From contig CAKKNE010000002.1 in NCBI GenBank assembly GCA_918797485.1, positions 558,001 through 622,000 of the forward strand: a stretch of DNA of 64,000 nucleotides, written 5' to 3'. This document shows, in pieces, positions 1 through 64,000 of this stretch. Every line of letters begins with the position of its first letter. The first letter of the stretch is position 1. Source of the stretch: Pelagomonas calceolata. Its lineage: Eukaryota. The position numbers and the translations under genes are program-made. The notes beneath the pieces were generated by a model. The model did no database searches, was not told the origin of the DNA, and saw nothing but the letters and a program-made list of their open reading frames with translations.

Positions 1-2
1 CG

Positions 3-1205
3 CACCTCCCATTCAATTCGCCAGCGCCGTTCTTTGACGCGTTCCCGATCGATGCGGTGCCGCCGCCGCCGCGGCCCCGCCCGCCGTCGCATGCGTCGGT
101 ACTGACGGCAAACTCCGTACGTGTGGGCGAAGGGGAGCTCAACGCCAGAATTTGGAAACGACCAGACGAGGAGGGAAACCTCGTGACAACGTACCTACGG
201 AAGGCCTCTATGGCCGGAAACTTCGCGGCGGCGTATGCCGCCGCCGTATCGTTTGCAGATGCGCAGTTTGGGCGCGTGATGGACCGTCTGGCGACGCTTG
301 GTCGGCGTCAAACTACCGCCATCGTCGTGCATGGCGACCACGGTTGGAAGCTCGGTCACCTCGGGGGCTGGGGGAAGAGTTCGCCGCTGACGCAAGACAC
401 GCACGTTCCGTTGATCATATCGGTGCCGGGGGCGCGGCCCGGGCGCATAGATTTGCCAGTCGAGCTGCTTGATGTCTTCCCGACGATCATAGACTTGGCG
501 GGCGTTTCGCCCCGGCGCTCTCTCGCGTTGCACGGCCGTAGCCTCCGGCCGACCATCGAGGGTCGCCAAGTCAATGCCGCGGGGTTTGCGGTGTCGCAGT
601 GGCCACAAGTATTGAATCCTCACCACGAAAACGGAATAACGTGCATGGGATACAGCCTCCGCGTCGCGAACTGGACGCTCATTCAGTGGGTACTCACGCC
701 AACCCGCTGCAGCAGAACGGGCGGAGCGTTGCATTGCCGCGGGCCGCGACGTGACACGCCGGGGAACGCCGCGGCTTGGAAAGCGATCCAAAGGCGCTTC
801 GCCGGGGGCGACCCGTGCCGCGGCCACGCTGACCTCTTCCGTGCGCCGCCGGACTACGGAGTAAAGCCGTGGGTTGAGCCCGAAAGCCGAAATATTATCG
901 ACGCATACCCTCAGATAGCAAAGGAGCTGCGCGAACTCCTTGCCTCGCATCTCGACTTGGACCGCAACCGCGTTGCCCCTTCGACAAAACAAATAAATCG
1001 ACTTTCGGGAACGGTGCCAAACCCGCCCCCCTCCAAGCTCTTACCCAAATACTCAAAAAGTCGTCGTTCTGTTCACCAGCCTATGATTGGCACAACAATT
1101 CATAGTACAAAGGGCGGGCGTTCGGTCACGCACTTCGGCTTCGGCTCCCCGGCTGGGCGGCCTCTTCGTGCCCGGAAAGCCAACTTAATCCCACCTAGAT
1201 TGTGA
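3..1205 (+). CDS. Sulfatase (iduronate-2-sulfatase/choline-sulfatase-like), 5'-truncated by window edge
   Basis: Frame is open from base 3 (HLPFNSPAPFFD). Sulfatase motifs: Y.AAVSFADAQFGRVMD, VVHGDHGWKLG, THVPLII, VELLDVFPTI.DLAG, GRSL. Confidence 0.85.
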   Translation, partial: HLPFNSPAPFFDAFPIDAVPPPPRPRPPSHASVLTANSVRVGEGELNARIWKRPDEEGNLVTTYLRKASMAGNFAAAYAAAVSFADAQFGRVMDRLATLGRRQTTAIVVHGDHGWKLGHLGGWGKSSPLTQDTHVPLIISVPGARPGRIDLPVELLDVFPTIIDLAGVSPRRSLALHGRSLRPTIEGRQVNAAGFAVSQWPQVLNPHHENGITCMGYSLRVANWTLIQWVLTPTRCSRTGGALHCRGPRRDTPGNAAAWKAIQRRFAGGDPCRGHADLFRAPPDYGVKPWVEPESRNIIDAYPQIAKELRELLASHLDLDRNRVAPSTKQINRLSGTVPNPPPSKLLPKYSKSRRSVHQPMIGTTIHSTKGGRSVTHFGFGSPAGRPLRARKANLIPPRL

Positions 1206-1375
1206 GCCCGACGCTGCCCGCCGACTCTTCCGCCGTCGTTCCCGAGCCTATGTATCAGGAGGCCTTTTTAATTTGTAGTAATCTTTACACACGAAAGCGG
1301 GGGGGACAGCGCTCAACCAGTTTTATCAAGAGCTGGGGGATACCTTCCATCATCCTCTACTGTGTCGTCCTTGTC

Positions 1376-2200
1376 TCACTCCTTGTCGACCCACGACCCG
1401 TTGTCCGAGTCCCAGACTTTTCCCGGGATCGTGACGCCCTTCGGCTTCGGGTACTGGTACGGGGTGTGCTTCTTGGTGTCGACGTACCAGAAATTCACGG
1501 GGTCCACCTTATTGCACGGAAGTCCCATGAGGGCAGCACCATATAATTTCTCTTCGAGGTCCAAATGCTTGTCGTCGATTCTCTTCTCATCCATGATTTG
1601 AGGCATCATGCACACCTTCACGTGTTCATACTTATCAATCTTGCCGTCCTTGTTGGCGGATATGGGCCACTTTTGCTTACCCGGAAGAGTAAGCTCGATC
1701 GCTTTGCCGTCTTTGTTGATGCCGTCGAAGGTGAGCTTGCGCGACTCATTGATTATGCACTGTTCCAGGCCGAAAGTAGGCGTGGAACCCTCCTTCATCA
1801 CCTCCTTCATCAAAAACCCCGCGGTGTCGGCAAAGTCCCCAAGAAGGGCGACGCAGAGGTCCGTGCCTTGTACGCGAATCTCCATGCCCTCGCTATCCGC
1901 GACGAACGCTTGGCGGGGGGTGTCCTTGCAGTTCTCGATCTTGAGCGGAGCCCCACGGTGAATTCCATCAGCGACGGCGACGCACTTGTTAGGATACAAC
2001 TCCATCTTGATTTTCGCTTCATGCTCGTAGAGCGCCGCGGACGCGCGGGGCGCCGAGGGCGTGACGACCGTCGCGGCCAGCGCGCCGAGGACAAACGAGG
2101 CAACGGCGGCGCCGATGACGAGGGCCTTGATGCTCTTGCCCTGGGGCTTGTCGGCGACAAGGGGCTCCTCGGAGGCGGGGATTGTCGAGTAGGTGGCCAT
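1376..2200 (-). CDS. Type II membrane-anchored protein with a probable ricin-B/beta-trefoil-like lumenal domain
   Basis: ATG at 2200 (MATYSTI...), hydrophobic anchor LVIGAAVASFVLGALAATVV, then Cys-spaced repeats KCVAV...IENC...Q.F, DLCV...LEQC, VCMM...LPC...NFW. Confidence 0.55.
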   Translation of the reverse strand: MATYSTIPASEEPLVADKPQGKSIKALVIGAAVASFVLGALAATVVTPSAPRASAALYEHEAKIKMELYPNKCVAVADGIHRGAPLKIENCKDTPRQAFVADSEGMEIRVQGTDLCVALLGDFADTAGFLMKEVMKEGSTPTFGLEQCIINESRKLTFDGINKDGKAIELTLPGKQKWPISANKDGKIDKYEHVKVCMMPQIMDEKRIDDKHLDLEEKLYGAALMGLPCNKVDPVNFWYVDTKKHTPYQYPKPKGVTIPGKVWDSDNGSWVDKE

Positions 2201-2301
2201 TGTTTGTTGTTTAGTCTGCGTGGGAGTCGCAATTTGCAAAGTCGAAGGGCACGCGTTGGCTACAAGATGAAGTATGAAGGCCCGTACAAAAGACTCGACG
2301 C

Positions 2302-2347
2302 GACTACGTACGTTATTCAACTGTGACTACGTACGTTATTCAACTGT
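2302..2347. repeat. Perfect 23-bp tandem duplication (GACTACGTACGTTATTCAACTGT x2)
   Basis: Read directly at 2302-2324 and 2325-2347. Confidence 0.95.
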
Positions 2348-2509
2348 GGACGTGCCGAGCAAAAATCTGTGAAAATCGTGCGGGTTTAAACCCCGCACGA
2401 ACATTCCAAAGCCCCGTCATAGGGGCATGAGGAAGAGTTACGGGGGCTACGACGCAGTTCAAGTGTGGATAAGCGCCGTAGAGCGGTAAAATGGAATAGC
2501 ACAAACATC

Positions 2510-5500
2510 TTACTCTAGTTCATCAAACCGCCCCAAACAACACGCCTCATCATTCGCCCCCCAAAACTCCGACAGCGCCTCGCCAATCTCGACGACGGCG
2601 GCATCACTGCAAACGCCGAGCCCCGCCGCCGCCGGACCGTACGCGACGCGGCAGCCCGGCGCGCGCGGCGGCCCGTCCGGCCCGCGGCCCTCCGCAAATG
2701 TCGCCGCGCGGCCGACGACGCGCACGACGAGCTTGCCCGCGCAGCAGGCCGCGCCGTCGGCGGGCGCGCAGGCGCCGAGACCGAACATTCGGTCATACGC
2801 GGCGCGGACGGCCGCAGGCGCGACCGAACCACAAGCAAGGGCCTCGACGATATGAGAATCGAACAGGTCCGGCCGCCCGTCGTAGATACCCTCCCAAGCG
2901 TGATCGGCAACCTCCCTCGGGCTCCGGTGCTTCTCGCCGCGCCGCAGCGCCAGCGCCGCGCCGTGCTCGACGAGGTCTTCGGCGAAGGACGGCTTCATGA
3001 CCTCCCTGCGAAACTCGCGCAGGAACGCGTCGACGCGGCCCGCGACGTAGTCCGGGTGCGCCTCCTTCGACGTCACGCAGATGCCAAAGCCCACGATCCC
3101 GTCGGTCCAGCGCGAGCCGCAGGACACGCTGTAGCCGAGCTGCTCCTTCGTGCGCAGCTGGTCGTAGAGCGGCTCGTCGATCACGGCCTCCAGCAGATCC
3201 GCTAACAACCGCGAAGCCGGCGAGTCCGGGCCGAGCTGCCAGTAGCACTCGAGCGCGCAGGCCCTGCCCTCGGCGTCCTCGCCCGCGGCGTCGACGTGGT
3301 ACGCGTGGCACCGCGGGAGCCGGGCCACGGGGCCGCAGGTCCGCGCCGTGGCGACGGTCGACACGGTCCGCAGCGACGCGTCGACGGACCGCGCCGCGTC
3401 CGCCGCACCGTTGCCGCCCACCAGAGCACTCCGCGAGCAGCCGTCGAGAAAATTGCGGAGCCAGCGCTGGCACGCGACGGCGTCCACGCTTTGCAGCGCC
3501 GCGCGGCGCTGCGCCGGCGCGAACCGCCGCCCCGGCGCGAGGCAGCACAGGCGCAGGCGGCGCGCGTGGCGGTCCGCGTCGTGCCAGGCGTTCTCCAGGC
3601 TGAGCGCGACCTCGGACTTGGCCGCCGCGAAGGCGCGCGGTTCAACAACCTCGTCGGCGGCGCGCCGCACGCCCCGCAGCAGCGCGTCGAAGAGCGCCGG
3701 CACCTTCTCGTCGAAGCCGCCGCACTTGAGCGAGAGCGCGAGCGCGTCGGCGTCCAGCACCGCCGATATCGTGTAGTCGAGGCCGGCGACGGTCGCCGGG
3801 TAGAGGTCCTCGGCGACGGCGTCCGCGACGAGGGCACTTACTAATTGCAGCGTGGCGGCGTCCGTCACCGTTGGTTTTGATGACCCCGTGAGGCGCGCCC
3901 GCACGTAGAGCGTGGGCAGCTCGAAGCGATCGGGCCGCGGAAGGACCCAGACGTCTCCAATTAACGCGGGCGCCGCGTCCGTGGCGTCGGGCGCGGCCGG
4001 GAAGCCCTCGACGAGTTTTGATAGTGCGACGTCGGCGCTGCTGGGCTTGCCCTTGCGCTTTTTTTTTGCCGGGCCGCCGGCGCGGCGCCGCCACGCGTCC
4101 GCGAAGTCTTTGCAGGCCCGCGCCGCTCGTTCGGCGTCGGCTTCTTCCTCGTTTGATGGAGCGGGCCGCGCCTTCGTCGACCCGGGCTTTAACAGAGGCG
4201 CGTCGACCACAAAAGCGTTCGGCGCCGGCAGCCCGAGCGCGGGCCAGTCGTCGCACGCGGACCACGCCTCTATTAATGAAGGGGGCACCGGCGCCGTCCA
4301 GTGCTCGGTCCCGAAGCGCGGCTCAATTTGTGGAGACTCCGCGGGCCGCCGCGTCGCGAGGTGTGCAAACGGCGCCCACGTCGCCGGGACATCATTTGAG
4401 GCGGGCGGCGGCGGCGGTTTGGCCGGCATGAGCTTCGCCAGCGCGGCGTGGAAGCCCCCTCGTCCCGCGCACCGCGGGCAGCCCGGCGCGCACGGAACTT
4501 CCGGTGGGCATTCATCGCCCCGGAACGCGGCCGTCGAGAGCTCCACTCGACATTTTGTGGGATCGGCGAGGACCCGTAATACCTCAATCGCGTCGTCGTC
4601 GAAGGGCGCGAGCAGGCACCCGCCGGCCACTTCCAGGAGGTGCTCTCTATCTACACCGTCGTGGGCCAGCATCAGCGCCGCGAGGCCCTCGACGAGATCG
4701 TCTACTTCCCCATCTTCCTCGAAATCGAAGTTCAGTCGCTCGACCTTCCGCAGCTCCGCCGAGAGCCGCCCGAGCGTGTCGTCGCAAAGCTCCCTTAAAC
4801 AAGCCCGCGCGTGCGCCAACACGCAGCCGACGACCTCGGCCCAGCGCGCCACGCCGGCTTCTGTTAAATCGACGGACACGGCGAAGAGGGCCCCGCACGC
4901 GACCGAGTCGGACACGCCGTCGCCGGACACGCCCGCCACGAGGCCCGCCGCGAGGCCGCTCCGGCGCAGCTGCGCGAGCGCGGACCTGGGCCCCTCGTGG
5001 CCGAGGCAGTGCGCCGCGAGGTCGCACGGCCGCGTCCGCCACTTGCGACGAATACTCGGGAGGGGCCACACCAACCTCAGGTCGCGCGCCGCGTCGCGGG
5101 CCGGCGCGACGCGCGCGAGCGCCGAAGCGCCGGCGGCGAAGGGCGGCGCGAGCGGCGCGGGCGGCGCGTCCCAGGACGTCCGGCGCCAGCGGCCCGCGGG
5201 ACATGTTGAGGGGCTCGCGCGCACCTGTGTGGTTTGACTTTCTTTGTTTCGCGTTCCCTCACGCCATCGACGCGCCGTTTCCCCTGTGAATGTTCTACAT
5301 GGCGGAACCTCTACGCCATCGCTCAGACACGGTTACAAGTGGCCACACCGGCGCAGACGTGCTTAAAGCTCTCGCGGCACCAGGCCTCCGTCTCGTCGAG
5401 CGCCGCCGGCGCCACGAGGCAGAGCTTCATGTTCGACGCGTGGTAGTGGTCTCTATACAACGCCTTGACGGCGGCGACGGCGCTCGCGTCGCCGTGGCGC

Positions 5501-6099
5501 AGACTTTCCGCGTGCCCCCAGGTGAAGGTGGCGAAGGGGTGGCCCGCGGGCGCGCCCGCGACGTAGAGCAACTCATCCAAACGCGCGGCGTCGTCTCTTC
5601 TGGTTTCGTTGAACTCGTTGTCGATGGCGTTCACCTCGCGCGCGACCATGTCCGGGTTGAAACTTGGTGAAACGAAGAACTGCGCGAAGATGTCCAAAGC
5701 TTCGCGGAACGCGCCGGGCAGCACGTCGAAGTAGTAGGACGTGTGCTCGACGTCCGTGTGCGCGTTCGACGAGCCGCCTCTTTTCGCCAAGAAGCCGTCG
5801 TAGGCGTTCTCGGCGGGGTACTTCTTCGAGCCCAGGAACAGCAAATGCTCCAAAAAGTGCGCCGCGCCCGGCGTGTCCTCCGGGTCCGCCCACGAGCCGA
5901 CGCCGACGACCACCGCGCACGCCGCCCTTTGGGTCTCGTCGTCTCCGTCGTCGCTGCTGTCGTCGCTGCCGGTCTCGCTCTCTTCGATCTCGTCCTCTTC
6001 CTCCGTGGGCGGCTCGTGGATGAGGAGGCACTCGAGGCCGTTGTCGAGCGTGATGAGACGGTACTGTTTTTTGTCGGAGGTGCCGACGTTGAGTTGCAT
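2510..6099 (-). CDS. M16A metallopeptidase (insulysin/nardilysin-like); exons 6099-5359 and 5224-2510
   Basis: YRLITLDNGL, acidic insert, GAAHFLEHLLFLGS (inverted HXXEH zinc motif), GGSSNAHT, LGHEG..S, LRTKEQLGY. The two ORFs join in phase 0 by removing the GT-AG intron 5225-5358. Confidence 0.9.
5225..5358 (-). mobile_element. Introner-like element forming a 134-bp GT-AG intron (decayed copy)
   Basis: Minus strand: KH|GTCTGCGC CGGTGTGG...CCACACAG|GTGCGCGC. TSD 6/8 identical, TIR 7/8 identical, internal CGATGGCGT family motifs. Splicing restores the frame. Confidence 0.8.
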
Positions 6100-6269
6100 G
6101 ATGCTGTGCGGCAGCGAGTGGTCAACAGGATGCAATATGAGTGTAACCAGGTTGCCAGGCTGTGGTGCAGCGATTGCGATGGATGCGGGCGCTGTCGTAC
6201 AGATGCACTTGCGAGCTGTACGCGAGTATTTGTGATTTTGCAGCGTTTTTTGCGGAGCCAAATTGCGCG

Positions 6270-6291
6270 CTAGTGTCTTTACAGACGCTAG
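6270..6291 (+). promoter_or_regulatory. Recurrent upstream element CTAGTGTCTTTACAGACGCTAG
   Basis: One of 8 similar copies; lies between divergent starts 6099(-) and 6486(+). Confidence 0.6.
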
Positions 6292-6485
6292 TAATCGCGG
6301 GGGTCGCAAACGCAGGCCGTCCTGAGTGTCCCAATAGGCTCCTGTGCCTGGTTTTAATCAAGTGCGTGCACAGTTCCATCTCTCGCAGCGCCAACTTTTC
6401 CCCTCGCGCCCTAGCTCTGCTGGCGAGCAACACACTCGGGTCTGCGACTCGCGTCTGCGACTATCCCACGAGATCTCCCAAAGCA

Positions 6486-6905
6486 ATGCCGCGAGTGAAA
6501 CGAAAAGCCGGTTCCGGCACTGCCACGCGGCGCCCGCGCCGCTTCGGCACGGAGTCGACCGGCATCGCGTCGGCCGCGCGGCCGATGCAGGAGGAACCCC
6601 AGGGCGGGCGGGGGCTACGATGCTGCGACGATCCTGACTGCGACGATCCGTCGATGGGCGGGGGCTACTTCGCGGTCTACCAGCCCAAGGACGGCGTCGA
6701 GGTGTTTACCGGTATCGTCGCGGTGTCCGCCGCGATCATGCAGACGCCCTGGCAGCAACCGCCCCTCAACATGCCCGTATCCTACTTCATGCTTCGCGAC
6801 CCGAATGATGATCCCATAAGCGGCGAGAAGGAGCTGATGGACCCGGGCTGGTTCATGCGTGAGATGTCGCAGTACGACGGCCCCGGCCCGCGGCTACCGG
6901 GCTAG
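6486..6905 (+). CDS. Hypothetical protein (139 aa)
   Basis: ATG in a CAATG context, GC3-rich codon usage, no recognisable domain. Confidence 0.5.
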   Translation: MPRVKRKAGSGTATRRPRRFGTESTGIASAARPMQEEPQGGRGLRCCDDPDCDDPSMGGGYFAVYQPKDGVEVFTGIVAVSAAIMQTPWQQPPLNMPVSYFMLRDPNDDPISGEKELMDPGWFMREMSQYDGPGPRLPG

Positions 6906-7068
6906 GAATTGGGTTTAGGCATCTTAAGGAAAATATAGATTGTGCTCCTCATCATATTCACTGCTACAACCGGTCTACGTTCGCACACAAAACCCGTACC
7001 GCAAATTTCTCGCATCGCGCGGCGCCTCCAATGCGCGGCAGCATGACAACTCCACAGTAGTTGCAACG

Positions 7069-8841
7069 ATGCGATGCGTGTGGGCAGCGCTCGTGGCCGC
7101 AGCGTGCGCGGCGGCCCAGAACGAAGCCGTCGCGGCGCTGGTGGCCAAGTACAAAAAAAGCGCCGGGGGCAGCCCCGCGGCGCCCACGCCCGCGAGGCAG
7201 CCCGAAGCCGCGCCGCGCGACGTCGCGGCGGCGCCTGCGAGGCAGCCCGTCGCGGGGCGAGCGGCGACTAACGACGCTGCGAACCTAAACGACGTAGTCG
7301 GGCTCTTCGCGTGGCCGAAAAAACCGCGCACCGTTTGGGCCGCCGCGAAGGCCGCGATCACGGGGCAGCCCGACGCACCGCGCACCTTCCACGCCCGCCG
7401 GCCGAGCGCGCCCGCGCCTTCTACAAATATAAACGACGACGTCGACGCCTACTTCAAAAAATGGCGCCGCGTCGTGCCGCACTGCGCGCCGCTCATGCAG
7501 GGCAGCTGCGTCTACGTCGCGCCGAACGGCGGTATCGTGCACGCGCGCGACATGAGCCTGGCCAAGAACGCCGGGAGCTCCAAACAGATGCTCGCCGACT
7601 TACAGTTAAGAGCGGTCTCGGCCTCGCTCCAAAGTGTACTACCAGAGGACCGCTGGGTCAGCTGGAACATGGTCTACACCGCGGCGGGCCCGACGAAGCC
7701 GCGGCCCTGGCCGACCTTCGCCATCGGCAAGCGCGAGCCGCACCGGCCCGGGTTACTCATGCCGAACCCCTTCTTCGGCGCGCCGTCGTGGTGGGCGCGC
7801 CACAATTTACTGCAAATTGCGGCGTCCCAGAAGCGGAGCTGGGCCACGCGACTGAAAAAGGTGCTCTATAGAGGCGCGTGCGGCCCGGGCGCGCGCGCGC
7901 GGCTCGAGCTCATGAACCTCGCCGAGTCGAGCAATTTATTAGATGTGGGCTTCACGGGCGTCGACGGCTTTCCCTCCATCCAGTCTTGTGTGGATGCGCT
8001 CGCCAAGAAGCACGAGATACGGGCGGCGCCGTCCGCTTCTCGGCGGGCGCCGCACGTCGCGCAGACGAACTACTCGCAGTATAGGTATTTGCTGCACCTG
8101 CCGGGAGCGGCCACCGGATCTTACAGTAGGAACCTCCAGTACCTCTGGACGCAGGGCTCTATCGTCTTAGTGTGGAACCAGACCGCTACCGAATTTTACT
8201 ACCGCCACCTGCAAAACGACGTGCACTACGTCGTCGTCGACGCGGCCACGATCGTTCAAACGGTGGAGGCCATCGAGGCGGACCCGGCGCGCCAGGAGCG
8301 GTTAAGGCGGGGCGCGCGCGCGTTCTACGACGCGCATTTGGCGGCGCCGCGCTTGATCGATCGGTGGCGCGCCGTGCTCGAGGCGCTCGCGCTGCGGCAG
8401 GACGTGGAGCCCTGTGTGGAAATCAACCAGTGAGTTAGGATTTGAGCCTCCACGCCATCGAGCTGCCACAGTTACGGGGACGACGGCGCGTCGATGGCGT
8501 GTGCCTCCACGCCATCGGGCAGGTGCTGTTCCGGGGACGACGTCGCGTCGATGGCGTGGGACGCCCGAAATTTGATTTCCACACAGGTCGAGCCGCCGAA
8601 GATCGACAACTCGTCCGCGTGCACCTGCGACCACCGGCTAGCTACCCGGTACCGTGCCTGCTCGACGTGCCTGCACCTCGAGGACACGGAGATGGCCTAC
8701 TTCATGGGCATTCTCAAAAAGCCGAAGCGGCCACGGGCGCCGGACCCGGACGACGTCGTGGGCCTCGCGCGCGACATCCTCGCCGCGAAGACCCTTGAGG
8801 CCGCGAGGGCTGTGGCGCGGGCGTTCGTCGGGCAGAATTAA
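7069..8841 (+). CDS. Secreted/ER glycosyltransferase family 90 (CAP10/KDELC/Rumi-like); exons 7069-8403 and 8587-8841
   Basis: Signal peptide MRCVWAALVAAACAAA. Motifs W..R..KVLYRGA, YRYLLHLPG...YSRNLQYL...GS.VL, EFYY..L....HYV. The intron joins ...RQD|VEPPKID in phase 0. Confidence 0.8.
8404..8586 (+). mobile_element. Introner element (MITE-like) forming a 183-bp GT-AG intron; best-preserved copy
   Basis: TSD GTGGAGCC (8404-8411) / GTCGAGCC (8587-8594). Perfect 15-bp TIR CTGTGTGGAAATCAA (8412-8426) ... TTGATTTCCACACAG (8572-8586). An in-frame TGA at 8431-8433 is removed by splicing. Confidence 0.93.
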
Positions 8842-8914
8842 TTTACTTTCTAGTGACAACACAAAACAAACGTCGGCCGGGTGGCTAGGCAGCCTAGCTC
8901 TGAGCGAAGCAACA

Positions 8915-9592
8915 TCATCGCTCGAAGACGCCGAGCGACACGATCTTCAGGCCGGCGCCGAGCGGGAATGCGCTGAGCTCCTCGGCCGAGACTGCAACCG
9001 GTTCGAAGCGCCCCACGCCACCAAGCTCGTCCAGGAACGCTCGTCGCCCGTCGGGTCGCCCCGGGTCGACCACGATGCACGCGCCGCGCGAGGCGCGGAC
9101 GACCCGGGCCGTCGCCCGAGCAATGGCCTCCTCGTACAACGTATCTGCCGCGACGACGACGTCAAAATCTCCGAGCGCGGCGACGGCGTCGGCATCGGTG
9201 AAATCAAGCCGTTGCACGTCGAAAGCACCATCCGCCGCGCGCCGCAGTAGCTCGAGGGAGATGTCGGACACGTCCGTCGCGACGACGTCGGCACCGAGCC
9301 TCGCGGCGGCCGCCGACGCCAGGCCCGTGCCCGCGCCGAGTTCGAGGACGCGGAGCCCCGCCACGTCGCGTGCCGCGAGCGCGCGCGCCGCGACGACGGC
9401 CGACGGCCAGCAGCACGCGCCGAAGGGATCGCTGTCGGTCTCGATCGCGGCGTCGAGCGCCGCGTCTTGCGACTCCGCCTCGTAGATGCGCACGGGTGCA
9501 GTGATGCCTGCTATTTGCACGTCTCGCGGGCGGACGGCTATCGCGTGTGCATGTGCAGTGCTGCATGAGAGCAGGAGCAACACGCATAGCAT
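8915..9592 (-). CDS. SAM-dependent protein methyltransferase (family 16, METTL21/EEF1AKMT-like) with N-terminal signal peptide
   Basis: G.CCWPSA..AARAL, VLELGAGTGLAS, VVATD, FDVVVAADTLYE. Confidence 0.85.
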   Translation of the reverse strand: MLCVLLLLSCSTAHAHAIAVRPRDVQIAGITAPVRIYEAESQDAALDAAIETDSDPFGACCWPSAVVAARALAARDVAGLRVLELGAGTGLASAAAARLGADVVATDVSDISLELLRRAADGAFDVQRLDFTDADAVAALGDFDVVVAADTLYEEAIARATARVVRASRGACIVVDPGRPDGRRAFLDELGGVGRFEPVAVSAEELSAFPLGAGLKIVSLGVFER

Positions 9593-9756
9593 GGCTGCCA
9601 CTCTGCACGCTCGACACCTAGCACGGACCTTGCAACGCGGGAAACCCGCGCCGTGCCCAATCTGGTGATCGATGCGCCTGTAACCGTGTGCTCAAAGTGA
9701 TTTATAAAGGCGAATTCGTGGTAGGGGAGGGGAGGCTGGAAAAACCGCTTGGCTTG

Positions 9757-9776
9757 CTAGTGTGTTACAGCGCTAG
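9757..9776 (+). promoter_or_regulatory. Recurrent upstream element CTAGTGTGTTACAGCGCTAG
   Basis: Lies 165 bp upstream of the 9592(-) start and is preceded by GCTTG, as in three other copies. Confidence 0.55.
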
Positions 9777-9848
9777 CTGCGCACTCTTCGCCGCGTGGCT
9801 TTGCCATCAGTGGAAAAGTCGAACCAAGGGGAAAACCACAGCGAATAT

Positions 9849-11213
9849 TTACTCGGCCGGCGCGACCGTCTCGGCCGGCGGCGGAGCGCTCTCGGCCGCG
9901 AGGCGCGCGTCCAACGCGGCCAACCTGGCATCCTCGTCGCGCTGGCGCGCCTCGGCGTCGAGGACGTTCTGGTTCTTCGAGCGCATCGACGTCCGCTTCG
10001 CGGCCTCGTTGAACTTGCCCAGGTTGAACGAGTACGCGTAGGGCACGCCGTAGTCGCGCATCTTCGCGGCGAGCTTGTATGAGCCCGACTTGTCGTCGAC
10101 GACCTTGATCGAGCGCAGGGAGCCGTCGGAGAGCGTCGCGACGGCCACGTCGCCGTTCGCCGACAGGAACTCGACCTTGGCCACGCCGCCGAGGCGCGCC
10201 TTCTTCACGAGGTCATCATATTCGATCGGCGCCGCGTCGTCGGGCACGGACGGCCGCTCGACGGCGATGTTGGCGATGGGGTTGATCTCGACCTGGGGCA
10301 GCGCCGGCAGTGCCGGCAGGCCGGGGACGCCGGGCAGCGACGGCAGCGACGGCGCCGAAAGTTTCGGCAGCGACAGGCCCGGGGCCTCCGCCGGCACGGC
10401 CGGGGCGTCCGGTGCCACGGGGAACGAGGGCAGAGACGGCAGCGAGGGCGCCGGGAGCGACGGTAGTTTCGGCGGCGAGGGCAGCGTAAAAAGAGGGCCG
10501 TCGTCGCGCTTCGGCGCCGCGGCGTCGTTCCCGCCGAGCCCGCCCCAGATGGCGCCCGGCCCGGCGACGGAGGGCAGGTTAGACGGCGACGGCAGCGAGA
10601 ACGGCAGGGACTCCGCCGGCGCGGCGGCGTCGTCCGCCGGCGCCGCTGCCGGTGGCGCGGCGTCTTCGTCCTTGGGAGTTGGCGTCGCTAAGGCTTCGGC
10701 CCGCCGCCGCGCCTCGACGGCGCGCGTGTCCTCGGCCGGCGGCGCGGGCTCCTCCTTGGGCAAGACGGGAAACGAGGGCAAAGACGGCGACGTCCCGGGC
10801 GCGAAGAGCGGCGGCAGGGGCGGCAGGTCGAGGCCCCGGACGATGTCGCCGCCCCCCTTGGCCGGGGCGTCCGGTGCCGCTGGGAACGAGGGCAACGAGG
10901 GCAACGAGGGCGTCGGCAGGGATGGCATCGACGGCATCGATGGCATACCCATTGACGGCATCGACGGCATCGATGGCGTCGGCAGAGACGGCAAGGACGG
11001 GAGACCAAAGCCTCCAGCGTTTGCTGCAGGCGGCGGCGGCTCGGGCGCGACGGAGAACTCGAGCGCAAACGCCGGTCCACCAGTAGCGACTGCGGCGACC
11101 GCGGCCGCATTGCCGAGGTGCCGTCGCACCGCTCGCTGCAGCAGTCTGGAATTCATCTCAAGCGAGGCTGCTGGCGCAAGCACAGCACAGATCAATGCGC
11201 TGTGGCGCACCAT
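9849..11213 (-). CDS. Probable plastid (thylakoid-lumen) Pro/Ser-rich protein with an FtsH lumenal/extracellular-like C-terminal domain
   Basis: Signal peptide MVRHSALICAVLAPAAS-L, then a twin-Arg-type signal RR...AAAVAAVATGGPAFA. Long (LPS/MPS)n repeats. IEYDDLVKKARLGGVAKVEF resembles the FtsH_ext segment. No AAA or protease domain. Confidence 0.55.
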   Translation of the reverse strand: MVRHSALICAVLAPAASLEMNSRLLQRAVRRHLGNAAAVAAVATGGPAFALEFSVAPEPPPPAANAGGFGLPSLPSLPTPSMPSMPSMGMPSMPSMPSLPTPSLPSLPSFPAAPDAPAKGGGDIVRGLDLPPLPPLFAPGTSPSLPSFPVLPKEEPAPPAEDTRAVEARRRAEALATPTPKDEDAAPPAAAPADDAAAPAESLPFSLPSPSNLPSVAGPGAIWGGLGGNDAAAPKRDDGPLFTLPSPPKLPSLPAPSLPSLPSFPVAPDAPAVPAEAPGLSLPKLSAPSLPSLPGVPGLPALPALPQVEINPIANIAVERPSVPDDAAPIEYDDLVKKARLGGVAKVEFLSANGDVAVATLSDGSLRSIKVVDDKSGSYKLAAKMRDYGVPYAYSFNLGKFNEAAKRTSMRSKNQNVLDAEARQRDEDARLAALDARLAAESAPPPAETVAPAE

Positions 11214-11337
11214 GGTGATCGATCGAGCTGCCCAGTGATAGATGAGATAAATGACTGCAAGCTGTGGCAATTAGAGGATTTTACAGCAGTGAACTGGAAG
11301 ACTGATGCTGCTTGACCAAGAGGATAATAAAAGCAGC

Positions 11338-11360
11338 CTAGCGTGGTGTAACCACACTAG
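11338..11360 (-). promoter_or_regulatory. Recurrent upstream element CTAGTGTGGTTACACCACGCTAG
   Basis: Lies between divergent starts 11213(-) and 11662(+). Confidence 0.55.
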
Positions 11361-11661
11361 ACACCTCAAAAGGAAGTTGGCACCGTCTATCCTCCGATCA
11401 CAGGCATATATTCGAGCTCTAGAGCCCTCGGATTCCTGAAGCTCTCTGTGGGCTCTGTGGGCTTGGCTGTAGCGCCAAGCCTCCCAGCTCGCAGAGCGGC
11501 GCGCGACGCGCGGCGTGACAGGTCCTTTGCACTGCGCGACAGCTTTTCGGAGGCCACAAGGCTGCCCGCGCCGCGACCTGTTGGATTGCGTAGCGACGAG
11601 ACGAGCAGGGCAGCGTGAGACACACGAGCAGGGCAGCGCGAGAGACACAGGAGCAAAAACG

Positions 11662-14121
11662 ATGCAGAGCACATTAAAAGAGCCCGACTGGGTCGGCGAG
11701 GACGCGCTCGCCATGAAGCGCGAAGCCACCGAAGCCCGCAAGGCCAGGTTCACGCGGCGCGTGCGCGTGCCGTCGCCCGACGAGCGCATCAAGACGCGCC
11801 GCGACGCCTACGCCGGACACTTGAGGAGGCGGACGGCGGGCGGCCCGTCGCCCGTGCGGCAGACTTTGAGGTTTGCGGCGGAGTCCGCCATGCGAAAAGA
11901 CCGGGGCGGCGCCTACCCTGAACTACGCAGTACCCTAGAATACAAGGGTTTGAGTGATGAGCAGGTGATGAAGCGGGGGACGAATATCGTGCCGGGCGCC
12001 GACGTCGACACGTGGGACTTTTTCGCGCGCAACGAGACGCCGCCGCTCCGACCGGTCAGCCCCTGGCCGCGGCCGCCCCCGCGCGCGTCGACGGCGCGGA
12101 CCTGCAAGCGCCCCAAACCAGAAGTCTGGCGGCCGACGACGGCCTACGGCACGCTCGACGGGACGCTATCAAGAAGGCCGGGCATCCTCGACGACGATAG
12201 TACGAGGAGGGACTTTGAAATCGTAAGACCGTGGACGCCGTTCCCCGAGCCCGACGCCACGACCGTCGAGGAGGCGTTGTATCTCTGGACGCAGTCCGAC
12301 TCGCCGGACCTCGTCGAGTTCCTCGACCGCATCAAGCCCCCGACGCCGCGCATGCGGCGGCTGAAGACGGCGCCGGAGAAGCTCGCGCCGGCGCCCGCCG
12401 CCGCGCCGGCGCCGGCGCCGGCCTGGGAGCTCCCCGACTTCGACGCCGACAAGGCCTTTCGCCAGCTGCTCAGCGACAACCAGAAGCGGCGCGTCCTCAC
12501 GGCCATCGAGGACGACCCCGACGCGTTTGATGAGGCGGTGGTCGCGGAGCTCCGGGCCCAGCACGCTCCCAAAATTGTCGAGGCCGCGGCGCCCGGCGCG
12601 CGCGGCCGGAGCGCGCCCTCCAAGTTCCGCGACCGGCCGCGCGCCCACCTGAACACGCGATGGAACCCGCACTACACGCCGGAATTTGCGAGAACGCTGC
12701 AGGAGGACTGGCGCGCGCGGGACGAAGCGCGGGGCGTCGAGGCGCGCCGCCGCAAGCGCGAGTTGATAGAAGCGAGCGACTGGGGCGTGCGCCTGGCGGC
12801 CGTCGAACGGGAAAAGGCCCTCGCAGCAAGAGAGGAGCGCCGGCGGCGGCGCCTGGAACGCCGCCAAAAGCCGTTCCTCGTCTTCGCCGCGGGCGTCCTC
12901 TACGCGGCCGCGCTCCGGCGGAAGTTCTGGCTGTTGAAAGCAACGGACGACGCGTCGAAGCGGCGGCACGAGGCGGCGCTGAAGATCGCCCGGAAGTGGC
13001 GGAACCACTTCGTGTGGGACCGCGGGCCCTGGCTGCGGCGGTGCCTCGCGCACGGCTGGCGGCTGCGCTACGTCGTGCGCAAGCAGCGCGTGCGCAACGC
13101 CGCGCGGCGCCTGAAGACGCACTTGCGCGAGGTCCGGGCGCAGCGCGTGACGCCGGGCTTCGCGGTCAAGAGGTTCCTGTGGGCGACGAATCGCGTGCAA
13201 ACGGCCATACGCGCGTTCGTGGCGTGCTGGGCCGCGCGGCGCCAGGTCTGTCGATTGCGGTGGCCCGCGCTCGAGGCGTCAGCAAGGCGGCGCCTCGCGG
13301 ACCGCGCGCTCGAGCGCCAGAAGTTGGAATGCCGGCGGCAGATCGACGTCGCGATCCGCAAGAGCGTCGCGCGCAAGCGGGCTTCCCATAAACCGCCGTC
13401 GCACCGCAAGAAGCCCGCGGCGACCTTCGCGACGAAGCGCCAGCTGCGCGCGCACGCGAAGCAGATGCGGGGCTCGGCCCAGTGCTTCGCGCGCATGGAC
13501 GCGCTCTGGGCCGTCCAGGAGGTCAACCGGCGCGCTCCCAAAAAGAAGCTGCCGGTCATCGAATCGGTGGTACGGGAGGAGTGCGCGTGCAACAACGTCG
13601 ACGCCTCGCTGTTGTATGTGCTGAGCAAGAAGGAGATCAACTCTGCCATAGACACGGCCCTCAAGAAGAAGCGCCGCTGCCACGTGCGCAACGTGCGCAC
13701 GCTGAAGGCCGAACGGCGCATGCCCAAGGGGCCGGACCCCAAGGCGTTGCTGAACGACGCGGTCGAGGCGCCGGTCGAGGATGATGGGGGCGAGTTCGTC
13801 TGGCCGACGATGCGGCTGTACACGGGCGACGACCTCGGCGACTCGTGGGATCTTGTCGTGGAGGGCCTGGTCGAGAAGGACCTGCGGGCGCGGCGGCGGC
13901 AGCTGGCGCGGCGGCTCTCGTCGTTGCCCGACGAGCACCACATCGACCGGGTGGCCACGGCGCTGCTCGACGACGACTCGTTCCTCGGCGACGAAGTGAC
14001 CCTGGACGCAGACTGGAGCGGCAACGACGAGGACTCGTCGTGGACGGGCCTCACGCACTCCTCGCTGAACACGGCGGAGGCCGAAGCCAATCCGGATTTG
14101 GTAGCGAATACGGACCCGTAG
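11662..14121 (+). CDS. Hypothetical basic/coiled-coil protein with IQ-like motifs
   Basis: 819-aa ORF from ATG 11662, coding-like codon usage, IQ-like segments AALKIARKWR and VQTAIRAF. Confidence 0.6.
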   Translation: MQSTLKEPDWVGEDALAMKREATEARKARFTRRVRVPSPDERIKTRRDAYAGHLRRRTAGGPSPVRQTLRFAAESAMRKDRGGAYPELRSTLEYKGLSDEQVMKRGTNIVPGADVDTWDFFARNETPPLRPVSPWPRPPPRASTARTCKRPKPEVWRPTTAYGTLDGTLSRRPGILDDDSTRRDFEIVRPWTPFPEPDATTVEEALYLWTQSDSPDLVEFLDRIKPPTPRMRRLKTAPEKLAPAPAAAPAPAPAWELPDFDADKAFRQLLSDNQKRRVLTAIEDDPDAFDEAVVAELRAQHAPKIVEAAAPGARGRSAPSKFRDRPRAHLNTRWNPHYTPEFARTLQEDWRARDEARGVEARRRKRELIEASDWGVRLAAVEREKALAAREERRRRRLERRQKPFLVFAAGVLYAAALRRKFWLLKATDDASKRRHEAALKIARKWRNHFVWDRGPWLRRCLAHGWRLRYVVRKQRVRNAARRLKTHLREVRAQRVTPGFAVKRFLWATNRVQTAIRAFVACWAARRQVCRLRWPALEASARRRLADRALERQKLECRRQIDVAIRKSVARKRASHKPPSHRKKPAATFATKRQLRAHAKQMRGSAQCFARMDALWAVQEVNRRAPKKKLPVIESVVREECACNNVDASLLYVLSKKEINSAIDTALKKKRRCHVRNVRTLKAERRMPKGPDPKALLNDAVEAPVEDDGGEFVWPTMRLYTGDDLGDSWDLVVEGLVEKDLRARRRQLARRLSSLPDEHHIDRVATALLDDDSFLGDEVTLDADWSGNDEDSSWTGLTHSSLNTAEAEANPDLVANTDP

Positions 14122-14150
14122 TAGCGAATACTTAAAATAGTGGGTGAATT

Positions 14151-16673
14151 TCATTCGTCCTCGAGGGACGTCGACCCGCTCGAGGGCCGCCCCATCGGCG
14201 GCGTCGCGCCGAGCGCCTGGGCCGGCGGCAGCGTCGACGGCGCGAAGGGGTCCGTGTGCTGGCGCCGCGGCGGAGAAGCGCGCGGCGGCGGCGGCGGCGA
14301 GCCCGCGAGCGCGGCCGCGAGCGCCTCGAGCTTCGCGGCCGCGTCCGCGGATAATGAGGTCGGCCGCGCCAGAACGCCGGCGAGCCGCTCGACCACAAAC
14401 GCCGCCTGGCGGCGCAGCGCGCCGCCCTCGTCGCTCGACGAGTCGCCGAAGGCGGACGCCGTCTCCTCGGGCGCCTCCGCGGTCTCCTCCACAATCACCG
14501 GCGGCTTGCCCGACTCGCCCAGCGCTTCTTTGGTGAGCCGCTTCCTGATACTCATGATGAGGGCCACCTTCAGCCGCATCCACCTCCCATAATTGTGGAT
14601 GTGGTGGCTGAATACCCTAAAGGACGGCTTCTGGAGAATCGTGTGCAGCTCCTCCGCGTCGAGTCGCAACAAGTGCGTCACGCGGACGGCCCGCGCCGTG
14701 TAGTGTCGCAATAACGGCTTGAACTCCTCGCCCGTCGCCACGACCATGCTGATGTCGTCCCCGAAGAAGTCGTTCGTGTGCCTATTTTCCACATCATAGA
14801 GTAGATGCGACTTCCTTCCACTCAACCTAACCTGACCACTCCGAATAACGTACAGCGCGTCGTTCATCGACAGGTAGCGGTGGATGATCGTATCTTTGGC
14901 GAGGTGTAAGGTCGAATGTAAGAGCTTGGCGATTTGCACGGTGAACTCCGCGTACTCGTAATGCAACAAGAAATTCCTATCCATGGTCCCGGCGGCCTTA
15001 CCGGACGTGTTCCCACAGACCCGCGCCACGCGCGCGTTGTCCACCTCGTACTCGCGCTGCGGCTCCTCGCCGTCCTCGTACATGACGTCGTAGTACAGGT
15101 AGCGCGGGATGGCGACGACTCTCGCTAATCGAGTTCGAGCGGCCTTTTTTCGTCTCCTTTTGGTGGTGCGCTCGTCGCCGCCGACCATGACGTCGTGCAC
15201 GTCCGGCTTCCAGTTCGGCGCATGTACGGTGACGACCGTTCCTACGCGAACGCCGCAGGCCGCTTGCACCGTGTACGCGACGAAGGGGATTCTTGAAACT
15301 ACATCTCCAAAGTTTTGATTGGCCACGAACGCCTGCAACGACGGGGACAATTCCTCGATGACGCCCTTGTAGTAGTTGTCCCGGAAGATCTCCTCGCTCT
15401 CCATGATGTACTCCCTTAGCTTGCTCCGCAACTTCTCGGGGAAGTTGCCCTTCTCCATGTAGTCGTTGAGATTGTCTAACCGCATCCGGAAGTCGTTCGT
15501 CACTGGATCCAAGTTCGACACCGTGTTCGTCAGCTCTCCCACCAAGAAGGCTAGAGCGAAGCACCCGATGAGCATCAATGCTAAGGATAGAATATACTCG
15601 ACGTCCGTATAGACGTTATATTCACCGTTCATCGTCGCGAAGGCCCACAAGCAGCATAGTATATATTCGCCCCAGATCCGCCTCCCCCGAGGTACGCTGC
15701 TATCGAGCTGGCCCATGCGGTCCTCACTCAACACCGTCGTCTGCGAGCTCCCGTAGGCCGCGTGGCCCAGCCGCAGGAAGCAGGCGGCCCAGTGGATGCA
15801 GAATAAGAGCAAGAGGACGTACCTCGCTAGCACCAGCCGCTTCGTGGAGACGGCGACGTGCTTCGCCATGTGCGAGAGCATGCGAAACGACCGAATAACC
15901 CTAAGTAATTTCAGGCCCTTGAACGCCCTCACAACTCGCATCCACTTCCCTTCTTTGCTCAAAAACAGCGCGAAGGGGAAGATCGAACAAATGTCCACCC
16001 AGAACCAAAACTGCAAGTATTGGGACGCGATCTTCTTCCGGTCCAAGATCCACTCCCCCGTGTCCTCGTTCTGGAAGGCCGTGTTGAACTCCAGGCATAT
16101 GTCGAACGCGAAGAAGACGTCGACCAAATAGTTCACGACCTGCATGCCCGTCGTGTCGACCGAGAACGCGATCTCGAAGGGGACCACAATAATGACATAG
16201 ATAATCAAAATAAGGACGAAGATGTTCCACCGAATTCTCCACTTCGCGTAGGGGTCCATGACGTGGCACGTCGTATGATCATTATGTAACTTGTCCTCGG
16301 AGTCCTCCTTGCGGTGGTCCACATACGTCTGGTAGGACGGGGATTTGGGTTTAGAATTCCAGGGGTTCGGCAGGCCGTGCGGCGCATGTAATAATCTCGC
16401 GGAGTTGTCGGCGCGCGTCGGTCGGATCTTTTCTTCCTGGGGGATCTTCGGCGGCCGTCCGACCGGAGAGACGTGGCCGGCCCTTCCCCGCAACTGGTCG
16501 TGCGTGAAGTTCGCTATCGAAATCAAAGCCTCGGAGCTCGACTTGCCGAGCTTCTTCATCGAATGGGTCGGGCTCGCCGCGCCTCGGCCATCCTTCTCCT
16601 CTCCTGATGATCTTTTCGCGTTGCCCACGCCGACGCGGCCGGGCCGGTTGAGCAGCGAGGGGCTGATGGGCAT
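14151..16673 (-). CDS. Cyclic-nucleotide-binding-domain cation channel (KCNH/HCN/CNG-like 6-TM)
   Basis: DPYAKWRIRWN, VPFEIAF, DICLEFNTAF, IASQYLQFWFWVDICSIFPF, S4 with R/K repeats, HWAAC, C-linker (YM...FP..LRSKLREY), CNBD (LYVIRSGQV, FFGD). Confidence 0.9.
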   Translation of the reverse strand: MPISPSLLNRPGRVGVGNAKRSSGEEKDGRGAASPTHSMKKLGKSSSEALISIANFTHDQLRGRAGHVSPVGRPPKIPQEEKIRPTRADNSARLLHAPHGLPNPWNSKPKSPSYQTYVDHRKEDSEDKLHNDHTTCHVMDPYAKWRIRWNIFVLILIIYVIIVVPFEIAFSVDTTGMQVVNYLVDVFFAFDICLEFNTAFQNEDTGEWILDRKKIASQYLQFWFWVDICSIFPFALFLSKEGKWMRVVRAFKGLKLLRVIRSFRMLSHMAKHVAVSTKRLVLARYVLLLLFCIHWAACFLRLGHAAYGSSQTTVLSEDRMGQLDSSVPRGRRIWGEYILCCLWAFATMNGEYNVYTDVEYILSLALMLIGCFALAFLVGELTNTVSNLDPVTNDFRMRLDNLNDYMEKGNFPEKLRSKLREYIMESEEIFRDNYYKGVIEELSPSLQAFVANQNFGDVVSRIPFVAYTVQAACGVRVGTVVTVHAPNWKPDVHDVMVGGDERTTKRRRKKAARTRLARVVAIPRYLYYDVMYEDGEEPQREYEVDNARVARVCGNTSGKAAGTMDRNFLLHYEYAEFTVQIAKLLHSTLHLAKDTIIHRYLSMNDALYVIRSGQVRLSGRKSHLLYDVENRHTNDFFGDDISMVVATGEEFKPLLRHYTARAVRVTHLLRLDAEELHTILQKPSFRVFSHHIHNYGRWMRLKVALIMSIRKRLTKEALGESGKPPVIVEETAEAPEETASAFGDSSSDEGGALRRQAAFVVERLAGVLARPTSLSADAAAKLEALAAALAGSPPPPPRASPPRRQHTDPFAPSTLPPAQALGATPPMGRPSSGSTSLEDE

Positions 16674-17048
16674 GCTGGCTGTTTCAGCTTTGGCTGTGGG
16701 GGCAGCCCCGCGGCCGCTGCCCGCGCGCGAGCGCTATGTATCGGATGACTGCCGCTACGAGAGCTTGGCAATGGGTGCCACCGCCGCTGCGCTGGGCCAC
16801 ACGCAATTGCAATCGATGTCCTCGATTGCCGCCACAGCGAGAGTGCGGGCTCCCCACGTACCTCCGTTGAGCGTAAGGGTTACGCCGCGCCCGCGACCCC
16901 GCCGGACGCGTCGGACTAGATGCCGCCTGCCTCGCATCGTCGAGGCGCACGCGCGCCCATCTCCCGCGGGCTGGCTTGACCGCCCCCTTCATTGGCGTGA
17001 GACGCTTCTGCCGGCCCATCGTGTACAAATAACAAATAGACCACACAA

Positions 17049-17738
17049 CTACGGATTTACGCGCGCGCAATCCCACGCGCCGTCCGCGAGACGGTCGAGC
17101 TGCCGGAAGTTGTCCGTCAATCTCAAATAATCGACGGCGTCGGGCGCGACCAGCCCCAGCAGGAACACGTCGGGCGCCGGGAGCATCTTGCCCTCCGCGT
17201 CGCGGCCGCCCGCGGGCACGGCCTCCGGCGCGGCGTCGAAGGTCTCGGCAGGGGGGTGCGCCCAGAAGAACTGCTCGCGCGCCTTGTCCGACAGGTTGCC
17301 CCACTGCTGCTTGCGCAGGGCGGCGTCTTCCTCAAGTCCGTCGCCCCCGACGTAGGTAATGTCGCCGGCGAAGCGATACTGCTCCGACGACTGGCTGAAC
17401 CACCAGCAGACCTCGACGCGCCGCGATTCCTTGACCTTGGCGGACCGGTTATCCGTGATGATCTTGAGGCGGCCGTCGGGCGCGAAGCCCCGAAACACGA
17501 CCGTGCGGCAGCGGGGCGCGTTATTGGCATCGACGGTCGCGAGCTGCACGTAGTTGCCGCCCCTGATCTTGCGCGACCGCGCGATGGAGTCGGTGATGCG
17601 CTCGCGCCACGGCACGACGCCGTCCATCGCACTCATGCTCACGGTTTGCACCCGCGTGGCGCGATGGAGGGCCGTCGTCGCGCGGAAGGCCGCCAGCGTC
17701 GTCAGCCTTACGAACTGGCGCGTGAGGATGCGGGGCAT
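17049..17738 (-). CDS. Pyridoxamine 5'-phosphate oxidase-like FMN-binding protein
   Basis: YVQLATVD...PRCRTVVFRGF, TDNRSAKV, VEVCWWF..S.EQYRF.G, VDYLRL. Confidence 0.85.
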   Translation of the reverse strand: MPRILTRQFVRLTTLAAFRATTALHRATRVQTVSMSAMDGVVPWRERITDSIARSRKIRGGNYVQLATVDANNAPRCRTVVFRGFAPDGRLKIITDNRSAKVKESRRVEVCWWFSQSSEQYRFAGDITYVGGDGLEEDAALRKQQWGNLSDKAREQFFWAHPPAETFDAAPEAVPAGGRDAEGKMLPAPDVFLLGLVAPDAVDYLRLTDNFRQLDRLADGAWDCARVNP

Positions 17739-18136
17739 CCGCTACGTCGCTGAGCAGTATGCTGTGCAGTCTCACACTGCGGAGGGACGCAACACGCAAG
17801 TGCACCACCGCAGCAGTGGAGAGGATGAACAAGTGCAGAGCGGTGCACGAAGCCGACTGCAACTGGCTCGCACCAACGCAGAGCAGCAATTACACTACTT
17901 CGCAGTTCTCTTTTGCCGTGCAGTGCAGCGATGCGCGAGCACTGGACGCCAGCTGAGCAGCTACTGCACGCTGGCAAGAGGCACTAGCTTTTTTTGAATG
18001 CGTCGTGGTACCCGTAACAACGGCTCCAGAAAGAGGCATCGGACGCTGAACCGCCTGGAGGACCAGCGCCGGGAGGCAGGCCAGAGAGACAGCGCCGAGC
18101 ACAGAGGCAGCCCCAAAGTCCAAAGCCGCGAAAGCC

Positions 18137-19150
18137 ATGGCCGGCGCGGCCGCGGAGCCCGTGCGCGGCATGCGCGTCGTCACCGAGCAGTACGAGAAGC
18201 TCGAGCACGTCGTGGGCAGCCTCAATAGTAAGACACGAGACCTACTCCTCAGAGAGAGGAAGGAGTTCCTCGCGGCCTATAGAGCTCACTCCTTCCGCAT
18301 CCAGGACGAGCTCCAGGAGCTCCGAGCCAAGGTCCAGGCCGAACAGTCTTCAACAAAGAAGGACGAGAAGGTCCGGCGGCTGAAAGAGGACTGTGACTGG
18401 TTTAGAAGGGAGGCCTTAAGGTTGGACGAGGAGGGCACGAAGATGACCCAGGAATTGCACAAGCTGAAGACGCAGCTCGACGATTCGGAGCGAGATCGGA
18501 GTTGGTTGTTGAATGAATTGGCGAGGACACAAACGACCACGGAACTACTTGCTGTCAAGATCGCGGACGCCGAAGCCCAAAGGAATGCGCCGCCGACCCC
18601 GGAACCGGAGGACGATGGCGAAGATGATGATAGCGCGCCTGTCGTCGTCTTGTCGCCGCGCGAGCGGCTTCGGAGGGACCGGGAGGAGAAGGCCGAGATC
18701 GCCAAGCGACGGAAACAGAAGGTCCAGGTGGCCCACCAGGTCGCGGACCGGATCAAGGAGTGCGAGCGCTACGAGAGGCAGATCGCCGAGGAACGCGACC
18801 GCGTCCGGCCGCCGACGGAGGAGAGTCGATTACTGCAGACGGAGTTCCTCGAGGCGGTGCTCGCGGTTTCACGCGAGAAGGACGTGCGCCTAGGTATTGA
18901 TGATCGAACGTCCGGCGCGCCCGCCGCGGACCCCGAGACGGGCGAGCCGGACGTGTCGCTCATCGAGCCGATCGAGCTCGATCGGTGGACATCTATAGAG
19001 CGGAGGGATGTGATGAGCCGCTTCCTGGCCATGCCGACGGCGGCCGCGGCGATGGAGCGCATAGATCCCGCGCCCGAGCCCGAGCCCGAGCCGGCGCCAG
19101 CGCCGGCGCCATCCGATGAGTTGAAAAAGGTCATGAAATTCTTTGGGTAA
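18137..19150 (+). CDS. Coiled-coil hypothetical protein
   Basis: 337-aa charged heptad-rich ORF (FLAAYR.H...IQ.EL..L, DWFRREAL.LD). Confidence 0.7.
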   Translation: MAGAAAEPVRGMRVVTEQYEKLEHVVGSLNSKTRDLLLRERKEFLAAYRAHSFRIQDELQELRAKVQAEQSSTKKDEKVRRLKEDCDWFRREALRLDEEGTKMTQELHKLKTQLDDSERDRSWLLNELARTQTTTELLAVKIADAEAQRNAPPTPEPEDDGEDDDSAPVVVLSPRERLRRDREEKAEIAKRRKQKVQVAHQVADRIKECERYERQIAEERDRVRPPTEESRLLQTEFLEAVLAVSREKDVRLGIDDRTSGAPAADPETGEPDVSLIEPIELDRWTSIERRDVMSRFLAMPTAAAAMERIDPAPEPEPEPAPAPAPSDELKKVMKFFG

Positions 19151-19170
19151 CGACACACAACATAGTTAGA

Positions 19171-22100
19171 TTAATTCTTCCCGACTTGCTGCCAGACTGA
19201 GGCGACGAGCGAGTCGAACGCGTCCGGATCGGTGCGCGCCACATGAAGCATCGACGCATGCAGGTCCGCGTGGGCGTCCGGCGCGGGCCGCTTGGCGTCG
19301 GGCAGCTCTTCGCCGTCGCGGCCGCGCTTTTCGCCGGACGGCTCCGGCGCGGCGGCGCCCCCCGTCATCCAGGCCGGCAGGTTGCTCACGCCGCGGCCGC
19401 GACCCGCGAGGACCGGCGCCGCGCCGCCGTTCAGCACGGCAGGCGGCGGCGCGGGTTCCGGCTCCGGCTCCGGCGCGGCCGGTTCCGCGGGCGTCGGAAC
19501 GCCCCCGGTCATCCACGCGGGCAGGTTCGAGACGCCGCGCCCGCGGCCGTTGAGCGCGGGCGCCGCGCCGTTGTTCACGACGGCCGCGGCCTGGGCCTGC
19601 GCCTCGGCCTCGTCCTCGGACTCCGCCGCGGCCTCGGCGCGCACCGCGCTCAGGAGCGAGTCGGCGTCGGCCAGCAGCTTGCGCTTCTTCTTCTGGTCCT
19701 CGCGCTCCTCGTCGCGCTTCCGTTTGGCTTCGGCGTCGGCCGCCCGGAGCGCGGCGCCCTTGGCCGTCGCGCGGTCGATGGCCGCGGCAGACGCGACGGC
19801 GCCGTGCTCCCGCATAGCGCTCGCGACGTCGTCCGCCGTGTCCGCGGCGTCGAGCGCGGCGTCGGCCTGGAACGCGCCCACGACGCGCCGGTCGTCCGAC
19901 GTAGTTAAGCGGCCGGAGAGCTTTACGAAGCGCCGCTCGTCTTCTAGCGCCCCGAGAAGCCGAAGAATATCGCGGACGCGCGCGTCGGCGAAGGTGACGT
20001 TCGCGCGTCCCAGAGCCAGCTCCTCGGCCGCCGGCGCGTAGTCGTCGGCGTCGCCCGCAACGAGCAGTTGCGCGCCGTCCACGCCGCGCACCCGGCCCCA
20101 GAGAGCGTGGAGCTGCGACGACGCGGAACGCCCGTTCGGCGCCGTGAGCTCGCGCTTCAGGCCGCCGCGCCGATACACGCCCGGCGCGTTTTCGGAAGCG
20201 TCCCCAAGTAATTTTAATACAAGAGCGAAGCGGGTCGACGCCTCGTCCAAGCGGGACACAGTACCTGTAGCCGTGGTCCGCAAGGGCCACTTCGACAGCC
20301 GCGGCAGCCCGAGCGCATCGGCGACGGAAGCCGCCCGCCGCCGATCGCGTTCGAACAGCGCCAGCGGCAGATAGCCAAGCGAGGCCCGGAGGCAGTGGCG
20401 CCGTGCGCCATCGCGCCCATCATCGTCAACTACGATCGCGTCGCTGCCACGCAGCCAGACCAATGCACCGGTGCCGTCCAGCTTGCGGCAAGGTAGTTTG
20501 GCGTCGAGGCCGCGCCGCGCGGCCGCGGCAGTGGCCTCCGAGAGCGCGTCGAGTTCGGGCACGGCGAGCCGCTCCGGCGCCGCGTCGCCCAGACGCCGCA
20601 GGTACCGCAGGGCGTGGTCGCGCGACGCCGCCGGCGCGAGGCGCAAGAGCGTCCCCAGCGCCTCGGCCACCGCCGCGAGTGGCCCGTGCTTGACGTCCGC
20701 GAGGAAGCCGACGCTCACGAGCGCGCGCGTCAAATCGTCGGGCTCCCCCGCGACGACGACGCAGCGGTCGAGCGGCAGCGCGGCCGAGCCGGACGGCAGC
20801 GCCTTGTGGCTCCGCCGCGCGGCGCTCGCCAGGTCGCGCGCGCCCTGCCGGTCGAGCTCCGAGGCGCCGCGGCCGACGCGGAGCCACGCCGCGGTAAGGG
20901 CATCGACGTCCGGCGCATCAGTTTTCATCAGCTCCAGGAGCGCGTCCAAAGGCGGCGGCGGCGCCTCGGAGCCCCACGCGAGGCGCGACGCCCAGGGCGA
21001 CGTCGACGAGCAGAGCGCCCGGCGTATGAGCGAATCGTCGCTCCCAAAGTCCACCAGAGGGCGCCGTCCGTCCTCCTCCTTCTTCAGCGCCACGTGGCTC
21101 GGCCGCTCGACGCATGCAGGTCCGCCCGGCCACGCGCTCGGCACCCAGCGTTTTCGCGAGAGCTCGTCGACCCATGCGGCGGGCCCCAGATCCACCGCGC
21201 ACGCGGCCGCCTGGCCAGGCGGCAGCCAGTAGAGCCGCCGCCGTAACGGCGCCGCGTCCCGTGGCGAAATGCCATCGCTCAAACTTGAGTCCGGGGCTTT
21301 CGAATCGCCGAAGGTGCGTCGCGCGGCAGGGACCGTCTTCGCCGAGGGCACGTCCACGCTTTCTACCGTCCTCCGTGCCAGCGCTTTGGCGAAGGCTCTA
21401 GCTGCGTCGGCGTCGCTTGGCGTGACGCCCCAAGCGCGGGCGAGGCGGCAGTCCACGACGTACGCGTACCGCTTGTCCATCTCATTCAGTAGGCCGTAGG
21501 GCAGGGGCACGGCCGTGGAAGGCGCCGACTTGCGAAATTTTACTTCCCGCAGATGGGGCCTCGCGTCGGCGTCGGCGACGGCCTGCTGGATTAATTGCGA
21601 AGCTTTCCTTGAGTCTATTCGCGAAACAGTCGCCTCGACGCGGACCTGTCCATCGCACGCGCCCGCGGACCGCCACAGGTCGGCCCAGCTCCGTTGCGAG
21701 CCCCCCTGTTCCAGGTAGACCTCGGACACGCGGCGCTGCGCGGGCGCGGCCACGGCCGAGACGTCGTCGCCGTAGGCCGCGCCGAGCGACAGCGTATGTA
21801 TGTGCTTGGGCTCGCGGCGGTCGTCGAGCGCCATGGATAGGGCCTCGGGCTTCCGCGCGTCCTTCGCCCAGGCGGCCAGCGCGACGAAGAGCGCAGCGTC
21901 CCCCGACCCCCAGCCCTTCTGGGCCGCGTGCGCCGCGCGCGCGACCGTCACGACCTTGTCGCGGCCCTTGCGGAGCGCCGCGAGGAAGCCCTGGGCGCTG
22001 CGAGACAGGGGCGACGCCATGGCGCCCTGGTGCGCCAGGCGCGGCGCGTCTTTCCCATTGCCGTCGACGGCCTTCGACGCCGCGGCCTCGAGCGCGCCCC

Positions 22101-24033
22101 GCAGCGCCTCCGGCAGGGACGCGACGTCGTCGTCGAGGAAGCGGCAGCGGCCCGGCGCGACGACCTCCGTCGACGCCGAAAGCACGCACGGCCAGCCCTC
22201 GTCGAGGTCGGGCGTCGCGGCCGCGGCCTCGAGGAGCGCCGCGCCGACGCTCGACGCATCAACGCCACAGGCGCCGACGAGCCGCGCGTCGACGCGGACG
22301 CCGCGCCGCGGCGCCGGCGCCGCGACGACGCCGGCCCACGTCCCTTTGTCCGCGAACGCGTCGCCCAACAAATGCGTCGCGAGCGGCGCGCCCCCGAACA
22401 GCTCCCTGAGCACGGGCGCCGGCACCCGCTCGGCGAAGGCCGGCGGCACCCAGCGCGCCTCGCGCGCCGTTCTGAACGTGCCGAGCGGCAAGCACGGCAG
22501 GAGCGACTCGCGCCGCAGGGCGCCGTCGAGCGCGTGCAGCGAGACAGAGGCTCCAGCGACCGTCGTCGACAGCTTGCCGTCGGCGTCGCGCGTTAGGGGA
22601 GGCAGCCGACTAAACGCGTCCCGCAGGACCTTGGCCTTGTCGTCCGCGTCGCGGCACGCCCGCGCCGCCCAGCGCAGCAATTTCACGAGCAGCTCGCCGA
22701 GCCCGTTCTGTAGTAATGCAGCGTTCCACGCATGCTGGCCGTCGAGCGAGCCGCGGTCCACGGACAGCAGGAAGGGCCCGTCGAGGTGCGTGCCCTTGCC
22801 CGTCGGCGCCCGCACGCGCGTCGGCAGCGTGCAGTGGATCAAGCCAGGTCTTTGTTCCTCGGCGCCGACCTCGAAGAACAGGCGCAGCTCCTCGGCGTTG
22901 CCGTCGTGCGCGCGCTTTGTGTGTGCCTCGTAGGCCTCCTTCGCCGCGCCGCGCGGCCGCCAGCCGTGCACAAAGGCCACGAAGGTCCGCGTATTCGAGC
23001 GGTCGCCCTTGGCCACGTCGACGGTGATCGTCTCCTCGTCGTTCTTTGTGGAGAGGGCGACGGCGTGGCGCCGGCCGTCCCAGTCTAGCATCCAGGTCTT
23101 ACCATTACGAGACGCCGCCGCGCGGCCGACCATCGCGACGGCCGACGCGTTCGGCGGTCTTAAATCGGCCTCTACGGACTGGCGCGGCCGCTCCAGGTCG
23201 AACGCGCACCACGTCGACTCGCCATCGAGCTCCAGGGGCGCCGGCCGCAGCACCCAGGCGTGCTTCGGTTCGCCGGGCGCGCGGTCCCGCGGCTCGTCGT
23301 ACCTAAAGCGCCACCGCCCGTCCGAGACCGTGACCCGTTTAAACCGCCGGTAGACGGCCTTGAAACCGATACCCATGAAGCCGATGGACCGCGGCGCGTT
23401 CCCGTCACTTAAGAGGGACTTCGTCGACAAACCTACCGACGACAGACCCAAAACGTCCAGCGGCGTGAAGCGCCTTCCATCATGACTGACGCGGACGCCG
23501 CGTCTTTCTGAAAGCCGCTCGACCACGACCTGCGTCGCGCCGTCATCCACTCCATTCTGCAGCAGCTCCCAGACGTACGCGTCGGCTCGGTCGAACTGCT
23601 TCTCGAGGATGGCCAGGAAGCCGCGCACGGACGGCTCGAGCGCCTGCAGCCCGTAGTAGCGCGCGATCGACGCCACGACGACGGCCGGCCACTTGCCCTC
23701 GGCCTTGGCGGCACCCCTCCTTACGTCGTCGGCGCGCGGTTTATGGCACCTTTCATAAGTCCCGCCGCTGCCGCTCACATATTCCAACCAAACCTGCGTG
23801 CCGTCGCTCCGCGTGCCGATGGCAAAGGCCGGCAGCGTCGCGCCGTCCGCCGCGTCGGCGTCGACGACGAGCCGGTCGTCTGAAACGTCACCGACGATCG
23901 CCGCGACGCCCTGCGAGCTGATGACGATCGCGTAGCGCTCGCAGCCCGCCAGGTCGACGACGCAGCAGCCCTTGCCCAGCAGCTCGACACAGTCTCGCTC
24001 GGCTCGCAGGCGGCGTGGGAGGGTTGCCGCCAT
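19171..24033 (-). CDS. Sacsin/NOV-like GHKL-ATPase-domain protein
   Basis: GHKL motifs WELLQNGVDDGA, HDGRRFT..DV.GLSSVG.STK and IGFMGIGFKAVY. The C-terminus has two GRGRGVSNLPAWMTGG repeats. Confidence 0.8.
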   Translation of the reverse strand: MAATLPRRLRAERDCVELLGKGCCVVDLAGCERYAIVISSQGVAAIVGDVSDDRLVVDADAADGATLPAFAIGTRSDGTQVWLEYVSGSGGTYERCHKPRADDVRRGAAKAEGKWPAVVVASIARYYGLQALEPSVRGFLAILEKQFDRADAYVWELLQNGVDDGATQVVVERLSERRGVRVSHDGRRFTPLDVLGLSSVGLSTKSLLSDGNAPRSIGFMGIGFKAVYRRFKRVTVSDGRWRFRYDEPRDRAPGEPKHAWVLRPAPLELDGESTWCAFDLERPRQSVEADLRPPNASAVAMVGRAAASRNGKTWMLDWDGRRHAVALSTKNDEETITVDVAKGDRSNTRTFVAFVHGWRPRGAAKEAYEAHTKRAHDGNAEELRLFFEVGAEEQRPGLIHCTLPTRVRAPTGKGTHLDGPFLLSVDRGSLDGQHAWNAALLQNGLGELLVKLLRWAARACRDADDKAKVLRDAFSRLPPLTRDADGKLSTTVAGASVSLHALDGALRRESLLPCLPLGTFRTAREARWVPPAFAERVPAPVLRELFGGAPLATHLLGDAFADKGTWAGVVAAPAPRRGVRVDARLVGACGVDASSVGAALLEAAAATPDLDEGWPCVLSASTEVVAPGRCRFLDDDVASLPEALRGALEAAASKAVDGNGKDAPRLAHQGAMASPLSRSAQGFLAALRKGRDKVVTVARAAHAAQKGWGSGDAALFVALAAWAKDARKPEALSMALDDRREPKHIHTLSLGAAYGDDVSAVAAPAQRRVSEVYLEQGGSQRSWADLWRSAGACDGQVRVEATVSRIDSRKASQLIQQAVADADARPHLREVKFRKSAPSTAVPLPYGLLNEMDKRYAYVVDCRLARAWGVTPSDADAARAFAKALARRTVESVDVPSAKTVPAARRTFGDSKAPDSSLSDGISPRDAAPLRRRLYWLPPGQAAACAVDLGPAAWVDELSRKRWVPSAWPGGPACVERPSHVALKKEEDGRRPLVDFGSDDSLIRRALCSSTSPWASRLAWGSEAPPPPLDALLELMKTDAPDVDALTAAWLRVGRGASELDRQGARDLASAARRSHKALPSGSAALPLDRCVVVAGEPDDLTRALVSVGFLADVKHGPLAAVAEALGTLLRLAPAASRDHALRYLRRLGDAAPERLAVPELDALSEATAAAARRGLDAKLPCRKLDGTGALVWLRGSDAIVVDDDGRDGARRHCLRASLGYLPLALFERDRRRAASVADALGLPRLSKWPLRTTATGTVSRLDEASTRFALVLKLLGDASENAPGVYRRGGLKRELTAPNGRSASSQLHALWGRVRGVDGAQLLVAGDADDYAPAAEELALGRANVTFADARVRDILRLLGALEDERRFVKLSGRLTTSDDRRVVGAFQADAALDAADTADDVASAMREHGAVASAAAIDRATAKGAALRAADAEAKRKRDEEREDQKKKRKLLADADSLLSAVRAEAAAESEDEAEAQAQAAAVVNNGAAPALNGRGRGVSNLPAWMTGGVPTPAEPAAPEPEPEPAPPPAVLNGGAAPVLAGRGRGVSNLPAWMTGGAAAPEPSGEKRGRDGEELPDAKRPAPDAHADLHASMLHVARTDPDAFDSLVASVWQQVGKN

Positions 24034-24159
24034 TGCTTGACGCGGCCAGCGATGCCTTAAGGCGCTTGGTCTGCAATAATAAGCTTCGAACAAGTCACGC
24101 AGCCTCGTTTGTTTGCAAATCACAAGCTTTTACTCGCGTTTGGCAAAAACAAGGGCTTG

Positions 24160-24181
24160 CTAGTGTCTTACAAGCCGCTAG
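24160..24181 (+). promoter_or_regulatory. Recurrent upstream element CTAGTGTCTTACAAGCCGCTAG
   Basis: Lies between divergent starts 24033(-) and 24448(+). Confidence 0.6.
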
Positions 24182-24447
24182 CTCCACATTGCTATTATTG
24201 CCAAGCCTGCGCTAAACGCAGCTCCGGGTGGTTAGTTTTCACAGCCAGAGTCACGTACGCAACCCACGCATACGCCTCTTCGACTGGCGAAGCTTCAACC
24301 GTGCGTGCGGCACCCCTGGAGAATAGCGCTCTCTGAAGCACTGAGAGCCTCAAGCCCGCCGTTGCGTCAGGACGAGAGGCCCGGACCGCCGTGGCACCTC
24401 CACGACATCGCTACGTACAATTTCTGGGAGAAAAAATCAAGAAAACC

Positions 24448-25641
24448 ATGCTCGAGCGACTCCCCGACGAAATAAGCATCCTGATCCTGGCGCACTGCAA
24501 GGTGGCCGAGCTGGGACGCGCGGCCCGGGCGTGGCGCGACCTCAATAACAGAGACGGCGTGTGGCGGGCGCTCCAGAAGGCGATCCTGGGCTGCGCGCCG
24601 CCGCCGCGCGGCGCGCGGGGCCGTTCGAGCGGTCGGAACAAGCTCTCGGGCAAGGAGTCGTTCAAGCGGCTCGTCGCCACGCGGCGCCAGAACACGGAGG
24701 AGGCGCGCGCGCGCTTCGAGCAGTGCGAGAAGCCGGGCATCGGCGCGCTCCGGAAGCTCCTGAAGGCGTGGCAGCCGCTCTCCATCAACCATAGAGGGTC
24801 GGCGGGCTGCACCTTCCTCCACAGCGTCGTCGCCGACGCGCGGCTCTCGCCCGCGCAGACGGTGCAGTGCGTCCGCGAGTTGCTGGATAAGCACGGGGCC
24901 GACGCGTCGCGGGGCAACGACCTGCGGATGGCGCCGCTCATGTCGGCCGCGGCGCTCGGCGATGTTAAGTTGGTGACCTTACTCTTGGACGCGGGCGCAT
25001 CCATTACTGCCCGCGGCGCCCACCCGAACGGTTTTGTGGGAGCGCCCGTGCGGCCGGGGAAGCGCGCGCGGACGCCGCGCGAGTGGGCCGAGTGCTTCGG
25101 CCAGTCGCAGGTCGTCGATTTGCTGGACCGGCGCGCGGACGCGGCGCCCGAAAGAAAGAAGCGGCGCCGCGAGGCGAAGTACTTCTGCCTGCCGGCGTGC
25201 CCCTTCTACGGCGCGAACACGGGCGAGATGGTCAACTGCGAGACCTGCGACAACTGGTTCCACTGCGCCTGCGTCGGCATCTCTCATACGGAATTCGCGC
25301 GCTTCGTGCGCGACGAGAGCGCGCGCTTCGAGTGCGCGGCCTGCGCGGCGCGGCAGGCCTCTGCGCGGCGCGTCGTCGACCGCAGCGGTGTTGTGTGGGA
25401 TGCCGCCTGGGACTCAGCAGGGCGCCAGTACTACGTCGACCGCGCGACCGGGCGGACGAGCTGGCAAGTTGACGTTACGGCGGCTGGGGCGCCGGGGTAC
25501 TACAAAGCCCGGGCGCGAGCGCGCGTCGTCGAGCTCCTCGGGGACCAGCTCTTTTCACTGCCGCCAGCGTCGCGTGCGCCTGCACTGGTGGCAACGGTAA
25601 CTCCCCCGGGAGACGACGAAGATCGAGTAATACAAGCCTAA
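24448..25641 (+). CDS. F-box + ankyrin + PHD finger + WW domain protein
   Basis: LERLPDEISILIL (F-box); PLMSAAALGDVKLVTLLLDAGA (ankyrin); FCLPAC...MVNCETCDNWFHCACVG...FECAAC (PHD); W..AWDSAGRQYYVDRATGRTSW (WW). Confidence 0.85.
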   Translation: MLERLPDEISILILAHCKVAELGRAARAWRDLNNRDGVWRALQKAILGCAPPPRGARGRSSGRNKLSGKESFKRLVATRRQNTEEARARFEQCEKPGIGALRKLLKAWQPLSINHRGSAGCTFLHSVVADARLSPAQTVQCVRELLDKHGADASRGNDLRMAPLMSAAALGDVKLVTLLLDAGASITARGAHPNGFVGAPVRPGKRARTPREWAECFGQSQVVDLLDRRADAAPERKKRRREAKYFCLPACPFYGANTGEMVNCETCDNWFHCACVGISHTEFARFVRDESARFECAACAARQASARRVVDRSGVVWDAAWDSAGRQYYVDRATGRTSWQVDVTAAGAPGYYKARARARVVELLGDQLFSLPPASRAPALVATVTPPGDDEDRVIQA

Positions 25642-27251
25642 TTACATAAACCACACGTGCGCGGGCAGTCGCAGTACATCTTGATGTGGCCGATGTAGAA
25701 GACGTTGTGGCCCTTGTGGCACGTCGTCGCACAATGGGTGCAGAGAGCGTCCCCGCGGCCGTCGAGACCGCAGGTCGCGCAGCCGAACGCATCCTGCTTC
25801 AACATTTTCACGCCGTGTCGCTCGAACGAGCAGCAGTCGCCGCCGCAGCGCGCGCGCGGCCGGCGCTGAGAGACTCCGTCGATCCCGCGCGCGACGACGA
25901 CGAGGCGCGGGCCGCAGCGCCGCTTGGCGTCCGCGACGCCGGCGCTCGTGATCGACGCGTTCCCCGACACGTCGAGCAGGCGCAGGCGCGTCGGGTTGGG
26001 GAGCGCCTCGAGCGCGGAACGGAGGCGTGTGTCGTCGAGGGACGGCTCGATACAGGCGACGGAGAGCGAGCACAGCGCCGGGAGCCGCGCGCAGAGCTTG
26101 ACCAGGCGCCCCGGGACGTCGTCGTCCGAGTCCGAGACGTCCAGATCAATGAGATTCGGAGCCGCGCGCCAGACGAGGAACACGGCGACGGACAGCGCGA
26201 CCCGGCCCCGGGCGTCGAGACGCCGCAACGCCGTCACGGCGCGCGTGGCCCGGTCGCGACTGTTGGCAGAGGCGCCGCCGCCCACCGCTGCCCCAGCTTC
26301 GAAGCAAACGATGGAGGCGGCGGCCGCATCGTCGCCGTGTCGGCCGAGTGCCGACTCCCAGACGGGGTTCTTGTTACGGTCGAGCGTCCAAGCACCGTTG
26401 CACTGTCCAGCAAGACACACGTCCGTGAGCGCCATCCAAGTGCAGGAGTCGACGGCGAGTCCTGCCTGCAGAGCCTCGTTCCATGGGCCGGGGTATGGCC
26501 GTTTGGACGGCGCCAGGCGTGCCGCATGAAGACGGCGCAACGCGGGAAACGGCGCTACTGTGTCAAGTATAAACAAAATCTCGCCCATGCTCACGTTGTC
26601 GCAGCCGTCAAGCCCCAACATCTCCAGCCGCGGCATACGGTTGCGGATGTATGCGAAACCTTGGCTGGTGAGCTTCTTCATGCCAGCGAGGTCGAGCCGC
26701 CGTAGGTTTTGTGCGCATGGGGCATTACCCAGCGCGGCGAGAAACGGGTCCTTGGTCGTCGCGGAGCAGCCGGCGAGAATTAGGCCTTCGAGCTGTGGTG
26801 GACAGGCGGCGACGATCGAATTGAGCGTCTCCGTCCCCAGGGCGCCGTAGCTGACGCGCAGCTCGCGCAGCGCTGTCAAATGCACCGGCGTCAGTGAGAA
26901 GCAGTCTCGCATCAAGAGGGTAGAACAGTGCCCGAGCACTTCGCTAAGTTCCGCATGTGAGCGAGCGTCTAGTAATTTAACGTGCAGGAGCGTGCAGGCC
27001 TGGACCTTGGCGCCATCGAGCAGGCGCACAAGTGCTTGCAGCCCGGCGTAGCTGAGCTTGCGGCGCCGCGTCTCGGGCACGCCCACCAAATTCGGTGCGA
27101 CGAGCACACCGCCCGGCCGCCTGATGACGGCACGCTTGGCAACGGAGAGACAGCTCTTGGCCGTCTGCACCAGGACTAGCGCGTCGGCAGCGTTCAGCCA
27201 CGCGTGCTGCTCTGAGACGACATCCAGGGCCCGCAGGCCGAGCGTCGACAT
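25638..27251 (-). CDS. LRR (FBXL-type) protein with C-terminal UBR-box zinc finger
   Basis: LRR units LEGLILAGC, LRRLDLAGM, LEMLGLDGC, LRLLDVSGN. C-terminal CSF...Q..F.C.TC.....LC..CA..CHKGH.......YCDC is a zf-UBR pattern. Confidence 0.8.
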   Translation of the reverse strand: MSTLGLRALDVVSEQHAWLNAADALVLVQTAKSCLSVAKRAVIRRPGGVLVAPNLVGVPETRRRKLSYAGLQALVRLLDGAKVQACTLLHVKLLDARSHAELSEVLGHCSTLLMRDCFSLTPVHLTALRELRVSYGALGTETLNSIVAACPPQLEGLILAGCSATTKDPFLAALGNAPCAQNLRRLDLAGMKKLTSQGFAYIRNRMPRLEMLGLDGCDNVSMGEILFILDTVAPFPALRRLHAARLAPSKRPYPGPWNEALQAGLAVDSCTWMALTDVCLAGQCNGAWTLDRNKNPVWESALGRHGDDAAAASIVCFEAGAAVGGGASANSRDRATRAVTALRRLDARGRVALSVAVFLVWRAAPNLIDLDVSDSDDDVPGRLVKLCARLPALCSLSVACIEPSLDDTRLRSALEALPNPTRLRLLDVSGNASITSAGVADAKRRCGPRLVVVARGIDGVSQRRPRARCGGDCCSFERHGVKMLKQDAFGCATCGLDGRGDALCTHCATTCHKGHNVFYIGHIKMYCDCPRTCGLCN

Positions 27252-27316
27252 GGTGCAGCCGGCAGCAGAGCACGTTTTTCGCCGCTTTATAGGCAAAAAT
27301 GGCAGAGCTCGAGCAG

Positions 27317-27339
27317 CTAGCGGTCTGTAGAGACACTAG
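27317..27339 (-). promoter_or_regulatory. Recurrent upstream element CTAGTGTCTCTACAGACCGCTAG
   Basis: Lies between divergent starts 27251(-) and 27644(+); 22/23 identical to the copy at 55385. Confidence 0.65.
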
Positions 27340-27643
27340 CAAGCAAGCGAACTCTCGCAAAACGCCAGCGAGCCGTACGCTGCCGACGCATCCCTCGACA
27401 CCACCCACCCTACCTAAAAAAATTAAAGGCGCCAGCCGGCGGGCACACAGTCGAGGAGGCTTCCAGTTTGGCGCGCGCGCGGCGCCTCCCGTGCCCGGGC
27501 GAGGATAAAAAAAAGCTCGGAGCGTCGCGAGCCCCCACCCTCGCCAGCCGTCGTCCCAGGCGGCGCGCAGCAGGGCAGCCCCCCTCGCAACTGGCTTGGG
27601 GTCACCACCCGCTCTACGGAACACATACGCACAGCAAGAAGTC

Positions 27644-30600
27644 ATGGACCAGCTCGAGCCCATCAAAGTGCTGGGCGAGGGCGCCTTCGGCAAGGTCTAC
27701 CTCATGCGCCACCGGCAGGAGCGGACCCTACAATGCGTGAAGGTCATAAAAATAAAAAACATCCCTAAAAAGGAACGGGAAGCGTGCAGGGCGGAGGTGC
27801 AGCTCATGAAAAGATTAAGGCACCCGAATATTGTCGCGTATCGCGATTCGTTTTTAGCTCGTAACAGGGAGTCCTTATGCATCGTGATGACGTACTGCGA
27901 CGGGGGCGACCTGGGCAATCAAATAACCCAAGCGGCGAAACGACGACGCCCATTCACGGAAGCCAAGGTCCTGCACTGGTTCGTGCAGATGGCTCTTGGA
28001 CTACATTACATGCACGCGAATCGAGTACTACATAGAGACCTGAAAACGCAGAACATCTTCTTGCTGGGCAATGGTCGACTCGTGTTGGGCGATCTAGGTA
28101 TTTCGAAGGTACTGGAGGGTACTCTAGACTTCGCGCAGACGTGCATCGGCACGCCCTACTACATGTCGCCCGAGATCTTCAAGAACAAGCCGTACAACCA
28201 CAAGTCGGACATCTGGGCGCTGGGATGCGTACTCTATGAGTGCGCCACGTTGAACCACGCCTTCGACGCGAACTCGCTGAATGGGTTGGCCTGCAAGATC
28301 GTGCGCGGAAAGTATCCTCCGGTCTCGTCTCGCTACTCGAAGCATCTCTCCGATTTGGTGGGGGCGATGCTCGCGACGCAACCGTCGCAGCGTCCCACAT
28401 TGGAAGCGATCCTGCGGCGACCTTTTGTCAGAAAGCACGTCCGGGGCTTCTTCGCGGATCTGGTGAGGCGGCCGTCGCAGTCGATCGGCGCCGGGACGCG
28501 AGCTGTAAGAGCTGCCGCCGTCTGCGTCGCCGAGGAGCGGTCGGCGTCGTCGCCGGACGTCGATGCATTAAGGGCCCAGCTCGAGGAGCTGCGCATGGGC
28601 GAGGTCATCCAGCAAGCTTTAAATCCCGACGAGAATAGTGACGACGACCCGCGCAAGGCGCAGCGGCGCGCGCGCGAGCGCAAGGAGCAGTTACGAAGAG
28701 AGGAAGACCGCAAGGGCGCCGTCGAGCAGGCGCTGCTGAGGTTGCGTAAAGAAAGGGAGGCCCGCCTCCGGGACCGGGAGCGGCTGCGCGAGGAGGCTGA
28801 GCGGCGGCGACGGCGCGAGGAGGCGCGGCAGCGCAAGCCGCGCGTGCCGCGGCAGCGCGAGTGGAAACGGCCCGTGCCCAGAGAGAGAGCGAGCCGCGTG
28901 CGCGCGTCGGCGCCGGACGCGCGGCGCGAGCGCATCGTCGAACCGGAAAGACGATCGGTCGACCAGCGGCGGCGCGACCAGCGGCGCGACGACGAGGCAA
29001 GGCGGGTGCGGGAGCTCGAGCGGTGGGAGAATAAGCAGAGGGCCGCGGCGGCGGAGCGCAAGCGGCGTGTCGAGGCGGCACGGCCCCCAAACAACGGCGC
29101 CGCGAGGCGGGAGGTCGAACGCGCGAGGGAGGCGGACCGCGCGAGGGACAACGGCGCGCGGCGGGAGGCAGAACGTGCAAGAGAGGCCGACCGCGCGCGG
29201 GACAACGACGCCGCGCGGCGGGACCGTGCCCGGGACGCGGAGCGCGCGCGCCAGCGCGAGATCGTCGAAAAGCTCAAGGCGGACAAGCTCGAGCTAGACG
29301 AGGCCGAGGCGCGGCGCCAGGCCCGCGTGCGCCAGGCGGCGGCCGCGGAGCGGCGTCGGGCCGAGGCGGACCTCCTGCGGGAGCAGGAGGAGGCCGCGGA
29401 GCGACGGCGTGTCGAAGCAGAACTCCTCAGAGAACAGGAGCGCCGGTTGGCCGCTCGACTCGAGGCGGCGAAGAAGGCGCCTCCGGCCTCGCCCCGCGTC
29501 GCCGAGGCCAAGAACCTGCACGACCCCTCGCTGGCGGCGAAGCACGCGTTTTCTCCCAGAAACGACGGCCTCAACGCGCGCGACCGCGTCTTGATGCGGA
29601 AGCGCGCCGCCCAGGAAGCGCGGGAACGCGAGCTGAACCAGGCTTTGGCCGAGGCGCGCCAGGAGTCCGCCGAGCAGGCGCAGCAGGCCAAGGCCTGGGG
29701 TGACGCCCAGTACCGGTCGTCCATGGACTCGAAGCTTCCGCGGCGGCCCCCGAATTCGCCGCGGCGCCCCCCGGCGACGCCGCCCCGGTCGCCTCCGATG
29801 TCGCCCGAGGCCAAGGTCGCATCGCCGACTCGCTGGGCCTCGCCCTCGCCGCGGCGCCCGGCTGCCTCGCCCTCGCCGCGGCGCCCGCCGATGACGCCCG
29901 ACACGCCCGAGCCGCGGCGTCTCACACCTGACACGCCGCCCCAGTGCCCGCCGACTCGCGACGGCCCGCCGACGCGGGACGACGACGCTGACCTCGTGCT
30001 GGACTCGGAATCCGAAGACGAGGAGGCCGCAATCGGCTTCGCGGTCGCCGCGCCCGAGCACATCGAGGACGCGGAGCAAGACATCCAGAAGCGCGAGGAC
30101 GAATTGCGAGCTGAGCTCGAATTGACTTCGCAACGCTGCGAGGAGCTCCGCAAGTCGCTTCACGACACGAAGGCGCGGATGGCGGCGCGCGACGCCGCGC
30201 CGGTCGAGGACGAGTCCGAGGACGAGGGCCCCGCGGTGGGCGTGCTGAACGCCGTCGTCGAAGAGGACGAGAGCGACGACGAGGCGCCCGTCCGCGTTGT
30301 GCCTCAGTCGCCGCCGCGCGTGCTCGAGTCGCCGCGGACGCCCCATAATAATCTCGCCGACGCGCCGTCGCCGTCGGGCCGCCTGGAGCAGCGTTTGCAA
30401 ATTCTCAAGGAACGGTGCATCGGCCAGATGGGGGCCCGCCAGTTCCGCAGGGCCTACGACTACCTCAAATCCGTCCAGGACGCGGACGACGACGCCCTGG
30501 ACTACGACGTCGACGACGCGGGCCTCGAGATCGGCGGCGACGCCTATGACGAGCAGGCCGACGCGGAGACGCAGGCGAAGCTCCTCGCGATCCTGGGCCC

Positions 30601-30661
30601 GGACAAGGTGCACCTCGCGCCGCTCGTCGACCAGCTGCTGTTCATGGAGGAGTCGCTTTAG
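27644..30661 (+). CDS. NIMA-related Ser/Thr kinase (NEK1/3/4/5-like) with long coiled-coil tail
   Basis: LGEGAFGKV, HPNIVAY, YCDGGDL, LHRDLKTQNIFL, GDLG, IGTPYYMSPE, PYNHKSDIWALGC. Has the NEK1-type C-terminal helical motif. Confidence 0.95.
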   Translation: MDQLEPIKVLGEGAFGKVYLMRHRQERTLQCVKVIKIKNIPKKEREACRAEVQLMKRLRHPNIVAYRDSFLARNRESLCIVMTYCDGGDLGNQITQAAKRRRPFTEAKVLHWFVQMALGLHYMHANRVLHRDLKTQNIFLLGNGRLVLGDLGISKVLEGTLDFAQTCIGTPYYMSPEIFKNKPYNHKSDIWALGCVLYECATLNHAFDANSLNGLACKIVRGKYPPVSSRYSKHLSDLVGAMLATQPSQRPTLEAILRRPFVRKHVRGFFADLVRRPSQSIGAGTRAVRAAAVCVAEERSASSPDVDALRAQLEELRMGEVIQQALNPDENSDDDPRKAQRRARERKEQLRREEDRKGAVEQALLRLRKEREARLRDRERLREEAERRRRREEARQRKPRVPRQREWKRPVPRERASRVRASAPDARRERIVEPERRSVDQRRRDQRRDDEARRVRELERWENKQRAAAAERKRRVEAARPPNNGAARREVERAREADRARDNGARREAERAREADRARDNDAARRDRARDAERARQREIVEKLKADKLELDEAEARRQARVRQAAAAERRRAEADLLREQEEAAERRRVEAELLREQERRLAARLEAAKKAPPASPRVAEAKNLHDPSLAAKHAFSPRNDGLNARDRVLMRKRAAQEARERELNQALAEARQESAEQAQQAKAWGDAQYRSSMDSKLPRRPPNSPRRPPATPPRSPPMSPEAKVASPTRWASPSPRRPAASPSPRRPPMTPDTPEPRRLTPDTPPQCPPTRDGPPTRDDDADLVLDSESEDEEAAIGFAVAAPEHIEDAEQDIQKREDELRAELELTSQRCEELRKSLHDTKARMAARDAAPVEDESEDEGPAVGVLNAVVEEDESDDEAPVRVVPQSPPRVLESPRTPHNNLADAPSPSGRLEQRLQILKERCIGQMGARQFRRAYDYLKSVQDADDDALDYDVDDAGLEIGGDAYDEQADAETQAKLLAILGPDKVHLAPLVDQLLFMEESL

Positions 30662-30682
30662 TAGTAGTAAGTACACATATCA

Positions 30683-33600
30683 CTATTTTACGTACACGTT
30701 CGCGAAGACCGGCGGCGCGTGGTGCTCGCGGTGGTCGCGCTCCATCCGCGCGATTTTGCGCGCGTGCTGGCGCGCCTCGGCCTCGACGTGGGTGCGCGCG
30801 AGCTGCTTCATCGTCGGCTTCTTGTCGAAGAACTCCCGGATCGAGGGCGGGTCCACGCCGTCGCTCGATTGTGACCCCGAGATGACCTGCCAGAACTGGT
30901 CGAAGGTCATGAGCCCTTCCTCGTGGCCGAATGTGTCACCAATCGCCGCAAGCGAGTCGACGGCGCAGGCCCGGTGGAGACCGCACTTGCGGAACAATCG
31001 AGCGGAGGGCAGCCTCACATGGGGCGCCTCGTGGCGATCGATCCCGTTGGCGTCGCCGACGACGTGCGCGGAGAACAGCCGCCACGCCATGTGCCTCAGA
31101 TATCTCAAATCCTCGTCCTCCATTTCATCTTCAATCAAGCCCACCCAGGGCGGCGCGAGGATGGCCAGGGCGTCGGCCCGCCGTTTCAACACGCCCTTGC
31201 CCGCCGCCGACTTGAGGAAGTGCTCGACGTCGGCGGTCGCGAAGGCCGACAGCACCGCGCATCTATGTAAAATCGCCGCGTGGTGGGGCTTCACCACGTG
31301 CTCTTCGACGCCGAGGTGTTCACGGGCTATGACATCGCGAGCCGAGTCGCGGGCGTCCGACCGCGCATGCGCCAGAATGCTCTGCAACGCGCAATGTCGC
31401 GGCGCCGCGGCCTTCGGGTTCATTATCCTCAAAACGTTGCGCGTCAAGGCAAGAGCGTGGGCTTTGGCGCACCACGCGTCGAACTCGGCTCGCGAGCAGC
31501 GCGAGGCGTCTGGGGCGCGGCCACCCCGGTCCTTGACGTCGTCGTGATGCACGGCGAGCGACAGCAACAAACTCATCTTGCGCTTCGCGAGGCGCCCCAA
31601 CTCCTTCTTCGCCGCCTTGTCGCCGCCCGGGTGGAGGAGCTTGCGGACGGCGGAGTCCTTGATGGCCGCGCGGTGCGCCAGGAGCTCGGGGTCGGCCACG
31701 ACGCGCGTCGGCGCGAGCGCAGCACTTACATCTCCTTCGAGCGGCACGCCACGCTCCTTTATCAATCGATGGACGACGCGGCTCAGCTCCGCCCGGTCGA
31801 CCGTGTTGTCCTTGGTTCGCGCATGGTCCGACCATACATCGTCGATCGCGATCGCCGCCGCGGGGGGCAGACCGTCGACCGCCGGCAGCCCGGCCGACCG
31901 CCGGCGCGCGATGATCTCCTCCTCCCGCTTCCGCAGGGCCCGCTGGCCCGCCGCCGTTGCGAGGAAGCGTCGGGCGTCCGCTTCGGCGTGGTACGCCGCG
32001 CGCTCCAACTTACGGCGCGCCGCCTCGGTGGCGTCGCCGGGGCCCTTATTTTCCTCGGCGTGTGCCGCCCGGACGAGGTCGCCCACGAAGGAGTAGTTCT
32101 TCGCGTGGCGCGCCTCGGCAAACGCGACGAGGCCCTCGTTAACGCGCTTCGCGGCCGCTCGCTCCGCGCGGCGCTCCGCGGCCAGCGCCTGGCGCAGCTT
32201 GAGGGCCGCCTCGACGCGGGCCGCCAGCACGGCCCGATCTAACTCCGAGCCCGGCTTGACGTCGCGCCACCCTTGCTGTAATCGCTCCGGGCGGTGCGCG
32301 ACCAGGAACCTCTTCAGCACGGGCCACGACACCTCGGCCTTGCCCGGCGCGGCGTCGCGCGTCGCGACCAGCGCCTCGGGCCACGTTTGACAGCAACCAA
32401 ACGCCAGCAGGAACTTCGGGCAGGCCTCGTGCGTATCTAAAACGCCCGAGTGCTCGACGTCGAACCAGGCGAAGACGTACGCCGCCTCTTCCAGCGCCGC
32501 GTCCTCCTTCGATAAAGACGTCGCGCGGGCGAAGTAGTGGTCGCGCATGGCCTCGTGGTTGCACGCGTCCCACTCGAGGCGCGCGAGGCCCCGCCGCGTC
32601 GACGACAATATTCTAACTTTGTGCTCGGCGTCGCGGCAGGCGTGCGCCCGCAAACACGCGTTCTCGACCAAGTGGTCGAGGGCGTTCCGCCGCGCGCGCC
32701 GCAGGTCGTCCGTCACGTCGTGCGCGCGATGCCGGTCGCGTGCCCGATGCCGCGCGCGCGCGATGAGGGACATGGTCGCGTCGATCGTGCGCTCTTGCAC
32801 CAGGCCCTTCCGCTGACACAAATACGTGACGACGTCGTCCGTTGCCACCAAGCCGTCCTTACGGTCGAACATCCAGGCGTGGTCCGCCTCACTCAAGTCG
32901 CCCGTCGCGTATTTTATGAGTTCTGGGAGGTCCCGGCCATCCACGACACCGTCGCTGCCCGCGTCGAAGCACCGCGCCGCCGAGGCCGCCAGTTTCTCAT
33001 CTTCGGTGCCGCCGTCCTCGAGCCAGGCCGCGGCCTGGAGCCGCGCCGCCTCGAACACCAAAGCGTCCCTGCCGTGCGGTGTCGTCAGCATCTCGCGGCA
33101 CTCGTCCTCAAGGCGCTGCTCGGCCTCAGCTAAAATCTTCTCGGCCTCGCGCTGCGACACGGCGCCGTCCTGGGGCTGCTGCGCCGGCGCCGGCGCCCCG
33201 GGCGCGTCCTCCTCCTCGTCGCTCGACATGTCGTCGAGGTTCATGCGCTCCGGCGCGACCTTGGTCGTGCGCTTCTTCTTCTCCTGGCCCTTGCGCACGA
33301 GCGCCGCGGCCGCCGCGACGCACCGCGCCTCGCCCTCGTCGTCGGCCCGCGCGCGCCGGTCGACCGCGGCAGCTGAGAGGTGCCTCAGATCGTGGGCCTT
33401 GAGCTGGTCCTCGTCGAAGCCGACGTCCCGGAGCGGCGGTCGTTCCCCCCGAAAGTCGCGCCGCGCCGCCGCGCGCGCCGCGGCCTCGGCGCGCCGCGCG
33501 AGCACGTCCTTGGCGAGCGCGCGGACCGTGTCGGGGGTTTTAAGAGCAGTCGTCGAGAGGCCCGTCGACCGCCCGCCCGTGCGCCACCACGTGATCAACT

Positions 33601-36600
33601 CATTGGCTGTCACTAAGATATCGGCGCCCGGCCACGCTTCTTTCAGCGCGAGCACGGCGCGCGCGGCCGCCGCCGCCATCTCGTCCGCGTCGCGCCACTT
33701 CAATGAACCGGGCTCGACGTCGCCGGCCCGCATGGCGCGGAAGAGGCCCCGCACGCATCTGGAATCAAGCAGCCCCTTGGCGTCGAGCGCGTCCACGATG
33801 TCGCGCAGCTCCGCCTCGGCCTTCAGACGCTTCTTGATGACCGCCCGCAGGCCCCGGATCACGAAACCGAGCTCCTTCTTTGCCGCCGGGTCCTCGTCGA
33901 GCGCGTGGCGCGCTTGGGCATAAGCGTCGCGGCCCGCCGCATCCACCACACGCTCCTCATCTTCCAAACGGCTCAGCTCCCGTAGACAATTCGCGCGCGC
34001 GCGGTGCTCCTTCGCGCTGACCACAATCGACTTCATGTGGAAGGGGAAGGCCCGCTTCCGCGTCTTTTTTTCCTCGGCGGTGTGCGGCCGCGCGTGCGCG
34101 TGGCTCGCCGAGCAGTTCCCAAACCGATCAAAGTGCTTGACGAAGTCCCGCTGCAAGGCGAAGGTCGCGTGGCAGGCGCCGCAGGCGAAGCGTGGGTGGC
34201 CCAGGTCCTCGCGTAGACCGTTCACGGCCCGGCGCGCCGCGCGCCGCGCCGCGTCCCGTCTAGCTTCCCCGGCGGCACGCCTTCGGATAGCAGCTGCTAA
34301 ATCAATCTTGGGCTTCTTGGCGAAGAGGCGCTTCAAGAAACTTAAACGAGGCTTCCGTCTCTTCCCATTCGTCGCGAGCCAGTGCGCAAAGTCCGGGAAC
34401 GTGATCTCCGCCTTGCCGCCCAATTCCCCAAACGCGGCCGCGACGTCCGACTCGTTTTGCGACAGGCCCGCCGCCGCGAGCGCCTCTTCAAGGTTTTCGC
34501 TCTTCATCACGGTCCCGTCGTGCGCGCCGGCCGCGAAGGCCTCCCTCGCTTTCTTCTCTTCAATATCTTCCGTCGCGGCGTCGTCGTCGTCGTCCGCGCG
34601 TAATCTAGCAGCCCAGAACTTCAGGGCGGGACCGGATGAGGAAGGCGCCTCCAACTTCAGCGCGGTCCTTAACTCCGCGAGCGCCGCGGCCCGCTTCACT
34701 AGCTTCCGCTCCGCGGCGAGGCGCGCCGCCTCCGCTTTGACAAGCTCGCGCTCGCGGATGCGCGCGCGCGCGCGGGCTCTCGCTCTTCTAGCGACGGTCT
34801 GCGCCATCGTCGCGGCCTTGAGCCGTCTCGCGCGGTAGCGCGCGAGCTCGTCCGCGAAGGCCGCTCTCCCACAACCGCCGCGCCACACTCTTTGAATCGT
34901 CGTCGCGCCCCAGATGCGGCCCCGCCGTATCCTCGCTCTTATTTTAGCAATGCACCTTTTCATGAAGAACGCGAGCTTCCAGCGCAGCTCCCGCTCCCTT
35001 CGTATCAAAAACGCGATTCGGCGCGCCTTCCGGCCCCGCTCGCACCGCTCCAGATGAATGGCGTTGTTCCACCTTCTTGCATACCACCTCCTACAAGGCT
35101 TCTGGGCGAAGACGGCCGCCGCGTAGAGGCGTCTGTGATAGCGCCGGTTCCGGTTTCTTACTGTACTCCCTCGATATAAGGCTTTGCATTTAGTGAAGGC
35201 GTCGCCCAGCAACTCGTGGTGCCTCCGGTAATACCTCTGGATCCGTTTCAGAGCTTTGATCGCGAAGGCATCATAAACAAACACGTCCTGCGCGTTCACT
35301 TTGCCTGGTGGCCCCTCGGTGAAGCGCGCCTTCTCGTACAGCGAAGCCGCTTTGCCGAAATGTTGATACGCGTCGACGGAGTTGCCCTGCTGCGCGTGCC
35401 ACTCGCCGACGGCCTGCTCCCACTTCGCCCTCCTCCGCAGATCCGCGTCCTGCAGGTGGCGCGTCTCCAATTCGTTAGACGTGCCGTCCTCGCCGCCGTC
35501 GAAGGCGACGATGGCCCCCGGCAGTCCTTGTTGTAAATCAGCATGACAATAAACGCTTTCCGACGACAATGGAGGCGCTAATACGGAGTTGACGCGGTCG
35601 CGGTGCAAATCGTTCCCCAGGTTCGTGGCGATGGTGTGCGCCAACCTCAATTCCATCTCCGAACTGACGGCGATGGGGTCCAGCTCCCGATTATCACCGA
35701 CAATCTCCAAATCTTCCCCGTCCAAGTCCTTGGCCGCCTCTCTAGCTTCCCTAATAGCCTCGGCTGTTAATCTACCTTCATGTCTCACTTCATCCACTTC
35801 AAGCCGTCGAGCTGGATCGCGATCAATGAACCCCTTGAACTCCTCGCAGACCGCATCGGGGATGGCCGGCTTTCTGGATTCGTGGAACTTCTCGAGGGCT
35901 AGGGAAGGGTCCTCGTTCTCGTTCTCAAACCGCTCGAGCGCGCCCTCCGCCGCCAATTGCGCCTGCGCGTCTCCAGACAGCATGACCTGCTCCTCGACGA
36001 GCGCCATTTTTGGCGCCTTTGGTTGATCATATTTTTCGACCTCATGATACAACGCCTTCGCGAAGTCGTCGCGAAATGCCGCGCCCTGCGCCTTTAAAGT
36101 AGCGAGGAACGCGTCCCGATCGTCCGCCTCCCTTGCTAAATGAATGACGAAGGCCACGAGATCTTCATCGCTCTCGCCCGCCTCCTCGGTCAACATCTCG
36201 TGGACCTTCCGATCCAAGGCGTCCTCCAGGAGATGGCTGACACGGTCATCTACCACATCGTCCTCATCCGAGACGTCGTCCGTGCTCGGCTCGGGCGACA
36301 CCACCGCCGAAGCCTTGCGCTTCTTGCCGAGCGCGAGCGTCGCCGCGTCCTCGTCAGGAACCCCAAGGGCGTTCGCGAGCGCCGGCGTCACCTCCATGCG
36401 GTACTCCTCTATTTCAGTATTGGCCTTGGCCTTCTTCACGACCTTGCCAAGATGGTCGACCGTCGCGTCGTCGACCGGCTCGACGTCCGGCCACTCTTCT
36501 TCAATCTTGCGCCTTATCTTAGTCAAACGCTTCTCCGCGATTTCTGCCGGCGAGGGCGGCGGCGTCGGCGGCTTCACGGGTTTCACAGGTTGGGCATACG

Positions 36601-36895
36601 GGGTCGTGGATAAATGATCGGCGATGAGTGCTCTGGTGCGATCCCTGGGCTTCACGAACCGATTAAAGTGCGTGATGCTTCGCAATCGCACCGCGGGCCA
36701 GTCCGGCCAGGGCAGCTGGTCCATCGTGACCTCGTATTGCGGCGCGTCGCTGATACTGGGTTTGTGCTGCGGGCTCTCCATGATCACGTCCGCGTCGAGG
36801 TTCGTGACCGGACTTCTAAATAAAGTCGTGGCCAGGGGGTCCTCGGAGGGGCTCCTTGTTGTTACGGGGGCAGCATTACTTGGTGTGAGGGCCAT
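30683..36895 (-). CDS. Large (~2070 aa) protein with IQ motifs, degenerate EF-hands, a C2H2-like finger and a PWI-like segment
   Basis: IQRYYRRH, TIQRVWRGGCGR (IQ); FDAGSDGVVDGRDL, FDVEHSGVLDTHE (EF-hand-like); FACGACHATF...DFVKH; DLVAFVIHLA...FLATLKAQGAAF. Confidence 0.7.
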   Translation of the reverse strand: MALTPSNAAPVTTRSPSEDPLATTLFRSPVTNLDADVIMESPQHKPSISDAPQYEVTMDQLPWPDWPAVRLRSITHFNRFVKPRDRTRALIADHLSTTPYAQPVKPVKPPTPPPSPAEIAEKRLTKIRRKIEEEWPDVEPVDDATVDHLGKVVKKAKANTEIEEYRMEVTPALANALGVPDEDAATLALGKKRKASAVVSPEPSTDDVSDEDDVVDDRVSHLLEDALDRKVHEMLTEEAGESDEDLVAFVIHLAREADDRDAFLATLKAQGAAFRDDFAKALYHEVEKYDQPKAPKMALVEEQVMLSGDAQAQLAAEGALERFENENEDPSLALEKFHESRKPAIPDAVCEEFKGFIDRDPARRLEVDEVRHEGRLTAEAIREAREAAKDLDGEDLEIVGDNRELDPIAVSSEMELRLAHTIATNLGNDLHRDRVNSVLAPPLSSESVYCHADLQQGLPGAIVAFDGGEDGTSNELETRHLQDADLRRRAKWEQAVGEWHAQQGNSVDAYQHFGKAASLYEKARFTEGPPGKVNAQDVFVYDAFAIKALKRIQRYYRRHHELLGDAFTKCKALYRGSTVRNRNRRYHRRLYAAAVFAQKPCRRWYARRWNNAIHLERCERGRKARRIAFLIRRERELRWKLAFFMKRCIAKIRARIRRGRIWGATTIQRVWRGGCGRAAFADELARYRARRLKAATMAQTVARRARARARARIRERELVKAEAARLAAERKLVKRAAALAELRTALKLEAPSSSGPALKFWAARLRADDDDDAATEDIEEKKAREAFAAGAHDGTVMKSENLEEALAAAGLSQNESDVAAAFGELGGKAEITFPDFAHWLATNGKRRKPRLSFLKRLFAKKPKIDLAAAIRRRAAGEARRDAARRAARRAVNGLREDLGHPRFACGACHATFALQRDFVKHFDRFGNCSASHAHARPHTAEEKKTRKRAFPFHMKSIVVSAKEHRARANCLRELSRLEDEERVVDAAGRDAYAQARHALDEDPAAKKELGFVIRGLRAVIKKRLKAEAELRDIVDALDAKGLLDSRCVRGLFRAMRAGDVEPGSLKWRDADEMAAAAARAVLALKEAWPGADILVTANELITWWRTGGRSTGLSTTALKTPDTVRALAKDVLARRAEAAARAAARRDFRGERPPLRDVGFDEDQLKAHDLRHLSAAAVDRRARADDEGEARCVAAAAALVRKGQEKKKRTTKVAPERMNLDDMSSDEEEDAPGAPAPAQQPQDGAVSQREAEKILAEAEQRLEDECREMLTTPHGRDALVFEAARLQAAAWLEDGGTEDEKLAASAARCFDAGSDGVVDGRDLPELIKYATGDLSEADHAWMFDRKDGLVATDDVVTYLCQRKGLVQERTIDATMSLIARARHRARDRHRAHDVTDDLRRARRNALDHLVENACLRAHACRDAEHKVRILSSTRRGLARLEWDACNHEAMRDHYFARATSLSKEDAALEEAAYVFAWFDVEHSGVLDTHEACPKFLLAFGCCQTWPEALVATRDAAPGKAEVSWPVLKRFLVAHRPERLQQGWRDVKPGSELDRAVLAARVEAALKLRQALAAERRAERAAAKRVNEGLVAFAEARHAKNYSFVGDLVRAAHAEENKGPGDATEAARRKLERAAYHAEADARRFLATAAGQRALRKREEEIIARRRSAGLPAVDGLPPAAAIAIDDVWSDHARTKDNTVDRAELSRVVHRLIKERGVPLEGDVSAALAPTRVVADPELLAHRAAIKDSAVRKLLHPGGDKAAKKELGRLAKRKMSLLLSLAVHHDDVKDRGGRAPDASRCSRAEFDAWCAKAHALALTRNVLRIMNPKAAAPRHCALQSILAHARSDARDSARDVIAREHLGVEEHVVKPHHAAILHRCAVLSAFATADVEHFLKSAAGKGVLKRRADALAILAPPWVGLIEDEMEDEDLRYLRHMAWRLFSAHVVGDANGIDRHEAPHVRLPSARLFRKCGLHRACAVDSLAAIGDTFGHEEGLMTFDQFWQVISGSQSSDGVDPPSIREFFDKKPTMKQLARTHVEAEARQHARKIARMERDHREHHAPPVFANVYVK

Positions 36896-37033
36896 GGCTG
36901 CCTGTGAACCAAGGGTTGTTAGCACAACGCCTCGGGCAGCCCCCGGTGGGCCAGGAGTGCCTCGCGGGCAGCAGCTCCGGCCCCGGGTCGCGCGTCACGG
37001 CGCCCAGGCGCAACGAGCTTGTAGCGCTGAATG

Positions 37034-37053
37034 CTAGTGTGTCAGTACGCTAG
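37034..37053 (+). promoter_or_regulatory. Recurrent upstream element CTAGTGTGTCAGTACGCTAG
   Basis: Lies midway between divergent starts 36895(-) and 37203(+). Confidence 0.55.
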
Positions 37054-37202
37054 CTCGCGCTTTCTCCTTGCTATCGGTAGCATAGGTCTGCGCGGCTGCG
37101 CACTGGCCACAGGCATCGATAGCAAAGCGCTGCTCTCGGTCTGCGGGCTAGATCCCTACATCTGCAGCACTTGGTATCAAGAGCTGAGACGCTCGCTGCG
37201 CG

Positions 37203-39719
37203 ATGGCGCGCGAGATGGAGCGACAAGTCAAGGACGCCATGGACCACTGCCTCGAGAAACTCGCGAATAGGTGCGCGGTCGTCGACGCCGGAAAAGACCA
37301 CGCCGCATTCCCGCGCGAGGGCCTGTGTTTTTTGAGAGTGACGGGCAGCCAACAAAGAAAAATACTGTGGCCCGCCTGGCTCTTATCAAAGGGCCTGGCC
37401 GTCTCAAACGACGACAAAAGAAAAATTGTCTGTTACGGGAGCGGCTGGCAACTGGAAGTTAACATAGAGGAACTGGTCGAGTACGACCCGTCGCTGACGT
37501 ACAAGTACAAGCGGTTAGGTGGTGGTTTGTATGCCGAGGCCTTTGTGGAAGCCGAGGCGCGACGGAGTTTAGGTGAAGACGAAGATGAACAAAAGGCGTT
37601 TTCCGAGCTCGTGACCCAGAACCTGGAAGCGTGTAGGGATCCGGTCCTGTTAGGCAGGTTATATGCGGAACATCTGCGGCGCATCGAGGAGATCCCGTCG
37701 GACAATGATTTGTTGGTCGTGCGGTGGCGGACCGACCTCGGAGAAGACTGGTGGCCCGCAAAAGTCATAAAAACGGTTGAGGATAATGTGGAGGTCGTGT
37801 ACACGGGTTATGAAGGTGATGATGGGAGCGAGACCATCGAGCTGGGCGGCGACCTGTGGACGGCGGACGTGCGCTGTTTGGGCGACGACCGCGAGCCCGT
37901 TTTTGATGCGAGGGATGCGGCGTTATTGGATGGCGGGGATTTTGGGGACATGGCCGTCGAGGCGGAGGACGACGATGAGGAATATAAGCGGTACAAGACG
38001 GACTCGGAGGAGGACTTGTATGATGATAATGGGATTCAAATCGCGCGGAAGAAGCGCAAGAAGGGGCAGGATGACAAAGGCTCCGAGAAGAAGGCTAAGA
38101 AGGCGCCTCGAAAAAAGCGCGAGGCGCGAATGCGGCCCAAGAAGGTGCACCTCGCGTCGGAGATCGCCATCCGGCGCGCGCAGTGGTCCGTGGGCGCGCG
38201 GGCGCCGGCCGTCGTCAACAAGCCGCCGCCACAACAGGCCGAACCTGTTGAAGACGACTCCATCCCGCGCTGGAAGCGCGCTTTATTAGCCGCGGCGCCG
38301 CCGCCCGCGCCGGCGCGCCGGCCGGCGTCGACACGCGCCGCCGAAGACGACGACTCCGGCAAACAAAAGCGGAGCACGCTCGCGAACAAGCGCGCCAAGG
38401 CGCCGCGGCCCTCCGCTTTAGAATTGCTGGGCGCCATTCGCGCGCCGACGGAGAGCTTGGGAAACGCGCCCAAGGCCGCCGTCGCGACGCAGAACGACTC
38501 GCGCAACGCCGCGACCGAGGCGGCGCGCGACCGGGCCCGCGAGGTCGAGGCGGCCATGTTGAGAGCCGGCCGCGGCGTCGCGCCGCCCCCGGCGCCGCCG
38601 CCCGCGCCCGCGCCCGCGCGCAAGGGCGCAGAAATCGACGACTTCCACGTCGACGAGTTCGAGGCCGGGCGCCGCCGCGCGCCTTCATCGAAGTCCGACC
38701 TGCCGACCTACCAGCGGCCCAACGCCTCGAAGCCCCTGCCGCCGGGCTGGACGGCGAAGTGGTCCGCGCGCAAGCAGATGTACTACTACACGCACAAGGC
38801 CAAGGGTTTAACCAGGTGGACGCCGCCGCGCGAGGAGACCGCGAAGTCGCCCCGTAAAAAAAAACCGGCGCCGGCGCCTCCATCGAACGACGACGCCCTG
38901 AAGCGCGCGCGCGCGACGCTCGCGGCGCTCGAGGGCTCGCTGCCCGACTCCGCGCCGCCCGTCCCGGCGGACGCGCTCGCCGCCGCGGCCGCCGCGAGCC
39001 GCTGGGACGCGCCGCCGCCCGACGCCCAGGGCGCCGCGGCGCAGCGGTACGTCGAGCAGCAGCGCCGCTACGACGCGCCGGCCGGCGGCTTCGCGCCGGC
39101 GCCGCCTGCCGCCCCGGGGTGGCGCCCGCAGCCGCGCGCGCCGCGGCCCGGCGAGGTCGTGCGGGAATTATCCGTCCCGAGCCAACACGTCGGTCTCGTC
39201 GTCGGCAAGGGCGGCGCGAACTTGGACAGAATGAGGAGATTGTACGGCGGCGTCGACACCCGCCTCGGACAGGCCGACGAGCCGGGCACGGCGCCACCGC
39301 AGCGGCGCGTCGCGTTCACGGGCATGGCGCCGGACGTCGACAGGGCCATGGCAGACGTCGCGGGGCTCATGCGCCAGCGCGGCGCCGCGGCGACGCCGGT
39401 CAACGCCGGCGCGCCGTCCCAGGACCCACGCATCGCCGCCGCGATGCGGGCGGCGGCCGCCTTCTCCGCGCCGCCGCCCCCGCCGGCCGCGCCCGCGCCG
39501 TGGGTGAACCCCCTCGCGCCCGGCGGCGCCGACGCGGCCGTGACGCAGCTCCTGATGGAGGCCGACCTCAGTACGCGTCCCGGGTTCGCGCCGCAGCCCC
39601 CGCCGCCGAGCGGTTTTGCGCCCGCGCCGCCGTTCGGCGGTTACGCGCCGGCGCCGCCGAACCCGCGCGGCGGCGAGCGCCGGCCCCCGGGCCACTCGGG
39701 GCCCTACCGGCGGAACTAG
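37203..39719 (+). CDS. Nuclear multidomain protein: PWWP-like, Tudor-like, WW and KH domains
   Basis: ILWPAWL; WWPAKVIK...VEVVYTGY; PLPPGWTAKWS....YYY.......RWTPP; LSVP..HVGLVVGKGG (KH GxxG loop); Lys-rich NLS. Confidence 0.75.
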   Translation: MAREMERQVKDAMDHCLEKLANRCAVVDAGKDHAAFPREGLCFLRVTGSQQRKILWPAWLLSKGLAVSNDDKRKIVCYGSGWQLEVNIEELVEYDPSLTYKYKRLGGGLYAEAFVEAEARRSLGEDEDEQKAFSELVTQNLEACRDPVLLGRLYAEHLRRIEEIPSDNDLLVVRWRTDLGEDWWPAKVIKTVEDNVEVVYTGYEGDDGSETIELGGDLWTADVRCLGDDREPVFDARDAALLDGGDFGDMAVEAEDDDEEYKRYKTDSEEDLYDDNGIQIARKKRKKGQDDKGSEKKAKKAPRKKREARMRPKKVHLASEIAIRRAQWSVGARAPAVVNKPPPQQAEPVEDDSIPRWKRALLAAAPPPAPARRPASTRAAEDDDSGKQKRSTLANKRAKAPRPSALELLGAIRAPTESLGNAPKAAVATQNDSRNAATEAARDRAREVEAAMLRAGRGVAPPPAPPPAPAPARKGAEIDDFHVDEFEAGRRRAPSSKSDLPTYQRPNASKPLPPGWTAKWSARKQMYYYTHKAKGLTRWTPPREETAKSPRKKKPAPAPPSNDDALKRARATLAALEGSLPDSAPPVPADALAAAAAASRWDAPPPDAQGAAAQRYVEQQRRYDAPAGGFAPAPPAAPGWRPQPRAPRPGEVVRELSVPSQHVGLVVGKGGANLDRMRRLYGGVDTRLGQADEPGTAPPQRRVAFTGMAPDVDRAMADVAGLMRQRGAAATPVNAGAPSQDPRIAAAMRAAAAFSAPPPPPAAPAPWVNPLAPGGADAAVTQLLMEADLSTRPGFAPQPPPPSGFAPAPPFGGYAPAPPNPRGGERRPPGHSGPYRRN

Positions 39720-39785
39720 TTCGCGTGTGAAACTGTCGTAATCTTAATCAAACTGGAAGCAGTGCTCCGCGAGATAGCTGCGGGC

Positions 39786-39882
39786 ATTCAGGCTCAGGCT
39801 CAGGCTAGTTACGTCGCAGGGTTCCCATACCCCTCCCGCTCCCCCCGATTCAGGCTCAGGTCAAGTAATTCAGGCTCAGGCT
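39786..39882. repeat. Three dispersed ATTCAGGCTCAGG copies in an intergenic region
   Basis: Copies start at 39786, 39848 and 39868; a CTAGTGG/CCACTAG inverted repeat follows at 39888-39905. Confidence 0.85.
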
Positions 39883-40043
39883 TCGGGCTAGTGGCCCACC
39901 ACTAGCTGCAGACCTCAGCGCCCAGCCTTTGGCAGTAATATAAGCTGGGACACGCCGACATAACAGCGCGGGGCAACACACACGCCCACGACGCCGTCGC
40001 CGCGACGCAGCCCCGAGGCGCCGCAACATAATCGACAGCCAGC

Positions 40044-40820
40044 ATGGGCCGCATGACCTACAATGCCCTCCAGCCGCCCTTCCCGGAGCACAAGCCCGAG
40101 GACCAGCCCGCGAGGCAGGCCGCTGTAGAGAATGAGCTCAAGTTCCACACCGCGCGCCTCGACGTCGCGGCGATCCAAAACTTGTATGATGTCCACGACA
40201 CGACCGAGATGCGCGAGGAGCTGCGGGCCGCGCTCAACGTCTCCGAGGCGCTGGACGCGCAGCAGCGCGAGATCGTCCAGGACTACTACTTCCACCTCTA
40301 CGCCTTCGCGAAGGCGAAGGGCTTTGACGCGAAGAAGGCCGGGACGCTGCTGAGCATCTGTCGCGAGATCTTCGACGCCGACGCGGCCACGAACGCGCCG
40401 TCGGAGTCCATGGAGAAATCCTTCGAGCGGCTCGAGGCGCAACTGCTCCGCCACGCCGAGTTCCGGCCGCCCAAAGCCCTCGACATCTTCGACGAAGGGG
40501 ACGTCCAGGAGATCATCGAGTGGATGCTGCACAACTACTTCCGCCACTACAAGCTCTACAAGGCCATCTTCACGAAGCGACGGTCCGACGTGTTTTCCCA
40601 GGCGGCGCCCTTCGCCGTCGAGGCGCCGCGGGACCCTCTACCGCTCTCGTCCTTCCTGCCGCTCCGCGTCGAAGTGGACATGCCCGAGGATGCACCGGCG
40701 CCGGCGCCGGGACCGGCGCCGGCGCCCGCCGCGGCGTTAGACACGTTCGAGGCATCGAGCGTCGCGTCGGAATGCCCGCCCGCCGAGCCGATGCCCGCGG
40801 AGGACGACGGGGAAGAGTAA
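40044..40820 (+). CDS. CFAP119: Flagellar central-pair C1a-32/CLAMP-domain protein
   Basis: DYYFHLYAFAK..GF...K.GTLLSI and IF...DV..I..W....YFRHYKLYK.IF match the family pattern from memory. Confidence 0.75.
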   Translation: MGRMTYNALQPPFPEHKPEDQPARQAAVENELKFHTARLDVAAIQNLYDVHDTTEMREELRAALNVSEALDAQQREIVQDYYFHLYAFAKAKGFDAKKAGTLLSICREIFDADAATNAPSESMEKSFERLEAQLLRHAEFRPPKALDIFDEGDVQEIIEWMLHNYFRHYKLYKAIFTKRRSDVFSQAAPFAVEAPRDPLPLSSFLPLRVEVDMPEDAPAPAPGPAPAPAAALDTFEASSVASECPPAEPMPAEDDGEE

Positions 40821-40906
40821 TTTGTAGGTCATGGTTGATGCAGGCGGCCCAACCGGCGGCACTTCCGGCGGCGGCGGAATTCAAGCTAGGTCTTGATTCT
40901 TACAAG

Positions 40907-43207
40907 CTACTCGGTCTGGCGCAATCTTCGACGGCGCTCGGCCGAGCGGATCTGCGCACGTCGCCGGTGCGCCCACGAATTCGGGTCGACGCGCGGCGCG
41001 CGGCGCGGCTTGAGCGCTTCTGCGAACTCGGCCTCGGTGGTCGACTTCGATCGCATCGTGGCCTTTGCCGCGCGCCGCTGCGGCGCGGCCCGCAGAGCCT
41101 GCCGCGCGAGTCGCGCCGCGCGTAGAGTCGCACGGATCTCGTGCGCCCGGAGGCCCGCCTGCTGCAGCGTCGCCGCGGGGATCGTCGCGAAGGCCTGGCT
41201 CGAGGCGTAGGAACCTCGCAGCCGGAGGCGTCCGGCGGCTCGGACCGCGCGCGGCGCGTCCACTCCGCCCGCCACGAGGAAGGCCAGCAGGAATCCGTCG
41301 TTCGCTTCATCTTCCTCATCGCCAGTTTCCTGCTTCTCCACGGCCGCGGCCTTCTTCTTGCGCCGCCGCGGCCCGCGGTCCGCTTCCAAAGCCGCCAGTC
41401 GCGCTTCGAGAACGCCCAAGCGACTCTTCGGCTCGTGCCTCACAGGCATCTCTGGTTCTTCCAGAGGCGGTTGCGCGTCGCTCGGCGTCGCGCCCGCAAC
41501 GAACTGCACTCTAACGACATCGCTCGAGTCGCGGAGCGACTGCGGCGTCTCGGCGCCCGGAGGGCTAAAGGCCATGGCGTCGTCGGCGTCGCGCGGGCCG
41601 CGATTCTTTCGCGCGTCCAGCGCGGCCGCCGCCAGCGAGGCCTGCCGCGTCGCGTGCAGTTCGGACGCGTCGGGCGACGGCTCGCGGATGCGAGCGCGCC
41701 GCCGACCTTTCGCGGGTGGCGTGCCGCCCGCTCTGCGGACGCGCCGCGACCGCGCGTCGTCGTCGCTCGGCGCCGGCGACTCGGTCGTCGTCTCGGCGAA
41801 GCGCGTCCGCCGGACGCGCCGGCGTGGTGGCGAGTCCTGGCCCGCGGCGAACCGAGCACGGCGCGGAGGCGAGGCCTGGCCCGGTGGTGAAGCGCCAGGG
41901 AAGCGCGTCTCGCTCTCAGAAAAACGAGCTCGTCGCGGAGGGGAGTCTTCGGCCGTCGATTGCGGCGGCGAGGCGCCCGGGAACCGAGCCGCAGGCGGCG
42001 AGTCGGAGGCGAAGCGCGTCCGTCTAGGGGGCGAGGGCTCCTCAGCGAAGCGCGCCTTGCGCGGCGGCGGGGAGTCGGCGGCCGCGAAGCGCGTTTTGCG
42101 GCGCGGCGGAGGCGAGTCGGCGGCTGCAAAGCGTGTGCGTCTCGGCTCCTCCGCGGCGGCGGCGAAGCGAGCTCTACGAGGCGGCTCCTCGGCAGCGGCC
42201 GCGAAGCGCGCCCGTCGCGGTGGATCGTCGTCGGCGGCGACGTTGCGTGCCCGCTTCGGTGGATCGGCTGAGAAACCGACTGATCGGCGCACGGGAGGGG
42301 ACTCTATCACCGATATCGGCGAAGGATCGGCGTCGACGTCGTCGCGGTCCACCTCCGGGGCCCGCGAGTCGTCTCGCCGCGGCGTCGCGATCGCCGCGTC
42401 CTCCTCGATCTCGTCGTCGTCATCGTCGTCGTCCTCGTCGTCATAATTCATCGCACCGAGTTGAGGGAGCGGAGTCGGCGGCCGCCGAGCGCGGAACTCC
42501 GACGGGGCGTCCAGCTGCGGCTCCGCGGCGAAGCGGACCGACGGCGGCGACTCCTGGTCCTTGAGGCCGCCTCCAGGCGTCCGGGGGTCGGGCGCCGCCG
42601 CGTTGTTGATGTCCGGCAGCGAAGAATCTCCTTTAAGGCCGCCTCCGGGGGTCCGGGGATCAGGGGACGCCGCCTTAGCGTTGGGCGTCCGCATGAAGTC
42701 CCGGTCCTTGCGCCGCTCGTTCCGGCCGCGCACGCGGGCTTGCAACGCCGTTGCGCTCTTGGTTTTTGATCGCGCCTCCATCGTCGCCTTGTGCCGCTTC
42801 CGCGCCGCGCGGCCGCGCTCGCACGCCTGCAAGTGCGACGCGGCCGCGGCTTCGAGTTCGGGAAAGCGCGTCTCGCCCGCGTCGAGGTCCAGGTCGCCGT
42901 AGTCCTCCTCGGCGTACGCCGGGTCGTAGACCGCGTCGTCCGACGCCGCCGTGTTCTGGCCGCCGTAGTCGTTCGCGTCGTCGGCGACGTGCTGGGAGTA
43001 GGCCGCGTCGGCGCCGTACGCGCCGCCAGCCTCGTCGGCGGGCTGCGTGTAGGCTGCTTCGTCGTACGCGCCTTCCTGCGCCCAGTCCTGGCCGCCGTAC
43101 GTTTCTTGCTGGCCGCCGTACGCGTCCTGCTGACCGCCGTAGGCGGCCTCCTGGCCGGCGTATGTGTCCTGTCCGCCGTAGGTGTCGTCTTCGGCGAAGC
43201 GGACCAT
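40907..43207 (-). CDS. Low-complexity protein with YGGQ repeats, IQ motifs and (R/K)xRF repeats
   Basis: ATG 43207 (MVRFAEDD); LQACERGRAARK and LQARVRGRNERR (IQ); repeated PP.RxRFAA units. Confidence 0.65.
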   Translation of the reverse strand: MVRFAEDDTYGGQDTYAGQEAAYGGQQDAYGGQQETYGGQDWAQEGAYDEAAYTQPADEAGGAYGADAAYSQHVADDANDYGGQNTAASDDAVYDPAYAEEDYGDLDLDAGETRFPELEAAAASHLQACERGRAARKRHKATMEARSKTKSATALQARVRGRNERRKDRDFMRTPNAKAASPDPRTPGGGLKGDSSLPDINNAAAPDPRTPGGGLKDQESPPSVRFAAEPQLDAPSEFRARRPPTPLPQLGAMNYDDEDDDDDDDEIEEDAAIATPRRDDSRAPEVDRDDVDADPSPISVIESPPVRRSVGFSADPPKRARNVAADDDPPRRARFAAAAEEPPRRARFAAAAEEPRRTRFAAADSPPPRRKTRFAAADSPPPRKARFAEEPSPPRRTRFASDSPPAARFPGASPPQSTAEDSPPRRARFSESETRFPGASPPGQASPPRRARFAAGQDSPPRRRVRRTRFAETTTESPAPSDDDARSRRVRRAGGTPPAKGRRRARIREPSPDASELHATRQASLAAAALDARKNRGPRDADDAMAFSPPGAETPQSLRDSSDVVRVQFVAGATPSDAQPPLEEPEMPVRHEPKSRLGVLEARLAALEADRGPRRRKKKAAAVEKQETGDEEDEANDGFLLAFLVAGGVDAPRAVRAAGRLRLRGSYASSQAFATIPAATLQQAGLRAHEIRATLRAARLARQALRAAPQRRAAKATMRSKSTTEAEFAEALKPRRAPRVDPNSWAHRRRAQIRSAERRRRLRQTE

Positions 43208-43622
43208 GGTGGCTTGCCTGATAGCGCAACGCCAACCCCGGCCGGTGGACACGCTTTGCCTTGCAGCACACGCAGCCCCCCGGCGCTAGTCAGTCGCGCC
43301 CGGCGCACAGGGCGTCTCTTGCAGCGCCTGAGCTTCGCCGGCCGGCTGCGCGCAGCTGAGCCTCGTCCGTGCGCTGTGTGCATCCGAGACACTAGCGTAA
43401 GCCTAGTAGCCGAACGCGGCGCAGCCAATCAAAAGTCTGAAGATCGCCTTTCTCTTTGATCCACCCCCTGGGGGCGCCTCGAGGGGCGGGATCCCAGTTT
43501 GGGCTGCCACCGCGGCCCGCGGGCGGGCAATGATCCGACGCCCCCGACGCCGTCGACGCCCAATCAAGAGATTGTTCAAACATACGGGAAATTACAGGGG
43601 AGACGTCGGGGCTAGGGATAAC

Positions 43623-44680
43623 TCAGGATACGACGCAGGCGCACTCCGAGGCGCCGACCTCCGCGCCGTCCATGGACTTGCAGGGGTCCGCGCAGGACGT
43701 CGGCTCCGGCGGCCGGGAGCACGGGTCCTCCACATCCGAAGCGTCCACCGAACAACCGGGCCCGGGCCGGCACTCGCAGGCCGTCGTCTCGGCCGCGCGC
43801 GGCCCGCCGGCGCGCTTCTTTTTGGTCGCGAAGACGCAGACGAGTAGGCGGCGGCCCCGCTTGATGGGCAGGCCCTCGTGCCTGCGTGGAAAATCAAAGT
43901 TCGGGCTGCGTCTGCGCGATGGCGTGGCGATTCCACGCCCTCAGCGCGACGTTGTCCTTGTGACCGCGTCGGCTCGATGGCGTGGCGATTCCACGCCATC
44001 GGCGCGACGTTTGTCCCCGTGACCGTGTCTGCTCGATGGCGTGGAGGTTCACGAAGGTCCACGCAATATTTCTCACGGGTAGATTTCCGCGCCGCCCCGC
44101 GCTGTAAGGTATCGGAGGGGAAGACGACCGTCGAGCCCTTGGCCGGCTTCGCGTCGAAGGACGGTTCCAACACCGAGGGAAAGAAGCGCGTGCCGCCTCC
44201 TTCAAAGTCGACGCCGGGCGTCGAGAGGAGTAATAACAAAGTAGCACCCTCCTTCCTTCCATCAGTGTGCTTCTTCAGGCCCTTCTGGCCGCCCGCGTCG
44301 TAGACGATGCAGAAGGCCCGCGCCATGGAGAACTCCAGCCTGATCTCCGGCGGCAGCTCGTCGGAGGCCCTGGAAGCCGACGCCTCGAGCGCGGCGCGGA
44401 TCTCGTCCTGCGACCGTTGCGGGAGGGAGGAGACTAGCACATCCTGGGTTGGCAGGGAGACGCCCCGGTCCGTCGTCTTGCCCGCGTCGAAGCACGCGTT
44501 GACCGCGTCTCTGGCCCGGTCGCAGGCGTCCGGCGCTAGAGCGCCGGCGATCTCGAAGACGGGCGCGCTCGACTTCGAGAGCCGCCGCAGGTGGAACTTG
44601 GGCGTGGGCTTCTCGTTGACGGGGTTCTCCTCGTCGTTCGGGAGCTCGCGCAGGGGGCGGCGGCCCCAGAGGAGGGCCAT
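43623..44680 (-). CDS. 2-oxoglutarate/Fe(II) dioxygenase (P4H/PLOD-like); exons 44680-44103 and 43881-43623
   Basis: HTD...TLLLLL...DFEGGGTRF...G..VVFP. Splicing restores L-Q-HEGLPIKRGRR (distal His and 2OG-binding Arg). The spliced product ends in CVVS. Confidence 0.85.
43882..44102 (-). mobile_element. Introner element forming a 221-bp GC-AG intron
   Basis: Minus strand: CA|GCGCGGGG CGGCGCGGAAATCT...TTGATTTTCCACGCAG|GCACGAGG. TSD 6/8, imperfect TIR matching the 8404 element, ~2.5 internal units. Phase-2 splicing rebuilds the catalytic motif. Confidence 0.88.
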
Positions 44681-45282
44681 CTCGGGTCAGGCCGGCGGGT
44701 CGCGCGCGCGGTTTTGTTTGTTAAAAGTCCTTCGGCCCAGCCCGAGCGCTGGGAGGACGGCACTGATACCGTCCGGACGCAGTCGCAGTGTGTTAAACAC
44801 GTGCGGTCACAATTTTTTGGTATCCTGAGAGCCTCCTTTCGGCCTGGGTCACTGCTTCACTACCGGCTAGGCACAGTCCGAAAGTTGGCGCTGGCGAGAA
44901 CAGGCGATCGTGCAGTGCTGCGCACACAATTTTCACAGTCACGCAACGGCCCGATACCTCAGACAAAGCCGATTTCAGGTCGGTGTGTCTGCCTGGGAGG
45001 TTGACCGACATGGGAGAACGCAAACAAATTCAAATCGTAGAGCCTCCAAGGAGCCCTGCGTTACGCGGTAGGCACCCGTTTTCGCAGCGGCGCAGCCTTC
45101 CGCTTTCGTTCGGGTCTGGCTCCTTGCTTGCCTCTCCAAAACGCCAAAATCATCGTCTAAACTAATCACAGACAAGCTTCGTAACCGTAAAAATACACGA
45201 ATTGGACCTACGCGACCCCGAGCACCAGCTCGAGTTGTAAAATCAGCGCTCCATAGCCCAATCAGCAGCGCTCCAGCCGACC

Positions 45283-45897
45283 ATGCTGCGCGCACTCGTC
45301 TTAACCAAGCTGGCCATGCACGCGAACACGCTGACACCGTCGACTAGACGACGACGACTACAAACGAGACGCCCGCTCGTCACCGAGGCCGTCGACCTCG
45401 ATGCCTGCCTCTCGAGCGACGACGCGCTCGAGCCGCTCTATGCGTCGACGCCAGAACACGGCTACGCGCGGTGCCCCGACTGCACGGCACCGGTGGACGT
45501 TGTGAGTGTCGACGCGCTGCTGTCGGCCCGCGCGTTCCACCGCGAGTGCCGGAACTACGCCGAGGCCGACTTGCTATTGGAGCAGCTGCGCGCGGTCTGT
45601 GGCGTTGTCGTTGATGATGAAAAAATGAGTTGGCGCTACTCTGACCACGCGGAAAAGCCGGCAGAGGCCGCGGAGGCCTCCCTGCCGGCGTTCGACGGCG
45701 ACTCGGCGGCGCTCGACGCGGCTCTCGTAAACGCGGTCGAGGCGATCCTGCGGCGGCGCGCCGCGGCGCAGCTGGCCAAGGACTACGTCGTCGCTGACGC
45801 GCTGCGCGACGAGCTGCGCGCGGAGTACAACGTCGCGGTGCACGACCGCGACGGTCGCTGGCGACTTCTTGAGCCGACGAAGCGAAGGCTCGTGTAA
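45283..45897 (+). CDS. Protein with two CysRS C-terminal (anticodon-binding-like) repeats and no catalytic domain
   Basis: R...R..RNYAEAD.L..QL...GVVVDD....W and RR..A...KDY..AD.LRDEL...Y.V.V.D....W. Confidence 0.65.
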   Translation: MLRALVLTKLAMHANTLTPSTRRRRLQTRRPLVTEAVDLDACLSSDDALEPLYASTPEHGYARCPDCTAPVDVVSVDALLSARAFHRECRNYAEADLLLEQLRAVCGVVVDDEKMSWRYSDHAEKPAEAAEASLPAFDGDSAALDAALVNAVEAILRRRAAAQLAKDYVVADALRDELRAEYNVAVHDRDGRWRLLEPTKRRLV

Positions 45898-46084
45898 TTC
45901 TTCTTGGTGAAAGGGCCCTGATAGGACTAGTGGGCGGAGCCCCTGGGGGGAGGAGACACCGCGCGTTTGAATCGGAGCCGCTGGCGCTAGTAGGTAAGGT
46001 GTATGCCTGGGCTTGGTGTCTCGGCTGCCCCCGCAACGCAGCCCGCGCGGTCGCGTGTACCGGCACTACAAACGCGAATTTAGC

Positions 46085-48091
46085 ATGGGGGACGATGCCA
46101 ATGGCGGCTGCTGTACCCTCAAGCGCGGCTCCGGGATCTTCATCCTCGTGCTCTCCATCCTCTCCCTCGTCGGCAGTATCATCTGCGCGGTCATCGCGGG
46201 CTTCTCGGAGATGGGCCTCTACACGGCCTTCAACTGGATCCACTTCGTCCTCCTCATTTACCTTATCTCGGCCGCTTCGGCCTACGTGTGCTGCCGAGCG
46301 TGCGGCCCCAAGATCACGGGGGGGCTCGCCGTCGGCTACTGCGTCCTCGCCTTCGTGACCTTCATCGTCCTCGCGACCGGCCAGCGGTCCGCCATCGAGC
46401 ACAATTGCGAAGGTACGGTGGAGTGCGCCTCCATCTCAGACTGGGACCATCCTGATCCCGAGTGCGGGCGCAAGACGTCGTCCTTCTCGCTGTGCTACTT
46501 GCCGGAGACGGACGACCGCCGCCGCCGTCTCGCCGCGCTAGCGTACGCTGAACCTGAAGAAGCTTCTGAGAAGAAAAAGGAGAAGACGAAGAAGACGAAG
46601 AAGAATAGAAAGAAAGACGGGGCGCCGGGGCCACGGCGCGCGCTCCAGGGCTGCTCGCTGACCGGCGACCTTTGGTCCTCTCCTAGCGGCACGACGAATC
46701 ACGGCAATTCGGACGGGTGGTGCTACAGCGAATTGGACCAGGACGTGGGCTGCACGGAGTCGCCGAGAGACTGCTGGGAGACGTGCCTTTACTACTACGG
46801 CGACGACCTCGTGGCCATCGACTGGAATGACGACGGCACCTGCTACTGCCAAAATGACTGCGAGTGCATGTCGGACGTCGGCGACGACGAAACCTACCTC
46901 ATCACGCGCGACTCGAGGGTCGGCGCGCTGCCGCACGAGTGCGACGACGGCGTCGTGACCCTCTACGAGGACAAGAGCCGCGGCGCGGGATGCGACGCGC
47001 TCGACTCTAGCGGCAATGTCGTGAACACGAACTCCGCGGACCACTGCTGCCAGGGCGAAGGCTATTGTTGCGATTACGGGTCATGCACCTCGGATTCGGA
47101 CTATTGCGGTTACCGGTTCCGCTGTGGCGGTCGTCTCTTCGTCGCCGGGCCCTCGGGGGGCACTTACTACGACGCGACGGCCTACTGCTCAAGCATAGGC
47201 GCATCGATCGCCACCATCTATAGCGCGACCGAGAACGAGCTGGCGCGCCAGGCCTGCGGCGGCTCGTCGTGCTGGATCGGCCTCGAAGAAGTCGGCGGCG
47301 ACGCGTCGACGCCCAAGGAGAGCCAGACGTGGCGGTGGATGGATGGATCGACAGCCAGTTACACGAACTGGCTGCCGAGCGAGCCGCAGAATCACGAGGG
47401 GAACGACGAGAGGAACGCCATCATGAACTGCTGCGGCACAGACGGCGTCGACGCGTCGGGCATGTGGTACGACGCGGGCGGCGGCTACGGGGCCCCGAAG
47501 CCCCTCTGCCGCACCGATGGTAGCGGTACGTACGTTGCCCCGACGTGGTACTACTCGAAGTGGGGCGACGACTGCCAGCACGGCGGCGGCGGCGGCGACG
47601 ACCACTGCCGCGTGTTCAAGACACAAGACGACTGCATCAACTATTGCAATCCGTGGGACGACGACGCCGACGAGCAGTGCGAGGACGCGGACGACCCGGA
47701 AGACTGCAACTCGATCGTTACGCACGTCAACACGGTGGCCGGCTGGTCGACGTTTTTTGTAGGGCTGGTGCTCTTCCCGACTCTCGTGTGGGTCGCGCTG
47801 CTCTTCGCCGTCCCGGACCCGCAAGCTGCTGCGCCCGTGACCGCGGTGGAGTTGCCACGCATGCAACCCCAAGTGATGATGGTATCGCCCGTATCGCCCG
47901 GGGGCGGGCAACCTCAGGTGATCATGGGCCAGCCCCAGATTGTCCAGGGGGGGCAACCTCAGGTGATCATGGGCCAGCCCCAGATGGTCCAGGGCGGGCA
48001 ACCTCAGGTGATCATGGGCCAGCAACCTCAGGTGATCATGGGCCAGCCCCAGGTTGTCCAGGGTGCCCCGTCGAAGCTCGCCGAGTTCTAG
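46085..48091 (+). CDS. Four-TM membrane protein with a large Cys-rich ectodomain containing a C-type lectin domain
   Basis: Three N-terminal hydrophobic helices and one C-terminal helix. CTL motifs A..YC...GA.IATI....EN, CWIGL, W.W.DGS...YTNW...EP.N. Cytoplasmic (QPQVIMG)n tail. Confidence 0.8.
   Translation: MGDDANGGCCTLKRGSGIFILVLSILSLVGSIICAVIAGFSEMGLYTAFNWIHFVLLIYLISAASAYVCCRACGPKITGGLAVGYCVLAFVTFIVLATGQRSAIEHNCEGTVECASISDWDHPDPECGRKTSSFSLCYLPETDDRRRRLAALAYAEPEEASEKKKEKTKKTKKNRKKDGAPGPRRALQGCSLTGDLWSSPSGTTNHGNSDGWCYSELDQDVGCTESPRDCWETCLYYYGDDLVAIDWNDDGTCYCQNDCECMSDVGDDETYLITRDSRVGALPHECDDGVVTLYEDKSRGAGCDALDSSGNVVNTNSADHCCQGEGYCCDYGSCTSDSDYCGYRFRCGGRLFVAGPSGGTYYDATAYCSSIGASIATIYSATENELARQACGGSSCWIGLEEVGGDASTPKESQTWRWMDGSTASYTNWLPSEPQNHEGNDERNAIMNCCGTDGVDASGMWYDAGGGYGAPKPLCRTDGSGTYVAPTWYYSKWGDDCQHGGGGGDDHCRVFKTQDDCINYCNPWDDDADEQCEDADDPEDCNSIVTHVNTVAGWSTFFVGLVLFPTLVWVALLFAVPDPQAAAPVTAVELPRMQPQVMMVSPVSPGGGQPQVIMGQPQIVQGGQPQVIMGQPQMVQGGQPQVIMGQQPQVIMGQPQVVQGAPSKLAEF
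47905..48064 (+). repeat. Coding tandem repeat (GGQPQVIMGQPQ) x~4
   Basis: CAACCTCAGGTGATCATGGGCCAG occurs four times. Confidence 0.9.
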
Positions 48092-48593
48092 GCCACTTCC
48101 TCGCGGCTCCCTCTCTCCCTCCCCCTTGTCCTCATGTCCAGACGGTTATCCACGTGGAGCATACTATTCGCGTCAAAGATCTACTAAGTAGACAAATTGC
48201 AGACTTGGAGTTTAGACGATGGCGCACGCCGTCGGAAGCTGTGTGTGGGGGGGCGGCGTCGGTGGCTCCGGGACTAATGTGCCCGATGGTGGCCAAATTT
48301 TTTTCAATCCCCGGGGATCGGTCCGGGGAGTCGTTCCCTTGTGTAGACGGGCGTGGATTATGGCCGGGGTGATTGGTGATTGCAGCAACTCTAGAGAGCA
48401 AACTCTTGGGCTTCAGTGTCAAAACATTTAGCGCAAAGAGCAAAGGAGATCGCCGCGCGGGCCTCGCTCGTGCACTGGTCTCGTTTAACTCCAAAAAACC
48501 AGGCGTGAGTCGCGCGCGCTGTGGGGCATCGCTCCTGAATTCTCAGGACAAGTTAGGCCAACCAGGCGAGCATATTGCCGGGAACCACGAGCG

Positions 48594-49427
48594 ATGTTGG
48601 CGCCGCGCCTCCCAGTAACGGCGCGTGACGAAGCCGAGCCTTCGCCAGACGCCGCAGAGCGCATCGAGGCCGTCGCAAAATCCGAGCCGAGCTTCCTGCC
48701 GCGGGCCGACTACGTCAGCGCAACGCAATCAAACGGCATGACCGTCGCGTCGAGAGAGAAGATCGTCGGCTGGTACGAGCAGATGGGCGCCGCCTTCGGC
48801 CTCGGCGACCACCTCCTCGACCTCGCGACGAACTACCTCGACCGCGCCCTCTCGGCGCGGTCGGTGAGCGCCGACGAGTTCCGGAGGGACGCCGTCGCCG
48901 CCATCTACCTCGCGGCCAAGGTCGAAGGCGCCGCCGCGTTCAAGGCCGCCGACGTCGCCGCGCTCACCCGCGGGAATGTCACCGCGGAGGACCTGATCGC
49001 GGCCGAGGCTGACCTCGTAAAAACGCTCCAGTGGCGCACGCACGCGCCGACCGTCGCCGTCGCGGTGCTTGACGCGATCACGTTCCACGAGGTCTCCGTC
49101 GCCGACGAGGTCTCGGCGTTTGCCCGCGCGGCGCGCACGTCCTACGAGCTCGTCGGCGCGCCGCCCACGCTTGTGGCGGCTGCATGCGTCGTCGCAGCGT
49201 CACCGAACGCGCGCGCGGTCGCCGAGGCCGCGTCCCAACTCGACACGCCCTGGGGCGGCTCGCCGTCGCGGGTCCAGGCCGCCGCGGCCCTCCTGCGCGC
49301 GGCGCGCGCCAAGCGGGCCGCCGCGCGCGCGGGAGTCGCGTTCGTGCCGGTGGAGACGCCCGACGACTGCGCGACGGTCACGCCCGACCCGCCGACGCGG
49401 TCGCCTTCCCCCTACTCGAAGCACTGA
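48594..49427 (+). CDS. Cyclin (cyclin-box N domain; D-like/stramenopile-expanded type)
   Basis: REKIVGW......FGL.....LATNYLDR.LS, AAIYLAAKVE, E..LV.TLQWR...PT. Confidence 0.85.
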   Translation: MLAPRLPVTARDEAEPSPDAAERIEAVAKSEPSFLPRADYVSATQSNGMTVASREKIVGWYEQMGAAFGLGDHLLDLATNYLDRALSARSVSADEFRRDAVAAIYLAAKVEGAAAFKAADVAALTRGNVTAEDLIAAEADLVKTLQWRTHAPTVAVAVLDAITFHEVSVADEVSAFARAARTSYELVGAPPTLVAAACVVAASPNARAVAEAASQLDTPWGGSPSRVQAAAALLRAARAKRAAARAGVAFVPVETPDDCATVTPDPPTRSPSPYSKH

Positions 49428-49468
49428 GCTGACTGCGCGACGGTCACGCCCGACCCGCCGACGCGGTC
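49365..49468 (+). repeat. 38-bp direct duplication spanning the cyclin stop codon
   Basis: GACTGCGCGACGGTCACGCCCGACCCGCCGACGCGGTC at 49365-49402 and 49431-49468. Confidence 0.95.
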
Positions 49469-49954
49469 CTCCTGAGCTGTCCGACCTCCCTACCACCACG
49501 ATCCTTTGACTGTTCCACTTGTTTGGTTCCACTTGTTTGGTTCCGCTCGCGCCCGACGAGACGTCGGCGCGCCCGGCCCCCGCCGCCTCTCAGAGGCGGC
49601 GGCGCAGCCCTGTTCGGGTCCCTTTGTCTGAGTTCTTTCTACTAACCTTACTATTATTTCAACATATCTATTCTATTCTATTCCGATTTGCTCCAGCGGC
49701 AAAAACCCGTTTAGTAGAATTGAATTTTTGAATTTAGCCTCTCAACGCGCGAGAGCGACGGCGCGCGAGACGGCCAACACGCTCTTACATAGGCACGCAG
49801 CAGCAAGCGCAGCAGCTCTGTGACCGCCACCCAGCGGCCAGCCAAAAGAAACCGCGCAAAGTGCAGCACTAGCGGAGTACAGCAGCCCTCGCCGCGCTAC
49901 ATGTCCACAGCGGCACCGCAACCCTCTCCGCGCGTCACGCCGGACAAGGAGCCC

Positions 49955-51912
49955 ATGGCTCAAAACAAGAAGATTTACGTCTTGGACTGCGGCGGCCAGT
50001 ACTGCCACCTCATCGCGTCTAGGCTGAGGCGCCACGAGGCGCTCTCGGTGATCGTGCCGCGCGCCGCCGCGTCCCGAAGCAAGCGCCGCGTCTGCGCGAT
50101 GGCGCGGAGGAGACACCACTTCTACGCCATCGACGACCGCGCCGCCGCGCCTCGACTCACCGGTCGCGCACACGCAGGTGCGACGTGCCCGTCGCCGAAC
50201 TGAACGATGCGGCGGCCATCGTCGTGAGTGGAGGGCCCCAGTCGTGCTTTGATCCGGACAGCATGAAGGTCGACCCCGCGCTGTGGCAGCTCCCCGTGCC
50301 CATCCTAGGGATTTGCTACGGGTGCCAGATGATGTGTAGAGATCTCGGTGGTAAAGTAGAAGAAGCCCAAGTGGGCGAGTACGGCGCTGCGACGTTAACG
50401 GTCACCGATTCATCCGGTTTACTGAAGACAGCGCAAAACTCGACGGTCTGGATGAGTCATAGAGATAAGGTCACGCAGCTCCCGCCGGACTTCACGACCA
50501 CGGCCACAACATCCCACTGCCCCCACGCCGCCGTGGCCTGCGAGGTCGGTGGGAAGCGATTGTACGGGTTTCAATTCCATCCTGAAGTGACGCATTCCCA
50601 AGAGGGCGAGAACATGCTCGGGGCCTTCGTCGACCTCTGTGGATTGAGGGGGTCGTGGCGCATGGACGACTTCGTGGACGAGCAGCTCGCGAAGATCCGG
50701 AATAAGTGCGAAGATGGTAGATCGGTGTTTGTTCTGGTGAGCGGTGGTGTTGATTCTACCGTAACTTATGCACTACTCGCAAAAGCACTACCCCCGGATC
50801 GTATTCTAGGGTTGTACGTGGACACGGGCATGATGCGCAAGGGCGAGAGTGCATTGGTGGAAGAATCATTACAGAAGGCGGGCCTGCCGAACTTGCGATG
50901 CGTCGACGCGTCGGCCCAGTTCCTAGGCGCGCTCGAGGGCTTGACGGCCCCGGAAGCGAAGCGAAGGGCCATCGGCCAGCAGTTCCTGGCCGTCCAGCGC
51001 GACAAGTGCAAGGAATTAGGACTGGATCCCGAGAAGTGGTTATTAGGCCAAGGCACGATCTACCCCGACACGATCGAGTCGGGAGGGGCCGCGAAGAAGG
51101 CCGACGTCATCAAGACGCACCACAACCGCGTGCCGGAGATCGACGCGCTGATCGAGCGCGGTTTAGTGGTAGAACCTCTAGCTGATTTATATAAAGATGA
51201 GGTGCGCGCCGTCGGCGAGCGGCTGGGCCTCGCGCCGCACTTAGTGTGGCGCCAGCCCTTCCCGGGGCCCGGCTTAGGCGTTCGATTATTATGCCACGAT
51301 GGCGAGGACGACGACGCCGACATGAGGGCCAAGGCCGCTCAACAAGCCACGGCGCTCGTCGGCGCCACGGTGTCCGTGCCCCCCTTGAAGAGCGTGGGCT
51401 GCCAGGGCGACGCGCGCACTTATAGAAACTTCGGCGTCATTTGCGGCGATTACGGACGGGACTGGGATGTGCTCGGCGACGCGGCCACAAAAATAGTGAA
51501 CGAGAGCGGGAGTTTGAATCGCGTTTGTGTTTCGTTATTACACAACAAGGCCGGAGACGCGCCGTCGTTCTCCGTGAGCCCGGGCGGGCCGCACACGTGC
51601 ACCTCGGACCGATTCGACGTATTAAGGGAGGCCGACGCCATCGCGACCCAAAAACTCACGGACGCGGGCCTGATGCGCAAGATCTGGCAGTGCCCCGTGG
51701 CCATGGCGCCTCTGACGCTTAACGGCGAGAAGGGCGAGGTCATCATCCTGCGGCCGGTCGACTCGACGGAGGCGATGACGGCGTCCTTCTACCGCGTGCC
51801 CTTTGAGATCTGCGACGACATCGCCTCCGCTATTAAGGAGGCGCTGCCGCAGATTTCGGACGTCCTCTTCGACGTGACCAACAAGCCGCCGGGCACGATC
51901 GAGTGGGAGTAG
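49955..51912 (+). CDS. guaA: GMP synthase (glutamine-hydrolysing); exons 49955-50058 and 50178-51912
   Basis: VLDCGGQYCHLIA, SGGP, PILGICYG, QFHPEV, SGGVDS, QGTIYPDTIES, IKTHHN, PFPGPGL, KPPGTIEWE. The start could be the upstream in-frame ATG (MSTAAP). Confidence 0.95.
50059..50177 (+). mobile_element. Decayed introner-like 119-bp GC-AG intron
   Basis: CC|GCGCGCCG CCGCGT...CACACGCAG|GTGCGACG. TSD 6/8; family motifs GCGTCTGCGCGATGGCG and ACGCCATCGAC. Splicing gives VIVPCDVP. An alternative GC donor at 50056 cannot be excluded. Confidence 0.75.
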
Positions 51913-51950
51913 ATGTATAGCCGCGACCGTATCTAACAACATACAACTTA

Positions 51951-52695
51951 CTATACTTCCTTTCCCCGCGTCGCGACCCAGAGCTCGCCGTGGAAGCGCA
52001 TCGCGGCGTGGTGCGCGGCCGCGGCGAAGACGTGCCAGCCCGCGTGGAACCAGTAGACCGGGTTGAGCGCGCTCGTGGGACACGTGCCTTCTCGGTACCG
52101 GTACTGCTCGATCTCCCAGATGATTTTCCCAAATGCAAAAGTCCCTATGAACCAAAACCAAGTCCGCAGCGGCGCGCCGATCTTTCTACTCGCAGAGAAC
52201 GCGATGCCACCCGCCAGGAAATACTGGAACCTGTGTGCGAAGAATATTGTGCGTTTGCCCCCACGCCATCGAACTGACACCGGCCACGAGCGTCAGCGTG
52301 TTGATGAACACCGCATAGTTCTGCCACCATACATATGTCACGGCGCCGACGATCGGCACGCCCGCGCCCACGAAGAGCGTTCGTCCCCAGAGTGGCGGCC
52401 TCGTCCAGGGGTGGATATCGCGGACGCTCCACAAGTACGCGTGTGCCAGCAGCATCATCGGGAGCTCGTCTAGGAGCTCCGCGCGCCACGACGCGCCCGC
52501 CGTGCCGTGAAAGAGGACGCTGCCGACGAACACGACGATCAATAGGAGCTCGGCAGCGACGAACTCGAAGGGCAGGCCTCGTTCCTTCGCGAGCCGCCAG
52601 CCGATGTAGGCGGTGATTGCAAATATCAAGTTACTAAACGTGTTGGTCCACTCGAAAGTGCGGACCTCCGCCTCGCACCATTTGACGGCAACCAT
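51951..52695 (-). CDS. Alkaline ceramidase family (CREST superfamily) membrane hydrolase, two exons
   Basis: WCE.....EWTNTFSNL, GSVLFHGT, LLDELPM and HAGWHVF (zinc His residues). The frame change near 52230 is resolved by a short intron. Confidence 0.85.
52231..52291 (-). mobile_element. Short remnant introner-like intron (donor uncertain: GC at 52291 or GT at 52309)
   Basis: Ends in the family acceptor CACACAG and contains TCGATGGCGTGG. An intron is required to join the two ceramidase frames. TSD and left TIR are not clearly recognisable. Confidence 0.6.
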
Positions 52696-52827
52696 CCTCA
52701 GCCTCCTCAGGGATGCTGATTTGTACACAGCGCCACCGGCAGCAGTGATGACTTATGCGACTACTAGCAGCGTCTACAGATGCTTGGTTGCAGTTAAATC
52801 CACGCTGCAGCAAAGCCGTCGAGCTGG

Positions 52828-52849
52828 CTAGTGTCTTACATGTCGCTAG
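52828..52849 (+). promoter_or_regulatory. Recurrent upstream element CTAGTGTCTTACATGTCGCTAG
   Basis: Lies between divergent starts 52695(-) and 53042(+). Confidence 0.6.
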
Positions 52850-53041
52850 CTTTTGCTCGTCGCGCTTTCGCCATCAAGCCGCGCCAGACGGTTACATCAA
52901 CCGCTAGAGGGTCACATCGATCCTCTGACTGAAGGCGCACTGCATACCAGATAGCCTCGCCAGCACGCTGCTAGCTGAAAGCCCTCAGGAGCAGCACACC
53001 ACCTGCAAGCCGCACGCTAGTCGCCGCGAGCCGCAACAAAA

Positions 53042-54280
53042 ATGGGCATCGTCGACAAGATCAAGGAGCTCGAAAATGAATACGCGCGGACCCAAAAGAA
53101 CAAGGCCACGGAGGGCCACCTCGGCATCATCAAGGCCAAGCTCTCGAAGCTGCGCGGCGAGCTCCTCCAGGACCAGGCCGGGAGCGGCGGCGGCGGCGAG
53201 GGCTTCGCCGTGCCGCGGTCGGGCGATGGAAGGGTTGCGCTCATCGGCTTCCCGTCCGTCGGCAAGTCGTCTCTGTTATCAACGCTCACGACGACCCAGT
53301 CCGAGGCCGCCGGCTACGAGTTCACGACATTGACCTGCATCCCGGGCAATATTATATACAACGACACGAGGATCCAGCTCCTAGATCTACCGGGCATCAT
53401 CGAGGGCGCGGCCCATGGAAAAGGACGAGGCAAGGAGGTCATTGCCGTGGCGCGGACCTCGGATTTAGTACTGATCGTGTTAGATGCGGCGAAGGAGGGC
53501 GTCGACAACCACAAGATGATCCTCGAGAGGGAGCTCGAGACCGTCGGCCTGCGGTTGAACAAAAGGCCGCCGAATATTACGTTGACGAAGAAGGCGACGG
53601 GCGGCGTCAAATTTAATGCCACGGTACCTCTTACCAAACTAGGAGACGACCCCGAGAAGACGGTCCTGCAGATCCTGAAGGAGTTCAAGCTGCACAACGC
53701 CGAGGTCCTGATGCGGGAGGACTGCTCGACGGACGAACTCATTGACGTGATCAACGGCAACCGGAAATATGTCAGGTGTCTCTACGTGTATAATAAGATC
53801 GACATGATCCCGCTTGAAGATGTAGAAACACTAGCAAGGCAACCCGACTCCATTGTGATAAGCGTGAGGCAGAAGCTGAACCTCGACTATTTGTTAGCAA
53901 GGATGTGGGACGCCATGGGTTTAGTAAGGGTCTACTGTAAGAAGAGGGGCTGCCCGCCGGACCTCGACGAGCCCGTCGTGCTCTCGGCGCAGCGCCACGG
54001 TATTACGATTGAGGCGGCGACGCAGCGCATCTCCAAAGAACTACTGGTGATCTTCAACTACGCCGAGGTCTGGGGCACCTCCGCAAAACACTCGCCGCAG
54101 CGCGTCGGTTTACAACACAAGCTCCACGACGAGGACGTCTTCCAGATCGTCGCCCAGACGAACCAGCAACAAAAGCAGGACAAGGGCTACAGCCAGCGCG
54201 TCCAGAACTACAACGCCGAGATCGCGCGGAAACGGCGGACGCGGACCAAGGAAGGGAAGAAGAAGCGCAGCACGGGGTAA
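53042..54280 (+). CDS. DRG2: Developmentally regulated GTP-binding protein 2 (OBG family, TGS domain)
   Basis: RTQKNKATE.HLG, RVALIGFPSVGKS, SEAA.YEFTTLTCIPG, DLPGIIEGAA.GKGRG, NKID, WGTSAKHSPQRVG. Confidence 0.93.
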   Translation: MGIVDKIKELENEYARTQKNKATEGHLGIIKAKLSKLRGELLQDQAGSGGGGEGFAVPRSGDGRVALIGFPSVGKSSLLSTLTTTQSEAAGYEFTTLTCIPGNIIYNDTRIQLLDLPGIIEGAAHGKGRGKEVIAVARTSDLVLIVLDAAKEGVDNHKMILERELETVGLRLNKRPPNITLTKKATGGVKFNATVPLTKLGDDPEKTVLQILKEFKLHNAEVLMREDCSTDELIDVINGNRKYVRCLYVYNKIDMIPLEDVETLARQPDSIVISVRQKLNLDYLLARMWDAMGLVRVYCKKRGCPPDLDEPVVLSAQRHGITIEAATQRISKELLVIFNYAEVWGTSAKHSPQRVGLQHKLHDEDVFQIVAQTNQQQKQDKGYSQRVQNYNAEIARKRRTRTKEGKKKRSTG

Positions 54281-54284
54281 CTAT

Positions 54285-55115
54285 TTATTTGTGATCGGTC
54301 GAACGGACGGACGGGTGCTTCAGCTCGTCGGCGGAGAGACGAAATCCGAACGGGCCGCGCAGTACGCCGCCGTACGAGCAGAAGTTGAGCGCGGAGATCG
54401 GCATCGCCCGGAACGCCGGCACGGGGCGACCTAAATAACGCGCCAGCGCGCGCGCGTCCATAGACTCCGGGCGATTGATGTCGAGGACGAGGCGGCGGTC
54501 GGCGGGCACGCGCGCCACGGCGGCCTCGTTCCGGCGAAAGGCCGCCTGCGACTCCGCGAGCTGTGGGCATCGCGTGCCGTATTCCAGGCATCGGACGATG
54601 GATTTCTGGGGCTCGTGGTACGCCGGGCCCTCGCAGTGGTGGGCTCCGAAGTTCCGGCCATATTTGGTTCGCGTCGTGTGCACCACCCGGTACCGGGGAA
54701 AGGCGCAGGCGAGGCGCGGCCAGATGTGCGCGAGGGGCGTGTCGAAGTACGCGCGTGCGCCGGCCCGTTCAAAGGCCGAGAAGTCGTAGCGACTCGAATT
54801 CAGCAGCAGGTCGGCCGTCGTGACGAAGCGGTGGCACGTCGGTATGCCGAGCGCGTCGACGGCGGCCGCGACGGAGCGTGTGCCTGTAGCTCCGAGGCCA
54901 GTGCCGAGCACGAGTCGGGTCTGCGACGTCCGCATCCGCGCCGAGCAAGTGAATGGTTCGAGCAGCCAGTCCAAGTTATTTTCGCTCAGCACGGCACGGC
55001 ACTCCTTCGTCATCGCGGCGAGCGCTTTCGCGCCCTGCTTCCGTTTGCCGAGCGCTCGCCGGGCCGGGTCCGCGGCGGCGACCACCGCCGCGACGAAGAG
55101 AACGGACAGGCGCAT
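54285..55115 (-). CDS. Secreted sulfotransferase-like (P-loop fold) protein
   Basis: Signal peptide; VLGTGLGATGTRSVAAAVDALG, D.P.......L...FP...VVHTTR, VP.DR.LVLD, LARYLG.PVP. Confidence 0.7.
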   Translation of the reverse strand: MRLSVLFVAAVVAAADPARRALGKRKQGAKALAAMTKECRAVLSENNLDWLLEPFTCSARMRTSQTRLVLGTGLGATGTRSVAAAVDALGIPTCHRFVTTADLLLNSSRYDFSAFERAGARAYFDTPLAHIWPRLACAFPRYRVVHTTRTKYGRNFGAHHCEGPAYHEPQKSIVRCLEYGTRCPQLAESQAAFRRNEAAVARVPADRRLVLDINRPESMDARALARYLGRPVPAFRAMPISALNFCSYGGVLRGPFGFRLSADELKHPSVRSTDHK

Positions 55116-55384
55116 TATCCTCGATGCGATACGACGATGAATCGAAACGAATGCAAAAGAGTGGCGGGTCGCCGCGAGGCGAATGAATATATTGAAGCGA
55201 GTGGTTGCCTCAATTCACTCACTGAGGGATTCAGGGCCAATTTCAGGCAATTATGGAGCCTCATGCCTCATAGTTCCCGGCACGTTACCACCACAGTGAT
55301 GATTGCTCGGAGATCGCCTCGCTTCTTCGACACAAACTCTTACGTCCGGTCGGCGCCGAGCAAAGCTAAGCTGAAATCGGGGGG

Positions 55385-55407
55385 CTAGCGGTCTGTAAAG
55401 ACACTAG
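55385..55407 (-). promoter_or_regulatory. Recurrent upstream element CTAGTGTCTTTACAGACCGCTAG
   Basis: Lies between divergent starts 55115(-) and 55772(+). Confidence 0.65.
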
Positions 55408-55771
55408 CAAGCACTCAGCGGCGCGATGGCCCAGCAGATTACTCCTGCGAAACCACCCCACTACTACGATTCGAGTTAAGCAAGCCATGGTGAGTGTACT
55501 GGTAGTAGGGGGCGCGTCCGACTCCCGCGCGTCCACCAGGATTTTAGCCGACACTACTGGTACCTTCGAGATCTGCGACGCCGCCCCTTGACTGCAGCCG
55601 AAGGAGAGATACTTCCGCCGCGGCAGATCGCGCGGGGTCGCGGAGAGTAGCGCCGAGTTTGCTCTCCGGGCAGCGGAAGCTGGCGAGGTCTTGCGCGCCT
55701 TGCACGGGAGTAGCAGGAGCTCGGTGAGGCTCGCGGGCAGCCTTTGCTCTCCGTAGGAGGCAGTAGCAGCC

Positions 55772-58700
55772 ATGGGCTGCAACGCGAGCGCGCAGACCGT
55801 CGTTCCCGATGATGCACCGAAGCCGCAACAGTACCAATGGTACTGGCAGTGCTGGGATGAAAAAGTAGAGTACCCTGCGGATGTGCGGGACCGCCTAGAA
55901 AAAGCCTACACGGAGTTCAAGGCGGGCCGCGGCCCGACGTATCCGATTATATCGATAGGGGACGACGGCGACACGGTGTCGCTGAAGGCGATGCAGCAGA
56001 TCTCGAAGACGGGCATCAAGCGCAACGTGGTCCGAGAGACGACGGGCCCCGACCGGGCCGCGGTGTGGTACTACGGATCACCAAAGAGGTGCGCGGGCGA
56101 CGAGGTCCCGTTCGACGAAGGGGAATGCGATAGGCTGGAAGAGGCCTTCGCGGCGTTCCAGGACGGCGGCGCGGCGACCGTCAACATTGATGAAGACCGC
56201 GAGGTCTCTTTCCCGAGGATGCGGCTGCGTCATATGAAAACGGGCGTGCGGCGCGCGGTCGTGCGCGAGGCCCTGCCCGAGAAATATGAATGGTCCTGTA
56301 CAAAAGGAGAGCGGACGCCCTACGGCGCCGACGTCCGCGACCGCCTCGAAGGGGCCTATTTTGAGATGAGCCGGGGCCGCGGCGCGTCGTTCCCGACGGT
56401 CGCCGTGGGCGGCGGCAACACCGTGCACCTCAAAACATTACAGCAGATCTCGGGGACGGGCGTGACGCGGGACGTCGTCCGCGTCGTCGATTCACATCCC
56501 CAGCAGTACCGGTGGTACTGTGATGGGACGCTCTACGGCGATGACGTCCGGGACAGGCTCGAGGCCGCCTACCAGCTCCTGCAGAGCGGCGGCGGCCCGA
56601 CGTATCCGACTATACCGATAGGGGACGACTGCAAGGTGTCGCTGAAGGCGATGCAGCAGATCTCGGGGACGGGCATCAAGCGGGACGTTGTGAGAGAGGG
56701 CGACGGGCCCGACCGGGCCGCGCGGTGGTACTCGGTTACCGAGGCCACGGGTAGCGCCTACGACGCTGATGACAACGAGCGCCTCGAGGCCGCCTACGCC
56801 AGCGATCAGGTGGAATTGGCCGTCGGCGACCGCACAATTGACTTGCAGCGGATGCAGCAGACGTCGACGGCGGGCGTCGTCCGGGATTTGGTAAGGGAGA
56901 AGCTGCCGCAGGAGTACCGCTGGTCCTGCGCCGGCGACGAACTGACCCCTTATACTGATGACGCCCGGGCCAAGCTCGAGGACGCCTACGCGACCTTTCG
57001 CCAGGGCCGCGGGCCGACGTACCCGACCGTATCCGTCGGCGACTGTGAGGTGTCGCTAAAGACCATGACGTCGCGGCACGCGCGGACGGGCGTCCAGCGC
57101 GACGTCGTCCGCGAGCTCGCGCACGACGGGCCCGTCGTGCCGCCGCCGGACGCCTCCCTCGCGCGCGAGGCGTCGTCCGTCAAGCTCCAGGCCGCCCAGC
57201 GGGGCCGCGCGGCGCGGAAGGCCGGCCTGCGCGCGGCGCTGGCGGCGTCGCGCCTCCAGGCGACCGAGCGCGGCCGCCTCGTGCGCACGAAGCGACGGGC
57301 CGTCGCGGCCCACATCCGGGCGGCGGCGGGCTTCCTCGTCGTCCAGCGCCGCCGGCCGCCCCGCTCGGGCGAGGGCCTCGCGGCGACGACGCTCCAGGAG
57401 ACCACGAACGCCACCGCCGAGGAGGAGGCCGCCGCCATCACGGCCGCCGTCGTCGACGACCTCGGGAGAGAGACCGACGAGGAGCCCGCGGTGCCGGCGA
57501 CGCTCACGCGCGCCGAGAGCGTCCGGTCCGCCGAGGCGGAGTGGCGCAAGGCGCGGGACGTCATCCGCGCGATCCCGAACGCGCACGCGCCCATGAGCCG
57601 AGCCTTACAGCGCCTCGTCGAGCAGCGCGAGGCGGCGTTCCGGGACGAGGCCCGCCGGGACGCGGAGGCGGAGGACGAGGCCGCGCGCCGGCGGCGGGAG
57701 GAGGAAGAGGCAGCGGAGGAGGCACGGCGGCAGCATCAGGAGGCGATCATGACGCGCGTGCTAAAACGCCTGGTTGAGATAAAGCTCGGCAATGCTTTCG
57801 AGACCTGGTGCGTCGGCCTGGCCGAGCGGAAGTCGTGGCTGTCGCGCACGACAACGACGGCGCCCTTCTCGGAAAGCTTCGCGACCACGGGGATCTTCGC
57901 GTCGACGCAGTCGCTGGGCGCGACGTTCAAATCGACGCGCGAGGAGGCGTCGTCGTACCTCGACGAGGTCATGCGCTCGCCGTCGCTCGCGCGGGCGTCG
58001 TCGGCCCGCGCGCGGTCGCGCGGCGGCCGCGCGGCGTCGCCGGAGAAGTCGCTGCGCCTGGCGGATTGGAACTTCTCGCCGCCGCCGCCGGACCGCGTCG
58101 TGCGGCGGACGACGCCGGCCTACCCGTACTCGCCGCCCGTCCTCAAGGACCTCACGGCGAACCCACTGGGCGGCTCCGTGCGCGCGGCGACGCCGGCGCG
58201 GGGCCGGCGGCCGCCGTCGCCGACGAAGCAGCCGGATTTTCGTCCTAGGGCGGTCGATGCCGCCCGGAAGGAGGGGCCTCCACATCAAGAAGAAGAGACG
58301 TCCACCGTGCTCACGCCGCGGCGGTCGCCGTCGCCGCCGCCCGCGGCGGACGGCGGACGTGCCGCGCTGGGGCCGCCCGCGCGGCCGGCGCCCGCGTCGC
58401 CCGCGGAGCCGACGCCCGCGTCACCCGAGACTGAAATCCAACCGCGCTCGCGGTCGCGCTCTCCCGAGCGGCCGAAGACCGCAGCGCCGTTTTATGGTCC
58501 ACGGTCGCGGTTGCCCGAGCGGCCGCGGTCGGCGTCGCCCGTTGGCAGGAATCCCTACTCGCCGCGCGATCGGAATTCGAAGGAAGCGGGATGGAATCCT
58601 TGCTTTAACCACGTCGTCGTCAAGAACAAGCCGCTCGACCCCCAACCGTATGGGCCACCACCGCTCACAAAGCCCAAGGCCGTGAGACTGGACGGGGTGC

Positions 58701-59152
58701 CCCAGCACTTGCACCCGGGGAGCCGCCGCGCAGCGGAGACCGCGAAGAAGATCAAGAAGTACCGCCGACAAAGACGCCGGATCGCCGCGGCGGCGGAGGC
58801 GCGCGTCGAGGCTCTCAAGGAGCGGCGGGCACCGTGGGAGGCCTCGTTTGCCTATCCCCGCGGGGACTCTGCGAACCGGAACGCGCCTCGGAAGCAGGCG
58901 CGGCCCGCGACGGCGCAGCCCGCGCGCCCGGCCGCGGACGCGGCGAAGAAGCGGCCCGCGACGGCTGGCGCCGCGCGGTCGCCGATCCGCATCGAGTTCA
59001 ACCCGCGCCACGGCCCGCCTGCGCGGCAACCGGGGACTCGCGACCGCCTGGCCGACCAGAAGAACTCCTACCGCGCCAAGCTGGCCAAGCCGCCCCGCTT
59101 CGGTCCGAAGGTGCACGCTGCGATCGCCGAGGAAATGTATAAGACCATTTAG
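55772..59152 (+). CDS. Protein with six tandem WWE-like domains, IQ motifs and a disordered tail; N-terminal MGC acylation motif
   Basis: Six units W.....(Y/F)......LE.A(Y/F).........VSL..MQQ...TG..R.VVRE; LQAAQRGRAARK (IQ); MGCNAS start. Confidence 0.8.
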   Translation: MGCNASAQTVVPDDAPKPQQYQWYWQCWDEKVEYPADVRDRLEKAYTEFKAGRGPTYPIISIGDDGDTVSLKAMQQISKTGIKRNVVRETTGPDRAAVWYYGSPKRCAGDEVPFDEGECDRLEEAFAAFQDGGAATVNIDEDREVSFPRMRLRHMKTGVRRAVVREALPEKYEWSCTKGERTPYGADVRDRLEGAYFEMSRGRGASFPTVAVGGGNTVHLKTLQQISGTGVTRDVVRVVDSHPQQYRWYCDGTLYGDDVRDRLEAAYQLLQSGGGPTYPTIPIGDDCKVSLKAMQQISGTGIKRDVVREGDGPDRAARWYSVTEATGSAYDADDNERLEAAYASDQVELAVGDRTIDLQRMQQTSTAGVVRDLVREKLPQEYRWSCAGDELTPYTDDARAKLEDAYATFRQGRGPTYPTVSVGDCEVSLKTMTSRHARTGVQRDVVRELAHDGPVVPPPDASLAREASSVKLQAAQRGRAARKAGLRAALAASRLQATERGRLVRTKRRAVAAHIRAAAGFLVVQRRRPPRSGEGLAATTLQETTNATAEEEAAAITAAVVDDLGRETDEEPAVPATLTRAESVRSAEAEWRKARDVIRAIPNAHAPMSRALQRLVEQREAAFRDEARRDAEAEDEAARRRREEEEAAEEARRQHQEAIMTRVLKRLVEIKLGNAFETWCVGLAERKSWLSRTTTTAPFSESFATTGIFASTQSLGATFKSTREEASSYLDEVMRSPSLARASSARARSRGGRAASPEKSLRLADWNFSPPPPDRVVRRTTPAYPYSPPVLKDLTANPLGGSVRAATPARGRRPPSPTKQPDFRPRAVDAARKEGPPHQEEETSTVLTPRRSPSPPPAADGGRAALGPPARPAPASPAEPTPASPETEIQPRSRSRSPERPKTAAPFYGPRSRLPERPRSASPVGRNPYSPRDRNSKEAGWNPCFNHVVVKNKPLDPQPYGPPPLTKPKAVRLDGVPQHLHPGSRRAAETAKKIKKYRRQRRRIAAAAEARVEALKERRAPWEASFAYPRGDSANRNAPRKQARPATAQPARPAADAAKKRPATAGAARSPIRIEFNPRHGPPARQPGTRDRLADQKNSYRAKLAKPPRFGPKVHAAIAEEMYKTI

Positions 59153-59341
59153 TGTTACACAGCACAATCAGTAGTTCCGGACAGCGACGGGCCGCACCGC
59201 ACTCCGAGTCGACCTGCTGGCCCCTTTTTCTGTCACAAGCCTGAGACTCTAGTTCCACAATTTATTCTTAGCACAAGCCTTGGCACGGGAATAAGGATCG
59301 TAGACGGACGTCGCGTGCAGCGCCCGCGGGATCGAACGCGT

Positions 59342-62300
59342 TCACTCCTCCACAGGCTGCAATTCCACGCCCTCGTAAGGCACGAAGCTGTCGTAGTGGT
59401 TCTCGCCGTTGTACAGCAGGAACGTGTCCGTATCATCTAAATCATCCAATTCCGACAATTTGAGCTCGCGTCTGACAAGCACGCCGCCGTTCCAAGCGTC
59501 GTTCTCGTCTAAGTCCTTCTCGAAGCAGTATATGTCGTCCGTACGGAGATAGTCCGTACGGCTGCTCTCCAGCACGAAGATGCGGCCGGGCGCCCGTCCC
59601 GCCAAGGCCATCAGCTCCCACGCTCCGCAGAAGTATTCGAACTCGGCTTTATCCCGCATGGCTTCCTCTGAAGCAACCGAGGGACTGATCCTCTTAAGAT
59701 CATCATACAACTGGTGCGCGTCTAGGGTGTCGTCAACGATCCCATTACCGTGAAGCATCTTTACATTTTCGTAGATAGAGTTGAACATGACGCTGCCCTC
59801 TTGGAGAGAATCCGCGAGATAGCGCCGCACCGGTTCGTACCAAGCATTGTCATCGTCTTCGAGCTCGTTTTCTTCGTCATGGTCGAGCGGTTGCCAGGCA
59901 CTTTTCAATTCGCCAGCGCACCAAAGCCGCATGCGCTCGGGTCCCGCGAGTGTGCAGTGCCCGTCGCCCTCTTCCTCGCAGAAGACTCGACCGTGGCTGT
60001 CCATATACTCGAAGAGTGTAACTAATTCATTGTAGGACATGTTGTCCTGCTCCGCCGTCAGCCGCAAGCGTTCGATGGACGTTTCATCATAATCGTCAAA
60101 TTTATCTTTGAGCTCTTCATATGTGATTCGTCGCGTCCGATGGTCGTCCCGCTCGGGATCCCGGGCCTCGCGTCTCATCTTCGAAGCTCCGCGCCCGGCC
60201 CGTTTCTTGGCGGCCGGCTTCCGTCGCGGCGGCGCGGCCCGCTTCTTCGATGGCTTCGACGAAGCCTCGGCGGCCGGCTCTAGCTGCGGCGCCCACGTGA
60301 CGCTCTTCTGCTTCGCGGGCGAGCCTTCGTAAATCTTCGCGTGGAGGATGTCGATCGTCATGCGCCGGCGAAGATGCGCCATGTCGTCCTGCGAGAAGTC
60401 GAGCGGTGCTCCGAATGATAAGTAATTAGCTGAAAATGCCAGGAACAGGCCGCAGTCGCAGTTGGACTTCTGTTTTGGCGTGTCGCGAGTCGTCCCGAGC
60501 GTTCCCCAACCCGAGGGGAATTTGCCCTGCTGCGAGGCGCGCCATTCTTTCTGGAGCCACTCCTTCATAGCTCTCAGATACATTGCACCGTCGGTGTAAC
60601 GTCCAGAATCAAAGTACCTGATGATTTTATTGTCGAAGTCCACCATAATTAGAGTCCAGTGCCAGTTGTCGTGGCATATCGGCACGAAGAGCTTCGATAA
60701 CGAGAACACGTCCACATTTCTATGCCAACGTTTCAGTTCCTCCTCTTCGCCTTCTTTCACCCGACCCGAGCGAACTCGCATCCATTGAGACATGAAGAAG
60801 CTACTGAAGTAGTGGGTCTTTCCTCGTCGAGGGTCGGCCGCGAGCAGTGCGTCGTCGCGTTGCTGCAGCAATCTTAAGTAACAGTTGATCACCTCGGACT
60901 TGAGCCAGCCCTCGCGTCCCGATTTTCCGAGGGCTTCCGCATCCTCTCCCAGGACGTCGTATGTTCTGTTATTGTGCGTGTAGGTGACGAGTTTCTTATT
61001 CGCTCTGGCCTCCCAAGCTCTGTCCACCTCCTTTTGCTCGTCCGGCGTCAAAGGATCTTTACACGTGTTCACTCGCGCGAGCTCGGCGTCGGCTCTGGGA
61101 CCGAGGGCAGGTGGGGACGGCTCTTCTTCTTCCTCCTCCTCCTCTTCATCAGGGTCCACTCGTTCTCCGATATCAGGAACGAAGCTGTCGAAGTGGTTTA
61201 AACCGTTGTAGAGCAGGACGGCGTCCGCCTCGTCCAACGTCTCCCTTACAATATCAATCGCGGGTCTGACGTGCACGCCACCAGTCCACTCGTCTCTTTC
61301 ATCACGCTTCTTCTCGTAGCAGATCCCGTACGTGCCTTTATCGAGCACGAAGATGCGCCCGGGCACCCGTCCCACCAAGGCCATCAGTTCCCACGCGCCG
61401 CAGAAGTATTCTCTGCCACATCTAGGGCGCAGGGCGCCCTCCGAAGCGATCCAGGTGGAGATACCGCTGAGCTCTTCTAGGAGATCAGTGTTCACGGCAT
61501 ACGATTGCGATTCGTAGTCTAAGATCGACTGGAACATGTCCGTGCTCTGGTCGAGCTCAGAGGCGATGTAGCGCCGCACGTCTCTGTGCCAGCCGTCGGG
61601 GAGAGGCTGCCAGGCCGTGGTCAAATCGCCTCGTGACCAGAGTAAGGCACGCTCGGGTCCAGCGAGGCAGCAGTGCCCCGCCGGCTCCTCCTTGCAAAAG
61701 ACGCGACCTTGTTCCTCCATGAACTCAAAGAGACATTTCGCATCCACAGACGGCAGCTCTTGTAGCTCGTACAAAAAGAATTCCTCCTCCTCCTCCAGTA
61801 TCTCTACCTCAGAAAGGCGAATTCGTCGATTGCCCCACTTGTCGATTGTGTCGCCGCCCCGCGCCGGGCGCGCGCTCTTCTTCGAAGCCTTGCGCGCGGC
61901 CGGCTTCTTGGCGGCCGGCTTCTTCTTCTTCTTGGCGGCCGGTTTCTTATTCTGCGCCGCGGGCTTCCGCTTCTTCGACGGAGCCGGAGCCGGTGCGGGT
62001 GTAGATGCCGGAGGCCAGCGCGGCGGGAGCGTCGATTGCGGAGGCGGTGGAGGTCTCGACGCGCGGCGTGCATGTCCCCGCGCCTGCGGCGTTGGGTTGG
62101 CCCGCTTGTTGGCGAGCTCCGCCTCGATCATCTTCTTGAGGATGGACCCGGCCCGCCCGCCCTGACCGTACTTCCCGTCTCCGAGATCTTTCGCGACGGC
62201 AAACTTTTTGTTGAGCGACTGCACGTCCAACGAATCCAGTTTCCTCTCTTCCACCCTACCGTCAATCGGCTTGCCGTCGTCGCCGATTTCAGTAAACTCA

Positions 62301-62392
62301 ATCTTGGGCTTCTGCAAACCCTTGATGTCCGTGACGCAGTAGCGTGGGCCAGGTTCGAACTGATAAGAGCGTGTACTCCCACCTCCTGGCAT
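59342..62392 (-). CDS. OTU-like + Ulp1/SENP (C48) + OTU-like multi-protease; start uncertain (62392 or 62593)
   Basis: C48: WLKSEVINCYL, FSSFF, LFVPI...WHWTLIMVD, YFDS, PKQ..NCDCGLF. Two homologous flanking domains with (D/A)GHC.L, GAWELMAL and LLYNG.NH(Y/F)DS. Confidence 0.8.
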   Translation of the reverse strand: MPGGGSTRSYQFEPGPRYCVTDIKGLQKPKIEFTEIGDDGKPIDGRVEERKLDSLDVQSLNKKFAVAKDLGDGKYGQGGRAGSILKKMIEAELANKRANPTPQARGHARRASRPPPPPQSTLPPRWPPASTPAPAPAPSKKRKPAAQNKKPAAKKKKKPAAKKPAARKASKKSARPARGGDTIDKWGNRRIRLSEVEILEEEEEFFLYELQELPSVDAKCLFEFMEEQGRVFCKEEPAGHCCLAGPERALLWSRGDLTTAWQPLPDGWHRDVRRYIASELDQSTDMFQSILDYESQSYAVNTDLLEELSGISTWIASEGALRPRCGREYFCGAWELMALVGRVPGRIFVLDKGTYGICYEKKRDERDEWTGGVHVRPAIDIVRETLDEADAVLLYNGLNHFDSFVPDIGERVDPDEEEEEEEEEPSPPALGPRADAELARVNTCKDPLTPDEQKEVDRAWEARANKKLVTYTHNNRTYDVLGEDAEALGKSGREGWLKSEVINCYLRLLQQRDDALLAADPRRGKTHYFSSFFMSQWMRVRSGRVKEGEEEELKRWHRNVDVFSLSKLFVPICHDNWHWTLIMVDFDNKIIRYFDSGRYTDGAMYLRAMKEWLQKEWRASQQGKFPSGWGTLGTTRDTPKQKSNCDCGLFLAFSANYLSFGAPLDFSQDDMAHLRRRMTIDILHAKIYEGSPAKQKSVTWAPQLEPAAEASSKPSKKRAAPPRRKPAAKKRAGRGASKMRREARDPERDDHRTRRITYEELKDKFDDYDETSIERLRLTAEQDNMSYNELVTLFEYMDSHGRVFCEEEGDGHCTLAGPERMRLWCAGELKSAWQPLDHDEENELEDDDNAWYEPVRRYLADSLQEGSVMFNSIYENVKMLHGNGIVDDTLDAHQLYDDLKRISPSVASEEAMRDKAEFEYFCGAWELMALAGRAPGRIFVLESSRTDYLRTDDIYCFEKDLDENDAWNGGVLVRRELKLSELDDLDDTDTFLLYNGENHYDSFVPYEGVELQPVEE

Positions 62393-62613
62393 CCCCTTCC
62401 TCCCAAGAGGCGTAGCTAACACGAACTCTGAAGTCGTGCCGGCTTCACGCTCTGGACCCCTCTGCGAATCTATGGCAATCTGTCGAACATTGTCCTGGCG
62501 CTCATCCTGGGCCGTCGGTCGCTCCGGTCCGAGCAGCGCGATCCTACGTGGAAATGAACCAGTGAGAGTCGCGTCGAGGCCCGTCGAAGTCATGAAATGT
62601 CCACACTGGTAAA

Positions 62614-63999
62614 CTACGGGGCGTAGCTGATCACATCGCCGACGCGCGACGCAAAGATGGGAAACAGTAGGCCGCTTCCAGTCATCGCCGGACTGATCTT
62701 GCCCAGTAAAGCTTCTACGTCCGCTTCGAGCGTGCGCGGCGACGGCGCATGTTCGCGGGGACGTGCGGCGGCCGGCGCCGGAGCGGGCGCAGGTGCCGGG
62801 GCTGGTGCCGGGGCAGGAGCGCGTCGGGCTTCTCTTAGGGCGGCCGGTCCGCCACGCGTGCGAGCGGAAACTCCAATAGCGGAACGTCGCGCCGTCTTCA
62901 ACGCTGCCTTCGTAGCATGCGCCTTCCGTGCAGCTTCCGATCGTTTCGCCGCCGCCCCAGGCGATTCTTCCAGTCTCAGAGCGTCCGCTGCGCCCGCGAC
63001 GGCGTGCGCGAAGAGGTCCTCGACGACTCGGCGTAGCAGACCAGGGGTCTCGGACGCGTCCAGCGCGATGGCCGGGAGCTGACCGGCTTGGCGTTTCTTC
63101 ACACGGCGGAGGACGCCCTCGAGTGCTTCCAATAACTGTTGTTGATGTAACCCCCCCTCCTCCGAGAAGCCGCTGATAACAAGATTCGTCGCGGCGCCCG
63201 ATTCCCGTCGCACCAAGCACGAGCCAAAGTCCACATCAAACGCCGTGGTATGAGTCTTGAGAACCGTCGTCGCGAGCGAGAAGAAGATGCCCCGCAGAGG
63301 TAGCAGAGTAAAGGCCAGAAATGGGTTCGACATTAGAAGTAGGCCGTGGATCGTGTTGGCGCCGTCGCGCGACGAGTACTGGAGCGTCGGCGACGCACCG
63401 GCGACATCCGCGCGTCTCGGCGACGCATAGCCGTGGAGCTTGACCATGAGAGCGTTTGAACCGTGAATGATCGATATAGGGATTCTGCGCGTCGCGCCGG
63501 CGACGCCGACGCGCACCTCTATCAATGCGTTGAACGCAACACCACTTGTTGGTCGCGCGAGCAGGCGCATGCCCGCCTTTTCAAAAACGCGAGCGATGAG
63601 AGACTGCGCCAGCATGCGTTCCAGAACATCCTTGGCGCACAATGACATGGCCATCTCGTTCATGACTAGGCATGCCCAATAACAGCGCGCCTTGAGCGAG
63701 TCGTTCGGTTCGATCTTCATCACCCGCACCCTAGCTAACGTCGCAGTCGTCGCCTCGAGCACGACGACCTTGCAGTTCTCGCCGTCGACGTGGAAATCCT
63801 CGTTCTCGAGCACGTAGACCACCGGTCGATCGTCGTCCTCTCTACACATCATCGACTCCATCTCGTTGCGTTGGGGTGATGTTTTCTGGCCGTCCTCGCC
63901 AGTATAGCCGCAGTCCGTCCATTCCCTCACAATCGCCCCGTACGTCGCGTTCTGTGGCGCGAGGTTCGAGCGGTTCAGTTGCTGACGGTTGGCATACCA
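62614..63999 (-). CDS. Hypothetical protein, 5'-truncated by window edge
   Basis: Frame is open to the end of the window (WYANRQQLNRSNLAPQ...). (AP)n linker near the C-terminus; no recognised domain. Confidence 0.55.
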   Translation of the reverse strand, partial: WYANRQQLNRSNLAPQNATYGAIVREWTDCGYTGEDGQKTSPQRNEMESMMCREDDDRPVVYVLENEDFHVDGENCKVVVLEATTATLARVRVMKIEPNDSLKARCYWACLVMNEMAMSLCAKDVLERMLAQSLIARVFEKAGMRLLARPTSGVAFNALIEVRVGVAGATRRIPISIIHGSNALMVKLHGYASPRRADVAGASPTLQYSSRDGANTIHGLLLMSNPFLAFTLLPLRGIFFSLATTVLKTHTTAFDVDFGSCLVRRESGAATNLVISGFSEEGGLHQQQLLEALEGVLRRVKKRQAGQLPAIALDASETPGLLRRVVEDLFAHAVAGAADALRLEESPGAAAKRSEAARKAHATKAALKTARRSAIGVSARTRGGPAALREARRAPAPAPAPAPAPAPAPAAARPREHAPSPRTLEADVEALLGKISPAMTGSGLLFPIFASRVGDVISYAP

Positions 64000-64000
64000 C

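What the first reader, a model, noticed from the sequence alone, without database searches (positions are those of the whole stretch)
5225..52309. All five detectable introns are one introner family forming a decay series
Seen: introns at 5225-5358(-), 8404-8586(+), 43882-44102(-), 50059-50177(+) and ~52231-52291(-) sit in five unrelated genes. All end in CAC(A/G)CAG|G and share ACGCCATCG/CGATGGCGT motifs. TSD identity is 7/8, 6/8, 6/8, 6/8 and unrecognisable, and lengths are 61-221 bp. The acceptor-side TIR stays conserved while the donor-side TIR erodes. The other ~25 genes look intronless. Inference: intron content here is almost entirely transposon-made, and the series shows an element becoming an ordinary intron under selection on the splice signal only.
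Basis: partly seen in the sequence, partly recalled or inferred. Interest (0 to 1): 0.85.

Follow-up and report, generated by a model that had tools for sequence, protein, structure and literature searches.

The report
Known alga introners, loosely decaying

Summary
The window is Pelagomonas calceolata. All five coordinates hold: four introns by RNA joints, 5225-5358 by an annotated protein identical at 1151 of 1151 residues. RNA shows a sixth intron, 62544-62617(-), of the same family, ending CACGTAG. The shared 9-mer is 352-fold enriched. Metagenome copies give the intact element: 203 bp, 15-bp terminal inverted repeat, 8-bp duplication, subfamilies A and B. The window's introns are best matched by B, in both orientations. 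The element supplies AG and the duplication supplies GT/GC (66 of 66). This is the published Aureococcus-type introner; 956 putative copies are already reported in this genome, and decay into ordinary introns is published for fungi. The neat 'series' is only partly supported. TSD values are 6, 7, 6, 6, 4, 1 of 8; the longest is not the youngest; length does not track TSD or divergence in 73-98 other copies; and donor/acceptor asymmetry is confined to the last 7 nt (positions 8-15: 25 of 48 at both ends). Modest new point: family-derived introns probably far exceed the published 13-15%.

The parts
5225..5358 (-). Intron 1, 134 nt, GT-AG, in an insulinase (peptidase M16) gene; old B-type element, reversed orientation scores slightly better (55.5 v 52.5); TSD copies 5351-5358 and 5217-5224, 6/8; TIR 8/15 at both ends
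   Evidence: no RNA joint among those shown
8404..8586 (+). Intron 2, 183 nt, GT-AG, in a glycosyltransferase-90 gene; youngest copy: element 8412-8586, both 15-bp TIRs perfect, TSD 8404-8411 / 8587-8594 7/8, two internal hairpin units, B forward
   Evidence: RNA joint
43882..44102 (-). Intron 3, 221 nt, GC-AG, in a 2OG-Fe(II) oxygenase gene; B forward with a 15-nt deletion and an extra, partial third internal unit (58-59 nt spacing); TIR 11/15 at both ends; TSD 6/8
   Evidence: RNA joint
50059..50177 (+). Intron 4, 119 nt, GC-AG, in GMP synthase; old B element, reversed; TIR 6/15 donor and 7/15 acceptor; TSD 6/8
   Evidence: RNA joint
52231..52291 (-). Intron 5, 61 nt, GC-AG, in a ceramidase gene; remnant, best match B reversed; TSD 4/8 (chance level)
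   Evidence: RNA joint
62544..62617 (-).
   Evidence: RNA joint (2 reads plus 1 contig)
25474..25567 (+). Doubtful 94-nt non-family GT-AG intron implied by NCBI model CAH0367302.1; the frame is open through it and environmental relatives read through
   Evidence: not covered by RNA

Best explanation
All six introns carry remnants of one 203-bp repeat family with inverted ends, likely a non-autonomous cut-and-paste transposon (an introner) that inserted into coding DNA and then wore down at different rates. Shown: the intact element has the same 15-bp inverted repeat at both ends, so either orientation puts CACACAG at the 3' end and supplies the AG. The 8-bp target duplication supplies GT or GC at the 5' end. 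Splicing removes the element plus one duplication copy and restores the reading frame. Inferred: a transposase encoded elsewhere moves it (8-bp duplications are typical of hAT elements, recalled); insertions whose duplication does not start with GT/GC are purged from genes. Once fixed, a copy loses interior DNA quickly and independently through deletions, sometimes gains or loses a 58-nt internal unit, and collects substitutions. Selection keeps the GT/GC and about the last 7 nt, and TIR positions 8-15 erode equally at both ends. Length is therefore a poor age clock.
For: RNA joints. Annotated and homologous proteins are ungapped at the junctions of introns 1 and 4. 122 metagenome loci gave 98 copies with both ends: 40 with TSD 8/8 and 23 with 7/8. 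The B profile ranks the window introns at the top (E 3e-23 to 0.56). Each intron, with its last 7 nt removed, scores above dinucleotide shuffles (0, 0, 0, 0, 2 and 7 of 500 reach it). 66 of 66 copies whose host-gene strand could be called have a GT/GC donor from the duplication: 50 forward, 16 reverse, 11 uncalled. 79 distinct endpoints among 83 deletions; interior divergence 7.5% in copies under 100 nt against 6.3% in full-length ones. Relatives at 82-87% protein identity, some on contigs of 25-66 kb, are unbroken at introns 1 and 4, which suggests the introns were gained.
Against: Membership of introns 5 and 6 by free local alignment is weak: scores 32.5 and 28 against window-control 95th percentiles of 27.5 and 30; intron 6 rests on its anchored end match. 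Two non-intron stretches score like the old introns in the B profile (10921-10982, E 0.045; 32766-32837, E 0.12). Among 98 copies, shorter ones have more left-TIR mismatches (rho -0.34, p 0.0006). The metagenome set was picked for a near-perfect right end, so it is biased to young copies, and it mixes genomes. No transposase was found, and no empty site was seen at DNA level.
Confidence: 0.85

Rival explanations
1. One reading: the introns form one ordered decay series in which length, TSD and donor-side TIR fall together while the whole acceptor-side TIR is kept.
For: Two long, well-folding copies against four shorter, unfolded ones. Acceptor last 7 nt 41 of 42 against donor 27 of 42 without shifts (positions 4-7: 24 of 24 v 15 of 24, p 0.002). 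Length against left-TIR mismatches rho -0.34.
Against: Positions 8-15 are equal at both ends (25 of 48). The 4-7 gap nearly closes with a 1-nt shift in introns 5 and 6. The longest copy is not the best kept. Length is unrelated to TSD (p 0.27) or interior divergence (p 0.22) in other copies. In young copies the left TIR has 6.1% mismatches at the donor end and 4.2% at the acceptor end (p 0.33).
Confidence: 0.25
2. The old-looking introns (1, 4, 5, 6) are ancestral introns that later received a piece of the repeat, or match it only through a shared splice-site consensus; only introns 2 and 3 were made by the element.
For: No TSD in introns 5 and 6; weak free-alignment scores. CAC(A/G)CAG could be a general acceptor preference in this alga (not tested).
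Against: Introns 1 and 4 keep 6/8 TSDs at exactly the splice positions (chance P 0.03 each) and a TIR-like start 8 nt after the donor. Intron 6 matches the family left end in register over 20 nt, and its donor end matches the right end at 13 of 23. 82-87% relatives appear to lack introns 1 and 4.
Confidence: 0.1
3. The terminal 7-nt stem is selected at both ends as an RNA pairing aid, with the donor-side second base changed so that the acceptor AG is not trapped in a hairpin.
For: In intron 2 the acceptor CAG is predicted to pair with the donor-side TIR. Donor TIR position 2 is changed in 5 of 6 window introns, against 2 of 6 and 1 of 6 at positions 4 and 6 (read, with the 1-nt shift for introns 5 and 6). 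In young copies 5 of 50 at the donor end against 0 of 16 at the acceptor end. Introns 3 and 4 carry the matching variant at position 4 on both ends.
Against: Seen after the fact, n = 6. Not significant in young copies (p 0.32). A general AT-to-GC drift would give similar changes. Old introns are not predicted to fold better than shuffles.
Confidence: 0.12

Closest known systems
Putative introner elements of Pelagomonas calceolata (Guérin et al. 2022, PMC9481584)
   Same: Same species. Intron peak near 210 bp (203 + 8 = 211 here), GT and GC donors, AG acceptor, conserved TIR.
   Different: The paper counts 956 copies by more than 90% repeat overlap (about 13-15% of introns). In the passages read it gives no TSD length, subfamilies or decay analysis. 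Its logo (Fig. S3b) and Data 3 could not be seen, so sequence identity with its families is presumed, not checked.
Introners of Aureococcus anophagefferens (Huff, Zilberman and Roy 2016; not read, known here through)
   Same: One splice site carried by the element and one taken from the TSD; either orientation; about 200 bp; an 8-nt TSD class is described as similar in pattern.
   Different: Different genus (Aureococcus GMP synthase BLAST identity 59%, 76% over aligned columns). Whether the TIR sequence is shared could not be tested (searches gave no sequence or organism).
Fungal introner-like elements (Collemare et al. 2013, PMC3609843)
   Same: Multi-copy, stably folding young introns that degenerate in sequence and length until they look like regular introns.
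   Different: Ascomycete elements have no TIR or TSD; these have both.

Membership tests
MITE-type introner (Aureococcus pattern) | Terminal inverted repeats | tested here: met
   15/15 at both ends of intron 2; 59 of 98 metagenome copies with a left TIR without mismatch (sum of length bins)
MITE-type introner (Aureococcus pattern) | Locus-specific 8-bp target site duplication | tested here: met
   63 of 98 copies at 7-8/8; window 6, 7, 6, 6 of 8 for introns 1-4; not met individually for introns 5 and 6
MITE-type introner (Aureococcus pattern) | One splice site from the element, the other from the TSD; mRNA length unchanged | tested here: met
   RNA joints; ungapped homologs for introns 1 and 4; 66 of 66 GT/GC donors
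MITE-type introner (Aureococcus pattern) | Intron creation in both orientations | tested here: met
   50 forward, 16 reverse, 11 uncalled; window 2 forward and 4 reversed by best score, intron 1 narrowly
MITE-type introner (Aureococcus pattern) | Many similar copies in unrelated genes | tested here: met
   122 loci, about 1600 stretches estimated; 35 proteins with varied domains contain a translated B element; six unrelated host genes
MITE-type introner (Aureococcus pattern) | Autonomous transposase partner; insertion in nucleosome linkers | not testable with these tools
   No whole genome held; no chromatin data
Published A. anophagefferens introner families | Sequence similarity to their consensus | tested here: inconclusive
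   The TIR string is not in the stored, cut supplement of PMC9860276; translated-element searches named no organism
P. calceolata putative IEs (Guérin 2022) | Species, about 210-bp length, GT/GC-AG, TIR | tested here: met
P. calceolata putative IEs (Guérin 2022) | [quoted passage not shown] | not testable with these tools
   Data 3 sheet not in the stored file; the four old introns probably fall below it (inference)
Fungal introner-like elements | No TIR and no TSD | tested here: not met
   TIR and TSD present; it decays like them but is not a member

The most novel reading that the evidence does not exclude
Most introns on the GC-rich chromosome arms of P. calceolata, not the published 13-15%, are relics of this one TIR family. 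They come and go between populations (near-identical environmental proteins appear to lack introns 1 and 4 and break at other codons). They shrink by fast, independent deletions before substitutions build up, and the donor-side TIR is selectively changed at the base that pairs with the acceptor AG. The genome would then be a dated, population-level record of transposons turning into ordinary introns.
Probability: 0.35. Interest if true: 0.55.

Novelty: already known. Interest (0 to 1): 0.3.

Why it matters
Introner-made introns and their decay into ordinary introns are both published, and introners are already reported for this genome, so the core is known. What is useful: a reconstructed 203-bp element with two subfamilies lets old, short introns be traced to the family. 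5 of 5 RNA-defined introns in 40 kb are family members (exact 95% lower bound about 48%, by formula), which suggests a large undercount. The data also warn that length is not an age clock. With the public genome, RNA and ocean metagenomes, rates of intron birth, shortening and loss could be measured directly in one of the most abundant marine eukaryotes.

Tried and rejected
Viral contigs: 10 matches to a 17-nt TIR pattern, none with more than about 25 aligned profile positions (best E 0.04), taken as chance. Rfam: no match. Calling intron ends in the flanks of metagenome loci, to test end asymmetry on copies not picked by their ends: the coding model alone got 2 of 5 window introns right. Adding a TSD term got 5 of 5, plus two false calls, but left only 7 of 18 flank calls, several clearly wrong (positions 8-15: 26 of 56 donor v 36 of 56 acceptor, p 0.09); inconclusive. 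Short-repeat-guided deletion as the main shortening route: weak, 9 of 83 deletions with 3 nt or more of microhomology against 6.5% expected, though two remove exactly one 58-nt unit. An alternative GT donor 5 nt upstream for intron 4 was rejected: the RNA joint uses the GC at 50059. The 27-nt gap in a transcript of the kinase gene near 29837 is a repeat-unit difference, not an intron. 9-mer hits at 5622, 10971 and 51635 lie in coding DNA. Other skips in the RNA tables (such as 8432-8541 and 43927-44016) lack splice-site ends and are read as reads from other copies. Translated-element searches gave no taxon. Earlier scan notes held nothing relevant. Rows dropped before counts: of 123 pattern matches, 98 distinct copies had a left end; 77 with TSD of 5 or more and enough flank went into the orientation test, and 73 with a subfamily call into the divergence test.
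Full report
Setting. The window is 66% GC and gene-dense. No whole genome was held. Nine of ten other ORF translations are held by NCBI and UniRef on a 6.14-Mb contig. The organism is therefore P. calceolata.

Are the introns real? RNA was laid on two 20-kb stretches, 43201-63200 and 4601-24600; 24 kb of the window were not covered, and 6 and 18 weaker joints were not shown. Joints match 43882-44102 (20 reads in two raw runs, two contigs), 50059-50177 (37 reads), 52231-52291 (26 reads) and 8404-8586 (31 reads). Three of these have GC donors. No joint was shown for 5225-5358: reads there come mostly from the + strand, antisense to the gene, and two contigs cross it unspliced. Its support is the annotated protein and gap-free alignment to 82% relatives. 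RNA also shows a sixth intron, 62544-62617(-), with 2 reads and one contig; splicing it joins two long frames. Long contig pieces cover many other genes without gaps. One NCBI model implies a 94-nt non-family intron at 25474-25567, but the frame is open and 7 of 9 environmental relatives shown read through it; it is untested by RNA.

Is it one family? The 9-mer is 352-fold enriched in the five introns (12 in 718 nt against 3 in 63,282). A scan of metagenome contigs with the right-end pattern gave 122 loci. Of 123 matches, 98 distinct copies had a left end; 40 have a perfect 8-bp duplication and 23 have 7 of 8. Full-length copies are 203 bp, so the intron is 211 bp. There are two subfamilies with the same 15-bp TIR (61 A, 27 B, 10 unassigned). 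B holds two 58-nt units, each bounded by the 9-mer and its reverse complement. All six window introns score best against B: introns 2 and 3 forward, introns 1, 4, 5 and 6 reversed, with intron 1 close to a tie. With the last 7 nt removed, 0, 0, 0, 0, 2 and 7 of 500 shuffles reach the observed scores. Against random window stretches, intron 5 is near the 99th percentile and intron 6 is below the 95th, but intron 6 matches the family left end in register at 18 of 20 positions (P 2e-8). Two coding stretches score like the old introns in the profile search, so individual old copies need the splice evidence as well.

How it works. The TIR ends in CACACAG on either strand, so the element brings an acceptor in both orientations. 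The donor is the first two bases of the upstream duplication copy. Of 77 metagenome copies tested, a coding model could orient 66 (50 forward, 16 reverse; the search pattern favours forward), and all 66 have GT or GC there. Splicing removes the element and one duplication copy, which restores the coding sequence. Mobilisation by a transposase elsewhere is inferred; none was found.

Is it a decay series? There is a young-old contrast. Introns 2 and 3 fold far better than shuffles (z -4.2 each); introns 4, 1, 5 and 6 do not (-1.3, +1.1, +1.5, +1.1), and length follows this in the six (rho -0.89, p 0.02). But the TSD values are 6, 7, 6, 6, 4 and 1 of 8, the longest intron is long because of an added unit and has worn ends, and length against TSD is not significant (five: p 0.22; six: p 0.08). 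In other copies length does not track TSD (rho 0.11, p 0.27, n 98) or interior divergence (rho -0.14, p 0.22, n 73), and 14 of 36 copies under 100 nt keep 8/8. Deletions are nearly all unique (79 endpoints among 83), so copies seem to shorten one by one and early. This set is biased to young copies and mixes genomes. On end asymmetry, the acceptor keeps 41 of 42 of its last 7 nt, three of which are the splice signal itself. The donor side keeps 27 of 42, or 35 of 42 with a 1-nt shift in two introns. Positions 8-15 are 25 of 48 at both ends. In young copies the left TIR differs at 46 of 750 positions on the donor side and 10 of 240 on the acceptor side (p 0.33). So selection on the splice signal is supported; conservation of the acceptor TIR as a whole is not.

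Comparison with what is known. Guérin et al. 2022 (PMC9481584; passages of the main text, Supplementary Note 3 and the file descriptions; passages of its preprint; Fig. S3b and Data 3 not seen) report 0.45 introns per gene, a 210-bp peak and 956 putative introners with GT/GC donors, AG acceptors and conserved TIRs, and more numerous, shorter introns in low-GC regions. Gozashti et al. 2022 (PMC9860276; passages, parts 2-3 of 7, supplement rows) list Pelagomonas and Aureococcus families and this splice-site recruitment. A 2020 preprint (10.1101/2020.10.14.339549; passages) describes the A. anophagefferens pattern and an 8-nt, both-orientation class as similar to it. Collemare et al. 2013 (PMC3609843; abstract and passages) describe fungal elements degenerating in length and sequence into regular introns. 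PMC11282704 and PMC10228655 (passages) are reviews; PMC12130899 had no hit for the pelagophyte terms. Huff et al. 2016 was not read. Seven literature searches showed no decay analysis of P. calceolata introners, but the library lacks most subscription papers and bioRxiv supplements are closed.

A lead on turnover. Among environmental proteins 91-100% identical to the window's, two read into an intron at the intron-1 position, while six cross it unbroken and stop at codon 336. Four GMP synthase fragments cross the intron-4 position unbroken and diverge at codon 176.

Verdict. The family is an Aureococcus-type introner already reported for this species. The ordered series and one-sided TIR erosion are only partly supported. 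Interest 0.3.

Noticed in passing
window 5195-6932 (+): An abundant + strand transcript runs antisense over the 5' part of the insulinase gene, including intron 1, and contains a short ORF (6489-6905). Sense reads of the insulinase gene are few there.
   Followed up: partly
GMP synthase 49955-51912(+) and insulinase 2510-6102(-); proteins P0023, P0025, P0027, P0028, P0031, P0039-P0050: Near-identical environmental proteins break at other codons (176; 336) and cross the window's intron positions unbroken, while others read into intron 1 with a different interior. This suggests intron presence/absence polymorphism.
   Followed up: partly
window 25474-25567 (+): The NCBI model CAH0367302.1 splices a 94-nt non-family intron that environmental relatives read through; probably an annotation artefact or a minor isoform.
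   Followed up: partly
window 8412-8440, 8540-8586 and 43900-44075: Hundreds of poly(A) RNA reads from other family copies pile on introns 2 and 3, so family sequence is common in transcripts through retained introns or untranslated regions.
   Followed up: no
donor ends of all six introns: The second base of the donor-side TIR, the one predicted to pair with the A of the acceptor AG, is changed in 5 of 6 introns while the next five bases mostly persist.
   Followed up: partly
window 5298-5337 and 5259-5330: Intron 1 matches the B profile in both orientations in overlapping parts, which may reflect an internal inversion between the hairpin arms.
   Followed up: no
window 48594-49427 (+): The cyclin gene has essentially no RNA in the four runs laid; the sulfotransferase-domain gene at 54285-55115(-) is also nearly silent.
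   Followed up: no
window 55757-59152 (+), 45998-48091 (+), 9849-11270 (-): Repeat-rich coding regions: a protein with several WWE-type repeats, a C-type lectin-domain protein with 45-nt repeats at 47882-48063, and 9-nt repeats at 10330-11000.
   Followed up: no
window 14115-14154, 19148-19174, 25638-25641, 30661-30683, 54280-54285: Several convergent gene pairs end within 0-30 nt of each other, so their 3' ends must overlap.
   Followed up: no
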